Shown: positions 1-64,000 of the stretch, one piece after another
Layout: every line of letters starts with the position of its first letter
Position numbering within the stretch: the first letter of the stretch is position 1
Assembly (NCBI RefSeq): GCF_002113885.1
Contig: NW_018408310.1
Span: forward strand, 184,201-248,200
Direction of reading: 5' to 3'
Source: Mizuhopecten yessoensis
Lineage: Eukaryota
Length of the DNA: 64,000 nt
Program-made: the position numbers and the translations under genes
The notes under the pieces: generated by a model
Seen by the model: the letters and a program-made list of their open reading frames with translations, nothing else
Database searches by the model: none
What the model was told of the DNA's origin: nothing

Positions 1-1788
1 TGGTATGTATTGGATAGATAAAAACGCAGGTATGTTTACATATTGTTTCTGTGGTATGGTTATATAGAGTCAACATTATCTTACTGCCTCACATCGATCA
101 CTATACTGCTGTATAGTGATCAGTGTGAGGAAGTTTACCCAGTGTGAGTAGCCGGTGCGACAGCATAAATGTAGTGAGGTGTACTAGGTGATCGTCGGGT
201 ACTGATAACCCTAAGTCTGTCATCAGTATATTTCGATAACAAGACTATCGGGGAATAGATAGGACACAGACATTACTGATTGTATCTCTATTATCATACT
301 CTATTTCCCCTGTCAACTATTTTGAATTGCCTTTCCTGTCTATGTACTTATAAATCGCTTTTCTTTATTCATATAATCCTTGTGGAGCTTTTATGTAAAT
401 AATTAATTCCATTGTATTCTATATCAATAGTGAAATATACTGTATTATTACTTTATGAACATGATCAAACTGGGTAGAAGTTATTTATTTAAGGAATAAC
501 CAAGCAATTTTTTTTTGTGGTTAGACCGTATCCAATTTTGTGCACTTTGCATTAATCCGCAAAGTGCTTTATGCCAAATAGTTCATAGTTTAGGTATGTA
601 AGGTACTCCTAATAATTTCTTTTGAAAGACACTTTCCCTTTGCAAAATCAATTGATATATAGTTTTGCTTCACAACAAAATAAATACTGTGCACTTATTA
701 TTTTTTGCCATTTTTCGATAGATCTGATTCGCAATTGACCTCCGAAAGCTGATTGTGACGTCATGATTTATTTTTCCCTTTGAAGATTTCTCATTTCTTT
801 CCGTGTGTCATCTGTCATACACTAGGAGGTGACAGAGACATTTTTAACTGGTCAAAAGGGAGGCTACTCATTGAAAGGATGGAGTAAAGCTTACCGCATG
901 TTAAATGTTGTTGATATTCCGATCATGTTATGTCCTACTGTTATATATGTGATCATATAACATACCACATTTTTTCGTCAGTAAGTTACAAATCAAGTGT
1001 ATGATAGTCTTATGTACATATCTATTGTTTTGTACGTAATATATACCTAGACATATCTATGATAACAATGTGCCATCAGAGTCGAACAATATGGTCTGAT
1101 ATTACTTTTCTCAGATAAATAACAAAAATATTTATATCAGGTGTTTGTTCCATTCATTAATTATTTACAATATTTGGTTTCTATGTCATGCAACCTTACC
1201 AGCCAAGAAAATAGGTATTAACACTATTTGACGTGGGAGAATAGATTCAACAGTCATACGCTTGTGTAATAGGGTAGACTAGATAACGAACTCGAACAAA
1301 ATGGTTTGCCGATCTGACGTTATACATTGCGCCACAATACACGCAAACAATCACATTTGTTGCATATTTACTTATCATTAAATATATAAATATGCATAAA
1401 GTCGTGCATACCGTTGGAGATATTTTGAACCAAGATATATTGTAAACACATAACACAACTCGTTACATTCGACTGGAAAGAGTTTCACTAGTAATTGTTA
1501 ATGTCATGTTTTCTTTGTGCACTTTCAATTTCCGTCCTTTTTTTCACGAACAAGAGGTTAAATTTAACACATGGATGAAATATTTCACTTAAGAATTTCA
1601 TTGTGTACATTTACAGTTTGTCTTATTTCTGTCTTACATAAATACAAGTGTCCTATCCTCATATACATTAACTTCCTTACACATACATGTATAGCCAGTA
1701 GCTATGTGTATGGAAGTTTTTTTCTGAAACCTGTAATCACTTTCCAAATGTTAGCAAAATGTTATTCAGCTAATATCATATAATGGCA

Positions 1789-2289
1789 TTTATTATCCCC
1801 CCACCTTCACCGAAACGGGGGATATTAATTTGGGTTTGTCCGTCTGTCTGTCTGTCCGATTTTCTTCAAACTTGGTCACAGGGTTAAATGCCTTAAGGGC
1901 TCGACTAAATTCGATGACCACTTTCAGCGGACCCTATTTGGCGGAGTTATGGCCCCTTGAACAACGAAAAACGTCATTATCTGCTGCGTTTCGTTTCCGT
2001 ACAATAACTACAACAAATGTTAATTGATTTTCTTCAAACTTTGTACCAGGGTTAAATGTCTTAAGGGCTCGACCAAGTGTGATGACCCCTTTAATCGGAC
2101 TCCATTTGGCAGAGTCATTATCTGCAGTTTCCGCTTAATAACTCGAGCAAATATTAGATAAGGGTATTTTGCAAGCTATACATTATGTCTCAACAGCACG
2201 ATACTCACTTGTTTAAACCTAACCTCAATAATATTTACCTACAATGTGTCCTGAAAGCGGGGGATATAAATTCCACGAATTTGCATGTT
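1789..2289 (+). mobile_element. HINE/DINE-1-like (Helentron-associated) non-autonomous element
   Basis: 5' TTATTATCCCCC..GGGGGATATT short inverted repeat, (GTCY)n microsatellite at ~1837-1857, two ~170-bp tandem units (from ~1858 and ~2027), 3' GGGGGATATA subterminal repeat, small hairpin AAATTC-CAC-GAATTT, TT end. This layout matches HINE architecture. Confidence 0.7.
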
Positions 2290-3619
2290 AACTTTATTAT
2301 ATATCCCAATGGCTTTTCTTTTATCACTGAATCGTTTACGCTCATCCATGAATATAACATAAATTTGCGAGCATCCTGAATGTTTGTTTGTTTGCATGAG
2401 TCTCGTTAACATGAATTAAACTTTGAAGCAATTAATATCAGATTTGTTCGAAGCTCACTTTCCCTTTTTATATTCCATCCCTTCTGTACTGTACGATGTG
2501 ATCAAATACCATTATATAGATACAATTAGTTTAAATACAGAGGATATTAAATAGTAGGGTAAACCATTGAATTTTCCCTTAATAACATTTTCCAGAGTAT
2601 CTGCAATATATCAAATATGAAATGCATTAAAAACTTTTGGAAATCTACAAAAGTAATCTTTGGTGCCATGGTTTAATAATGTCACGCTTGACAACAATGC
2701 TATGAGTCATTGTTAATCAGCAACTCATTGTAATTCTACCGGGTTTTTTTACTATCTGTTTAGGTTTACTTGAAGACATGTAATTAAATGGTTGATTGCT
2801 TTCATACGTTTGGTTGATGAGGAAAGATGTACCAAAACAATCACTTATTCTATCGTCACTTTTTCTGCATCCGAACAACAGGAAATCTGCAGCATAGAAT
2901 GCAGGGAACGGAAAGTACCGTTCTTTTTGGTCAATACTAAATGTGATATATTCACATTGCGTATCAAGTTTACAGAATCCAATAAAATCACCAGATGATC
3001 CAAGGTGTACCAGGATAAAAAGACATAAGACTTTCATTATTTTATGCCAAATATTTACTCAAATATCATTATAACATAAACGTATGGCACATGGACATTG
3101 ATTATTTGCTTTAATGATATCTATTAATCTTATTATCCTTTCGAGGAAATGTGATATACAGATATGTAACAAATTTAATAATTAAGTCATTAATAATTTA
3201 ATTTCACTGTTACAAAATATTCTATAAATCTTCAAATAAACTTGACAGTAACCTTGTAACTTAAATCTATTCTGAGAATGTTTACATTAAATACTATCTG
3301 TTCAGCATAGGTTGTATAATACAAAGTTATAATTGTTTTATATGAATCGTCCTGTTTTGCAGTATTACTTAATAGAATCCGAAATACTTTGGAAATCAAT
3401 GTAATTACAATTGATCTCAGTTTCCACTAAATATCCTAGGAGGACGAAATGTTCATATGGTATAGTAACATTATTTCATTGTGCTCATTCGGCCTTAGTT
3501 AATAATTCTAGCGCTCGTTTTATATTCGGAACAATTATAATTCCTCCCTGTATATGTATTCGCTATACTGATGAATTTGTTTGTGCTTATGTTAACCATT
3601 TCCGGTCAAAAGGTAGTCA

Positions 3620-4819
3620 CTAGTTCCAGACATTTGGGCCGTGACTCTCCTCAACTCTGGCCCTAGGCCCGTGTCCATTGGACGTGTCAGTAATGAAAAT
3701 ATCTATATCATGTAGGTCCATACCGTCACTGTCACTGTCGGAGCACGGTCTAACAATAACTATAGGTGACACAGCATTTGCTGAAGATTGATTTCGAGGC
3801 TGAGGTGGTACAGCTTCTTCACTTTCCTGCTTGAATTTGCGTTCTAAACGATCGGCTAGTTCCATGAAATTTGGATACCAACAGAAAAAGGTCCTTAAGA
3901 AATATATACGACTCTCTTTGAATACAAATACAAATACAGTCGTGGTAATGATATATGAAACTTGAAAAGCAGTATGGTAAAGTTCTGCATAAATCAACAC
4001 CACACTATCAGCGCTTAAAGGATTATCATTCACGAGCGATAAAAGAAATGAAACTGCCAGTGGACAGCAGGTGAAAAACACAATCACCACTATTGCAAAC
4101 ATGACGATGGGAGTGTGGTACAAGTTCAAGGGCAATCCATTGCTGTGTCCATTTGTTGGCACATCAACAGGCACAACCAATCTGTCACCTCGTATCTTCT
4201 TAGCGACAACAAAGACACACATCAAGGAAATAAATGCACAATGGGAGAACATTAAACAGATAAGTATTTTTTCCAATCTGAAATCATTATAGATTGATGC
4301 AACACAGTTTCCACTGTATTCGTTCCGAGCAAATGGAATCCATGCGCAGATTTGTATTATCAGCCATATTGTAACACAGCGCGCTATGGTGGTCTCCTTA
4401 GTAACGTGTATTATATACCAGGTCACATAGTGTACAGCTAACATCCGGTCAACAGCCATGCAGGTCACGACCCCAATAGAGACACCCACGACTTCAGTTA
4501 AACCAACCAACACTGCGTTACAATAATAGGGGAACAATACCAGTCCCGAGTGTAAAACAATCGATCGACTTATGATAATCCATACCGAATACATCCATTG
4601 TATCAGAAGTAAATTGTATACCAGAATCTTGATCTGTGGGACGATATTTCGACAACGGTAAAGTGTCACAGAGGCAACTGTGTTGATGGTCAGTGAACAA
4701 ATAGCAACGGTCAGATCTGCAATACTGACCAACGCCCTGACGAGTAAGGCGTCCCCCATCGTAATGCACGGAGCACCTGCTCCAAACAGCGAGTTCAAGT
4801 ACTGTTCATATGCGTGCAT
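3620..4819 (-). CDS. Intronless rhodopsin-like (class A) GPCR, orphan/divergent
   Basis: ~399-aa ORF from the first in-frame ATG (4819). Seven hydrophobic segments, Cys at the top of TM3 (YYCNAV), TM3-end MAVDRMLAV (DRY-like), ECL2 Cys (SGNCVAS), TM6 FFTCCPL, polar C-tail. The start codon is uncertain; the track start at 4837 is TTG. Confidence 0.85.
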   Translation of the reverse strand: MHAYEQYLNSLFGAGAPCITMGDALLVRALVSIADLTVAICSLTINTVASVTLYRCRNIVPQIKILVYNLLLIQWMYSVWIIISRSIVLHSGLVLFPYYCNAVLVGLTEVVGVSIGVVTCMAVDRMLAVHYVTWYIIHVTKETTIARCVTIWLIIQICAWIPFARNEYSGNCVASIYNDFRLEKILICLMFSHCAFISLMCVFVVAKKIRGDRLVVPVDVPTNGHSNGLPLNLYHTPIVMFAIVVIVFFTCCPLAVSFLLSLVNDNPLSADSVVLIYAELYHTAFQVSYIITTTVFVFVFKESRIYFLRTFFCWYPNFMELADRLERKFKQESEEAVPPQPRNQSSANAVSPIVIVRPCSDSDSDGMDLHDIDIFITDTSNGHGPRARVEESHGPNVWN

Positions 4820-6369
4820 ACACTCTCGTGTTACCAAGACATGATACCACTTAGATGATTAAATCACACTATACAAGGATGCTTGACAACACTTCTTGGT
4901 TGAAAAATGGTTTCGAGTAATCCCTAGATGGTGGCACAGATTTTTTTATTGCACAACTTGGTTAATTAGTCACTTTATTGTACAATTTTTTGTATTGAAC
5001 AGAAGCAAAATATTGACCATTATAAAAACAGATCATTCAAATTAAAAAAAAAATTATTGCAATATTTTGGTTCTATTTTAAAAGTCTTCAACTAAATACT
5101 TCTGCCCACTGCTACGTCTGATGAAGGAACAGTAAAATGACAGTTCTATCACCATTGGTTACCATAAATGAGGTACATACAGTATTTAGTACAATAATAT
5201 TGCCAACTGTTATCATCATAAAGACATATTACTTTCTTCACCTTTAATGAGGATGCTGTTACCTACATGAATCCTGATTTTGTCGCAAAAATAATGACTA
5301 GGACCTATAATATATTGTGATATGCAAAAGCAAGACGTCCGGTTTAATAATATAATGTATTCTGTGACTTTACTTGGTCATCATTCACAGCTGAAAATCA
5401 CATTCAAAAAATTATATTTGCAACAGGTTAGATAACACAGATTTTGTTTGAATTAAAAAGAAGACGATAATGTATCATTCCCATTTTGTCCTACATCAAT
5501 GTTGAATTCTTTGTACAATAATCTGATACATGCTTTTATTATGATATTTTGTTGGAAGGCTAATCGATACCTCGAAGCCTCTTGATGACAGATTTTCGGT
5601 TCATTCTCTTTGAATAAAATCTGTCTCCCCTTTTCTTCAGGTATTGTCATCTTGTATGGCTTGTTTTTTTTTTTTTTATATAAAGATGCATATTTTCCAG
5701 ATGTTTCACCAATGCCACTCAAAGATTGAAATAGGAAATGGTATACTGTTAAATAATATTTCAAAAATAACACCATTGTGCCATAACCTGAGGAGGGAAT
5801 CTGAACTCAAAGCGGATACAAACACACAACAACAGGAACCGAGCTCGAGGTGACACAAGAACTAATGGACAACATCAAGAACCGGAGGCGACACCTGGTG
5901 CACCGGAAGGGTAGGCGTTTTTTTTTTTATCACATTAAGAACTCGTCATATTAAATTTATGTTGTGAATGAGGACCTTTCCTACTGAAAGATGTTTTCCT
6001 TATTCTGAAATTTAATAAAAATCAATAATTAGCAATTATGAAAACATCAGATGTAGTTGAGACAGATTTTTTTTTTTTTTCAACTGCGATTTTATCACAA
6101 TACGTTGGGAAGTTACAATATGTAATAAAACAACAGATTTTTTCTCATATACATATACTAGTAGGACTTCAGGTTACTACGAGACATTAAATGTAGCAAA
6201 GGACTAAAATGAAATAACTTTTTAGTATACAAATATTGCTTAACCTATTAATATATAATTCATGTGTGTCGAAGCGTGTGTAAGAATGTGTATCATTCAC
6301 ACTCGAACTCATCTCAGTTATAATCCCGGTTGTAACGGATGCAAGGACGTAGTCCCCGGATGTATCTGA

Positions 6370-6434
6370 TGACACGTTATTTATATACCTCCATTTATGG
6401 ATGTAAATATAACTTTCAGCAGAACGAAACGAAG
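6370..6434 (+). promoter_or_regulatory. Putative core promoter and short non-coding first exon
   Basis: TATTTATA at 6378-6385 and a consensus donor GAAG|GTAAGT at 6434/6435, upstream of the leader exon at 6820-6885. Confidence 0.5.
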
Positions 6435-6834
6435 GTAAGTGCGTTGACTTTTCAAATAGAAAACAAACTTTAGAATTAAAATGTATTGTTTTATTGTTAA
6501 TTTTTACTTACTGTGCATGCTTTCTAATGTTTATAAAAGGCGTCCTTTGTAATCAGAAATAGAAATACAATGTGACTGTTTGCTTGCGTTTTAATTTGTA
6601 TACAGTTATGCATGTTTAAGCAACTAAAAAAAGCTTCATTATACAAATTACTATCTTATAAATGTTGATTTTCTTCTATTTGGAAACTATATGTTTAGGT
6701 ACAGTGGGTGTACAGGGCTTTCGCTTTGTTTAAAATGTTGCTGGTCGTTGGTATATTTGATTTGTTGGCGGTGATTAGTATTTCATCGGTTGTTAAAGAT
6801 ATTCCTTTCTTATTTTCAGATTCTTATAATTGAG

Positions 6835-6885
6835 ATGTTGACCGTAATTGCTGTACTCAGTTCTGTCCTCGCTTGCCATGCACAG
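6835..6885 (+). CDS. Orphan signal-peptide exon (MLTVIAVLSSVLACHAQ), probable leader of gene C
   Basis: Acceptor tattttcag|6820, ATG at 6835, 17 codons, donor CAG|GTAGGT, phase 0. Same coding length (51 nt, ending in Gln) as the leader exons of D and E. No DOMON exon found between 6885 and the gene A promoter. Confidence 0.7.
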
Positions 6886-7452
6886 GTAGGTGAATTTCTA
6901 ACGTAACTAACAAGAATCTTATAATATCACCTACAATGTCATTATGGATGGTTTTCTACATCTTACAGCGATCTGGTCAGTGATACATGTTATTATACCC
7001 ATTGCAATAAGAACCTAAACGTAAAAGGTTATAACATCGAAATTCAATAACTCTGTTCTGGAAGGACACCAGTCTATAAAAGGAGTACTACCAGTGTGCT
7101 TGCACAACTAGACAGATTAAATCAATGGGCAGTAACATAATCACAGAATATTAGTTATACCAAAGGAGATAGGACAACAAAAAACCGACTTCTTAGCAAC
7201 TGCATTATGGTTTTTGAGACCAGTGGCAAACCTTTTGCATCCACAGCGAAATAAGTGTAATGATTCTTTATTTCCGACTTTCAAAGATATCCCCTTGTAG
7301 TATTTTACATGCCCATACACTATTTATATAACATTGATATTCATTTAGTATTTTACATTTAAGATTGTTACAGGTTGGCAGCAAGATAATTGACTTGTAA
7401 ATGCATTTGTTCAGGTATTAATTGACTTTGTTCTAGCAATATTTCAGACAGG

Positions 7453-7953
7453 ACATCTAGCAAGGGTCCGAGATAAAGGTAGATTTACATCTAGCAAGGG
7501 TCCTAGATACAGGTAGATTTACATCTAGCAAGGGTCCCAGATACAGGTAGATTCACATCTAGCAAGGGTCCCAGATACAGGTATATTCACATCTAGCAAG
7601 GGTCCCAGATACAGGTATATTCCCATCTAGGAAGGGTCCCAGATACAGGTAGATTCACATATAGCAAGGGTCCCAGATACAGGTATATTTACATCTAGCA
7701 AGGGTCCCAGATACAGGTAGATTCACATCTAGCAAGGGTCCCAGAAACAGGTAGATTTACATCTAGCAAGGGTCCCAGATAAGGTAGATTTACATCTAGC
7801 AAGGGTCCCAGATACATGTAGATTCACATCTAGCAAGGTTCCCAGATACAGGTAGATTCACATCTAGCAAGGGTCCCAGATACAGGTAGATTTACATCTA
7901 GCAAGGGTCCCAGCTACAGGTAGATTAACTTCTAGCAAGCGTCCCAAAATACA
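7453..7953. repeat. 34-bp minisatellite, ~15 copies
   Basis: Unit ACATCTAGCAAGGGTCCCAGATACAGGTAGATTY, with starts at 7453, 7487, 7521, 7555 and onward. Confidence 0.95.
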
Positions 7954-8738
7954 TTGAAAGAATATATTATATTGTTCAAAAGAAGATTCAACCTATCAGA
8001 CAAACTCAAGAAATAGTTACTGATTTTAACTTTTTATTACGTGTCATGTAATGACTTATGATTTCAACCGTATAACAAGTACCAGGACATTGACCCCAGT
8101 AATACCTGTCATTACCGAAACTGTTACTTAATAGAAAGAAAAACAAATTTGAATTACGAAAAAAACTATCTGCAATCTGTTGACAAAGTGAAAACTTCGC
8201 CAACTGGTAACTTGGGTTTTTTATGAGATATGATATACTCATATTGGATTGATTCTTCTTTTTGTATAAAATACACCCCTTAACTGATTTCCTGACTGAC
8301 CCAGCTGCATTTTGCTTTTATTTGTCCCTATTCATTTAACCTGTTAAAATACTTTAAAGATGAAAATCAAAAATAGATATTCTCCAAACATCTTATATTA
8401 ACAGTGTGTAAAATCACTGAGGTTTCTATATGAACAACAGTATTTAAACAAAAGCTATTGAATCTATAAGGTCAAACATTTAAATTAACGAGAAATATAC
8501 ATATGGTAATATCTAAAATAGTACACCGGGGTTAAAGTATTGATAGGTTGATGGGTATTATCACTTCAGTATAAGGTAGATTGGGGAAGGTGTCTGTATG
8601 TTTACCGAAAATAGCAGGGTAAACTGAGATGTCCAATCAGTTTTCTTACTAATATGCGTTGAGAAAATTATGCTTAAATTGGGACGTTTACCTAGCATAC
8701 TCTGTCTTCATGTAAAAAGAGTGGTCAGTCTTAAATTT

Positions 8739-9082
8739 GGAGGCACGGTAGTCTAGTGGTAGGGCGCCGGGTTCGCGATCGAAGGTACGCGGGTTCGAGT
8801 CACGGCATGGCACTGTGTTGTATCTTTTAGCAAGATACTTTACTCCGCTTGTTCCAATCTACTCAGCTGTAAATGAGTACGTGGTTGGGCAGTGCTAGAA
8901 TTGTAGAATGCTAGCTGTGAGTGCCGAAATAGCAGTACCGGGGGGTTGAGAAAGATATTGGCTGGTTGCAAAGGCCCTATCACCACGGATAATAATATGT
9001 AAACCGCTTTGAGACGACCTACGAACTAGGTTGTGATAAAGCGGTATATAAGAACCTCTAAATATTATTATTATTATCATTA
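8739..9082 (+). mobile_element. Full-length tRNA-derived SINE
   Basis: A box TAGTCTAGTGG, B box GGTTCGAGTC, central ACTCAGCTGTAAATGAGTAC, (ATT)n tail. Partial copies at 18855-18985 and 48910-49091. Confidence 0.85.
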
Positions 9083-9889
9083 ATTACTGAGCCGGAACAT
9101 TCCTCTCAATATACCGACCTGGTCGGACAGCTGTGTATACATCCGTCTTAGTAAAGTGTTACAAACGATAGCCTCATAGACACCATTTGAGATAATAACG
9201 TCAGGTTAGTAGACAAAAACGTGATGTCAAATGAATACTCAGTTTAATTAGATACATGTTCTCACTTAATTTGTCCTTATGTACATACATCATTTCCTGG
9301 TGGGATGTTACTCTTATGTGTATGCAGAGACAGTTGATTGTTATACAGGGATAACTTAATGATGTCTTTATATAATGTCCCTTCAAAAAAAAAATCAAAG
9401 CAAAAGGCTATACGTTATGTTACTGGTAACTTTTGTAATTAAAAGATATTATATTTTCTTAAAGTGGTGTCAACGTGATAAGAAAAACTGAAAAGAAAAT
9501 GTGCATTTCATTAGCTATTCCTTTCCGAAAACATGCTACGCAAGTCTGCCTAAACCTCTAATAAATCTGCAACACTCATCCCGTCATTCTAGCATTATGT
9601 GTGTCTGTATGTGTGACATGCGTGATACCAAAAATCTATTATTTATCAATTAAATACACATAGTTTTAACATTTAATTATCAGAAATGCAGTAAATATTT
9701 TCAACTTAAAAACAAATGATTTCGACACCAAATAGACTCGAGACCTTTTCCAAACTAAATGCGTCGACTGGCAATATGCAAATCGTATGTAGCTTCAGTT
9801 AACTCTTGTATAAATTTAAAGATATTAAAAGTCAACAAAGTCTTCGAATATCTTCTAGTTTTTAAGTTGTATGCTAAAAGCATGTTTAT

Positions 9890-10033
9890 GATTGACGTTG
9901 GAAACGGAAATATGAACGGAAGTTTGTCTCACTTCGGAAGCTGCTTTTGTCATAACGGTATTTAAGTGTAGGCTGCTAATCTGTATAATGCAGTGTGTCA
10001 TATAGCAGCGAAGAGGAAACGTAAAAAGTAAAG
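9890..10033 (+). promoter_or_regulatory. Promoter and non-coding exon 1 of gene A
   Basis: Strongly conserved with 19558-19701. GGAA motifs, TATTTAAG at 9959, donor AAAG|GTAGGT at 10033. Confidence 0.65.
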
Positions 10034-10375
10034 GTAGGTATCATACATAAACTTCTAAACATTTATATTACGCTTGACATATTAGCAAAGGAATCTCACT
10101 TTAGAGATGCTTGTAAAGTGTTTTTAAACATTTTATTGTCATAATAAATTCAAAATCAAAACAGAATATCATTAATCTGAATATTGTACGGAGGTCGACT
10201 TTGAAACGCCCAATTTTTGACAAAGTACCTTGATTGGAAACGTTTCAGGAAGGCAGACAAATTAAATAATCATGGTAAGAGGAATGAAAACTATGAAGTA
10301 TGTGGATATATTTTTTACGGTAATACGATTAAACGAATTTGCCTGAAAAATTTAATAGTGAAACCTTTGTTGCAG

Positions 10376-13300
10376 ATGTTCCAAGCAACCATCATTGTCG
10401 CATTGACGTGTCTTCATCTATCGGTACGTATCAGATGTGTTGTTGTGTTAAAAATATTATATTAAGTCGATAAGTGGGCATCTTTATCATTATCAGGTTT
10501 TTGCTAAGGGGTGATTTTTTTCTGTCGAAGAAAACATTTTTCTCATGATTATCATATATAATATTAACAATATATAACAACAAAATATCAACGAAACTGA
10601 GTACAGTTATATTCATAACGAAATGCTGAGGCATAGACATAGCTTGAGCTGGTTAAAGTTTTGGTATTTTCTCCATCTCTTGAATGATATAATGTAGTTT
10701 AATCAGAAAAAAGGGAATTGTGATCTTTTCGAAAAGATTATAACGAAGGTCATTGCTCTCGTTTAATATGGCAAATATCCAATGATAAAACATGGATAAC
10801 ACACAGGAAGTCATCAACATGATATGCACGTATTTCCGCATACCGACATGCATTGCCATAGAAACCTAGTGTCTCATGTTGTTAATGTGAATACGATTCG
10901 GATAGTGTGGATATTTTGTCAATTTGTATTGACTAAACAATCGCGAAAGAAAACAGATACGGATAATATTACACTATAAAATGCAGAATTGAATATGCAA
11001 AAAGAAAATGCAAAATACAAAATACGATAAGAAAACGCCAATATTTGCATCTGCAGGCATATCCAATATGTTACCTGGTTCTAAGGACCACATAAGTAAC
11101 GTTATGACGAGGCGTCTGTTGTCCTTCATCTTTCTGTCTTCAGTCGTTCATTCGAGATTTCCATAATGATACGATTAGTGCTTAGTGCTTTTCATCATCA
11201 TACGATAAGCGCTTAGTGCTTTCCATCATGATACGATTAGTGTTTAGTGCTTTCCATCATGATACGATTAGTACTTAGTGCTTTCCATCATGATATGACT
11301 AGTGCTTAGTGCTTTCCATCATGATGCGATAAGCGCTTAGTGCTTTCCATCATGATACGATTAGCGCTTAGTGCTTTCCATCATTATACGATTAGTGCTT
11401 AGTGCTTTCCGTCATGATACGATAAGCGCTTAGTGCTTACATCATGATACGATTAGTGCTTAGTGTTTCCATCATGATACGATTAGCGCTTAGGGCTTTC
11501 CATCATGATACGATTAGTGCTTAGTGCTTTCCATCATGATACGATTAGTGCTTAGTGCTTTCCATCATGGTACGATTAGTGCTTAGTGCTTTCCATCATA
11601 ATACGATTAGTGCTTAGTGCTTTCCATTATGATTAGTGCTTAATTACACGTGGATCATCCCCTGGTGAAGGAAATTTAATGTTGAATAAGGAAACGTATG
11701 GCCGTCTGAAGAAGGGTAAAGAGGTGAACACTCCTGAGTGAATGATGTTTTCACCTATTCCGTCTTTGCGTATTGCAGAGTTATCTTCTCTTGGGAGTAG
11801 GTATTGATTGTTACGTCATTGGTTTGTGTGAGAAAATTACGTCGTTTTCTCAAAAATTGATTACGTTACTCTCACAAACAAGTGACGTAACAATCAATAC
11901 CTGCTCCCAAGAGCAGATAACTCTGCATTACGCAAAGACTGAATTAGGCATCGGGGATGCATTAAACAAGACATTGCTGGAAGTATAAATGAAAGGGATG
12001 TCTCTCTGAGGGCAATGGGATAGGACGTAAATAAATCCTTTAAAACATTTATCCTTTTAACAGAATTGATGATATTCTAATTGCAGTTGATTTTCGCCGT
12101 AATTACTCCCGACCCACAATGTGGAAGTACTAAGGGTTGCTACCCCCCGACCTGTCCCGTAGGTGGATGCAAAGATTTTCACCTTCGCTGGGAGGACGCT
12201 GCGGAATACATAAGGTTCAAGATGGTGGCTTCAGTTCCATCAACGGGGAACGTCTGGGCAGCTATAGGCTTCTCAAAGGACAACCAAATGGTAGGTCAGC
12301 TTAAGTAGATGGGAAAGGATCATATACAGAAAAGAAAAAGAAAAGAAGATTTTGTTTTGTTCTGTTTAACCGCAGAAAAATGCATCTTTATAGTAGTTCA
12401 TTGTTAATAACAGAACAGTGTCAATTTGATTTACAATTTTATGACATGAAATGCTATTAAAGTTGGAAATATGTATATGATAGCGTCTGCCTATTATGAT
12501 ATCTATAGTTATGTCTGTCTGTCTGTCTATGATAATGTCTGGCTATGGATTTGTTTGTCTATGATACAGTCTGTCTATGGTACAGTCTGGCTATGGTTTT
12601 GTCTGTCTATGGTACAGTCTGGCTATGGTTTTGTCTGTATCTGGTAATGTCTGGCTATGGTTTTGTCCGTATATGGTAATGTGTGGCTATGGTTATATCT
12701 TAGGTAACGTTTTTGTTTAGCCATTGTTTTTTCTGTCTATGGTACAGTCTGTCTAAGGTTATGTCTATCTTTTGGTTTGTCTGTCTAAGGTACAGACTGT
12801 CTAAGGATATGTCTATCTATTGGTTTGTCTGTCTATGGTACAGTCTCTCTAAGGTTATGTCTATCTTTTTCTTTGTCTGTCTATGGTACAGTCTGTCTAA
12901 TGTTATGTCTATCTTTTGGTTTGTCTGTCCATGGTACAGTTGGTCTAAGGTTATGTCTATCGTTTTGGTTTGTCTGTCTATGGTACAGTCTGTCTAAGGT
13001 TATGTCTTTCTATTGGTTTGTCTGTCTATGGTACACTCTGTCTAAGGTTATGTCTATCTATTGGGTTGTCTGTCTATGGTACAGTCTGTCTAATGTTATG
13101 TCTATCTTTTGGTTTGTCTGTCTAAGGTACAGACTGTCTAAGGATATGTCTATCTATTGGTTTGTCTGTCTATGGTACATTCGGTCTAAGGTTATGTCTA
13201 TCTTTTGGTTTGTCTGTCTATGGTACAGTCGGTCTAAGGGTATGTCTTTCTTTTGGTTTGTCTGTCTATGGGACAGTCTGTCTAAGGTTATGTCTATCTT

Positions 13301-16273
13301 TTTTGTTTGTCTGCCTATGGTACAGTCTGTCTAAGGTTATGTCTATCTTTTGGTTTGTCTGTCCATGGTACAGTCTGTCTAAGGTTATGTCTATCTTTTT
13401 GGTTTGTCTGTCTAAGGTACAGTCTGTACAATATTATGTCTATCTTTTGGTTTGTCTGACTATGGTACAGTCTGTCTAAGGTTTTGTCTTTCTTAGATGA
13501 CGCTTGTCTTATATTTTGTCTAATAGTGATTTTATATGTCTACGGTAATGTCTGTTGTGGTAACACCAGTCTAATATGTTTTCTATTGATGATATCGTTG
13601 AATATGGTAAGGTCTTTCTATGGTAATTTATATCTATGTTTATTTCTATCTATGACTATGTCTATCTATGGTTAGGTCTGTCTATGGTTATTTCTATCTA
13701 TGATTATGATATCTATGGTAAGGTGCGTCTATGGTTATTTCTATCTATGATTATGTATATCTATGGTTAGGTCTGTCTATGGTAAGGTCTGTCTATGTTT
13801 TTTTCTAAATATGGTAACGTCTTTCATAACAGCTTTATTTGGTTATCTTTCTGTAGAGTAGTGTCTGTCTATCATTGTCTGCCTAAGTTAAGTATACATA
13901 TGGTAACATTTCCAATATCTTTACACTTACAGAAAAACAGTAGTGTGGTGATGTGCAAAGTGGACCCGACGACAGTGGAGATAGGGTATACCGACCCACT
14001 CAAAAACTCCTATGCTGCCTTAAAGGTTTATACGTTAAGAACTTGTTGTATTACATTTCTACACAGATGTATCCACCTTATCAATTAGATATTTTCACTT
14101 TCTTGAGTTTTGAAAAGTAATGTTATCCAAAATGCATTGCATTGAACACTAACATAATTGGGAATATCTAATAGTTATGCATATTTGAATAAGTGATAGA
14201 TAGCAAAATAACGACAAGAAGAATGAGCAATTCAAAACAAGAAAAATGGAGTGCATCAGTCAAAATATGTACTTGGTTTTCTAAGATAAGGTTTTTTGCT
14301 TCAAGATTGTCGAAGCACTGACAATCACCGATAAACTTGAAGATGAAACAGGACAAGATTTGCTTTATGTGATATCACGGTTATGTTAGCTCTGTGCGAA
14401 TTTATCATAGAGTATGTACAGTAGGCGAACGAAGTTTTTATTCAATGAAAACAAAAGTGTCAAGAGAACAGTAATTCTAAGTCAAAATCGATGACATCAG
14501 GGCGAATTGAACCCGACATGTATTGATATGCTAAATGTATGCAATGAAAATATTTTCAAAGACTCGTGACAAAGAAACCACACGTCACCATTTTGATCAC
14601 AAATTCATCAAAATTCCTATTGCACAAGGAAACAGAATATTTCCAAATCAAATAATGACGGCGACCATAAAACCTGGCCTAAATCTCCTCAAGCTGTAGC
14701 TCTCGCACCCTGTTGTAAGTAGGTCAGTAAGCAATCGATAAATTACTATCAAGAATGAGAAAGTATGCGTTCGAAAATTATTCAGCAGTACTTAGAATGG
14801 TGGTGGTGCCTTACAATAATCAGTACCAAAAAGCTTATTTCTTGAAGTCGTGAAGTACTCAATCGAAAAGTCAATCCGAAACGGAAAGACACCAAATCAA
14901 AGGAAAGGCGAAACAAAAAAAGATACGCGTTTTTCTGCACCATATGTGTTAAAACCTTAAGTGAAACAAATCGGTCACTAGCAATCTAAGAAACTGTAAA
15001 TAATCATAATAGCCCCGGCCGTTACATAGTTAGAAGTAAGGCAATGGTTACGAGCGTAATATTTCCTCAGCAAAGGTTGATAGCCTCCACAGTAGAAAAA
15101 TGTGGCCATGTTGTCAATCTGTCATAAGGATACATTCATCCACAACATTATGATAATGAGGACAGGTCGAGTTATCTCCCATGTGGCGTACATCATAGAT
15201 GTCACCACATTTATATTCAGTTTCTGATTAGATAATCTGGTGAAAGGAAATGTGACATGCAAACCCAATGAGCTAGGGAGGCTGGTATTTTACTACTTAG
15301 AAAGAGCAAAAGGGGGGGGGGGGGGCATTCTGTTTTAAGCAAACGAAACGTACATTACGTCGCATATAAGTAGCAAACGAAACGTACCTTAACAACACTG
15401 TTTCAAAATGATCGGTGTTTGAAGAGAAGTTATCGACATTTGGCGCATATAAATAGCATAAATTGAAGTACATTTGTTGTTGCAGACTGTATCCACCCTA
15501 ACCAATGTGTCAGTAGCCCGTAACGGATCCTATATGACGTGTACATTCGCTCGGATCAAGAAACCAACGGAGTTCCCGACTCAGATATTTGCTCTAAACC
15601 AAACCGATCTATATCTTCTGAATGCACATGGACCACTTATAGGTGATAACTTATGAAGAGGAATTGATAAATAAATGCAAATTTAGAAACATCATATTTC
15701 AAATTTCTTTAGTTTAAACAAAACTTTTTAGTTTGAAATTTGACATTAATTTGTAAACACGAAATCGAGCTAGGAAACATATTTTTTTTATTTGATTCAT
15801 CGCCTAAAATGTGACATAAAAATTACTTGCTCGTGGTATGTTTTCTATTTTACTGGAGCTATATTAGTATTATTGAAAATCAAAAAAAAGTAATTTGTGA
15901 TTTTTATCAATTTAACTGGTTATATTGTCTCTGTTAATAATACTATGATTTTGTAATGGTGTCATTTCCAATCAAATGTTAATTAAAATAATGTCTGATG
16001 TTGATGCGTATGATATCTAATATACTTATTTATTTTTTATTTCAAGACGGCATACCTGGCTATCACAACGCAATCAGGCAAGCAAGCGCGAGCACCCTGT
16101 CGTTCGTAAATATGACCGACACTACTCCAATTTTGCCAACAACTGACGCCCCTCCTACCAGCACTCAGATGGCAACTCCTAGCACCACTCCTGCTAATAC
16201 TGCTACACCCCTGAAAATCACTATTTCGTCCATGTTCCTTACATGTTTGGCAGTGGTCGTCACACTCCTGTAA
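10376..16273 (+). CDS. Gene A: secreted single heme-DOMON protein with Thr/Pro stalk and GPI-signal-like tail (~242 aa)
   Basis: Exons 10376-10423, 12087-12290, 13933-14025, 15486-15642, 16047-16273, all GT-AG and in frame. Motifs CGSTKGC, WAAIGFSKDNQM (axial Met), SVVMC, CTFAR, LNAHG, GYH (axial His), hydrophobic C-terminus. Confidence 0.88.
11159..11642. repeat. 31-bp minisatellite, ~15 copies
   Basis: Unit TTCCATCATGATACGATTAGTGCTTAGTGCT in intron 2 of gene A. Confidence 0.95.
11756..11946. mobile_element. Palindromic MITE (~190 bp, long terminal inverted repeats), copy 1
   Basis: TATTCCGTCTTTGCGTATTGCAGAGTTATC... pairs with ...GATAACTCTGCATTACGCAAAGACTGAAT. Second copy in the opposite orientation at 16463-16654. 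Confidence 0.85.
12500..13800. repeat. Satellite of 16-bp monomers with a 48-bp higher-order unit (intron 3 of gene A)
   Basis: GGTACAGTCTGTCTAA-GGTTATGTCTATCTTT-TGGTTTGTCTGTCTAT, period 48 in 12741-13480, with degenerate 16-mers on either side. Confidence 0.92.
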
Positions 16274-16462
16274 AGAGAATAGAACTGGTTTCTATACAAA
16301 CAGCTTTTAAATCCAGTGTATCTTGGTCAAATTGAAACGTTTCATTAGTATAAAGTTATCTATAAATTCTAACGATGAAGTTCGTCAAATACCAAGGAAA
16401 AGATGTCTGGAGCAAAATAAGTCTTTCCTCTATTTCTGATTAAGAAATATAATGCATTTAAC

Positions 16463-16654
16463 TATTCCGTCTTTTTGTATTGCAGAGTTATCTGCTCTTG
16501 TGAGCAGGTATTGATTGTGACGTCATTTGTTTGTGAGAGGATAACGTCATCAAATTTTGAGAAAACGACGTAATTTTCTCATACAAACCAATGAGGTAAC
16601 AATCAATACCTGCTCACAAGAGAAGATAACTCTGCAATACGCAAAGACGAAATA
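16463..16654. mobile_element. Palindromic MITE, copy 2 (3' of the gene A stop)
   Basis: Near-identical reverse complement of 11756-11946, TA at both ends. Confidence 0.85.
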
Positions 16655-16761
16655 CAAAGTATTTTCTACTGTCATCTAGTACTCTTTCGCACAGTTTACA
16701 AAGCGTTGCTAGATAATACAATGTCTCGATACTGAGCATGAAAGACATGCAGTATGTTATT

Positions 16762-16921
16762 TAAGGAATGATTTTTATTTTTTCAACATTTATGAGGTCA
16801 TAACAACAATGGGTTTATGGACATATTGAATGAATCGCGTTAGCGATTCATGTAAAATATGTCCAAAAACCCATTGTTGTTATGACCTCATAAATGTTGA
16901 AAAAATAAATATCATTCCTTA
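16762..16921. repeat. ~160-bp near-perfect palindrome
   Basis: TAAGGAATGAT...ATGAATCGC-GTTA-GCGATTCAT...ATCATTCCTTA; ~78-bp arms with few mismatches. Confidence 0.9.
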
Positions 16922-18854
16922 TATTTACATTGACGAATCCTTTCAGTGGATCGATATAACAACGAATAAAACAAATAAACAGGGTTTGTTCCTGCTTATA
17001 CACGGGTGCAACGCAGTGGCGAGAACAGTGTTTTTTCGCGGGGAAATGTGACACTATCGTGAGAGATCTTAGCAACCGTCAACAACAATAACACAACAAA
17101 ATGTAGTTCCATATTCAATGTTTATTTGTAGCACAGGACACGTGAATACGTGGATATTTCACAAAGCACAGTTCAATAATATTTTAAGATGTAAGAATTA
17201 AGCATCTAGGTCGGTCGTTCCGAGTGAGTAGTTTTTGTAGTGTATTACTACGCAGTGTGATCAGGTTACTATCAGTTCCCACGTGCTGAGATTCTATGAA
17301 CACCTGTGTTATGCATTTATGAATGTAATTTTTGTCAATGGGTCTAAGCATACAGAATGTAAATATATACACATGTAAAGCAAATACAGAGGTTATTGGT
17401 ATCACACGGATGGCCGATATATGTAATATATCTTTTTATATTCAGATGAACACTTTTTCATTAAGACAATAAGCTATTTCAGAATGGATAAACATAATAA
17501 TTTCCAAAACTTATAAACAGATAATAACCATCATTCATTAATCTTAGCGTACGCATCTAGTTAAAAAAAAATAAAAAAAAAATTTTGTTAAGGCTTATTT
17601 TAATTGTATGTACATTATATCTATACATGTATAATTTAACAAGATAGTTGTATTTAAAGATAATTTCGTATTGATTTTTTCAGCCTTGTTTACGTTAGTA
17701 TGCATTGCTTATTAACAGTATGATATAAGTGAACATTATCATTGTGCTTTGACACGGTAAAAAAATCCCGCGCGACACCAGGTTTCTTTTTGTGATATAG
17801 GATCTGGTATTTCATCAAGAGGGGTGAGAGGTTGTCAGGTATTAGAAGGTGAGGGGCATCTAAATACTATAAGCCCAAATAAAATTTGGACTGAAATACC
17901 TCCTATATTCCTGGACCGATCGTTTGGGGTTTTCGTTCTCTGTTTTTAGGGAATTTCTGGGGATTTAAAAGCCAGGACACAGGGACAATCTCCGAAAGAA
18001 CTTCATATGTTTCCAATAGAGAATAATTTCCGTTCACACTTTTCCTTTTAACACGACAGCATTAAAAGACACATCATTCTGTTTTGTTAATTAATCATCT
18101 ACGTGTCATTGATATATCTTAGTACGTATCTGGTAAAGTATATAAATCATATTAAGGGGCGTACATGTGTGACATTTATCAATATGCATTCGTTGAGAAT
18201 ATACGTCACACTAAGGGGGTACATGTATGATAGCCATGAGTATGTATTAAGGGGAGTATTTATATCATAGTTAAGAGATATGTGTTTTTGAAAGTATTCA
18301 AAAGTTTTACTTCAAATGTTGCATTTTGACACAGTATTAGCAGTGAAAAATTACTTAGTTCAACTTTCAAAATTTTAAATATCAATATTTTAAAGACTAC
18401 TTTGTTTTTTGTTCTCCTTCAACAGCAAAGATAATGGGTTTTTTTATGTGAAAATCCTTTGAAATACATGTTCACATTACAAAAAGACTACATTTATAGA
18501 CAAATGTGTACCTCATTTCAGCTCGCATGTGCAAGAGACGGTGTCCAAAATTAGAGTAGGCGAATATGAAAGCATTTGATTGTTCAATTTTACAAATGTT
18601 AGAGAAGTATAATATATTGTATACCTATTTACTCATTCCAGTTTGTCGTCAATACTAAATGCCCAATAAGAGCCATTCCTTGTGAAATAACGTCCTTTTT
18701 TTAATCTTCGAAAAAGCATGAGACATGGCGGTTATAAAAACTGCCAAGATTATTACAATTATGGTAAATATTTAATAACAAGTTTGTCTGTATGTTTGAC
18801 ATGTCACATCCCATCCTCACGTGATGAAAATCTACATCAACATGCTCCCTAGGG

Positions 18855-18985
18855 AGTTGAGAAAGATATTGGCTGGTTGCAAAGGCCCTATAACCACGGA
18901 TAATAATTTGTGAACCGCCTTGAGAAGACCTCCGAACTAGGTTGTGAGAAAGCGGTATATAAGAACCTCGAATTATTATTATAAA
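18855..18985 (+). mobile_element. 3' fragment of the SINE family at 8739-9082
   Basis: GTTGAGAAAGATATTGGCTGGTTGCAAAGGCCCTAT...TATAAGAACCTC-(ATT)n matches 8945-9075. Confidence 0.85.
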
Positions 18986-19557
18986 CAGCACATCAACTTA
19001 CCGAAAAGAAAACTGAAACTGAGTGAAACATTTAGAAACGAGTGCTTAAATAGAACCTAACTATAATCCCATTTTATGAAAATGCCATAAGAAGAAAGCA
19101 ATAAATAATATACAAGATAACATGCATTTCATTAGCTTTTCGTTTCCTAGATAATGCTCCTCGATTCTGCCTCAACCTCAAAACCTCATACAATTTTGCT
19201 TCGCCTGTCCCGTCATTCTGACCCTTTGTTTGTCTGTAGGTATGCACAATGTATGTTATGGTTTTATTAAAATGTGTGATGTAAAACAAATGCTCTCTTC
19301 TGTTATCAATTAAGTACACAACGATTGAATATACAGACTGGATGTTAATATTTTCAAGCTAACAATGAGTTCAACATCAAAAGGACTCTCTGGATTTGTT
19401 TGCAAAACTGAATGCGACAAACTTACAACTACAACGTGCAAATCAATCTTAGATTCATTGTTCATGCTTGTGTTTATTTGAGTCTGACAGTGTCTTGAGT
19501 TTCTATAGATTTACAGTCATAGTTTAAGTTGTACTTTTAAAAAAAAAACATTTATAT

Positions 19558-19701
19558 GATTGACGTTGGAAACGGAAATTTGAAAGGAAGTTTGTCTCAT
19601 TTCGGAAGCTGCTTTTGTCATAACGGTATTAAAGTGTAGGCTGCTGATCTGTCTAATTCAGTGTATCACATGGCGGCGAAGAAGGAACGTAAATAGTGAA
19701 G
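19558..19701 (+). promoter_or_regulatory. Promoter and non-coding exon 1 of gene B (GC donor, uORF)
   Basis: Homologous to 9890-10033. TATTAAAG at 19627, donor GAAG|GCAAGT at 19701, uORF MAAKKERK* at 19670-19696. Confidence 0.6.
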
Positions 19702-20076
19702 GCAAGTACCCTCCTGAACCATTTATTGAATGAATAATACATTTTCGACATGTAAGCTAAAACAATGTTTTTCAACTTATTTAGTAAGCTATTTATTCAA
19801 TTTCTACTGTGATAATGAATGAAATACAAAGGCAATTTTTAAGTTAAATATTGTACAAGATGCCGACTTTGATATGCCCCGTGCTGTATCATGTACATCT
19901 GTTGAATCGGGTCCGCTTTTCTGAAACGCTTTAAAAAGGCAAATTATATTATTTTGGTAGACAAAAGGAAAAAAATCGTTTGAACTATAAAGATTTTTTT
20001 TATTGTAATACGATTAGACAAATTAAGCTGTTTTCGATTTGACAAATTTAAACTTACTCATTTCAGTTTGTTTCAG

Positions 20077-23000
20077 ATGTTACAAACAGCGATCATCGCC
20101 ACATTCGTCTTCATTCAAATATCGGTACGTATACTTTTAAAGAAAACAGCTTTTCAATGTCATAACAAAACATATTATACATGTAATAACAATTATAAGG
20201 ATTATAACACGAAGATATAACAGAAAGAAGTAAGAACTTAATTGAGACGGCTATAATCACAATGAAAAGGTCGAGGCATGGAATGAACACCCTGAATACA
20301 ACGTGCTGTTGTGGTAGTTTTTGGTATTTCCTCGAGCTGTGGAATGATAACATATAGTTTTAACTAAGAATTAAATCTGCCATCACCATCTCTTAATAAG
20401 ATATATCTAAAGAGATAAATGCTCGCGTAAAAAATGGCATATATCCAATGATGAAATGCCGATGAAGACAGGAAACCGTCACAAATTATGTATATAAATT
20501 ACTGTGTACCGACATAACTGTCATTTATATCTCGCGTATAATTCGATAAAATAAAAGAGGTTCGCAATGGTTTGTTAATTTGTATTTAGAAAAACATTGA
20601 GAAAGAAAGTAAATAAATTGATAAGCTATGACATTCTTAATCCGAAATTGAGAATTCGAAAATTTCCTGACAAGTTTGAAGAGTCAAAACACGAATATCT
20701 TTTCAAAATCACAAACATTTCTATTTTTAATTCACCTGGCGAACTTGTTTTCATGGGACAGCGTTCGTTTGTCTACATTTGTTCGTTGGTTGTCAATGTT
20801 TCTTTTTAAAAAGGTATTTCGACTTAATTTAAGAGATGTTGGTTTTGACCCTAATCTTAGTGGAGCATCCCTGGGCCATGATTATTGCATATATTATCAA
20901 TGAAAGTTCTCTTTGAGATGGGATAAGCATTTTGACGTATTCCTGCTTTGGGTAATGTCGATTTATCTTTCTGTTTTCACGAAAATCTGGAATTTTATTG
21001 TTTTTAAAAGAAGCAAAAAAGAAAAAGAAAAAGAAACAAACACGCTTAAGTACCGATGATGAAGATTTGTTCTAATTCAACATGAAACATTCCTGAACCA
21101 AGGGATTTCAATATTCAGAGAAGTAAAGGGTGTTTCTATAATGGGGATACACTTCTAAAATATCGGGATGGGAATTTGGCTTTATTTGGCATTGGTGGTT
21201 TCCCTTAAAAATAGGAGAAATTAGGATATAACCATAACACTTCTCCCTAAGAGTAGCTGAAGGGGTTATCACGCAAAACAGTCGATGAAGGCGCTATATT
21301 GTTGAAAAATTAATGGGGATGCTCTCTATAAGAAAAGAGGGTCCGGTCCGTGAGTAAATTTGTCAAAAAACTTAACTTCTTTTCATTTAGCGAACACTTT
21401 CAAAGATTTATCAAACTTGAGGGACTAACATTTTTTTGTAATATTTCGGACTGATGTGTCATCCTGCTGGGGTAGCTAACACTAATGTGGTGTCCCTGTG
21501 TTCTGCAGGACAGAATTGATTTTACAAACACACCAAAAAGTTACTTTATCGAACTTCAAAATACATGTATAACGGCTAATTCTTATAAGTGGATCAATAT
21601 ATAGGTACTATTGTGTTGTCTAGCAGTAGCGGTGGTAGTTTCAAGTAAGCATGTATTGTGTTTATGTTTATTTAGAATCTGATGTGCCTATCAATAATCA
21701 ATCACTTCGACATCAAGCGCATTAAATATTGTGTGATTTCATTTCAGTTTTTGTTTGTTTTCAATTTTGAAGCACCATTTAGTTGATTTAATGTAAATAA
21801 TTGAAGACATATACAACGGGAATTTAACTTGAATTTGATCACATAATGAAGAAAATTATATTATATGCATTTATTGACCATATATATTAAATATAACAAC
21901 TAAGAAGATACTCTAATTCCAGTTGACTTGTGCTGTAATTACGTCCGATCCTGAATGCGGTAAAACAAAGGGGTGTTACCCCTCCATCTGTCCCGTAGGT
22001 GGATGTCAAGAATTTCACTTAAGCTGGGAGGACGCTGGGGAATACCTAAGGTTCAAGATGATAGTTGAAGTTCCAGCAGATGAGGTTGTATGGGCAGCAA
22101 TAGGTTTCTCAAAGGACAACAGAATGGTAGGTCTGCTCAAATAGACGGGGAGACAGAGTGACAGGGATAAGGCAGAAAGACAATTAACAAAAACACTGAC
22201 AAAAAGGCGTCTTAAAAAATGTTTTACAGGCGATTTTATAATACATTGTTGTTATCCGTTGGACCGACGACAAGGTCTTCAAGTTAAATTTTAATCTGTA
22301 TGAGATAAATATCTATAAATGGATGTGTCTATCTATGGTAACGATTATCTATGGTTATTTCCATTCACAGTAACGTTCGTCAATGGTTATGCTTATCGAA
22401 CACTTGTATGTGGTTATGTCTTTTTATGGTAATGCATGTTTTCTTTGATAATGTTTTTCTATTGTACTTGTCTTTTTGTCAATCTATAGTAACACTCGTT
22501 TATAGTAACGTCAATCTATGGTTACACTCGTTTATTGTAACGTCAATCTATGGTTACACTCATTTATTGTAACGTCAATCTATGGTTACACTTGTTTACG
22601 GTAACATCAATCTATGGTTACACTTGTCTATGGATATGTCATTATATGGTTACACTCGTTTATTGTAACGTCGATATATGGTAACACTTGTTTACGGTAA
22701 TATCAATCTATGGTTATACTTGTCTATGGATATGTCAATCTATGGTTACACTTGTCTATGAATATGTCAATATATGGTTACACTCGTTTATTGTAACGTC
22801 AATCTATGGTTACACTTGTTTACTGTAACATCAATCTATGGTTACACTTGTCTATTGATACGTCAATCTATGGTTACACTTGTCTATTGATACGTCAATC
22901 TATGGTTACACTTGTCTATGGATACGTCCATATATGGTTACACTTGACTATGGATACGTCAATATATGGTTACACTTTTCTATGGATACGTCAATCTATG

Positions 23001-26000
23001 GTTACACTTGTCTATGGATATGTCATTATATGGTTACACTCGTTTATTGTAACGTCAATATATGGTAACACTTGTTTACTGTAACATCAATCTATGGTTA
23101 CACTTGTCTATTGATACGTCAATCTATGGTTACACTTGTCTATGGATATGTCAATAGATGGTTACACTCGTTTATTGTAACGTCAATATATGGGAACACT
23201 TGTTTACGGTAACATCAATCTATGGTTATACTTGTCTATGGATATGTCAATCTGTGGTTACACTTGTCTATGGATACGTCAATCTATGGTCACACTTGTC
23301 TATGGATATGTCAATATATGGTTACACTCGTTGATTGTAACGTCAATATATGGTAACACTTGTTTACGGTAACATCAATCTATGGTTATACTTGTCTATG
23401 GATATGTCAATCTGTGGTTACACTTGTCTATGGATACGTCAATATATGGTTACACTTGTCTATGGATACGTCAATCTATGGTTACACTTGTCTATGGATA
23501 TGTCAATATATGGTTACACTCGTTTATTGTAACGTCAATATATGGTAACACTTGTTTACGGTAACATCAATCTATGGTTACACTTGTCTATGGATACGTC
23601 AATCTATGGTAACACCTGTCTATGGTAAACATCTTTCTTTGATAATGCATGTCTATGGTAACGTCTTTATATGGAAACATTTGTCTATAGTTACGTCTAT
23701 CTATGATAACGCATGTTTATGGTTACCTGTCCATATGGTAACATATATCTGTTTTAACGTCTTCCTATGGTAATGCATGTCTATAATTACGTCTACCTAT
23801 ATGATTACACCTTTCGATGGTTACGTCTTTCTATGGTAACAACTGTCAGTGGTAACGTCTATATATGGTAACGCATGTTTATGGTAACGTCTATATATGG
23901 TAACGCATGCTTACAGTAACGTCTATATATGGTAACGCCTGTCTATGATTACGTCTATCTATGGTAACGCCTGTCTCTAGTGACGTCTATTTATTGTAAC
24001 GCCTGCCAATGATTGCATCTATCTATAATGAGGTTTGCTTATGATCGCGTCTATCTGTGGTAACGCCTGTCTATGATAATGTCTATCTGTGGACACGCCT
24101 GTCTATGATAATGTCTATCTGTGGTAACGCCTGTCTATGATAATGTCTATCTATGGTAACGCCTGTCTATGCTTACGTCTATCTGTGGTAACGCCTGTCT
24201 ATAGTGACGTTTATCTATAGTAACGCCTGTCTCTAGTGACGTCTATTTATTGTAACGTCTACCAATGATTGCATCTATCTATAATAACGTTTGTTTATGA
24301 TCGCGTCTATCTGTGGTAACGCCTGTCTATAGTGACGTTTATCTATAGTAACGCCTGTCTCTAGTGACGTCTATTTATTGTAACGTCTTCCAATGATTGC
24401 ATCTTTCTATAATAACGTTTGCTTATGATCGCGTCTGTCTGTGGTAACGCCTGTCTATGATAATGTCTATCTATGGTAACGCCTGTCTATGATTACGTCT
24501 ATCTATGGTAACGCCTGTCTATAGTGACGTCTATCTATGGTAAAGCCTTCTAAAGTGACGTCTATCTATGATTGCGTCTATCTACGGTAACGCCTGTCTA
24601 TAGTGAAGTCTATATATTGTAACGCCTGTCTATGATTACGTTTATCTATGGTAACGCCTGTCTATGGTTACGTCTATCTATGATTACGTCTATCTATGGT
24701 AACGCCTGTCTATAGTGAAGTCTATATATTGTAACGCCTGTCTATGATTACGTCTATCTATGGTAACGCCTATCTATAGTGACATCTATCTATGATTGCG
24801 TCTATCTATGGTAACGCCTATCTATAGTGACGTTTATCTATGGTAACGCCTGTCTATAGTGACGTCTATATATTGTAACGCCTGTCTATGATTACGTCTA
24901 TCTATGGTAACGCCTATCTATAGTGACNTATTGTAACGCCTGCCAATGATTACATCTATCTATAATAACGCTTGTTTATGATTACGTCTATCTATGGTAA
25001 CGCCTGTCTATGATAATGTCTATCTGTGGTAACGCCTGTCTATGATAATGTCTATCTATGGTAACGCCTGTCTATGATTACGTCTATCTATGGTAACGCC
25101 TGTCTATGATTACGTCTATCTATGGTAACGCCTGTCTATAGTGACGTCTATATATTGTAACGCCTGCCAATGATTGCATCTATCTATAATAACGTTTGTC
25201 TATGATTGCGTATATCTATGGTTACATCTGTGTATGGTTACAAGTGTGTATGAAACTTCTATCTACTCTTACAACTGTGTATGGTTACTTCTATCTATGG
25301 TTACATCTGTGTATGGGTACTTTTATCTATGGTTACAACTGTGTATGGCTACTTCTATGGTTACAATTGTGTATGGTTACTTCTATCTATGGTTACAACT
25401 GTGTATGGTTACTACTACATGTATCTATGGTTACAACTGTGTATGGTAACTTCTATCTATGGTTACATATGTGAATGTTTACTTCTATTTATGGTTACAA
25501 CTGTTTATGGTTACTTCTTTCTATGGTTACTTCTTTATATGGCTACTTCTATCTATGGTTAAAACTGTGTATGGTTACTTCTATCTGTGGTTACATCTGT
25601 GTATGGTTACTTCTAATTGTGGTAACACATGTCGATGATTACGTCATATGTGGTAATGCTTGTGCCTTTTGAAGGTTTTTTCTGCACATGGTTGTCTTTG
25701 ATTCGTATTTCTATGGCAACATATTTTTTATACTCGTAGAGAGACACCAGTGTGGTAATGTGCAAATCGGACACGATGACAGCCGAAATAGGGCATAATG
25801 ATCCTTCACGATTCTTCTATGCTCCTTTAAGGGTATGTGCTTCAAGAACTGTTTATCATATACTGTACTGAATATGAAAAGTGATGATAATCTTTGAATC
25901 TTTTAAGCTCTTTAATTAAGTAATTTTATTACTTTAAATTTTTTAGAGAAGATCTGATTGATTCCAAATTACATTATGATTATAGTGGTTTATTAAGAAA

Positions 26001-27692
26001 CCATATTGTCCCGTCAGTTAAGCATGAGGTAAAGGGGAAAGTCCAAAGTTCTGATAAAAGAGGCTTTCTTTAGGAAAAGGTGTTTAAGATCGATCATAGG
26101 ATATTTTAAGCAACTGTTAATAAGTATTGATCCAATAAAACCCTGGTCATTTAATAGTCAAAATTCAGGCAATGATTACGATCGTTATATTTTATTAGCA
26201 AAGATTCAAACTTCTCTCGGAAAAAGTCCATGCCAATATCATATCGGTCACAAGGACAAATAGTATAGCAATCACAAGGACAAATATTATATTGGTCACA
26301 AGGACAAATAGTATATCGGTCACAAGGACAAATAGTATATCGGTCACAAGGACAAATAGTATATCGGTCACAAGGTCAAATATTACATCGGTCACAATGC
26401 CAAATATTATTTCGGTCACAAGGACAAATAGTATACGGTCACAAGAACAAATAGTCTATCGGTCACAAGGACAAATAGTATATCGGTCACGATGACAAAT
26501 AGTATCTCGGTCACAAGGACAAATCTATATATAACTTACTGTTTTGTAAAACATGCAATAATGACGTAAATGAACTGAAACATGTTTACTCGACTAGCAA
26601 GGGAGGACGGCAAGTAATTCCAGAGATAATAGAAAAATGTGGTCAACACTCTTCTCAGCAAACATGAGCGTATGACGGTGAAACCTTTCAAAATAATCTT
26701 TGTCCGACAAGAAGCCATCGATGTTTCTGACGTTTGTGCAATGTACCTATTTAAACTAATTTTTACTTGTCTTCTTTTTTGCAGACTGTATCAAGCCTAC
26801 AGGATGTGTCTGTTTCCCGAACCGTAATGTATATGACGTGTATGTTCTCCCGAATTAAGATACCAAGGGAATTCCCAGCACATATATTTGCCTTAAACCG
26901 ACCCGACCTATATCTTCTGAATGCTCGTGGCCCGATTGCCAAAGGTAAATTTTAAGTAAAAACGAATAGATAGATATTTCAGATATATCTAATTTAAGGA
27001 AAACTTAAAAAAAACTAGTTTACTAATATATATCAATATAAGTAAACACATTGTATTGCATTCTGCATGATTTATATTTGTAATTGTAATTAGTTACCCT
27101 AAAAAGTCATAGAAATTGAAAAAAATACTTGAAGTTATAAGTTTATTGTATTTTAAAAAGAAATTGTTTTTTTTGCAAGGTAATTTGTAATCTAATTAAT
27201 TATATTGTCATGTAATTGAACTCATGACTTGTTATGATAATGTGCGATTCTTACGTAGTTATTCTTCATTTTGTAGGAGGCATGCCTAATCCCCACACAA
27301 GCAGACAAGCAAGCGCGAGCCCTGTGTCATTCATGATTATAGGCCAGGAGGATACCACTACCACTACAACCACCAGAAGTCGTTCTACCACTAACACTAC
27401 CACTACCACTACCACCACTAGAAGTCGCACTACCACTGCAACTACCATAATTGCGTCACCAACTACCAAAGATTCTACTATCACTACCTCCTCTGCGTCA
27501 CCAACCACTAAACTCCCCCCTTCCACCTCTATCGACACACCTGCCAACACCCCTACCAGCACTTCTATCTCAACCCGTCGCATTTCTCCTACGGCCGAGC
27601 CCGTCAGCACTGCTATGCCAATCATAAATACTGTTTCGTCAATGATGCTGACATGTTTGTCAGTTGTCGTTGTACTAATTTTGATGACATAG
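20077..27692 (+). CDS. Gene B: secreted single heme-DOMON protein with long mucin-like stalk and GPI-signal-like tail (~306 aa)
   Basis: Exons 20077-20124, 21923-22126, 25740-25832, 26785-26944, 27277-27692, with the same phases as gene A. WAAIGFSKDNRM, SVVMC, CMFSR, LNARG, NPH, Thr-rich stalk, hydrophobic C-terminus. Confidence 0.88.
22330..25650. repeat. Compound satellite of 16-bp monomers in 32-bp dimers, three blocks (intron 3 of gene B)
   Basis: TATGGTTACACTTGTC/TATGGATACGTCAATC (~22480-23620), TATGGTAACGCCTGTC/TATGATTACGTCTATC (~23620-25200), TATGGTTACAACTGTG/TATGGTTACTTCTATC (~25200-25620). N at 24928, so the true length is uncertain. Confidence 0.93.
26240..26525. repeat. 24-bp minisatellite, ~12 copies
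   Basis: Unit TCGGTCACAAGGACAAATAGTATA in intron 4 of gene B. Confidence 0.93.
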
Positions 27693-28766
27693 AACGGGTT
27701 TAAATTCAGGTTTAACGCCTAAATGTTACCAAACAACATGTTGTTTCATTGTGTATTGTGTTCCATGGAAACGAATCCTAATTTAGGTTATTCCATAAAT
27801 CAAAAACCTCGATCTATGAAATTCAACAAACACACAGGAAAAAGCCGTGAACACCGGTTTGTCAGGTGGTTTCAATATGCAGTTTTCCCCTATCTCTCTC
27901 TGATACAGATTGTAATACAGGTATACAGATGTAAGTCAATGCTCTTTCACAAAATTTACACAAAGTTGTGAGATAGGACCTGCAGATACATTATTTTAAA
28001 TACTCGCATTTTTAAATGTTCGTTTCCGCTTCTCTGTGATTTTACGAAACTGCGCTCAGAGGTTACCAAATGCGATGTTGACCTGCAACTCCTTAACAAT
28101 TACGCGAAAAGACGCAATACAATCCGTTGTTGATCTCCACTAAAATAGTAACAGGGGATCATGTCTATGGCGAATCATATTTTGACCAATCAGAAAACAA
28201 AACTGGCAATCACCGAGTAGTAAACAATGACAGGCAGCAATACGCAGACGTCCGATTATCGGGAGGCATTACGATTCCCTCGAATAGATCATAATTACCC
28301 GATTCTAAATTCCCTTAATGCCATCGAATTTGCCTAAAACTTTATCCAGAAAACGTAGCAGAGAGAGGCCAACTAACAAAAACAAAGTCTTGACATAGGT
28401 TAACACGAGAACTTGCTGGCCATCGATATATGACATTTGTTGGTTTCATTGAATATTGCCTTTCTTGGGCAAACGAATACCGTTTTTAACCTAAAAACGG
28501 CCACAATTGTGTTATGTTAAAAAGACTTGTTAGATTTCGTACAAATAAAATATATATATCAAATATACTCATGTACAGATTAACAAATTAATGTAAGACA
28601 ACAGGAAACCACATCATGGTACATAAACAGATAATAGACATCATTCAATGATTTATTTAGCATTTCTATGTGAAAAAGATAATTTTTCAGTTATTATACT
28701 TGTATTCATGTTTTATTTGTATACGTATACACTGATGAGCAGTTCCATGATGTTTTGAAACGCCTA

Positions 28767-29357
28767 ACGTCACTGTACCTAAATCGGGACACTTTTTAGA
28801 TAAATATCGATGTTCTTTTAACCGTACTATCAGTTCCAAAAATATTTGTTCATTTTTCATATATAGATATGCTATCCACTTTTCATTTCTATTACAAGTT
28901 GATATTTCGGGCGCGTGGTTCTATAAATAAAACGCGAAGTACCAACAGGGTTACGTATACGTATGCCATTTATTTGGGGATACACGATCAATATTAGCAG
29001 AAAAGAAGACATATTTAAAAAGAGTTTAGATTCAAACAGGGTCATGATTAAATTTCTTCTCCAAACTAGCAGTAGTTTTGATAAAATAGACTTTGGAATT
29101 GATTTCCAAATAAATAGCGTCGCACGACACGTAAATCGGGAAGGTTTTGTTTTGGTCATTATTCTTACCTTTAAATTGTCCATTTAACGATAATCAGCAA
29201 CCAATAAAGCTTACATACAGTTAAATTGTCATAAAAGTGTTATGGAATGAAAACTATATGCATAAAAGTACTTCTTTGAATTGAATGATAGTTCCTTGGG
29301 CCGTTTTCCCATAAGTGACCCGTTTTGGTAACTGTGCCGATTTGGGTACAGTGACGG
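28767..29357. mobile_element. TA-flanked MITE (Tc1/mariner/pogo-type), ~590 bp
   Basis: TA|ACGTCACTGTACCTAAATCGGGACACTT ... AACTGTGCCGATTTGGGTACAGTGACGG|TA. Related TIRs at 62707-63099. Confidence 0.8.
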
Positions 29358-30120
29358 TAAGATTCTAACCCAGAAAGGACGTAAGGTTGGCAGGGATACC
29401 TGGTAAATGTATGTGTATAGGGTTCTAGGTTTTAGCATGAAATGACAGCACCATAAGTCTGTAGTTATTTTTTTATTTTTGTTACTGGTGTTGTATTTCT
29501 ATATGGAAATTTTAGAAAGGGACATTGGAGCGTTGTCTATCTTTTGAATAGAGAAAAACTGCCGAAAATCACAGGAGCCAATATTCATGTTACTATCTAT
29601 TCTCTCTTGTTAAAATATTTCATTCTTTTGTAGGTGAATTATTTAGTCATTAGATTCTATTGATGTTACTTACTAATTGAAATAAACAACATTAAATATT
29701 TCGCAAATTGTTGAATTTATTATTTGGTACTAAGATAATATAAGAAATACACTTCTATTGGCATCAAAAATTGCAAATATTGTATGTGTTTCACTATTTC
29801 CTATTTTCGATTAACAGCAAATATTCATTTGCGTAATATGCTGCACGGTGATATTAAGCGAAATTTACGTTAACATGATAAATACTGCTTCACTAGTCAA
29901 TGCTAAGTAAATTTGGAGCTCTTTCGAATACGATTCAAGCTTGTTTTATCGTATCTGTGACATTGAAACTATTACATGTATACACATTTCCCCTTATTCA
30001 GTTACTCTTTGTGAGGTTGAGCAATGGGCGAATTCAACAAAGGTCGAACCCCAATAAAAAGGCAGGACATTTTGAACTCATAAGATATAACATATTATAT
30101 AAAATCATATTTTTGGAGTA

Positions 30121-30211
30121 TGCATTAAGGTCATGGTCCATGCGCATTAAGATCATGGTCCAAGTGCATTAAGATCATGGTCCAGGTGCATTAAGGTCAT
30201 GGTCCAGGTCA
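30121..30211. repeat. 22-bp tandem repeat, ~4 copies
   Basis: TGCATTAAGRTCATGGTCCAnG repeated. Confidence 0.85.
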
Positions 30212-30964
30212 TCAATCAAGTGATTCATATAAGGTAATAAAAACCCGTCTCATTCTTGTTATTGTAAAAGATATGATGGTAATATTTAGTTTTTCAAAGT
30301 TTAAACAAACGCACCACGGCGTCAACTAGCAAAAACAAAATAGGAAGTCTAAATAAATTTGAAAGGAAACCAGTATGGAACAGAGAAAGAATCATACAAA
30401 ACTAAAGGAAAGATAGCATACAACCGGTTAAATAGTTTTAAAAACAAAGCACACACAACTATCAAAAACATAATGATACTAACAAGCACTGTGGTAGTGA
30501 ACTTACTGTGACATGTATTAGTATACGTCCCATATGTTGATAGGTTTGTGCGAACAAAATTGAAGACGTTCTGTTCGGTGTATAGTGACCTTTCTTGTCA
30601 TACTTTGGGTATCATGTTTAGAAGCAAAAAAAGTGGAATCTATGCCGCCTTGATTCAAGATCTGAGGAAATCATGAGACGCAAATTCTTATAAAAAGTTT
30701 TGTTATTCACGGACGAAACAGCATCTTTATAAGATAAGTTGAGATTAATTCTCTAAAAGCCCAATTATCTTAGTTTTATTACAGTGCAAATACAGATAGG
30801 CCCCAACTGGAAGCATCATCATAATCTACCAAAATAAACAAATAAACGGTATTCAACCGAGTTAAACCTTGTTGACAAACACGGAGACAGACAAAGAGCT
30901 CAGTTTAGACAAGACATTTTAAATGTGTTAGGATATATTGTATTTGCCTCTGTTGCTTGTTCAG

Positions 30965-33900
30965 ACAGGGATATCGGCAGACCCAGCTTGTGACGTCACG
31001 AAGGGATGTTTTTCGGACTGTTCTGGCTCTCTGTGTTCCTTCCTGGTGACATGGAGACCTGTCAACAATGGACAAATCGTGTTTGAAATAACATCCGCAG
31101 TATCTGCGCCCAACAGCTGGGCCGCCATTGGATTTTCTGGAGATAGATCAATGGTAATTTTATTTACCATATAATTTTTCACTTTTTAAATTGGGCTAGG
31201 TCTTTTTGTGATGTTATTATATCGAAAAGGATTTAACGACACATTTAGAAAATTTAAAACTGATTCAGGTTTAGACAATACGCTTAAAAAAAAATCTTCA
31301 TTGTGAAAACAAAACATCTTAAACTTAATGTATTATAAATGAGAACGTACAATCTCGATAAAATCGTAACACTCATATGAATTATTTTTTAGATAATACG
31401 CACGCGTATAAGAGGGATCAGACAGTGTTAACGCCTGTGTGAGTCCTGGTGTAGTAATTGTGTATTGTATAACAGGGATCAGACAGTGTTATCGCCTGTG
31501 TGGGTTCCAGCGGACTATTTGTGTATTGTATTACAGGGATCAAACAGTGTTGTTGCCTGTGTGAGTTCCGGTGGAGTAATTGTGTATTGTATTACAAGGA
31601 TCAGACATTGTTGTTATCTGTGTGAGTTCCGATGGAGTAATTGTGTATTGTATTACAGGGATCAGACAGCGTTGTCACCTGTGTGAGTTTCGGTGTAGTA
31701 ATTGTGTATTGTATAACAAGGATCAGACAGTGTTGTCACCTGTGTGAGTTCGGGTGTAGTAATTGTGTATTGTATAACAGGGATCAGACAGTGTTATCGC
31801 CTGTGTGGGTTCCGGCGGACTATTTGTGTATTGTATTACAGGGATCAGACAGCGTTGTCACCTGTGTGAGTTTCGGTGTAGTAATTGTGTATTGTATAAC
31901 AGGGATCAGACAGTGTTATCGCCTGTGTGGGTTCCGGCGGACTATTTGTGTATTGTATTACAGGGATCAGACAGTGTTGTTGCCTGTGTGAGTTCCGGTG
32001 GAGTAATTGTGTATTGTATTACAAGGCTCAGACAGTGTTGTTACCTGTGTTGAGTTCCGGTGGAGTAATTGTGTATTGTATTACAGGGATCAGATAGCGT
32101 TGTTATCTGTGTGAGCTCCGTTGGAGTAATTGTGTATTGTATTACAGGGATCAGACAGTGTTGTTATCTGTGTGAGTTCCGGTGGAGTAATTGTGTATTG
32201 TATTACAGGGATCAGACAGTGTTGTTGCCAGTGTGAGTTCCGGTGGAGTAATTGTGTATTGTATTACAAGGATCAGACAGTGTTGTTACCTGTGTGAGTT
32301 CTGGTGCAGTGGTTGTGTATTGTATTACAGGGATCAGACAGTGTTGTTATCTGTATGAGTTCCGGTGGAGTAATTGTGTATTGTTTTACAGGGATCAGAC
32401 AGTGTTGTTATCTTTGTGAGTTCCGGTGGAGTAACTGTGTACTTTAGTATAGGGATCAGACAGTGTTGTTACCTGGTTGAGTTCCGGTGGAGTAATTGTG
32501 TATTGCATTACAGGGATCAGACAGTGTTGTTATCTGTGTGAGTTCCGGTGGAGTAACTGTGTATTGTATTACAGGGATCAGACAGTGTTATTGTCGGTGT
32601 GAGTTCCGGGTAGAAATTGTGTATTGTATTACAGGGATCAGACAGCGTCGTTATCTGTGTGAGTTCAGGTGCAGTAATTGTGTATTGTATTACAGGGATC
32701 AGACAGTGTTGTTATCTGTGTGAGTTCAGGTGCAGTAATTGTGTATTGCATTACAGGGATCAGACAGTGTTATTGTCGGTGGGAGTTCCGGGTAGAAATT
32801 GTGTATTGTATTACAGGGATCAGTCAGCGTCGTTATCTGTGTGAGTTCCGGTGGAGTAATTGTGTATTGTATTACAGGGATCAGACTGTCGTGTTGCCTG
32901 TGTGAGTTCTGGTGTAGTAATTTTGTATTGTATTACAGGGATCAGACAGTGTTGTTGCCTGTGTGAGTTCCGGTGGAGTAATTGCTGCTGAATCTGGTTA
33001 TACTGACGGTCGATCATACAGATCCCTTTCTAATGTAGGTAACAAAACTTCTTAAATAACGTTTAAGCATGCAGTTTCATTGTTTAAAAAATAAAATAGC
33101 ATGTGTGCCCTCATTTTATTGGAAAAATACGGGGAGTGGAAGATCCAACGTCCAAAAGTACGGGGAGTGGCAGATCCAACGTCCAAAAATACGGGGAGTG
33201 GCAGATCCAACATCCGTGCAAAGAGTCCAGCGAAGTTCTGTGTTACTCAGCAGACGGATTCCACAAGGAATACATGAGTCAGACTGTAAAGAGTAAAGTA
33301 ATCAAAAGGAAAAGATGACCATGACAAGGAAACTAGTCAACGTCAAATTTGGTTAAAGCCGTTATACCTTGCACGACATTTTCATTGTTATTTTTTTCCT
33401 TTTGATTATTTGAAAAGTATTTCGGAATTTTAAAATACAATGAATATATATATTCTACTACGATACTCGCGTCGGCTTTAGTATGTACCTAGGACAAAGT
33501 GACGTATATCATCAATTCAATTTAATTGTGTATATTTTTTTCGATTTGAATTTTTTTTCCACGTGAAACGTCGTTATCATTCCATTGATAAACTGATGTT
33601 ACAACTGATATCGTAATTTCTAGACGTCGTTCAGCCAATAGTCTTGGTATTCCTGTTTGAGGATCCCCGTACTACTGGAACATCTGTATAAAAACCTTTT
33701 AACCAGCGTGAAAACAGAAGAACCGTTTCTGAAAATAAAACAGAACCATTCCTTGCGGTAAAAATAATGAAGATGAAAAAAAAAAAAAACGGAAAATCAA
33801 CAACAGTGCTTTGAGAGTAAATATGTAACAATCCCAGTCCGGGGTTGAAACCCTCGACCTCCGATAGCATTACAATCGTTTTTACAAGCTGAGCTACCTG

Positions 33901-36900
33901 ATCAGCATGTGTTTCTTGTCCTATGTACCCTTCAGTTATTTTTAAAACGAAGTAAAAGGGAGATTTGTGCATGAATGGATAAAGGTGCAGTAGAACTATC
34001 AAGTATTCACTTGAATTGGATTCTTAAGGTGGATGTGTACGTGTATTTGGAAACGTTAAATTTATGTATAAAAATAACCCCGCATAAAACATCATTCGAC
34101 AAAGCTTATTTGTCTAAACCAAGGAACACACGGTCTCTCTATTACATTTGCAGTACGGGCAGTGAAGGCCTTTGAAATGCAACATGAGTGTAAAATTGTT
34201 TCTGTTTGAAACAATACGTATCGTGTCACGAAACGATGTGATTTTGTGTTTTTTCCTGAAATAATTTTGATATGATTATGCAATTTCACTATTATACAAT
34301 ATTTGCTTCATTTCACTTCTATGGAACCACGTGATGTGTTATACATTTCAGAAGGATCTCGGTCTGTCTGCTGTCACTGGTACAGTAGTTGATTCGGTGA
34401 TGAGCTGTAGTTTTACCAGGACAATGAACATACCAGGACAGCAAGAGTTCTACGACCTACAGCAGGATTGGCACATTCTGTTTGCCCGAGGACAAGCAGT
34501 ATCTGGTACTTCAAAAGTGGCAGTATTCGCGGTGTAATATTTTCACAACAGGAGATTTGTTTAATAATATGTTAAAAATGAATATCAACAAATGTTATTT
34601 CTGAAATCAAATAGGAAAGATTCCTTTCCCTGGAAGATAATATTACATAAAAAAGACAATATTGCCACACCCACAATGGGTTTGGTTTGAATTGTTTGTG
34701 TTTTACGTTCTAAAACAAGTTGTATTGTCGTTTAAGGACGAGCAAGGTTTTGGTGTTGAAGGAAATCCGGAGTACCCACAGAAAAACCACTAACGTACCA
34801 ACTACAATAGTTTTACATATTACATATTAAGCAGTTGTCTTGTTTAGTCTTTTGTCGTCGACAATAGACCTTGTTTAGTCTTTTGCCGTCGACAATGCAG
34901 AAGCTTATCTATATAGTTTTAGTGCAACTTAACGTTTTGACAGTACATGTGAAAAGTAATTTAATAACATTTGCAAGATTTTTATTTTTTCATCTGTAGT
35001 TTTTTTGTTATTTTAATGTTTAAGTGAAAGTTCAATTTATTCACCGATGTACAATCTGTCTAATCTGACAGCTGTATTTGCTTTCGAGTGGTACGGGAAG
35101 GTATGACAGGGCCTCATTCTGACAACACACATGCAGTGCACTGCCGAGAAAATTGCACCCTGAATCAGAATGATATTTAGCAGAGCAGATTGCTTTTTGG
35201 GGAAAGCAGATAATTTCCATTTTTTTTTTTTTTTTTTTGTAATTTGCTTATTTGCAATTGCTTTATAATACCGTTACAGCTCATAAATAAAAATGATTTA
35301 AGATTTGGTTTTGATCAAATGCATTGTTATTAGATTGAAATGATCTTTATCATTTTGGTGCATAAGTGATTTGCATTAACTTATACTGATCTTGAATTTG
35401 TTTTTCACAGGCAATCCAACGAAACATGCGCAAAGTCCAATTATCAGTAGGGAGGCCGTGGACTTTCAGTCGACTTCGACATTAACTGGGACAGAAGTGT
35501 CCTACCCGCTAGTTAAGGCGCACGGTGCGGACACACGTTGTTAACGACTGACTGTATACAGGGAATTTTTTTGCAGCGGTTTATATTTCGCCTTTTTCGT
35601 CCTCCGTAATTAGGACGAATTTATCATAAAAGCCAACACCAGGAAACAACAAAATAAACATAGCAATCAGAAGTGAAGGGTGAAATCAATACTGAGCGAA
35701 TACTGATAGTGTCCCGAGATACTGTAGTGTGACTTAAAAGTACCACATTTGTCCTTGGCTGAGTTAATAGAAGAGTCCTCTTAACGTTTGGAACTAAAAA
35801 CATATTGCTCCAGAAGGAATCACATTTACATATAAACAATAAATGAATTATTATAAACGAAATTATTTCTTAAAAAACTAAAAAGTAACTTATTATGTTG
35901 TATTTACATTTCAGGCTCCCTGATGATTGTGGCCTGGGTGTTACTCGCTAGTATCGGTATATTCGTGGCTAGGTACATGAAACCTCTATGGCCTAATTCT
36001 ACACTGTTGGGAGCAAAAGTTTGGTTTCCGGTGAGATTAAATTTGATTACCTATTTTCTGTCATTTATGGTAAACGTTTTACGGCTAAGATGTTATCAGA
36101 TAAATCCCACGTTGAATTTCTTTCAAATTGTCTTTGTAGATTCACAGGATTTGTATGGGGACTGCGATGACTTTAACTATTATAGCTTTCATCATCATCT
36201 TCGTGGAAGCTGGAGGCTACGCCCATGTTAGTATGACTTTCAATATGCCCCATCTTTATTTTTTATGGTTTGACATGAACATTGGTCTCATTAAAAAAAA
36301 AGTTGAAATGAAAAATGTACATATAAACTTGTATTCACAGAATATAAGACATACACACTTATATTACACATCTACATCTAGTGGAAGATATCACATAGAA
36401 TATATACATGTACTAATATTAATCCATTTATATAAGATATCCTTGGATACATATGATACAAAGAATATAAGACATTTAACATTTAATAGTTGTATATAGT
36501 AGTGTTAAATACATAGATATAAGACATCTTCATGAATATAGTACATAGGGTAAAGTTCAACTTCTTGTGTATCATACAAAGAATATAATAAATCTAAATA
36601 TTCGTTATCGTCCACAGAATGTACTATATATTCTAGAACATTATACATTATATTAAAAATATCTACTAGTGTGTTAAATGTGTACCCTCAAGTATGAAAC
36701 ATACAAATAAATATGACTTTTTTATTAAGAACATTGGTGTGTCGGCGGGTAGTATATTGTTTGGACAATACCACCCCGTTCTCGGGATCATCGTCACTAT
36801 CCTGTCAGTGGTAAATGTACGTATATTGTGTGTGTCACCTCCGTCACCCGCATGGGAAACCATTAATAACAAACACACATATATGAATACATAAAACAAC

Positions 36901-39643
36901 TATTTTGTGAATAGTTGGGAAATACATGCATCTGTTTTGTTTGAATGACTTTATTTTGTTGTTTGACATATTTCATTATGTGGGGTGTAGTAATACTGCA
37001 CACTGTCAAATATTCGCGTTTCAGCGATAACGTCCGTACGTCCGTATAAGTAGTTATAATTTTACACTTCATTGTTCCCTTTATGAACAATTCTCTGTCA
37101 TTCCGGTGGTAGATAAGAGATAAAACTAAAGAAAGGCGAATATTTCGAGATCTCATCATAACGACAAGCGGCGCAATTGAAATTAAAACTGTTATTGTAG
37201 AATCTATAAAATATCACTGTTTGATCAATCACTTGATGTTTTTGGTAAATGACAGGATGAGGAGAAAATACTAATATATAACATAAGAACAGAAAAACAC
37301 ATACACACAGCGTGCATGCCATATGTCTACTGTAAAAGTTGTTTCCTTCATTGCGTAGATTGGTTATGTTATAAAAATTGTTTCCGTCATTGCGTAGATT
37401 GGGTTTGTTATAAATCTTTTTTTTTTCTTCATTGCGTAGATTGGCTTTGTTATAAACATTGATTCCGTCATTGCGTAGATTGGATTTATTATAAACCTTT
37501 CTTTTTTCTTCATTGCGTAGAATTGGTTTGTTATAAACATTGTTTCCTTCATTGCGTAGATTGGGTTTGTTATAAACATTGTTACTTTTATTGCGTAGAT
37601 TGGTTTTGTTATAAACATTTTTTACTTTATTGCATATAATGGATTTGTTATAAACATTGTTTCTTTCATTGCGTAGATTGGGTTTGGTATAAACATTGTT
37701 TCCTTTATAGCATATATTGGATTTGTTATAAACATTGTTTACTTTATTGCATATATTGTATTTGTTATAAACATTGTTACTTTTATTGCGTAGATTGGTT
37801 TTGTTATAAACATTGTTTCTTTTATTGCGTAGATTGGGTTTGTGATAAACATTGGTTCGTTCATTGTGTAAATAAGGTTTGTTATAAACATTGATTAATT
37901 CATGTTTTTCTTTTACAGCCCACCATGGCTATTTTTCGTTGTGCCCCGGATCACGAAAAACGACCTATTTTTAACTTTGCCCATCGTATCTGCGGAATAA
38001 GTGCACATATAATTGCCGGTAATACATTAAAAACAATTCTTTTGAATTTTAACGTATTGTTTGCTTGTGATAATATGTTAAAAGTAAAAGTCAAAATTCA
38101 AATTTCTTATCCTTATTCTTAAGGTTTGAATGCACTTTATAAAAAGCAAAAACGTACATTTATTAAAATCACTTATTAATTCATTGCGTTTCATAGATAT
38201 TTTAATTAATTTGTTTGTAAACTAGTACCAGCAGAAAACTTTGTAATCGATGACCTTCTTTCATATTTATTGTATTTACGGTTTTTTCATCATGATGTCT
38301 TAATGTTGGTATCTTAATGTAATTATCATTCTTTCTATCATCTGGACATTAACATTTTGATTTGATATTAAAACTTCAACGTTTTTGCTGTTAAGAAATA
38401 ATATCAATATATTAAGGGATTGACGAGTTAACATTCTGATTTAAAAGCACAAATTTTAATCACATAAAAGAAGTAGTACATAAAGACATTCGATATTTAT
38501 GTATATATTCCAGCAATAACAATCATTTTCGGAACTTATCTGGAAAAGTCTCAAGCAACCGGAAGTGCGTCTGGTGTTGCGATTGCATACCTTTGGGTGT
38601 TTATGATTGTGAACATCGTATTGGAAGTATATATGTTAACGAAAAGAAGGGAAGCAGGTATGTTCATAACACATAAGAATAAATGTGTAATTCGATAAAA
38701 AAAAAGTCTTATGTTGCCGTAAACGTTGATTAAGATTAACGTCTATTTCGTATTGCAGAGACATTCATACCATGCTCAATATGCGGAATAGTGTATGCAA
38801 TAGGAGTTGATTAAACAAAATTAAATCCAGAAGAACGTAGATTTTAATATTAATAAGAGATACGTATACAATATCACCAGGAACATATGGAAATACATCT
38901 ATATTGATTGATTGTTTTGTAATGTGATTTGAGTTTTGGTTACACAGCATATCTTGCTAGTGTATATACGCAATTAACACTTCCTGTACTTGTAACTCAA
39001 CTGATCAGGACGTTCTGCAGACATCGAACTTGTCAATCAAGGAGGGAGGGAGTCGCTGACACCGGAAGGGCTTCAACAGGTATTTGTACACTATGAGCAC
39101 ACTTATATATTACGACATCTTCGTTAAGGATATTCACTTTTGCATATAAAAGTAGGTACACATTTGCACGTGAATTACCAAGGAAAGAGTGACGCGCTTA
39201 TTAGATAATATCAGTACATTTCTGTTACTGCTACCTCCAATATTTGTAAACACAGACACTATACTAAACATCAATTGTTTAAACCGCCTACATTCTTCGA
39301 AATCGCGTAGTTCAAAGGCAATAGCGTTAAAGATGTTTGCAAACTTTCAATGAATTACAATAATTTAAAGTTGTTTGATAATAATATCATGGCAACCTGA
39401 TTTTTTCCTATAGTAGTGAAAATAATTATGGAAGGATTAAAAATATTTGTAACGTCAGCTTTATCAATGGAAAAAATTGCAATGGGAACAATTAAAGATA
39501 TGAAAAAATGTTTTAGTATTGTTACCGACAGATTTTCTGTTTTACAGACGGAGGAATTTGCAGTAAAGTGTGCCTTCGGGGTCCAGATATTACTGATGTC
39601 TGTCTTCGCTCTCACACTGCTTGTCCTCATAAACAGTGGCTGA
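30965..39643 (+). CDS. FRRS1-like: Gene C: DOMON + cytochrome b561 protein (ferric-chelate reductase 1/SDR2-like; no reeler domain found)
   Basis: Exons 30965-31153, 32939-33034, 34352-34505, 35411-35524, 35915-36030, 36140-36226, 36730-36816, 37919-38018, 38514-38657, 39009-39079, 39548-39643 join in frame. DOMON WAAIGFSGDRSM...TKH; four b561 His ligands KAHG, IHR, YHP, AHR; ARY, WF and FRC motifs; 6 TM segments. ~434 aa if joined to the leader at 6835-6885. Confidence 0.9.
31415..32984 (+). repeat. 61-bp tandem array (26 units) made of the splice acceptor plus first 46 nt of a gene C exon
   Basis: Unit TGTATTGTATTACAG|GGATCAGACAGTGTTGTTGCCTGTGTGAGTTCCGGTGGAGTAATTG. The last unit (32939) is the start of the real exon. 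Confidence 0.95.
33128..33212. repeat. 30-bp tandem repeat, 3 copies
   Basis: TACGGGGAGTGGCAGATCCAACGTCCAAAA x3. Confidence 0.9.
33832..33901 (-). mobile_element. Degenerate tRNA-like SINE head
   Basis: Minus strand CAGGTAGCTCAGCTTGTA...GAGGTCGAGGGTTTCAACCCCGGACTGGG with decayed A/B boxes. Confidence 0.5.
34680..34800 (-). mobile_element. SINE fragment with a V-domain-like core
   Basis: GGAAATCCGGAGTACCCACAGAAAAACCAC, the reverse complement of a V-SINE-like core. Related copies at ~49770-49950 and ~62575-63175. Confidence 0.55.
37330..37895. repeat. ~39-bp minisatellite, ~14 copies
   Basis: Unit ATTGCGTAGATTGGGTTTGTTATAAACATTGTTTCYTTC, ending ~25 bp before the acceptor at 37918. Confidence 0.92.
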
Positions 39644-42600
39644 TGCACGTCTTTCTGCACGGGAAACGTCTGGAAGTTGGACAAGACATTAAGATCCAGC
39701 CGTTGTTGTAATGCCACTGTAGATTAAATGCAGTCATGCTCATTCGCGATGGAAATGAAAATTTCAGCCTCTCATGGAAAACATTAATTATATGTGTTAT
39801 ATTGGAATCTTTATGTATAAAAATAAAGTAAAATACTTAAATAAGGCGGGCATATTTTATTTGTATTTTTGTGTTAAGGAACAGCAGACATATTTGCAGT
39901 CTTTGCTTGTTTTTCATTTACTCTAACTGCTTTACTTTGTAATGAAGATTGTGACATCAATTTTCGATATGTTACATGTGTTATATAATTAAGAAATGTT
40001 CAACGAAAAAATAATTAACGAAGTCGCTTCCTGCCTTTGTTGGTTATTTTTTCCAACATTTTCGAATGCCAAGTTATATACTCCTCGATAATATATAAAT
40101 GCATTTATATGCTGGTTAATATCTACTGTACACAGTAAAATGTAACGATTTTTGTTCGTAGATTAGCAAAGTGACCCAGATAAATCTCATTGTTTTAATG
40201 AGGCTTTTCTCTTGCACATCCCATCATTTGTCACGTGATGCCTATATGTCTTCATTTCTCAACAAACTTTGCGTTTTTATCTTTCTGTGGGCAGTTTTCC
40301 TATTTTTGTGTATAAAGCCTTGATATTTTTGGGAAGGATTTTCTATTGTCAGTCGGCATTTTGTCGACAGACGATAAACAATACACACTGACGTCATGCT
40401 TTATGCCAGACGTTTATTTCCATCAATCAAATCCACCAATCTATCGACATCGCTCGTCAATACATGAAATCAGCATTTGACAGATTTTTAAACACTATTT
40501 CGAGTTACTTTCGTGGTAAGTTCAGTGGTACAATCTGACTTTAAGATTAACAGATTTTAACATGAGGTTAAATGTAGATTTTGTGTGTTTGTCTATTAGC
40601 AAATCCTCAAATGTATACAAAAGCGGGTACTAACATTCGAAAAAATGAAATCAGTAACGCGACTCGCTTATTTATTGGTACTTTTGCCGGGGAGGTGTTT
40701 TTGAAGAGTGTTGGTCTGTTGGGAAAGAATACACGTCAGGACAAGTTTTGTGGTTTCCGTTAGATTTTTCCTATCTTGAAATTCTTAATATATGTTTTTG
40801 ATGTATGATTTGGTTAAGTTTATGATAGAAAGATTCCCAAACACGTTTCCATCCAAGATGTTTTATACAAATTCCGCAGAATTCATATAAGTGGGAGTCC
40901 TTATTTGATCCTCTATAACTATTGTTAAATTGATATTTGGAGCATGACATTTGCTACATAGCATATCAAGATAATCCCTTCATTATTTATTTATTATTCT
41001 TTTATTTTATTCCTTCTAATTATTCGTCTTTCCTATCACTTAAGAACTAACTAAACATTAAGTGTTAACGAAATAAATTATCTTTGTATTTTATTTTTTT
41101 ACACAAACTATTTCATGGACAACTGTATAATTATCAACCTTCTGTATGCTACTACAATAGCATCGTTAGGACGGACCACCACGGAAGGAGGCTTGACTAT
41201 GTGGTTTCAGATATCTGTTCGTCTTAACTGTGGACAAAAGAGAATAAAAACCAAATCGGCTGACATTAAGGATAGCTTCTTTTTCTGATTTTGTATATTT
41301 TGTCACAGCCAAGTTGTTTTTTAATTCTGTATCTTGATACACTTTGTCTAAATGTAAATGTTATGATATTAAATAGATTCATAAAGAGATAATAAATAAC
41401 TATTATCATATCATTATAAATGAATTGTTGGTTACTTTCAAAATTGTGTTATTTAGCTTTGTGAAAGACATATTAAAAGCATCAATTAAAAGTGGGGAAT
41501 GTTACAAAACATGTATTTGAATATCTCAAAATACATAATTTATTGATCTTTCTGGTCCTTCCAATGAATTTAATAAAAATCGGTTAACGCAGAATTAACG
41601 TATTAGTTCGTTATCTCAGTACATCTCTATAAATAATAAACAAAGTAACGCCATGGCAGTTTTCTCATCTTTTAAAGTCTTAATATTGAAGCAATTATGA
41701 AGATCAGTTCTAGAATTAAAAAAAAACAAGTTTAGACCAAAGCGGGCGCATTATATGCATATTAATTAGCCCTATAATTATCACCGTATAAGTCGTTTAT
41801 GTGGCTCAGTCGAATTAACACAAATGGTAAATCAATGTTTGTAAATGAGCCTTATAGCACGCCGGAATGAAATTTTGAAGTTCATTTCAAAAACGTTGTT
41901 AATGCTTTGAAATTCCAAAATGCTAAATAAGAATAGAAATTTACAACTTGAATTAATATTTCTAAACTTCAGTAACGAGTCAACCTTGTTGACTGATTTT
42001 TTGTAAGGTAAGAAAGGTCTGAATTCAGGCTTTACTGTCATAAAGACAATGTCCTGATAAATTACCGCCTTGGTGCTGTTTATCGTGTATGCAGATATCT
42101 GTTTCAAGAGAAATTGTGTAAACTACGTGGCGACTGATATATATATATAAAATGATCACGACTTTTCAGACTTTATCGTAAATTATTTTTATTTTCATTT
42201 TATGAAGAGTTGTCTCCCATGGGTTGCTGTAGCGTATGCGTAATTGAAAAAATGAATTTCACAAAATTAAGAAAGACATTTAAGATATTTATTGCTAATA
42301 CATATGTATTGTAGAGGATTCTTGAACGAAATATAAAAATAATCGTGATTTCTTTCTCAAAAATGTGTTCATCGATAAAATTATCCAGATGTAAGGAGTA
42401 ATTTTGAACATTAACCCTTCCAAGGTACTTTTAAGCGCATCACGGTATGTACTTTGATAAGCACTAGAAATGGTAGTTATACTCCTATAGTAAGATATCA
42501 GAAAAAAACACTATTACTTAAATGTTAATCAGAACAAATATTCAAATACACAGTAGGAAAAGTGAATAATTTTATTGCAGGATAAATATAAATACATACA

Positions 42601-43199
42601 AAAGGAATATTTGAAAAAAAAAATGTCGATACACATTTGTCAACTTTATTAGTGTTTATAACCTTTAATATCAAATATAATAAAATGGAGAACAATATCG
42701 CAATAGAGCTTACCAGTAAATTATCTATAGCCATTTAATGTATGCGGATGACGCTACAAATTTAACTAGGTAAAACATCTGAAAATGAATTTAAAACCAT
42801 TATTCTTCACAATGAAACCCGAGGAGCCATGTGAAGGGTAAACGCTGCTAGACTTGATTTTTTCTATACATACCTACTTCACATGGACATTTTATCTTTT
42901 AATTATATATATATCAAAGAAAATCAAACGTCCTTGTGATTGTTTAATAAACTAAGAAATGACAAAAGAGTGTCTTTTTACTTACCTAGCTAGTACTTTC
43001 ACCTCGTGGAGTGGGGAGATATATATGTATGAATAAACGAAACTTTTACTAAATGTGCAAATATATAAAGAATAAATTGCGACTGTTCTGACATTGAAAT
43101 TTGTCCAGTTTTGATCAAGACACAAAAACAAGAAATAATAACATAATTAAAAACGTATGAAAAGTTCTGCTTAATTTGTGTGCTGATGTGAAAGCATAT

Positions 43200-43422
43200 T
43201 CCTTCGGGATCGAAGGTTCATCAATCTCAAGACACTTCGGCCAGCTACGGATCAAATGCTCACCCACCTCAAGAGACTTCGGGCGGATAGGGATCAAAGG
43301 CTCTTCATAAAACCGACTCAAGACACTTCGGCTGGCTAGAGATCATAGATTCATCCATCTCAAAAGTCTTCTGCCGGCTAGGGATCAAAGGCTTTTCATA
43401 AATCCGACTCAAGACACTTCGC
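43200..43422. repeat. Composite 40/48-bp repeat downstream of gene D
   Basis: Core CTCAAGACACTTCGGCYGGCTAGGGATCAAAG with two alternating spacers. Longer paralogous array at 56515-56882. Confidence 0.85.
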
Positions 43423-43847
43423 TTCAATAGTGAAGATCATAAATTCATTTGAGGACTTTCCCGCAATTTAAATACCTTTTGGATCATGCAGATGAAGACG
43501 ATTTGGGTTTAAGCGGCCTTTGGTTTTGTTCTGGTTTTTTGACAACTTGTCATTAATTACATGTAGTAGAAATTCTCAAAAGACGTCCAATTATTGGGGT
43601 TTATTTATATTTATGTATTGATAAATTATTATTTTTATTTACCAAATGTACTCCTCCGCGAAATATCAGCGTTACACAGTAGTCTTATGGTTAAGTTTAC
43701 ATTAACAACTCTTTTTCATTATCGATTTAATATTGCGTAAAGCATCTCACTTAAGTCTCTATTAGTATGATTTGTGAAAATGTTTGTTTCCCGTAAATGG
43801 TGGGCTGGCAATCTTGTGATCTTTTGGTTCAAATCCCACTGGTAATC

Positions 43848-46800
43848 CTAATGTAGCATATAGGACAGCCAGGCACCGATGAGACAAGCGCAAAGGGATA
43901 CAGATGCTGGTTTTATGTTGTGTCCTGTGCCCTTCATGACAGGATAAGAGTATGACTTAGGGGAGACTCCTCGGTTGTTTTTGTGGTAAGCAGGTACACC
44001 ACCTGAGCAAATACGAAACTTGCTATAGATAATAGAAATATATATTCTATCACAATATTCATTATACATGATTGGAAAATAACGATATAAGTATTGCCAT
44101 ACAAATTATTTGCGACATAATAACATGACCATACAATCGTAGTAAGAGATAGCCACAGTTAATGCTGATTCTAACCAGTAACTGATTTTGAAATTTGCAT
44201 TTCTGTTTCCCTTTCTCTCTTTGTTTTTTTTTTTAGATATTGACAATAACTTAATTCCAATAGCTTTACTCTTTATTTGCATTTTTATAACTTTTTGCTA
44301 TAAAAAAGAGCTTTAGATCGCTGAAGGTTGTTGATCTTAACCAATCATAGAGCGTTCTTACCTGTTACCGCCCCCCATGCTCGAATCAGGAAGAACGAAT
44401 CGGTCAGAGACCTAAGAGTGTCCTCGTTCTTGGTGGGTTTCTTGATTCGATCAAAGGAGCATGTAGTTATGTTATTTGTATCAGCAAATGATGTGTTCCG
44501 AATTCCATACAAGTCCTGAAAATTGAACGATAATAATTATCACATTTAAAACACTGTAGATGGAATAAATGTACGACTTTCAATTTTATTATAAAACTAC
44601 TCTGGCTATAAACTCCATTACCAATCACATGATTCGAAATGCGGAATCTGTAATAACATTATGTAGCTATTTTGGTTTAGAATTAGAAGGAATTCGGATT
44701 TCACATTCTCACATGACATTTGCATATAATGAAACTATGTTGACGTATTGTGTCTAATTGTGAAGATATATTATCGTGGGTGATCACTTTGTACCAAACG
44801 CTAAATGAATCAAGATTTATCAATATAATTCAACTCTTCCACAAGAATGTGCAATTATACCCCAATGATTGCACGATTGATGTCTTCTACATTGACGTCC
44901 GATAGAAAAGAAAACACTGCCTACAATGAGACGTTATTAATTATGCAATACACAAAAGCTTTCCCTAACTGTATATATACATATCTATGATTCAATATAT
45001 AATATATCTCATCGTTGCAGAATCAATATTGAGAATATGAAGGACACCAAATTTGTTGTTGTTGTACCACGTTGGAACAAAGTTTGTATAACGTTGTATG
45101 AATGTTGAATTCAGATAACATCATAACGCTATTAGAACATTGTGAAAAGGCGCCAGGAAAACTTTCATATACAACTTTCTACGGCCCAAAATTCAGCGTT
45201 AGGACGTGACCTTAACAACGTTATGTGCCCCCCGGGATCCTTGTCGCTGAGTGTATGGTTTCCTTAGGTATCTTGATTAAGCAGATATATACATAATACA
45301 GCAAATATTATTTAATACAACTGATAATTGGCTGACAAATAATGGTGTGCGCGGTCTTTTTCAAAAAAGTTTTACAGCAAAAGCTAAAAGTGCGAAGGGT
45401 TCCGATTATTAACAAGTGATAAATACGTTATTGTATATATAGAACACTATCTATCGTTGTAATGATCTCAAAGCGTAATTGTTGTCATGGAAACATCGAC
45501 TCTAATTATATGTATTCTTATTATAATTATATAGTAAGTGTGATGTTTTCAACGACATGTTGTAACAAACTTACTGTTCCAGGCGCGTATGTGCGACCCT
45601 GTGTGTATCCAAGCTGTACATTGTCATCACTTCGGCACATCACTATACTGCTGTCCGGCTGGTCAAATAAAAACCGTCTTTCTGTTTAATTCTCAAAGTC
45701 TATCAATCAAAAATGTTCCAAAAGACAGTGAATATTTTCTCTGTAGTCATTAAATGTGGGATGAAAACCTCCAGTATTTTTCCTCACTAAAGAGTCGTTC
45801 TTGTGGGATTACTTAAACATTAATTCAAGTTATCTCACGTAAATACTCTTCCCTAATTGTGTCATAAGCAATTTCAATTCAAAATTATTTTTGTTGTTTT
45901 TTTAATCTTGTTTATGTTAAAATTATATCAACACATGTGTTTATAATCTGCAACACCAGGAACGCTTACCATTTGATTGTTTCCGGAGAACCCAAGGGCG
46001 ATATAGTGCTCGCCTGATGGGACAATTTCCATCTTCATCTCAAACCGTAGATAATCCAAGTCGGTGTTCCACCAACTGATCAGGAAGCCGACACACCCTT
46101 CAGCGGGACATTCTGCAGGCCAGCATATCTTAGCTTTTCCACATTGTGAGTCTGGTGGAATTTCTCCATTGGTAAGCTAGTCATTACATAAATAAACTAG
46201 AATTAGAAACGACTACTTAACATGTAAACCCGGAACTAACACAGTCATTAGGAAAACCAAACCAAGTTTCTTCGGAGTGGTATTTCCAGCACCATATATT
46301 AAAACTGTGCATAATCAATCGTTTAACACACAGTCTTATTGATCGTCTGATTTTTGAAGGTTTTTAAAACGACTTTAAGCTGAAAAAAAAACCATTTGCT
46401 GATTTAGGATGTTGGACTAATTATAGCAAAACTATTCAGTTATAATCCCCTTAAATTAAAATACACACAACACAATGTGTGTGCATGTTTTATACCCACA
46501 AATCTGTGTTGTTGTTGCTGTACAGTTAAAATGCTCATTCTCCAACACCAAAATGAGTTGTATCCCCTTCTCTATGAAATACCACTGAAGAAATCCTCTT
46601 GAAGAAACCTTTAGTGAAGTGTGTTTTAAATAAACTACATTGTACAATGTTCCTTACATACAACATAAAAGTATTTGTTTTTTCTGTTGACAAGCCTGTT
46701 TTTAATTTAACACTCTAGTGCATTTGATATCAAGTGAAAAGTTTAGAAACCTAGTGGTGAAACCTATTTTCATTTTGATGTCTGGTGGTGAAACCTATTT

Positions 46801-47519
46801 TAATTTTAATGTCTCTTGGTGAAACCTATTTTCATTTTGATGTCTGATGGAGAAACTTATTTTCAATTTGATGTCTAGTGGTGAAACTTATTTTCATTAT
46901 GATTTCTGGTGGTGACAACTATTTTTCCTTAATCATTTTCGTTTTGTCTCTTTATTAAACATTACTCACATTACAATGGTACACACACGATTATAGAAAC
47001 AATGCCAAAATTTACAGAAACATATAAAATCATTTGCTTCGCTAAAAACACTTCCTTTGTTAAAGAAATATATATCGTTTTAAGTATGGACCAGTGTTAT
47101 CAAACTCACATAACTGTATTAAGCGAGCTTTTCACAGGTTAGTTAAATACATGACAATCGACATTTAAATACATGATAATGGACATTTGAATACATGATA
47201 ATCGATATTTTAATCAAATGTATCAGCTCATCTACCAATAACATATCGTCTTTGTATCTCATAAATTGTGTAAATTTCAAGGAAGTATCGTCCGATACTG
47301 TCGGAAAATTCAAATGATTTTTATATCATATAACTCAGTTACACTAGAAAACACTGAGGTTATTTTTTATGTGCAATTTCACAATGATGTAATCAATGTA
47401 ATACAAAAAAAATATTGTAGTTACTTGCAAATAGACATTTCATTGTATTAATATTCACAACATCTTACCTGAGTGAAGACGCTAGCGATAAGGATACAAA
47501 TCAGTTTGGTCCACGACAT
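43848..47519 (-). CDS. Gene D: secreted single heme-DOMON protein with GPI-signal-like tail (216 aa)
   Basis: Exons 47519-47469, 46176-45970, 45658-45575, 44515-44362, 44002-43848, GT-AG and in frame. MSWTKLICILIASVFTQ leader, YIALGFSGNNQM, SIVMC, CSFDR, RAWG, AYH, hydrophobic tail. Confidence 0.88.
46750..46925. repeat. ~31-bp minisatellite, ~5 copies
   Basis: GATGTCTRGTGGTGAAACYTATTTTCATTTT; paralogous array at 60420-60855. Confidence 0.85.
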
Positions 47520-47711
47520 CTGCAATGCAATTAATGTAGTTGTTGGAAGTACTGTTGGATAAGGTGAATGCATAATATGGAATGTTTAAGTCTTATAATA
47601 GGGATTTCACGATTTTAAGACGCAAACAGATTTTTGATGAGTTTCATTCTTTTGGATTTCATTCACAAATGATGTAAAATGTTATTACTCAATATGAGAC
47701 TGTCCTTTTAC

Positions 47712-48255
47712 CAATCTGATTAAAATCATCTGTTACATGGCTCCGCCTGAACATCTGAATGTGCCGCGGTCAGGGTCATGTTCAAGTGACCTTTAGATGA
47801 ACCAATCAGTGGCGCGCTGGCAACAGTTTACCAGCGAATCGGAATATCATGGTTGATAGATAATTAGCGAGGGGTATCGAACAGATTAGTTTTCCAAAAC
47901 AATTATGGCGGCGGGGGCTAACGTTTCTACGACGCCAAGGAAAACGTAATTACGTAGGCAACACCGCCATACTGTCTTTCTTCTCTAATAAAGCTTCGAA
48001 TTTCTTTTTCTGTTCGGGTTTCAGGCGATCAATCTCAAATAACTTCAGAACTTTTGCATCATTCTTATTAATGTCAGCCATACTTGTTACAACTCCGAGC
48101 GCCCTTTTGAAAGAGGGTCGCTGATTGGTCAAAATTTAATGAGTATTTATAAATATAAAGGTCACCTGAACGCGACTCTGACCGCGGCACACTCAGATGT
48201 TCAGGCGTAGTACGAAGTTAACGACGCCATGCAACATATGATTTTAATCAGATTG
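47712..48255. mobile_element. Non-autonomous DNA transposon with 9-bp TSD and a RecQ-like helicase fragment (AcademH-like)
   Basis: TSD TCCTTTTAC at 47703-47711 and 48256-48264. TIRs CAATCTGATTAAAATCAT.../...ATGATTTTAATCAGATTG extend ~80 bp. Internal minus-strand LKPEQKKKFEALLEKKDSMAVLPT. Empty site in the paralogue at ~62320-62335. Confidence 0.85.
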
Positions 48256-48909
48256 TCCTTTTACACTCTCACTTTTAAGATTTCACATCATTTAAGAATC
48301 CGTGAGCTTTTCTGTAACTTATATATCTTGATATAGGGTCTTTTGAATTATTAAAAATAAATAAGTAGATTATCTGTCATAAGTTTCCCTTAATATTAGA
48401 TTTAAGATACAAGTTTTGACTTTTTCATGTTTGCGAGCCTCCGGAGTCTCCGACACAAATTAATATACACAGTATCTGATAAGTGCACACCGTCAGCATA
48501 ATGCCTAGTGGAGTTGACACTCACCATGTGCGCTGTTTCAGCTCGTCATCCAGGAAAGGTGATAGAGCGGAAAGTTATGCAAGTATAATACGGGTGTTTA
48601 TTTAATGTGATGCTGTACTCACGTGGTATTTATGCTAGGTATCAATACGATCTCATCTTTTCCATGTGAGACTAGTGCATGCCATGATGGCATTTATCTT
48701 ACAAACCGGATACGTTAATAATGTTACATGACAACAGGTGCTATTTATAGGAAAGGCTTAAGTTGTAATTGTCAAATAACATGCATCAGGGACCACTCGT
48801 ACATGAGCACCTAATTTTCAGAATAAAATAGTATCCCTTTTAAGATATTTATTTTCAGATTTATTCTATTATACGTTAACACATTTAAGTGTGATGGATT
48901 AGGAAAATT

Positions 48910-49091
48910 TCACAGCTAGCATTCAACAATTCTAGCACTTCCCAACGACGTTCTCATTTACAGCTGAGTAGACTGGAACGAGCGGAGTAAAGTATCTTGT
49001 TCATAGATACAACACAGTGCCGTACCGTGATTCGAACCTGCAACCCTTCGGTCACAAGGCCAGCGTCCAACCACTAGACCACCGTGCCTCC
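48910..49091 (-). mobile_element. 5' half of the tRNA-derived SINE family at 8739-9082
   Basis: Reverse complement GGAGGCACGGTGGTCTAGTGG...GGTTCGAATCACGG...ACTCAGCTGTAAATGAG. Confidence 0.85.
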
Positions 49092-49769
49092 AATAAATGT
49101 GCCTTACAATAAATATATTATAAGTAATGATATTATATTTTACGCTATTGAATGAATTATACGTTTGTTTACCAAAAAACGTCAAATAAGTTTTGTTAAA
49201 CCTTATTTTTATTGTTTTTCACTGAGAGTGCGATACTTTCGAATATCACAATTGGCTCTGGTCGTTCGGTATTGCCCGATTTCCCTATATAGACAACGTG
49301 ACCGGAGGTATCGAATACTCCTAGCTCTGACATATAACATTTTCAAACACATAAATAATCTTTACAATATCCCTTCCAAAACCACGGAAAGGTAACTGAC
49401 TCAAACTGTGAGACACCTGACCACATAATAACCATTTGCTGTTAAGTTGCAGCTTTAACGATATTTTTTCCGTCATTTCTCATTAAATAATGAAGATAGG
49501 AAAACAAGCTGAACATTTCTACCAATCCCTCTCCTTCTATCATAAGGCAAAGTTAAGTTTACATAGACATGTGCGCATCATTAATGACATGTAATCTACA
49601 GAAAAGGTAAAAATGAATGAAATTATATAAAGGTGTAAAACAAGGTGCTAATTGCTACAATACTTTATACGTTAAACATTAAGGTAAACATCTATTACGC
49701 GATTCATTCTCAATACCGAGTGAACTGGAACAACAAATATTTTAAAAACTGTCAGGTATATTTTGATTC

Positions 49770-49950
49770 ATTTAGTTCCGATGTACGTTCTATAAACAGC
49801 TATGTTCATTTAAGGACGAGTAAGGTCTTGGTGATGAAGGAAAGCCTGAGTACCCGGAGAAAGGAGACAGTACCTGGCAACTGCCAAAGAAAGGCCTCGA
49901 ACCTGCGACCCAGTAGTAAATGATTAGTGATTATAGACGGTCAAACGCCC
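49770..49950 (-). mobile_element. Degenerate V-domain-like SINE
   Basis: GGAAAGCCTGAGTACCCGGAGAAA and CTCGAACCTGCGACC (B box on the minus strand). Confidence 0.55.
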
Positions 49951-50214
49951 CTGTTAACTATGTGAAATTCCAAGCTCAACATATCGACGTGAATCATTTG
50001 TATGACAGGGAGGGCAAACTCACACTCGTAGTTATATAGAGCCTCGAACAGTATAATCATCAATTGAGATTTCTGAATATTAACTCTTTAACAGCCTCAC
50101 AAATAACTGAAATAGTTTTTAAAAAGGTCTTTTATTACAATATCATTTTTACTTGTCTTGTTTTTAAGAGATCTATATTTGATAATGTTCATGCCAGTAA
50201 AGTAAATCACGTAC

Positions 50215-50670
50215 CTTTGCTGGGTTAGCCCGATACCGTCAGTGGCGTGAACAACACTTGCTGGGTTAGCCCGAAAGCGTCAGTTGCGTGAACAACGCTT
50301 GCTGGGTTAGCCCGAAACCGTTAGTGGCGTGAACAACACTTGCTGGGTTAACCCGATACCGTCAGTGGCGTTAACAACGCTTGCTGGGCTAGCCCGATAC
50401 CGTCAGTGACGCTTGTGAAGTGTTTGTACCTACCCCGCACTTCTTATATTCGACGAATTCCTCACTTCCGNGCGTCAGTTGCGTGAACAACGCCTGCTGG
50501 GTTAGCCCGCAACCGTTAGTGGCGTGAACAACACTTGCTGGGTTAACCCGATACCGTCAGTGGCGTTAACAACGCTTGCTGGGTTAGCCCGATACCGTCA
50601 GTGACGCTTGTGAAGTGTTTGTACCTACCCCGCACTTCTTATATTCGACGAATTCCTCACTTCCGATTCG
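50215..50670 (-). promoter_or_regulatory. Putative promoter and non-coding exon 1 of gene D, containing a 41-bp repeat
   Basis: Minus strand CGGAAGTGAG, AATATAAGAA TATA-like box, donor AAAG|GTACGT at 50215. Conserved at 63342-63445. The 41-bp unit CTTGCTGGGTTAGCCCGATACCGTCAGTGGCGTGAACAACR is repeated; N at 50471. Confidence 0.55.
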
Positions 50671-52000
50671 TTGTTCGTCTCTCGAGTAGAGATCGGCTGA
50701 TGCATATTAATGTTAACTGAGAACTGGTTCAATTGGTATGCTTCATTAATATTCTTTCAGCGTCCTGCATGGATGACGTTCATGTGCATTCGTCACGAAA
50801 ACTGAATATGTTACATCGCCACAGTATCTTACCTGTAAGCATGCACTGATTTACCTGTGTATCTACTGGACAGACAATGAGCTGGATTAATCGACAGGAT
50901 CCATTGCCTTCACACCGTGTGTTCACTTTCTAAATCAATCATAGCCATGTATACATGTATGATATTTTCATATCATTAAGGAACCCATTTCATTTTAAAC
51001 TTTTAAACTTGGGTAAACACTGTAGTGCACTGGAGTAAAAACCGTTATGCACTGGAGTTTACACTGTAGTGCACTGGAGTTAACAATTCAGTGAACTGCA
51101 ATGCATTTCAGTGTTTTGTCTAGTGTACTAGATACCAAGTTAAGTTTGCTCCCAACTGTTGGTACCTGGTGATAGTTTCTCACAAGAAGAAATATGTGTT
51201 TTAACATCGTGACCATGTTGTTATATTGGCAAGTCTATATGATAAAGGAACGTTGATGTTCTACACAGTTTGTCTTCTTTTAAAAATGAGCTTGTGTTTT
51301 TAAGAAAGATACACGACAAACAGCCTAACACCACTCAGGTGTTTACAGCTTTTAATTTATAAAAAAAAATAAGTTTTAAAGTACAAAACTAGAACAGGTT
51401 GATACATCACATGTTAGCATATAATTTAACATTGAATGATTTCCATTAGAAATGCATACATGAACACGGATGTGCAATGATATAACAGTTGACGGTTTAT
51501 TGATAATGAGTTTCTTGATAATCTGAATAATCGGGTGTACGTAATGAAATACTTTCTGTAATATGAATATTTTAGAATCATGTTACCGATTCTTAATCAT
51601 TTTATCATTATCAAAGTTTGTTTCTGTTATAAATTTGACAGCAGTGGTATATATTGAACTTCTATGATCAGAATTTAATTTGTGTTTATCGTCTATAATA
51701 TTTCAGCTTCAGGGAACATTCGACTTCGTATCGCACGTTTTTGAACAATTTAGACCTCAAATAATACCATGTCAATATGGCATTAAAATGTAACAGACTC
51801 CAGCGTCTGTTCTAAACGATGGACGAACGGACGGACACAATATCAAATAAAGAATATAAGAAATCTAGTTATTCGTTATCGTTCACAGAATGTACTATAT
51901 ATTCTAGAACCTTATACATTATATATAAGATATCTACTAGTGTGTTAAATGTGTACTCTCAAGAATGAAGCATACAAATAAATATGACTTTTTAATTTAG

Positions 52001-54427
52001 AACATTGGTGTGTCGGCGGGTAGTATATTGTTTGGACAATACCGCCCCGTTCTCGGGATCATGTTCACTATCAGTCAGTGGTTCATGTACATATGTACAT
52101 ATGTGTGTGTCACCTCCGTCACCCGCATGGGAAACCATTAATAACAAACAGACATATATGAATACATAAAAAACCTATTTTGTGAATAGTTGGGAAATAA
52201 ACTGCATCTGCATTGTTTGAATGACTTCACTTTGAGCAATATGTTGTATTCGCATTTTACCAACAACATCCATATCAGCTCAGTTATAATTTCACTCTTC
52301 GAATTTGAAATCATGTTTATTGTATACAACGGAAAATATTTCCCCTCATGAACTAATCTCTTTTATTTCGGTGGTTGAAAAGGGATAAAATGAAAGTAAG
52401 GCGACTATTTCGAGATATAATCATAACGACACACTTGGAATATGAGCTCTGATTTTGTAGAAACTAGAATATATCACTGTTTTATCAATTAGTTAATGTT
52501 CTTAGTAAGTGACAGAGTGTGGATTATGCTTTAACATAAGTTTGTATAAACAGTTACACAAAAACATGTCTTCAAATCCCTTTGACGTATGCTAGGTGTG
52601 TTAATGATATAGAGTTAACTATTGTCACTCAGACCGTTGGGGAATTCGCTGATGGCCATCCAACATTTGTTAATGTGATTCCCGTCTGTGGTTTTACTGT
52701 AAATGTACCACAATCGCTTCTTCCCCTCTACACAATTAACATTACATAAAATATAAAACACACACACACACACACACACACATGCAAACATTGTGTCTAC
52801 TGTAAACATTGCTTCGTTTATTTCGTAGATTGGGTTTGTTATAAACATTGGTTCGTTCATGTTTCTGTGGAATGAGTGCTCAAATGTTGTAGGAAATAGA
52901 TTTACATTATATAAAAAATCTATTTAATTTTACACATATTGTTTCTTGTGAACGTAGACGTACATTTTACAAAAAAATACCTTAATACCTCATTGGATTT
53001 CACTTAATTAGTTTGTCTGTGAACTAGTGACCGCAGAAAACTTGATGGCATTTCTTATTATTTTATTATGTTTTTTAACATGATTGATAATTATTTGTTT
53101 CGTGATGTAATTATCATTCATAGATATCATCTTGACATTAAAGATTTGAATCAATATTAAAACTACAACGTTTTTGCAGTTGATGAATATGATTAATATC
53201 TTGATGGAGTAACGAGTAAACATTCTCATTTAAAAGCATAAATGCATTATCACAGGTAAGAAGTAGTACATAAAAACATTCAATATTCATGTATATATTC
53301 CAACAATAACAATCCTTTTCAGGGACTTATCTGAAAAGTCTCAAGCAACCGGAAGTACGTCTGGTGTTGTGATTGCATACCTTTGGGTGTTTATGATTGT
53401 GAACATCGTATTGGAAGTATATCTGTTAACGAAAAGAAGGGAATCACGTATGTTCGTAACACAGTAAAAATAAATGTGTCATTCGATAAAAAAAAGTCTT
53501 ATGTTGCCGTTAATGTTGATTAAGTGTGATTTCTCTTTCCTTATGCAGATACATCAATTTAACATAATCAATATGCGGAATAATGAATGTTTATGATGTA
53601 TGCAACAGGAGTTGGTTGATACGACAAAATTAAATCCAGAAGAACGTAGATTTTAATATTAATAAGAGATACGTATACAATATCACCAGGAACATATGGA
53701 AATACATCTATATTGATTGATTGTTTTGTAATGTGATTTGAGTTTTGGTTACACAGCATATCTTGCTAGTGTATATACGCAATTAACACTTCCTGTACTT
53801 GTAACTCAACTGAAAAGGACGTTCTGCAGACATCGAAATTGTCAATCAAGGAGGGAGGGAGTCGCTGACACCGGAAGGGCTTCGACAGGTATTTCTACGC
53901 TATTAGCACACTTACATATTACGACATCTTCGTTAATGATATTCACTTTTGTTTCTGTAATGACCAAGTAAGGATAATGGAGCGGTTATTTAAACATATC
54001 GATACGTTTCTATTATTATCACCTTCAAGAATTGTAAACATAGACACAATACGAAAGTTCTTCGATATTTCGTAGTTAAATGGCAATCGGGTTAAAGATA
54101 TTTGCAAAACCTCAATGAAATACCATCATTCAAAAGTGTTTGATCAAAATGTCATGTAAACCTGTTTTTTTCCAATCGGAGTAAGAATAACCATATAACT
54201 ATAGAAGGATTATAATCGTTATTACTTTTGTAATGTCAGCTTTGTCAAATGAAAATAAAAGTTGCAATGGGAACAATTAAAGATATGTAAAATGTTTTAA
54301 TATTGTTACCGACAGATTTTCTGTTTTACAGACTGAGGAATTTGCAGTAAAGTGTTTCTGCGGGATCCAGATATTATTGATGTCTGTCTTCGCTCTGACA
54401 CTGCTTGTCCTCATAAACAGTGGCTGA
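52001..54427 (+). pseudogene. 5'-truncated pseudogenic copy of the cytochrome b561 3' exons of gene C
   Basis: Exon at 52001 has YH>YR (heme His lost) and a 1-nt deletion. The PTMAIFRC exon is absent. Acceptor CAG>CAA at ~53303 plus indels. The last exon 54332-54427 is still open. No 5' exons. Confidence 0.88.
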
Positions 54428-56514
54428 TGCCCGTCTTTCTGCACGGGAAACGTCTGGTGGTCTCACAAGAGTTTGAGATCCAGCCGATGTTGCAAAGCCA
54501 CGGTACATTAAATGCTATCATGAATATATAATCGTGACGAAAATTAACATATTTCCTACCTGGATATTCTAAAAATATATTCATATATAATTTGGTTAAG
54601 CATATGATAGAAAGAACCCCTATGTGATCTTCTTTAATTTTTGTCAAATTGATATATGGAACATGACAGTTGCTACATATCACATCAAGATAAGCCTTTT
54701 TGATTAGTTTATTATTCCTCTTTATTATTCCTCATCCATGTAAATGAATTATCGTTGTACATTATTTTCCTTATCACATATTCCTTCATTGACGTATGAA
54801 TTGCCAAAATACTATTTGCTACTACCATAGCATCGTCAGGACCACCACGAAAGGAGGCTTGACTATGTGGTTCCAGATATCTGTTTCTCTTTACTGTGGA
54901 CAACAGAAGAAACATAATATTATCAGCTGCCCCTATTGTTACAGCAAAGATCCCTGTCTTTTCTGATTATGTATAATTTGCTATTATTTCTGCTTCAATC
55001 CCGATATTTTTTATATTTATAGCTGGTGACACGATCTCTTAATGTAAATGTTATGGTATTAAGTAGACAGATAAAAGATAACATTTTGTTGAATTTGTTT
55101 GCTGTGTAATTTACATAAATTGGTAAGGTGTAATTTGATAGTCAGTTGATTGATTCGTTATACTTTTCTGTTTATCCATACAGGAAACGAACAGTTGATT
55201 GCTTTCAAGTTTGTGTTAGGACCCAACATTGTTTTCGTGAAAAACATATAAAAAACATCAAATAAAAGTTCAAATACTGATATGTTTTATATAACGTTCG
55301 TCGTTATCATAATCGAGTTCCGTTGATAAGATGTAAGAAAAGTTGTTATTGAATATCTCGAAATGTATTATTTATTGATATTTCTGCTCCTTCCATTGCA
55401 TTTATTAAAAAATTGTTACGCGGAATTCACGCATTAGCTCGCTATCTAAAAAACATACCTTTAAAAAACAAACAAAACAATGTCATGGTTACTTTTTTCA
55501 GTTAAAAAAAGTCTTAATATTGCAAATCATAATGTAGATCAGTGCTAGAATTAAAAAATACTACTTAGACCAATTCGGGCTCATTATATGTATATCAAAT
55601 AGCTCCATACTTATCACCGTGTAATTTGTTTATGGGACTCAGTTGAATTAACACAAGTGGTAAATAATTGGTTGTAGATAAGCCTTACAGCCCGCCGAAC
55701 TGAAAGCTTGAACTGCATGTCAAAATGTTGGTAATGCTTCGAAATTCCAAAATTTACAACTTGAATAAATATTCTTAAACTTCAGTAACGAGTCAACCTT
55801 GTTGACTGATTTTTTGTAAGGTAAGAAAGGTCTGAATTCAGGCTTAACTGTCATAAAGGCAATGTCCTGATAAATTACCGCCTTGGTGTAGTTTATCGTT
55901 AAATATCTGTATCAAGAGAAATTGTGTAAACTACTAGGCGACTAATATATCTATATCTGTTAGTAAATTATCACGATTCTTTCAGGCTTAACCGTAATTT
56001 ATTTTTATTTTCATTTTGTGAAGAGTTGTCTCCCATGGGTTGCTGTAGCATATGCGTCATTGGAAAAAAAAGAATTTCACAAAATTGAAAAAGACATTTA
56101 AGATATTTATTGCTAATACATGTATTGTAGAGGATTCTTAAACGAAATATAAAAATATTCGTGAATTATTTCTTCAAAAATGTGTTCATCGATAAAATTA
56201 TCCAGATGTAAGGAGTAATTTTGAACATTAACCCTTACAAGGTAGTTTTAAGCGCATCACGGTATGTACTTTGTTAGGCTCTAGAAATTGTAGATATACT
56301 CCTATAGTAAGATATCATAAAAAAATATTATTGCTTAAATGTTAATCAGAACAAATATATATGTATGATGCAAATATATAAAGAAGAAATTGCGACTGTT
56401 CTGACATTGAAATTTGTCCAGGTTTGATCAAGACACAAAAACATGAAACAATAACATAAAAAAGTATGAAAAGTTTCTGCTGAATTTGTGTGCTGACGTG
56501 AAAGCATATTCCTT

Positions 56515-56882
56515 CGGCTGGCTTGGGATAGATGACTCATCCATCTCAAGACACTTCGGCTGTCTTAGAGGCAAAGGCTTATCCATCTCTAGACACTTCT
56601 GGTGGCTAGGGATCAAGGTTACTTCATAAACCCGACTCAAGTCACTTTGGTCGGCTAGGGATCAAAGGCTCTTCATAAATCCGACTCAAGACACTTCGGC
56701 TGACTAGGGATCAAATATTCATCCATCTCAAGACGCTTCGGCCGGCTAGGGATCAAAGGCTTTTCATAAATCCGACTCAAGACGCTTCGGCTGGCTAGAG
56801 ATCAAAGATTCGTCCATCTCAAAAGTCTTCGGCTGGCTAGGGATCAAAGGCTCTTCATGAATTCAACTCAAGACACTTCGCT
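56515..56882. repeat. Composite 40/48-bp repeat downstream of gene E
   Basis: Expanded paralogue of 43200-43422. Confidence 0.85.
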
Positions 56883-57384
56883 TCAATTGTAAAGATCATA
56901 AATGCATTGGAGAACGTACCCGCAATTTAAACATTAATTCATTAATTACTTTGGTACACAATAATATACATACATTTATAGATTCATTTAGTTATATTTA
57001 TAGAGTATACCTTTCGTATCATGCAGATGAAGACGATTCCGGTTTAAACGGCCTTTGTTTTTGCTGTTATTTTTTGACAACTCGTCTTTAGTTACATGTA
57101 GGCGAAATTCCTAGAAATAGATGTAGTCAAAAGACCTAATTATCTTTTTCGAAAGACGCCCAAATATTGGGGTTTATTTATGTTTTTGTATTTATTAATT
57201 ATAATTTTAATCTACCAAATGTATTCCTCCGCGAAATATCAGCGTTATATTGTGTTATTGCGAAACACATTTTTTTGTGCATCTCACTTAACTCTCTATT
57301 AGTATGATTTGTGAAAATGTTTGTTTCCCGTAAATGGTTGGCTGGCAATCTGGTGAACTTTTGGTTCAAATCCCACTGGTAATC

Positions 57385-60300
57385 CTAATGTAGCATATAG
57401 GACAGCCAGGTGCCGATGAGACAAGCGCAGAGGGATACAAATGCTGGTTTTATGTTGTGTCCTGAGCCCGTCATGACAGGATAAGAGTATGAATTGGGGG
57501 AGACTCCTCGGTTGTTGTTGTGGTAAGCAGGTACACCACCTGAGCAAATACGAAACTTGCTTTAGATAATAGAAATATATGTTCTATCATTATATGCAAT
57601 ATACATAATTGGAAAATAACGATATGATTATTGCCATAAAAATAATTTGCGACATGATAGCATGACCATACAATCGTAGTTGGAGATAGCCACAGTAAAT
57701 GCTGATTCTAACAAGAAACTGATTTTGAGATTTGCACTTTTGGTTCCATTTTTTTAACACATTTTAGATATTGACAATAAGTTAATTCCAACAGCTTCAC
57801 TCTTTATTTATATTTTATTAACCCTTTTCTATAGAAAAGAGCTTTAGATCGCTAAAGGTTGTTGATCATATCCAATCATAGAGCGTTCTTACCTCTTACC
57901 GCCCCCCATGCCCGAATCAGGAAGAACGGATCGGTCAGAGACCTAAGTTGAGCCACGTTCCGGATGGGTTTCTTGATTCGATCAAAGGAGCATGTGGTTA
58001 TGTTATTTGTAACAGCAAATGATGTGTTCTGAATTCCATACAAGTCCTGAAAATTGAACGATTATAATTATCACATTTAAAACACTTTCGATGAAATATA
58101 TGTTCGACTTTCAATGTTATTGTATAACTACTCTAGCTATAAATTCCATTACCAATCATATATTTCGAAATGCAGAATCTAAAATAACATTATATAGTTA
58201 TTTAGGTTTAGAATTAGAAGGATTTCGGATTTCACATTCTCACATAACATTTACATATAATGAAAACATGTTGACGTGTTGTGTCACATAGTGAAACTAT
58301 GTTGACGTATTGTGTCTTATTGTGAAGATATGTTGACTTTGGTGATCACTTTGTACCAAACGCTAAATGAATCAAGATTTATCAATATAATTCAGCTCTT
58401 CCACAAGAATGTGCAATTATACTCCAATGATTGCACGATTGATGTCTTCTACATCAACGTCCGATAGAAGAGAAAACCCTGCCTACAGTAAGACGTTATT
58501 TATTATTTAATACACAAAAACTTTCCCTGATCATTTTTATATATATCTATGATTCAGTTTATACTAAATCTTATCGCTGCAGAATCAATATTGAGAATAT
58601 GAAGATCACCGAATTTGTTGTTGTACCACATTGGAACAGCGTTTATATAGCTTTGTATGAATGTTGAATTCAGATAACATCATAACGCTATTACAACGTG
58701 GTGAAAAAACGCCAGGAAAACTTTCATATACAATTTTCTACGGCCCATAAACCAACGTTAGGACGTGACCTGAACACAACGTTGAAGCAACGTTATGTGC
58801 CCACCGGGGAGCCTTGTGGCTGAGTGTATGGTTCTTTAGGTATCTTGATTAAGCAGATATATACATAATAAAGCAGATATTATTTAATATAACTGATAAT
58901 TAGCTGACAAGAAATTGTGTGCACGGCCCTTTTCAAATAAATGTTCATGTCACATCAATATGGATAATAATAGGTTTTACAGCAGAAGCTAAAAGTGCGA
59001 AGGGTTCCGAAAATTGATAAATGATAAATACGTTATTGTATATGTAGAACAACATCTATCGTTGTAATGGTCTCAAAGTTTAGATGTTGTCATGGAAACA
59101 GCGACTCTTACTATATCCATTTTATTCTAGTTATATAGTAAGTGTGATGTTTTAAACGATATGTTGTTACATAACTTACTGTTCCAGGCGCGTATGTGCG
59201 ACCCTGTGTGTATCCAAGCTGTACATTGGCATCACTTCGGCACATCACTATACTGCTGTCCGGCTGGTCAAATAAATAAATAAAACGTCTTTCTGTTTAA
59301 TTCTCAAAGTCTATCCATCAAAAATGTTCCAAAATACAGGGAATGTTTTCTCTGTATTCATTAAATGTGGGATGAAAACCTACACTTTTTTTCCTCACTA
59401 AAGAGTCGTTCTTGTGGGATTACTTAAACATTAATTCAAGTTATCTCACGTAAATACTCTTTCTCTAATTGTGTCATAAGCAATTTCAATTCAAAATTAT
59501 TTTTGTTGTTTTTTTAATCTTGTTTATGTTAAAATTATATCAACATATATGTTTATAATCTGCAACACCAGGAACGCTTACCATAAGACTGTTTCCGGAG
59601 AACCCAAGGGCGATATAGTGCTCGCCTGATGGGACAAATTCCATCTTCATCTCAAACCGCAGATAATCCAAGTTAGTGTTCCACCAACTGATCAGGAAGC
59701 CGACACATCCCCCAACGGGACATTGTGTAGGCCAGCATATCTTAGCTTTTCCACATTGTGGGTCTGGTGGAATTACTCCATTGGTAAGCTAGACATTACA
59801 TAAATAAACTAGAATTAGAAAAGACACCCGGAACTAGCAAAGTCATTAGGAAAACAAACAAAGTTTCTTCGGAGTGGTATTTCCTGTACAATATATTAAA
59901 ACTGTGACGTGTATACGTATGGAGTCTCGAATGTTAATACGTAAAAAAGAAAGCAATTGATATCATAAGTCAGAAAAACGTAGAATGCATAAACAATCGT
60001 TTGCCACACAATCGTATTGATCGTCTGATTTTTGAGGGTTTTTAAAACGACTTTAACATGGAAAAAAAATCCTAATTTGCCAAACATACAACATTTATTA
60101 TGAAATGTTTTATACCGACACATATTTATTGTTGTTATTGTTGCTGTACAGTTAAAATCCTCATTCGCCAACACAAAAATGGAGCTATATTCCCTTCTAT
60201 ATGAAATTACCATTGAAGAAACCCTCTTGAAGAATAAACCTTAAACGCAGTGTATTTTATATAAACTACAATGTTTATTTTATACAAATAAAAGATGATT

Positions 60301-61446
60301 TATTTTCTGTTTACAGGCCTGTCATTAAATTATTACACCCTCATTATATTTTTTATGTTATGATAACACTATAATGGTAAATTTTATGCATTTGATAAGA
60401 AGTGAAAAAGTAAGAAATTTGTTCTAGTGGTGCTAACTATTTCCACTTTATATCTCGTGATAGCACCTATGTTTATTTTTATATCTAGAAGTGATAACTA
60501 TGATAATTTCGGTGTCTAGTGGTGACAACTATTTTTATTTTAATGTCTGGTGGTTAAACCTATTATCATTTTGATGTCTAATAGCGACACCTGTTTTCAT
60601 ATTGATGTCTAGTGTTGACAACTAATTTCATTTTGATGTCTAGTGGTGACAACTACTATCATTTTGATGTCTAGTGGTGACACCTGTTTTCATTCTGATG
60701 TCTAGTGGTGACAACTACGATCATTTTGATGTCTAGTGGTGACAACTACTATCACTTTGATGTCTAGTGGTGAAACTACTTTCATTTTGATGTCTAGTGG
60801 TTACAAATACTATCATTTTGATGTCTAGTGGTGAGAACTACAATCATTTTGATTTTTCCGTAATCATTCTCTTTTGGTCCTTTTATTAAATCATTGCTCA
60901 CATTACAACAATACAAACATGATTCATGTTATAATGCCAAACTTTCAACACACATATGAAATAAATAACTTCTCTAAAAAAACATTACCTTTGTTAAAGA
61001 AATATTTATCATTTTACTCTAAGTATGGCACAGTGTTACCAAACTTGCATAACTGTATTAAGCATACTTTTCATGCATACTTCACAAGTTGGTTAAATAC
61101 ATGATAATGGACCTTTTGATACATGATAATGGACATTTGAATACATAATAATCGATATTTAATTTAATTATATGTATCAGCTCATCTACCAATAACACAT
61201 CGTTTTTGTATTTTACAAATTATGTAAATTTCAAGCAAGTATCGTTCGACACTATTGGAAACTTAAAATGATTTATATATTATATAAAAGAGTTACACTG
61301 GAAAAACTGAGGTTATTTTGTATGTGCAATTACACCATTATGTAATCAAAGTACTGCAAAAATGGATAATAATTACTTGCAAAAAGACATCTTACCTGAG
61401 AGAAGACGCTAGCGATAAGGATACAAATCAGTTTGGTCCACGACAT
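57385..61446 (-). CDS. Gene E: recent paralogue of gene D, single heme-DOMON with GPI-signal-like tail (216 aa)
   Basis: Exons 61446-61396, 59788-59582, 59263-59180, 58046-57893, 57539-57385; same lengths as D, intact splice sites, no stops. YIALGFSGNSLM and AYH retained. Confidence 0.88.
60420..60855. repeat. ~31-bp minisatellite, ~13 copies
   Basis: GATGTCTAGTGGTGACAACTACTATCATTTT in intron 2 of gene E. Confidence 0.9.
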
Positions 61447-62574
61447 CTGCAACTGAAATTGATAAATATCGATAAACAAATACCTTAGTTGTTTGTGGTA
61501 CCGTTAGATAAGGTAGCAGTGTACAGTAGCGTACGGTGGCTAGGGAAGATATTTTCGTTCAATGAATAACCCATGTAATATTACATGTATCAAAATAAAA
61601 AGATTAAATCAGCACTAAAATTGGCATATACATGATGAAATGGACTATGTGGGCTTCACATTTAAAAAAAAATGAACTTGTTTTGAGACTACATTTTTGG
61701 CCATTTGCAAATCTGTGTCTACACAACAAAAGCTAGCTTTTCATGTAGTCTATTTTTGTACTCAGCACATGTGTAAATGTTGTGAAAATGCAGTTGAACG
61801 ACCTATGCTAAAACGTGAGTATTTCTGTTACCGAGTAGGTGATATTCAATTGAAGACAGGTTTTAAGAAAAAAAATACTACTTTCTTGGGTCAAATTTTG
61901 GGTTAAAAACCTTTTGTTAAGCTTTTTTTGGCGTTTTTTTATGTGGTTACCATGGTTTTCACAAGTCCGAAATCTGGGGAAATCACTTTAAAAAAAAAAA
62001 TATCATTCTTCTAAAAACAATGTATTGAAGGTGTAGTTTATAAATATATATATATGTAGGTGTGTTGTGCAGTATGAATCCGCTATCCATGTTTATCTGA
62101 GACATGCCCTGTATTTTGAGGATCAAGCCATTTATACTGTACTCTGCTACCTAAGATGAATGCATAATATGGAAAATCCGAAGTCATCTGATACTGCGGC
62201 ATGTTATGAATTCATAATATGATAGGGATTTAACACTTTTAAGACGCAAACAGATTTTTAATGAGTTCCATTCTTTTCGATTCAATTCACAAATGATGTA
62301 AACTGTTATTAATTAATGATACTGTTCTTTTCCACTATCATTTCAAGCATTTTACATCATTCAAGAATCAGTAAGCTTTTCTGTAACTTTTATATCTTGG
62401 TATAGGGTCTTTTGAATGAATCAAAATAAATAAAAAAAAAAGGATTTGTCATAAGTTTCCCTTCATATTAGATTGATGATACATGTTTGCGAGCCTCCGG
62501 CCAGAAAATATTAATGTATAAGGAACATGTCCAACAGACTCAGTATACATGTCTGGATATTGCAATGTATTCAT

Positions 62575-63175
62575 ATCGTTGTGGTGAACGACCTCTTAAC
62601 AGCTTTGATTAGTTATGGAAAGTAAGGTTTTAGTGGTGGGGGAAAGCCGGAGTACCCGAAGAAACCCAACGGCCTGCGACCAGTGCCTGGCGACCTGCCC
62701 CACGTACCGTCACAGTACCTAAATAGGGGCAGTACCCAAAACGTAAGAAATGTGCATGCTGTGCAAAGAAGTATTTTCAAATTGAAAATATTGTTTTAAA
62801 GATGCAAATATACCAATAAAACATTATATGAATTTTATTTACTGCCACTTAGGTTACAATCACAGTTTTACTTTGTAAATAATGACGAAAATGTAACATT
62901 CTGAATTGATGCGCCATGCGACGTTATTGATTTTCAATTTTTTGTATGGGATTTTACACAATCCTACTATTTCACAACGAATGTTAGTTTGGAAAAGAAA
63001 TTCTTTCAGAACGACCATTGACTCTTAAATATTCCAAAGATATGCAATGTTCTGCTAAACATTTTACTAAAAAGTGTCCCGATTTGGGCACTGTAACGTT
63101 AGGCCTCAAACTCGCGACTAAGTGGTGGAGGTCTAGATCATAAAAGGACAGACGCCTTTAAAACGCGGCCACCAC
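62575..63175 (-). mobile_element. V-domain-like SINE interrupted by a MITE
   Basis: GGAAAGCCGGAGTACCCGAAGAAACCC..CTGCCCCACGTA | insert | GGCCTCAAACTCGCGAC..GCGGCCACC. Confidence 0.6.
62707..63099. mobile_element. TA-flanked MITE, ~390 bp
   Basis: TA|CCGTCACAGTACCTAAATAGGGGCAGT ... AGTGTCCCGATTTGGGCACTGTAACGT|TA; same TIR family as 28767-29357. Confidence 0.78.
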
Positions 63176-63341
63176 ATTACCCGAGCAAAAAATAGACATA
63201 AATTGATACGAAAATCCAAAGCAAACAAATATCATTTGTATGAAAGGGGCAGGGGAGGGTATACTCAAACCCATAGCTATAAAGAGCCACAAACAGTATA
63301 ATATAATTATTATGTTCATGCCAGTTAAGTAAATCACGTAC

Positions 63342-63445
63342 CTTTGCTTGGTTTGCCCGATACCGTCAGTGGCGTGAGCAACGCTTGTGAAGTGTTTGTA
63401 CCTAGCCCCTCACTTCTTATATCCGACAGATTACTCACTTCCGAT
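63342..63445 (-). promoter_or_regulatory. Putative promoter and non-coding exon 1 of gene E
   Basis: Minus strand CGGAAGTGAG, GATATAAGAA, donor AAAG|GTACGT at 63342; single copy of the 41-bp unit. Confidence 0.55.
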
Positions 63446-64000
63446 TCGTCGTTCGTCTCTCGTGTATAGATTGACCGATGAATAATATCAACTGAGAACT
63501 ATCTCCATGGGTATTGCTTCATTAATTTTCTGTCGTCGTCCTTCATGAATTACGTTCAGATGCATTAGTCACGAAAACTGACTATGTAGCATCATCAACA
63601 GTTGGGTGAATGAATATCGCCGGCTCTTGTTGGGGTAGACAGAAGGGGTGTTTTCATTTGAGACTTCATGTTCTAGCATTATTTACTTGAAAAACATAGA
63701 ATATCGTTATACTGTTTATCGTTAATTAGGTACCAGGTAATAATTTCTTACAAGAAAAACATATGTTTTATCATCGGGACCATGTTGTTAGATTTGCAGG
63801 TCTATATGATCAAGGATCGTTGTTGTTCTACACATCAGATTGACTGTCCACACCTTATAAACATTCAGAATCTTCGAAAATACTTATTATATGATTCTTT
63901 CGAAGATGAAGATAAAATAAAACAGTTTTTCTTGTATAAAAAAAATAGCGGGTGCTTTTTGTAATTAAGATACACTAACACTAACACTGCTAAGGTGTTA

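What the first reader, a model, noticed from the sequence alone, without database searches (positions are those of the whole stretch)
6370..30965. Two same-strand paralogues apparently nested inside a 24-kb intron of the b561 gene
Seen: a promoter, non-coding exon and signal exon at 6370-6885 with no DOMON body of their own. Gene C has a body at 30965 but I found no convincing leader in 27.7-30.9 kb. The phase-0 join gives MLTVIAVLSSVLACHA-QTGISADPACDVTKGC, a clean signal peptide. A and B have their own promoters and leaders, and their next exon completes the signal peptide (LIFA, LTCA), so the orphan fits C best. Same-strand nesting is rare because the transcript must skip about 12 exons and two 3' ends.
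Basis: partly seen in the sequence, partly recalled or inferred. Interest (0 to 1): 0.75.

Follow-up and report, generated by a model that had tools for sequence, protein, structure and literature searches.

The report
Two genes nested in scallop intron
In the Yesso scallop, a ferric-reductase-like gene (DOMON domain plus cytochrome b561) splices its signal-peptide exon across a 24-kb intron that holds two complete, same-strand, five-coding-exon relatives of itself; RNA confirms the join, but this is an uncommon example of a known arrangement, not a new mechanism.

Summary

**The join.** Spliced contigs from four public runs, each from a different study, cover gene C's first DOMON exon (30965-31153). 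All four continue upstream into the same 30 letters. Those letters match window 6853-6882, the end of the orphan signal exon (ATG at 6835, donor CAG|GTAGGT after 6885), and nowhere else. Gene C therefore uses a 24,079-nt phase-0 intron (6886-30964). No leader inside 27.7-31 kb is used in these runs, and the alternative acceptor at 30969 is not used.

**What lies in the intron.** Genes A (242 aa) and B (306 aa) sit on the same strand.
- Both have intact reading frames and canonical splice sites, apart from one GC donor in B.
- Each has its own conserved TATA-like box, non-coding exon and 16-codon leader.
- They show purifying selection against each other (omega 0.33, dS 0.69).
- RefSeq models them as separate proteins: XP_021366794.1 (A) and XP_021366793.1 (B).

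**Not tested.** I could not check whether A and B are transcribed, or whether the 6835 exon ever joins them.

**Added context.** The neighbouring inverted paralogue C' carries an A-type DOMON inside its own reading frame, at the position where A and B lie as separate genes here.

**Verdict.** This is a new member of a known kind (same-strand nested genes), unusual because the guests are multi-exon paralogues of the host. The scan's other notes on this locus gave a species lead and a rival reading.

The parts
6378..6387 (+). TATA-like box of host gene C
   Evidence: Read in the sequence. The longest contig's 5' reach fits a start near 6409. Inferred.
6409..6434 (+). Putative non-coding exon 0 of gene C, donor AAG|GTAAGT after 6434
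   Evidence: The contigs carry 9-26 more letters 5' of the 66-nt signal exon (tables 7 and 8). Those letters were not shown, so a splice 6434>6820 is inferred and not proven.
6820..6885 (+). Signal-peptide exon of gene C (ATG at 6835, 17 codons, donor CAG|GTAGGT)
   Evidence: Its last 30 letters before the shared CAG are the loose end of the exon-2 contigs in four runs.
6886..30964 (+). Intron of gene C, 24,079 nt, phase 0, holding genes A and B
   Evidence: Junction 6885|30965 in contigs of X1, X2, X6 and X11.
9960..10033 (+). Gene A: TATA-like box and putative non-coding exon 0 (donor AAAG|GTAGGT after 10033)
   Evidence: A block 88% identical between A and B that ends at the donor. Inferred.
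10376..10423 (+). Gene A leader exon (16 codons); the acceptor lies directly before the ATG
   Evidence: Identical to residues 1-16 of XP_021366794.1.
12087..16273 (+). Gene A body: exons 12087-12290, 13933-14025, 15486-15642, 16047-16273 (stop included). DOMON, Thr/Pro-rich stalk, hydrophobic GPI-type tail. First AATAAA at 16904.
   Evidence: The exons match P0003 at 100%. DOMON 54.4 bits.
19628..19701 (+). Gene B: TATA-like box and putative non-coding exon 0 with a GC donor (GAAG|GCAAGT)
   Evidence: Inferred.
20077..20124 (+). Gene B leader exon (16 codons)
   Evidence: Identical to residues 1-16 of XP_021366793.1.
21923..27692 (+). Gene B body: exons 21923-22126, 25740-25832, 26785-26944, 27277-27692 (stop included). 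First AATAAA at 28544.
   Evidence: The exons match P0005 at 100%. DOMON 35.2 bits. No contig of the four C-expressing runs lies on 26785-27692.
30965..31153 (+). Gene C exon 2, first DOMON exon
   Evidence: Pfam DOMON profile positions 3-42, E 1.9e-5.
32939..38698 (+). Rest of gene C: exons at about 32939-33034, 34352-34505, 35411-35524, 35915-36030, 36140-36226, 36730-36816, 37919-38018, 38514-38698. Second half of DOMON plus cytochrome b561 membrane domain.
   Evidence: Colinear with the Ylistrum balloti ferric-chelate reductase 1-like protein P0004, which passes Pfam DOMON and Cytochrom_B561. The loose end behind 31154 matches the last unit of the minisatellite, at 32940.

Best explanation
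Gene C encodes a secreted-pathway DOMON plus cytochrome b561 protein of about 392 residues (ferric-chelate-reductase-1-like). It is transcribed from a promoter near 6.4 kb.

Its signal peptide is encoded almost wholly by a small exon at 6820-6885. That exon is spliced in phase 0 across 24,079 nt to the first DOMON exon at 30965. This step is shown.

Inside the intron lie two tandemly duplicated genes, A and B, on the same strand. Each has five coding exons and encodes a DOMON-only protein that is probably GPI-anchored. Each has its own TATA-like box, non-coding exon, leader exon, stop codon and poly(A) signals. The gene models are shown; that they are transcribed independently is inferred.

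When C is transcribed, the polymerase must read through both guests, and the 6885 donor must pass over their splice sites and 3' ends. I infer three contributing factors:
- Acceptor strength. The first acceptors the donor meets (A at 12087, B at 21923) have poor polypyrimidine tracts (10 of 20 pyrimidines). C's acceptor has 15 of 20.
- Terminal exons. A's and B's terminal exons have no in-frame donor, so they cannot act as internal exons. Their poly(A) sites are used poorly unless the terminal exon is defined by splicing. Intronic poly(A) sites are also generally suppressed by U1 snRNP (established knowledge).
- Expression pattern. Host and guests are probably active in different tissues, as is usual for nested pairs.

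In evolutionary terms, A and B belong to the DOMON subtype that forms the N-terminal domain of the neighbouring two-DOMON paralogue C'. The locus therefore looks like the split state of an architecture that is fused next door.
For: Junction:
- four runs from four studies give an identical 30-nt loose end before 30962, with no mismatches over exon 2.
- those 30 letters are unique, at 6853-6882.
- there is no second copy or retrocopy of the leader or of exon 2 in the genome.
- most of the intronic stretch has zero depth and the contigs skip the next intron too, so the material is spliced RNA.

A and B as intact genes:
- splice sites, frames and stop codons are in order.
- the exons match XP_021366794.1 and XP_021366793.1 at 100%.
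- both pass the DOMON cut-off.
- omega 0.33 (bootstrap 0.20-0.51) over 151 codons, dS 0.69.
- a conserved promoter and exon-0 block.
- P0007, a 1278-nt Logan contig, encodes a complete A-type protein with its own 16-residue leader, so this type exists as an independent mRNA in some relative.

Other points:
- acceptor strengths.
- no in-frame donor in the terminal exons of A or B.
- no contigs on B's last two exons in the C-expressing runs.
- the structure of C'.
Against:
- Logan contigs drop rare isoforms, so minor forms (6885>12087, 6885>21923, or cassette inclusion of the phase 0-0 exons of A and B) cannot be excluded.
- Only 30 letters of the upstream part of each contig were shown.
- The runs are labelled 'RNA?' by guess. 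Their RNA nature is inferred from the splicing.
- The explanation for exon skipping rests on consensus counts, not on measurement.
- The E2-only tree separates A-type from C-type DOMONs weakly (76/91).
Confidence: 0.85

Rival explanations
1. Shared-leader locus, as in the cholinergic gene locus. The promoter near 6.4 kb and the 6835 exon serve all three bodies, and the donor at 6885 (or the exon-0 donor at 6434) chooses among acceptors at 12087 / 10376, 21923 / 20077 and 30965.
For: All three exon-2 acceptors are in phase 0, so each join would be in frame. The leader exons of A and B begin with an acceptor directly before the ATG, so they are internal exons that an upstream donor could reach.
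Against: A and B carry their own conserved TATA-like box, exon 0 and donor. The RefSeq models use the genes' own leaders. All four contigs join 6885 to 30965, and none lies on B's exons. Gene A's exons were not in the stretch laid.
Confidence: 0.08
2. Variable-DOMON, constant-b561 gene of the UGT1 / protocadherin kind, as in the scan's note s1-512529. The DOMON exons of A, B and C would be alternative 5' cassettes, each with its own promoter, spliced to the common exons from about 35.4 kb.
For: Intron phases are conserved among the paralogues. A's and B's exon 4 end in phase 1, as does C's exon 4, so a join to C's exon 5 would be in frame. The paralogue C' shows that A-type and C-type DOMONs can share one mRNA.
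Against: A and B end in their own terminal exons, with a GPI-type tail, a stop codon and poly(A) signals. Those exons are conserved between A and B and in the Logan transcript P0007. RefSeq models them as separate proteins. No B exon appears in four C-expressing runs.
Confidence: 0.05
3. A and B are dead or silent copies, so this is a long intron with decaying duplicates and not a nest of working genes.
For: No RNA evidence for A or B was obtained here. B's exon-0 donor is GC rather than GT. B's last exons are absent from four runs.
Against: Both reading frames and all coding splice sites are intact after dS 0.69 of divergence, with omega 0.33. The leader's length, ATG and donor are conserved in a flank that is only 66% identical.
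Confidence: 0.07
4. Artefact: the contigs are assembly chimeras, or come from a processed copy elsewhere in the genome.
For: Logan contigs are automatic assemblies, and only 30 letters of the upstream part were shown.
Against: The same junction appears at a GT-AG pair in four runs from four studies. The leader and exon 2 each occur once in the 988-Mb assembly.
Confidence: 0.01

Closest known systems
Same-strand host/nested gene pairs in animals (Drosophila: Lee & Chang 2013, PMC3814207; Assis 2016, PMC5174743; mouse and human: PMC11694760)
   Same: The guest genes lie wholly inside one long 5' intron of the host, on the host's strand. The guests are duplicates, which are over-represented among nested genes. 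Complex nests with several guests are already described.
   Different: In Drosophila, 72.5% of same-strand guests are single-exon, and the rest have a median of one intron. Here each guest has four coding introns and probably a fifth in the 5' UTR. The guests are also paralogues of the host, and they sit in the intron that separates the host's signal peptide from its mature protein.
Cholinergic gene locus: VAChT inside the first intron of ChAT, same orientation (PMC3053374 and its reference, Eiden 1998)
   Same: A same-strand guest in the host's 5' intron. The host transcript must read through the guest and splice over it. The arrangement is long-lived.
   Different: VAChT is a single exon, is unrelated in sequence to ChAT, and shares 5' exons and promoters with it. 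Here the guests are multi-exon paralogues with promoters of their own by inference, and sharing of the leader was neither seen nor tested.
Two-DOMON ferric-chelate reductase 1-like gene C' (contig C4983:252791-267419, minus strand; orthologue XP_060069676.1 of Ylistrum balloti, P0004)
   Same: The same order of modules on one strand: leader, A-type DOMON, C-type DOMON, b561. It lies in the same gene cluster, and C's exons 2-10 are colinear with it at about 42-81% identity per exon.
   Different: In C' the A-type unit ends in a short internal exon with a phase-0 donor (CCG|GTGAGC) and is read into the same protein. In C the A-type units end in GPI-type terminal exons with stop codons and are skipped.
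UGT1A / clustered protocadherin variable-constant loci (from general knowledge)
   Same: A tandem array of paralogous 5' units, each with a promoter, upstream of one set of downstream exons on the same strand.
   Different: In those loci each variable exon is spliced to the constant exons. Here the only join observed goes from the most upstream leader directly to C's own DOMON exon, and the intervening units are complete genes.

Membership tests
Host/nested gene pair, same strand | The guest lies entirely within one intron of the host, as defined by the host's real mRNA | tested here: met
   Junction 6885|30965 in contigs of four runs. All exons of A (9960-16273) and B (19628-27692) lie between those two points.
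Host/nested gene pair, same strand | [quoted passage not shown] | tested here: met
   All reading frames and GT-AG sites of A, B and C are on the + strand.
Host/nested gene pair, same strand | The guest is an independent transcription unit with its own promoter, start and 3' end | tested here: inconclusive
   Supported by conserved TATA-like boxes, exon 0 and leaders, by stop codons and AATAAA signals, and by separate RefSeq proteins. No RNA was laid on A or on B's 5' part.
DOMON domain proteins (PF03351) | Match to the Pfam DOMON profile above the gathering score | tested here: met
   A 54.4 bits and B 35.2 bits against a cut-off of 32.7. For C, exon 2 matches profile positions 3-42 (25.3 bits) and exon 4 matches 81-124 (22.6 bits). 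C was searched exon by exon only.
Eukaryotic cytochrome b561 (PF03188) / ferric-chelate reductase 1-like | Match to the b561 profile | tested here: inconclusive
   C's single exons give no Pfam hit. Exons 6-9 are colinear with residues 394-522 of P0004 at 46-81% identity, and P0004 scores 31.4 bits against a cut-off of 23. The Atlas lead for exon 6 was PF03188 at 0.82, which is weak. The joined protein was not searched.
Cholinergic-locus type (shared 5' exon) | Host and guest mRNAs share a 5' exon | not tested
UGT1 / protocadherin-like variable-constant gene | Each upstream unit is spliced to common downstream exons | tested here: not met
   In four C-expressing runs no contig lies on B's exons 4-5, and exon 2 is joined to the 6835 leader only. 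A and B have their own terminal exons and stop codons. Other tissues were not tested.

The most novel reading that the evidence does not exclude
C and its inverted neighbour C' are two states of one ancestral architecture: leader, A-type DOMON, C-type DOMON, b561. In C' the A-type unit is an in-frame part of the host protein. In C it has become, or has remained, free-standing GPI-anchored genes that the host transcript skips. If so, a same-strand nest would be the intermediate through which a domain is gained or shed by a gene. The locus might also still produce minor shared-leader or two-DOMON isoforms in some tissues.
Probability: 0.25. Interest if true: 0.6.

Novelty: new member of a known kind. 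Interest (0 to 1): 0.4.

Why it matters
Same-strand guests with introns are thought to be selected against because their splice sites can corrupt the host's mRNA. Here a host has tolerated ten coding exons, two probable non-coding exons and two 3' ends of its own paralogues for a long time (dS about 0.7 between the guests). They sit inside the one intron that must be removed correctly for the protein to enter the secretory pathway.

With the fused paralogue C' 43 kb away, the locus offers a natural comparison for two questions. The first is how splice-site strength, terminal-exon definition and tissue-specific promoters keep nested units apart. The second is how domains move between genes. For annotators, it shows that a 5' exon with no gene body next to it can belong to a gene three genes downstream. 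It does not reveal a new mechanism.

Tried and rejected
- **Word search.** The search for homologous proteins with C's exon 2 found nothing because of its length window.
- **RefSeq gene map.** I did not pursue this further.
- I repeated the work by coordinates.
- **Read laying.** The first attempt returned a machine error. The retry succeeded.
- **Pfam on C's b561 exons.** Searched one exon at a time, none reached a hit. I relied instead on colinearity with P0004.
- **Paralogous copy of the orphan leader.** blastn found none in the window or the genome.
- **Relics.** No relic of a DOMON body lies behind the orphan leader, and no relic of a leader lies before C's exon 2.
- **Internal donors.** A search for in-frame donors in A's and B's terminal exons, which would allow an A-C or B-C fusion as in C', found none.
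- **Tree.** An exon-2-only tree could not resolve whether A and B are the closest relatives of the N-terminal DOMON of C'.
- **Joined model.** I neither built nor searched a joined spliced model of C. All searches were exon by exon, by reference.
- **N positions.** The two single-N positions (24928, 50471) were left as they are.
Full report
**Setting.** The window is contig C4983:184201-248200 of a 988-Mb assembly. GC content is about 34%. Two more (D, E) lie on the minus strand, and further DOMON units lie outside the window.

**The observation.**
- A good acceptor (ttcttattttcag|) precedes 6820.
- The ATG is at 6835, followed by 17 codons of a typical signal peptide.
- The donor CAG|GTAGGT follows 6885. 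It was the best donor among all ATG + hydrophobic + phase-0-donor candidates between 5 and 31 kb.
- About 385 nt upstream there is a consensus donor AAG|GTAAGT after 6434, and a TATA-like box at 6378-6387.
- Nothing resembling a DOMON exon follows before gene A (tblastn with all exon peptides).
- The 650-nt leader region has no copy elsewhere in the window or the genome.

Gene C's first DOMON exon begins at 30965, behind a pyrimidine-rich acceptor, in phase 0. The 3.3 kb before it holds no credible leader and no relic of one. A and B have paralogous 16-codon leaders at 10376-10423 and 20077-20124. Both use the donor TCG|GTACGT, 1.7-1.8 kb before their first DOMON exons.

**The decisive test.** Twenty public runs hold all sampled words of C's exon 2, and fourteen of them are labelled as probable RNA. 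I laid four of these, from four studies, on 26530-31400 (after a machine error).
- Each run has one long contig (630-1770 nt) that matches 30962-31154 without a mismatch and then leaves the stretch on both sides.
- Downstream, each continues with the start of exon 3, at the last unit of the intron's minisatellite.
- Upstream, all four continue with the same 30 letters, which occur exactly once in the window, at 6853-6882.
- The three letters CAG end the leader exon and also end the intron, which is why the aligner stops at 30962. Only the placement 6885|30965 has GT-AG ends.
- The contigs contain 30965-30968, so the alternative acceptor at 30969 is not used.
- Most of the stretch has no depth, and the contigs skip two introns, so this is spliced RNA.
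- A processed copy in DNA is unlikely, because leader and exon 2 each occur once in the assembly.

The contigs reach 72-89 nt beyond 30962. That is 9-26 nt more than the signal exon can supply. If spliced at 6434, the longest contig starts at 6409, about 25-30 nt after the TATA-like box.

**The guests.** By coordinates and reading frames:
- Gene A consists of 10376-10423, 12087-12290, 13933-14025, 15486-15642 and 16047-16273, giving 242 codons.
- Gene B consists of 20077-20124, 21923-22126, 25740-25832, 26785-26944 and 27277-27692, giving 306 codons.

All coding splice sites are canonical, and the two genes share intron phases. A HMMER search of 1.8 billion representatives with A's exon 2 returned two proteins identical to these models exon by exon. 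They are XP_021366794.1 (uncharacterized LOC110459067) and XP_021366793.1 (named 'cell wall protein DAN4-like', evidently because of its Thr-rich stalk). Both pass Pfam DOMON. Both end in a Ser/Thr/Pro-rich stalk and a short hydrophobic tail, which I read as a GPI-anchor signal; that is inference.

A and B are tandem duplicates of a unit of about 10 kb that begins at least 1.4 kb before the leader. Over the 151 DOMON codons, dS is 0.69 and omega is 0.33 (bootstrap 0.20-0.51), so the duplicates are old and constrained.

About 340-370 nt before each leader there is a block more conserved than the coding exons. It holds a TATA-like box, then about 40 nt, then a donor (GT in A, GC in B), and the conservation stops at the donor. 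The leader exons begin with an acceptor directly at the ATG. Each guest therefore has the same 5' architecture as C: promoter, tiny non-coding exon, short intron, signal exon.

A 1278-nt Logan contig from an unnamed source encodes a complete A-type protein with its own 16-residue leader (P0007). Proteins of this type therefore exist as separate mRNAs somewhere. I could not test transcription of A and B themselves. B's last two exons, which lay in my stretch, carry no contig in the four C-expressing runs.

**Gene C.** Its exons 2 and 4 match the two ends of the DOMON profile. Its later exons give no Pfam hit one at a time. They are, however, colinear with the Ylistrum balloti 'ferric-chelate reductase 1-like' protein P0004, with exon 6 at 81% and exon 9 at 64% identity. 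P0004 passes both DOMON (twice) and Cytochrom_B561. I did not build or search a joined model of C. From the exon lengths, the protein should have about 392 residues.

**How it probably works.** The join itself is shown. The rest of this section is inference.
- The first acceptors that the 6885 donor meets (12087, 21923) have poor pyrimidine tracts, 10 of 20, against 15 of 20 for 30965.
- The terminal exons of A and B contain no usable in-frame donor. They cannot be taken up as internal exons, and their poly(A) sites would depend on definition of a terminal exon that the host transcript does not splice to.
- From established knowledge, intronic poly(A) sites are in general held down by U1 snRNP.
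- Nested pairs usually differ in tissue expression, attributed to transcriptional interference (PMC5174743).
- The phase 0-0 exons 2 and 3 of A and B could in principle be included in frame. This is not seen in the contigs, but contigs drop rare forms.

**Context in the cluster.** P0004 has an A-type DOMON in front of its C-type DOMON. Its scallop counterpart C' lies 43 kb away on the opposite strand (contig 252791-261314, with a candidate leader at 267372-267419) and is colinear with P0004 throughout. There the A-type unit ends in a short exon with a strong phase-0 donor, which joins the C-type DOMON exon in frame.

An exon-2 tree places A, B, D, E and the N-terminal DOMON of C' on one side, and C, the second DOMON of C' and the upstream array on the other. 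Support is weak (76/91). The order 'A-type unit, then C-type unit with b561, on one strand' therefore occurs twice in the cluster, once fused and once as host plus guests. Which state is ancestral cannot be decided here.

**Comparison with what is known.**
- Nested genes are common: about 10% of Drosophila genes, and over a tenth of mammalian genes sit in host/nested pairs.
- In Drosophila 71% of nested genes are on the opposite strand. Same-strand guests are mostly single-exon (72.5%), with a median of one intron otherwise. This is read as selection against mis-splicing (PMC3814207; confirmed in PMC5174743).
- In mouse and human the two orientations are nearly balanced, and guests prefer long 5' introns (PMC11694760).
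- The best-known same-strand case, VAChT inside ChAT, has a single-exon guest that shares 5' exons with its host (PMC3053374).

The scallop locus is a clear member of this kind. It lies at the unusual end: two guests with four coding introns each, both paralogues of the host, in the signal-peptide intron. RefSeq already models A and B as separate genes. I could not see its model of C.

**Rivals.** Three other readings were considered:
- a shared leader;
- UGT1-like variable-constant splicing (the scan's note s1-512529);
- dead guests.

The contigs, the guests' own 5' and 3' ends and the selection signal each argue against these. None is fully excluded, because A and B were not examined at the RNA level.

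**Verdict.** Observation confirmed and interpretation supported. This is a new member of a known kind, of moderate interest.

Noticed in passing
outside the window: G000:C4983:252791-267419, minus strand (L012, L014): Paralogue C' is a two-DOMON plus b561 gene, colinear with Ylistrum balloti XP_060069676.1. Its A-type DOMON unit ends in a short exon (259311-259198) with a phase-0 donor and is joined in frame to the C-type DOMON exon (258788-258591).
   Followed up: partly
window 52001-52072 and 53306-53464 (+); wider 36.6-46.2 kb versus 52-59.8 kb: A partial second copy of C's exons 8 and 10 (87% and 77% identical at protein level). It lies inside a segmental duplication that also made the minus-strand DOMON genes D (exon at 45970-46176) and E (59582-59788). 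No copy of exon 9 was found, so it is probably a gene fragment.
   Followed up: partly
window 12520-13815, 22478-25615, 31406-32984: All three + strand paralogues carry a large minisatellite in the same intron, between DOMON exons 2 and 3. Those of A and B are homologous to each other. C's is the acceptor-copy array already reported as s1-512440.
   Followed up: no
window 19696-19707: B's putative non-coding exon has a GC donor (GAAG|GCAAGT), where A has GT (AAAG|GTAGGT). This may be a GC-AG intron or a weakened promoter-proximal splice.
   Followed up: no
window 11742-11944 and 16449-16654; also 16759-16924: Copies of a roughly 200-nt element with inverted-repeat structure (80-92% identical in both orientations). 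They lie in A's leader intron and just after A's 3' end, and look MITE-like.
   Followed up: no
window 8941-9071 versus 18852-18982: A 131-nt block 92% identical between the A and B units, well above the coding exons (79%). It overlaps similar minus-strand reading frames. It may be a repeat element or a converted tract.
   Followed up: no
window 3623-4819 (-): A single-exon reading frame of 399 codons with a weak rhodopsin-type 7TM match (19.4 bits, below the cut-off). Its 5' end faces gene C's promoter about 1.6 kb away.
   Followed up: partly
window 28770-29230: Short contigs, some at high depth (up to 746), at 95-97% identity in the RNA runs, one with a 136-nt skip and 68 other letters. They look like transcripts of a dispersed repeat, not of this locus.
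   Followed up: no
outside the window: G000:C4983:169368-182971, minus strand (L013, L015): Seven tandem DOMON exon-2 units on one strand, two of them identical in protein. Pecten maximus has a 1568-residue protein with seven DOMON matches (P0001), so this may be one multi-DOMON gene and not seven genes.
   Followed up: no

Follow-up and report, generated by a model that had tools for sequence, protein, structure and literature searches.

The window analyzed here, a stretch of 64,000 nucleotides of Mizuhopecten yessoensis DNA, contains five DOMON genes, A to E. All five could be rebuilt as open models with canonical GT-AG introns and DOMON exon phases of 0,0,0,1 (Table 1); intactness and phases are as the first-pass annotation had described them. 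The Met/His pair that it had reported is kept in every gene (M84/H174 in A, M84/H175 in B, M80/H169 in C, and M86/H172 in D and E), and C is indeed the only one of the five that runs into a b561 region with four His residues (H201, H242, H284, and H320). Remote searches with the window sequence were run exon by exon; full-length searches, fold predictions, and scans used the database proteins P0008 and P0009 (identical to A and B), P0152 (C), and P0050, and joined spliced models served for local alignment, trees, and dN/dS only. The stretch has N letters at positions 24928 and 50471.

TABLE 1 Features of the DOMON/b561 locus, in positions of the window
Feature	Position	Strand	Description
C upstream exon	6369..6434	+	In-frame ATG 6369 in RefSeq isoform X1; donor 6435
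C signal-peptide exon	6820..6885	+	ATG 6835, 17 codons; spliced to 30965 (RNA, RefSeq)
C first coding intron	6886..30964	+	24,079 nt; same-strand host of A and B
A upstream block	9861..10034	+	Conserved, GGAA-rich, putatively promoter-like; probable 5' UTR exon
A	10376..16273	+	242 aa; exons 10376-10423, 12087-12290, 13933-14025, 15486-15642, 16047-16273
B	20077..27692	+	306 aa; exons 20077-20124, 21923-22126, 25740-25832, 26785-26944, 27277-27692
C other exons, first part	30965-31153, 32939-33034, 34352-34505, 35411-35524, 35915-36030, 36140-36226	+	
61-nt minisatellite in C intron	31415..32938	+	25 extra copies of the acceptor and first 46 nt of the 32939 exon
C other exons, last part	36730-36816, 37919-38018, 38514-38657, 39021-39079, 39548-39643	+	
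D	43848..47519	-	216 aa; exons 47469-47519, 45970-46176, 45575-45658, 44362-44515, 43848-44002
Broken copy of C 3' exons	51841..54522	+	Frameshifts, one His codon changed, one exon missing
E	57385..61446	-	216 aa; exons 61396-61446, 59582-59788, 59180-59263, 57893-58046, 57385-57539

Gene C encodes a product of 430 aa, counted from ATG 6835, in which the signal peptide, DOMON, and b561 region that define it as a CYBDOM are all present. The DOMON matches PF03351 (66.8 bits), has SxDxxMGxD intact, and carries its Met/His ligands in invariant alignment columns. The b561 region scores 18.6 bits against PF03188, under the Pfam cutoff of 23; its four His residues are invariant in nine homologs, and six hydrophobic segments lie downstream of the signal peptide. 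XP_021366791.1 equals our model save for a 27-residue upstream extension and one exon that is 4 residues longer (RefSeq X1 starts the 39021-39079 exon 12 nt earlier). The signal-peptide exon is joined to position 30965 by three RNA reads (run X24) and thus splices directly onto the DOMON exon. A reeler exon for C was ruled out, because a Pfam scan found no PF02014 in C and the signal exon joins the DOMON exon; assignment of the 6835 exon to A as its first exon was likewise ruled out, since RNA reads and RefSeq give it to C. Because this exon belongs to C, genes A and B sit on the same strand within C's 24-kb intron. The 61-nt minisatellite of C is absent in Ylistrum and Pecten.

The four remaining genes encode stand-alone single DOMONs with a signal peptide. 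The models of A and B match RefSeq XP_021366794.1 and XP_021366793.1 of M. yessoensis, respectively, letter for letter; the DOMON is followed by an S/T linker in A and by a long Thr-rich stalk in B, and both proteins end in a GPI-like tail. Each of A and B has a first coding exon and a conserved upstream block of its own, and the block of A has homologues in B (19523-19702), Ylistrum, and Pecten. No promoter homology of the A-type upstream region to the upstream regions of C, D, or F rose above shuffles. In D, a short spacer separates the DOMON from the GPI-like tail. Gene E is a recent duplicate of D (88% amino acid identity; dS, about 0.08), and the broken copy of the C 3' exons came along in the tandem duplication that produced it. 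Checked by hand, the tails of A, B, D, and E have the character first ascribed to them, with a small-residue triplet 25 to 28 residues before the end and an uncharged hydrophobic stretch; nine orthologs checked in the same way have the hydrophobic tail and the triplet, one with a polar 11-residue extension.

A read pile at 28872 to 29235 was rejected as locus expression; it is loose on both sides and is therefore a repeat within another transcript. UniProt A0A210Q5A2, a ferric-chelate reductase 1 that we did not match to any cluster gene, is up 1.52-fold in Polydora-infected mantle (PMC9641012).

The cluster continues past the edge of the window, where genes F and G lie; the location of F in Mizuhopecten is inferred from the same scaffold, neighboring accessions, and synteny. 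At least three b561 genes are present, C with one DOMON, F with two, and G with seven, so that the earlier picture of one b561 gene as the sole electron source does not hold. Stand-alone DOMON genes are linked to b561 genes in four scallop genera, and among the loci examined only Mizuhopecten has B and E, which are extra tandem copies. An A-type gene lies between the C signal exon and the C DOMON in three genera (Mizuhopecten, Ylistrum, and Pecten), uncalled by annotation in the latter two, and its slot in the C locus matches that of DOMON1 in F. Neither the Met nor the His varies in an alignment of 44 DOMON domains or in any ortholog of the stand-alone DOMONs, and ortholog dN/dS values of 0.11 to 0.27 indicate purifying selection. 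Only the proximal DOMONs (C and F-d2) keep the SxDxxMGxD motif intact; A, B, D, E, F-d1, and G have altered versions. The predicted DOMON fold (pLDDT, 91.5) is nearest to the dopamine beta-hydroxylase DOMON (Z score, 14.1) and aligns to the cellobiose dehydrogenase cytochrome domain with a Z score of about 11; PDB sequence searches gave no meaningful match. We conclude that this FRRS1/SDR2-type CYBDOM gene cluster is pectinid-wide and that the window holds part of it. Literature searches found no description of the cluster. It is a lineage-specific family expansion, unusual in form but belonging to a family already known, and its electron-transfer partnership is a proposal.

The DOMON tree places A, B, D, and E with F-d1, the membrane-distal DOMON of F (support, 99/94), and C with F-d2, the proximal DOMON (96/91). 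The four genes nest in the same FRRS1-type family as C, which argues against an unrelated ancient family as their source, and A-type and F genes both have signal exons of 16 codons and a second exon of 204 nt. No conserved phase-0 donor is left in the A-type linker exons. The best reading is that a duplicate of F was divided between two genes: A received the distal DOMON, with an anchor, and C the proximal DOMON together with b561. Such a split would lend fusion-type support to coupling, and host and guest probably go back to one ancestral gene, of which each is a half. In the history that we propose, an F-like gene was duplicated in inverted orientation, and the duplicate would have broken in two. 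Its distal-DOMON exons would have become gene A, which has a 16-codon signal exon like that of F and a linker exon running into a GPI-type tail, and the proximal DOMON and b561 exons would have become C, whose separate upstream signal exon would splice over A and so create the same-strand nesting. The D-type genes would be another 5'-half copy, just downstream of F. Branching among A-type, D-type, and F-d1 sequences is weak (77/35), and one common origin for the DOMON-only genes as a whole is not rejected (P = 0.28), so the C intron may instead have received a 5'-half copy by insertion.

In functional terms, C would draw electrons from ascorbate in the cytosol and pass them through the plasma membrane, by way of two hemes in its b561 region, to the heme of its DOMON, which may then reduce extracellular ferric or cupric ions. 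SxDxxMGxD has been proposed as a ferric site, and CG8399 and SDR2 have ferric reductase activity in vitro (PMC10691727); the plant protein HYP1 is a three-heme conduit (PMC10784544), and AIR12 has heme and redox activity (10.1101/2024.12.25.630297). A, B, D, and E would be b-type cytochromes with a single heme and a GPI anchor, in which the acidic metal-site motif is partly lost. At the surface, they most likely work as one-electron relays or as redox buffers; they are the putative freed equivalents of the distal DOMONs of F and G and may be fed by the cluster CYBDOMs or by small reductants rather than being obligate partners of C. We give this whole explanation, an F-like split within a pectinid cluster with A, B, D, and E as surface single-heme relays or buffers, a probability of roughly 0.6.

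It is rather unlikely that the stand-alone DOMONs carry no electrons and act instead as heme scavengers or as binders of ligands, matrix, or receptors, e.g., in mantle, shell, or defense. Such roles have precedents in FRRS1L, a DOMON-only protein that partners the AMPA receptor (PMC7030922), in the GPI-anchored, chitin-binding Knickkopf (Knk) (PMC4140639), and in FRRS1-like proteins of the abalone shell matrix (PMC6003135). The degenerate acidic motif, the long S/T stalks that raise the domain off the membrane in A and B, and the dN/dS of 0.75 to 0.79 between D and E, which hints at relaxed or diversifying change, fit this explanation as well. Invariance of the Met/His pair among orthologs and the conserved linkage to b561 genes, however, argue against it.

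A more specific proposal, which we consider unlikely, is that a two-DOMON transmembrane reductase was split in scallops into C as the membrane electron source and the intron-encoded A and B as free distal cytochromes with a GPI anchor, with the halves still forming a non-covalent electron-transfer pair whose ratio is set by nesting through the shared locus and transcriptional interference. If true, C with A and B would be a natural test of the role of stand-alone DOMON cytochromes (AIR12 and FRRS1L). The literature examined does not settle which electron partner such cytochromes have, either for plant AIR12 or for FRRS1L-like proteins of animals. The cluster holds the fused F (d1-d2-b561) beside the apparently split A and C, so that one can test directly, against a covalent control, whether a freed distal DOMON is reduced by the b561 module it once belonged to.

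The original proposal, which derived the four small genes from C by truncation of duplicates and joined them to it in a dedicated system of one electron source and four acceptors, is improbable, and its account of their origin is refuted. The exon phases and ligands common to all five genes, their clustering, and the nesting kept in three genera are in its favor, but a clade of A, B, D, and E with C is rejected (AU test, P = 2.7e-7), the cluster has two more b561 genes, and B RNA lies ∼170-fold under C in contig depth (run X2; a small sample), with few or zero B reads in runs X23 and X24, in which C is read. It is very improbable that A and B serve as variable DOMON cassettes for splicing to constant b561 exons of C in the manner of protocadherin or UGT1, with the GPI forms as alternative ends: the strand is shared and exon 4 of A and B ends in phase 1, in which the C 35411 exon starts, but a contig of run X2 splices B exons 2-3-4-5, the sole joint seen from B exon 4 leads to B exon 5 with no B-to-C joint (low-depth RNA, B only), the sole 5' partner seen for the C 30965 exon is 6820-6885, and no hybrid protein turned up in a set of 127 C relatives or in the RefSeq isoforms.

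Among known systems, C shares its DOMON (SxDxxMGxD and Met/His) and four-His b561 region with FRRS1/SDR2 and Drosophila CG8399, which have a reeler-DOMON-b561 architecture. Unlike these, C, F, and G have no reeler, and F and G have two and seven tandem DOMONs. The b561 region of C is ∼44% identical to that of the scallop's own canonical FRRS1; the canonical reeler-FRRS1 genes (P0186 and P0191) lie on another scaffold and group with genes of oyster and mussel in a clade of their own, and C is a paralogue of canonical FRRS1, not an orthologue.

With plant AIR12, which has CYBDOM counterparts (HYP1 and CRR), A, B, D, and E appear to share the architecture that the first-pass annotation had emphasized, one DOMON combined with a signal peptide, the Met/His pair, and a GPI-type tail, as well as accompanying DOMON-b561 genes; the nearest feature neighbors of A include plant DUF568 clusters. 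The scallop forms differ in having arisen independently, from the distal DOMON of an animal FRRS1-type gene, and in being clustered and nested. They match PF03351 rather than DUF568 and nest in scallop FRRS1-type DOMONs, and they are therefore not AIR12 orthologues. Direct electron transfer between AIR12 and CYBDOMs is not shown in the literature examined.

The b561-less architecture is not new in animals. Vertebrate FRRS1L and the stand-alone DOMONs of nematodes and Hydra, the latter including a protein of 198 aa (PMC5080974), lack b561 and are similar in size to the scallop proteins, and FRRS1L and nematode DOMON clusters are the top Atlas neighbors (0.97 and 0.95). FRRS1L is a transmembrane AMPA receptor partner of the endoplasmic reticulum, whereas A, B, D, and E have GPI-like tails; FRRS1L was left out of the tree, and orthology with it is unlikely because of the strong grouping of the scallop genes with F-d1. 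Tail-anchored, b561-less FRRS1-type forms also occur in Biomphalaria (XP_013081117), Bulinus (KAH9515375), Liolophura (XP_064604377), and Rhopilema (XP_065069266). These snail, chiton, and jellyfish proteins resemble A, B, D, and E in combining a DOMON with a hydrophobic C-terminal tail but have separate origins in the tree, with one or two DOMONs and, in some, a reeler.

The nesting itself resembles that of metazoan same-strand nested genes, in which an independent transcription unit lies in parallel orientation in a host intron. Same-strand overlaps are underrepresented and poorly conserved (29% between human and mouse; PMC2330155). The scallop case differs in that host and guest are paralogous and their nesting is kept in three genera, making the locus a clear case of probable gene fission that left a conserved same-strand nested paralogue missed by annotation.

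Within the window, six-frame motif and tblastn searches turned up five sets of DOMON exons and no more. The rebuilt models bear out the first-pass annotation of five intact genes: all reading frames are open, every intron is GT-AG, and the DOMON exons share phases 0,0,0,1; individual exons searched separately matched Pfam DOMON. A search with the exon-2 peptides of all five genes, combined into a profile, recovered Yesso scallop (Mizuhopecten yessoensis) RefSeq proteins identical to the A and B models, and the C model corresponds to XP_021366791.1. The reported retention of the DOMON Met and His also holds, with no variation across 44 aligned domains, as do the four His of the b561 domain in one gene, C, invariant in nine homologues. 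An AlphaFold model of the A domain (pLDDT 91.5) predicts a DOMON sandwich, with the DOMON of dopamine beta-hydroxylase and the heme-binding cytochrome domain of cellobiose dehydrogenase as nearest structures. By hand check, A, B, D, E, and five orthologues have hydrophobic tails, nearly all without charge, that follow a small-residue triplet and so resemble GPI signals; the anchor is putative.

Features of the window and of related loci
Feature	Position	Strand	Description
Gene A	signal exon 10376	+	242 aa
Gene B	signal exon 20077	+	306 aa
Gene C	ATG 6835	+	430 aa from this ATG
Gene D		-	216 aa
Gene E		-	216 aa
Tandem duplication	36570-47532 to 51841-61460		source and copy
Pseudogenic copy of C's last exons	51841-54522	+	
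61-nt repeat	31415-33034	+	26 units
Intronless ORF	3620-4837	-	405 codons; weak 7tm_1 match (E 7e-4)
Read pile	28872-29235		runs X23 and X2
Inverted-repeat pair upstream of D	47741-48210		58 nt, 88%, about 350 nt apart
MITE-like inverted repeats	11756-11944, 16463-16654, 16759-16924		
Minisatellites, A	12450-13815		16/32/48/64 nt
Minisatellites, B	22380-25615		16/32/48/64 nt
Argopecten D-type copies	L002:3924-6291, L002:15087-19790		apparently broken (frameshift, stops)
Ylistrum D-type exon fragment	L007:30622-30800	-	degenerate; directly past C

No nearby first exon was found for C. Three reads from RNA run X24 ending at 30962 run on into the end of an exon at 6820-6885, and RefSeq likewise joins this exon to C. 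Thus, C is a reeler-less signal peptide-DOMON-b561 protein whose 24,079-nt intron contains A and B in the same orientation; this same-strand nesting, tested here, is confirmed. Both A and B possess a 16-codon signal exon of their own, with a conserved GGAA-rich block upstream. The corresponding C intron holds an intact A-type gene in Ylistrum balloti and one with all five exons in Pecten maximus, both absent from the annotation; Argopecten has an A-type transcript. In animals, such same-strand arrangements are under-represented, and their conservation is poor (PMC2330155).

The earlier proposal that A, B, D, and E are truncated duplicates of C fails on phylogeny, a forced clade of these genes with C being rejected (p-AU 2.7e-7). 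In a careful tree of 43 domains, which leaves out three near-identical repeats of the multi-DOMON gene G, distant taxa, and FRRS1L, the A-type and D-type genes form one clade (99/94) with the distal DOMON of F, a gene with two DOMONs plus b561; C joins the proximal DOMON of F (96/91). An 80-domain quick tree is in accord. A-type genes occupy exactly the position that DOMON1 has in F, with the signal exon on one side and the proximal DOMON on the other, and share exon-1 and exon-2 lengths with F. Most simply, an inverted copy of F would have split into A and C. The tree gives no firm branching order among A-type, D-type, and distal F domains, which leaves insertion of a 5'-half copy as a possible alternative. 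The A-type linker exon retains no conserved phase-0 donor that could restore the two-DOMON form. The conserved nested arrangement probably arose by fission.

In Ylistrum, the cluster runs G (-; 1580 aa, multi-DOMON), C with A in its intron (+), D (-), and F (-; two DOMONs plus b561). D-type genes directly follow F in Pecten and Argopecten, Pecten G has seven DOMONs plus b561, and Mizuhopecten F lies outside the window, on the same scaffold and with a neighbouring accession number. A recent tandem duplication produced E, bringing along the pseudogenic C exons. D and E differ by a dS of about 0.08, and their dN/dS is about 0.75-0.79; between orthologues, every pair with measurable dS is under purifying selection (dN/dS 0.11-0.27). 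The two apparently broken Argopecten copies, on either side of an intact one, suggest that D-type genes undergo rapid birth and death. Ylistrum carries a degenerate D-type exon fragment.

Each unit of the 61-nt repeat contains the splice acceptor of C's 32939 exon together with the first 46 nt of that exon. AG is kept in 22 of the 26 units, and 23 have a GT 24 nt in, which would allow in-frame microexons; any upstream acceptor read through to the true donor leads to a stop. The last copy is the one used in RefSeq C, and neither Ylistrum nor Pecten has the repeat. Related minisatellites fill the intron after exon 2 in both A and B and are therefore probably older than the A/B duplication. The intronless ORF has 77-78% DNA identity to a syntenic stretch in Ylistrum and Pecten with no called gene listed, just upstream of C's annotated upstream exon in Pecten. 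The heavy read pile was rejected as locus expression, its ends being loose on both sides, as for an interspersed repeat in another abundant transcript.

CYBDOM proteins take electrons from cytosolic ascorbate, hand them via two b561 hemes to a Met/His DOMON heme, and reduce ferric or cupric ions (PMC10784544; PMC10691727). The proposed ferric site, SxDxxMGxD (PMC10691727), is intact in C and proximal F and altered in A, B, D, E, distal F, and G, a pattern consistent with a relay or buffer role, and not that of a terminal reductase site, for the distal and freed DOMONs. That F joins an A-like to a C-like domain would be Rosetta-stone-type support for a functional link. Unequal RNA levels, compared for B and C in runs of unspecified tissue, speak against a tight pair: in run X2, contig depth, a poor measure, is 1068 for a C exon versus 6.4 for spliced B, the latter on par with intronic contigs; X23 and X24 have C at low depth and few or no B reads, and neither gene is read in X20. 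At this depth, none of the runs examined gave a hybrid splice from B to C. A split yet still coupled electron-transfer pair is unlikely. P0001 (Pecten), P0002 (Solemya), P0003 (Amphiura), and P0032 carry 6-8 Met/His DOMONs in tandem, in most cases on a b561; such arrays have expanded independently in several invertebrates and are candidate extracellular multi-heme wires.

Literature searches found no description of this cluster or its conserved nesting. C is a reeler-less CYBDOM paralogue of FRRS1, not its orthologue. A, B, D, and E resemble AIR12, a GPI-anchored, redox-active single-DOMON heme protein (10.1101/2024.12.25.630297), in design but not by orthology. Stand-alone animal DOMONs are already known from FRRS1L, nematode clusters, Hydra (PMC5080974), and the GPI-anchored Knickkopf (PMC4140639), and tail-anchored FRRS1-type proteins lacking b561 have separate origins in snails, a chiton, and a jellyfish. 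Hence, the suggested AIR12/CYBDOM-like rebuild is not unique but one instance of a recurrent theme.
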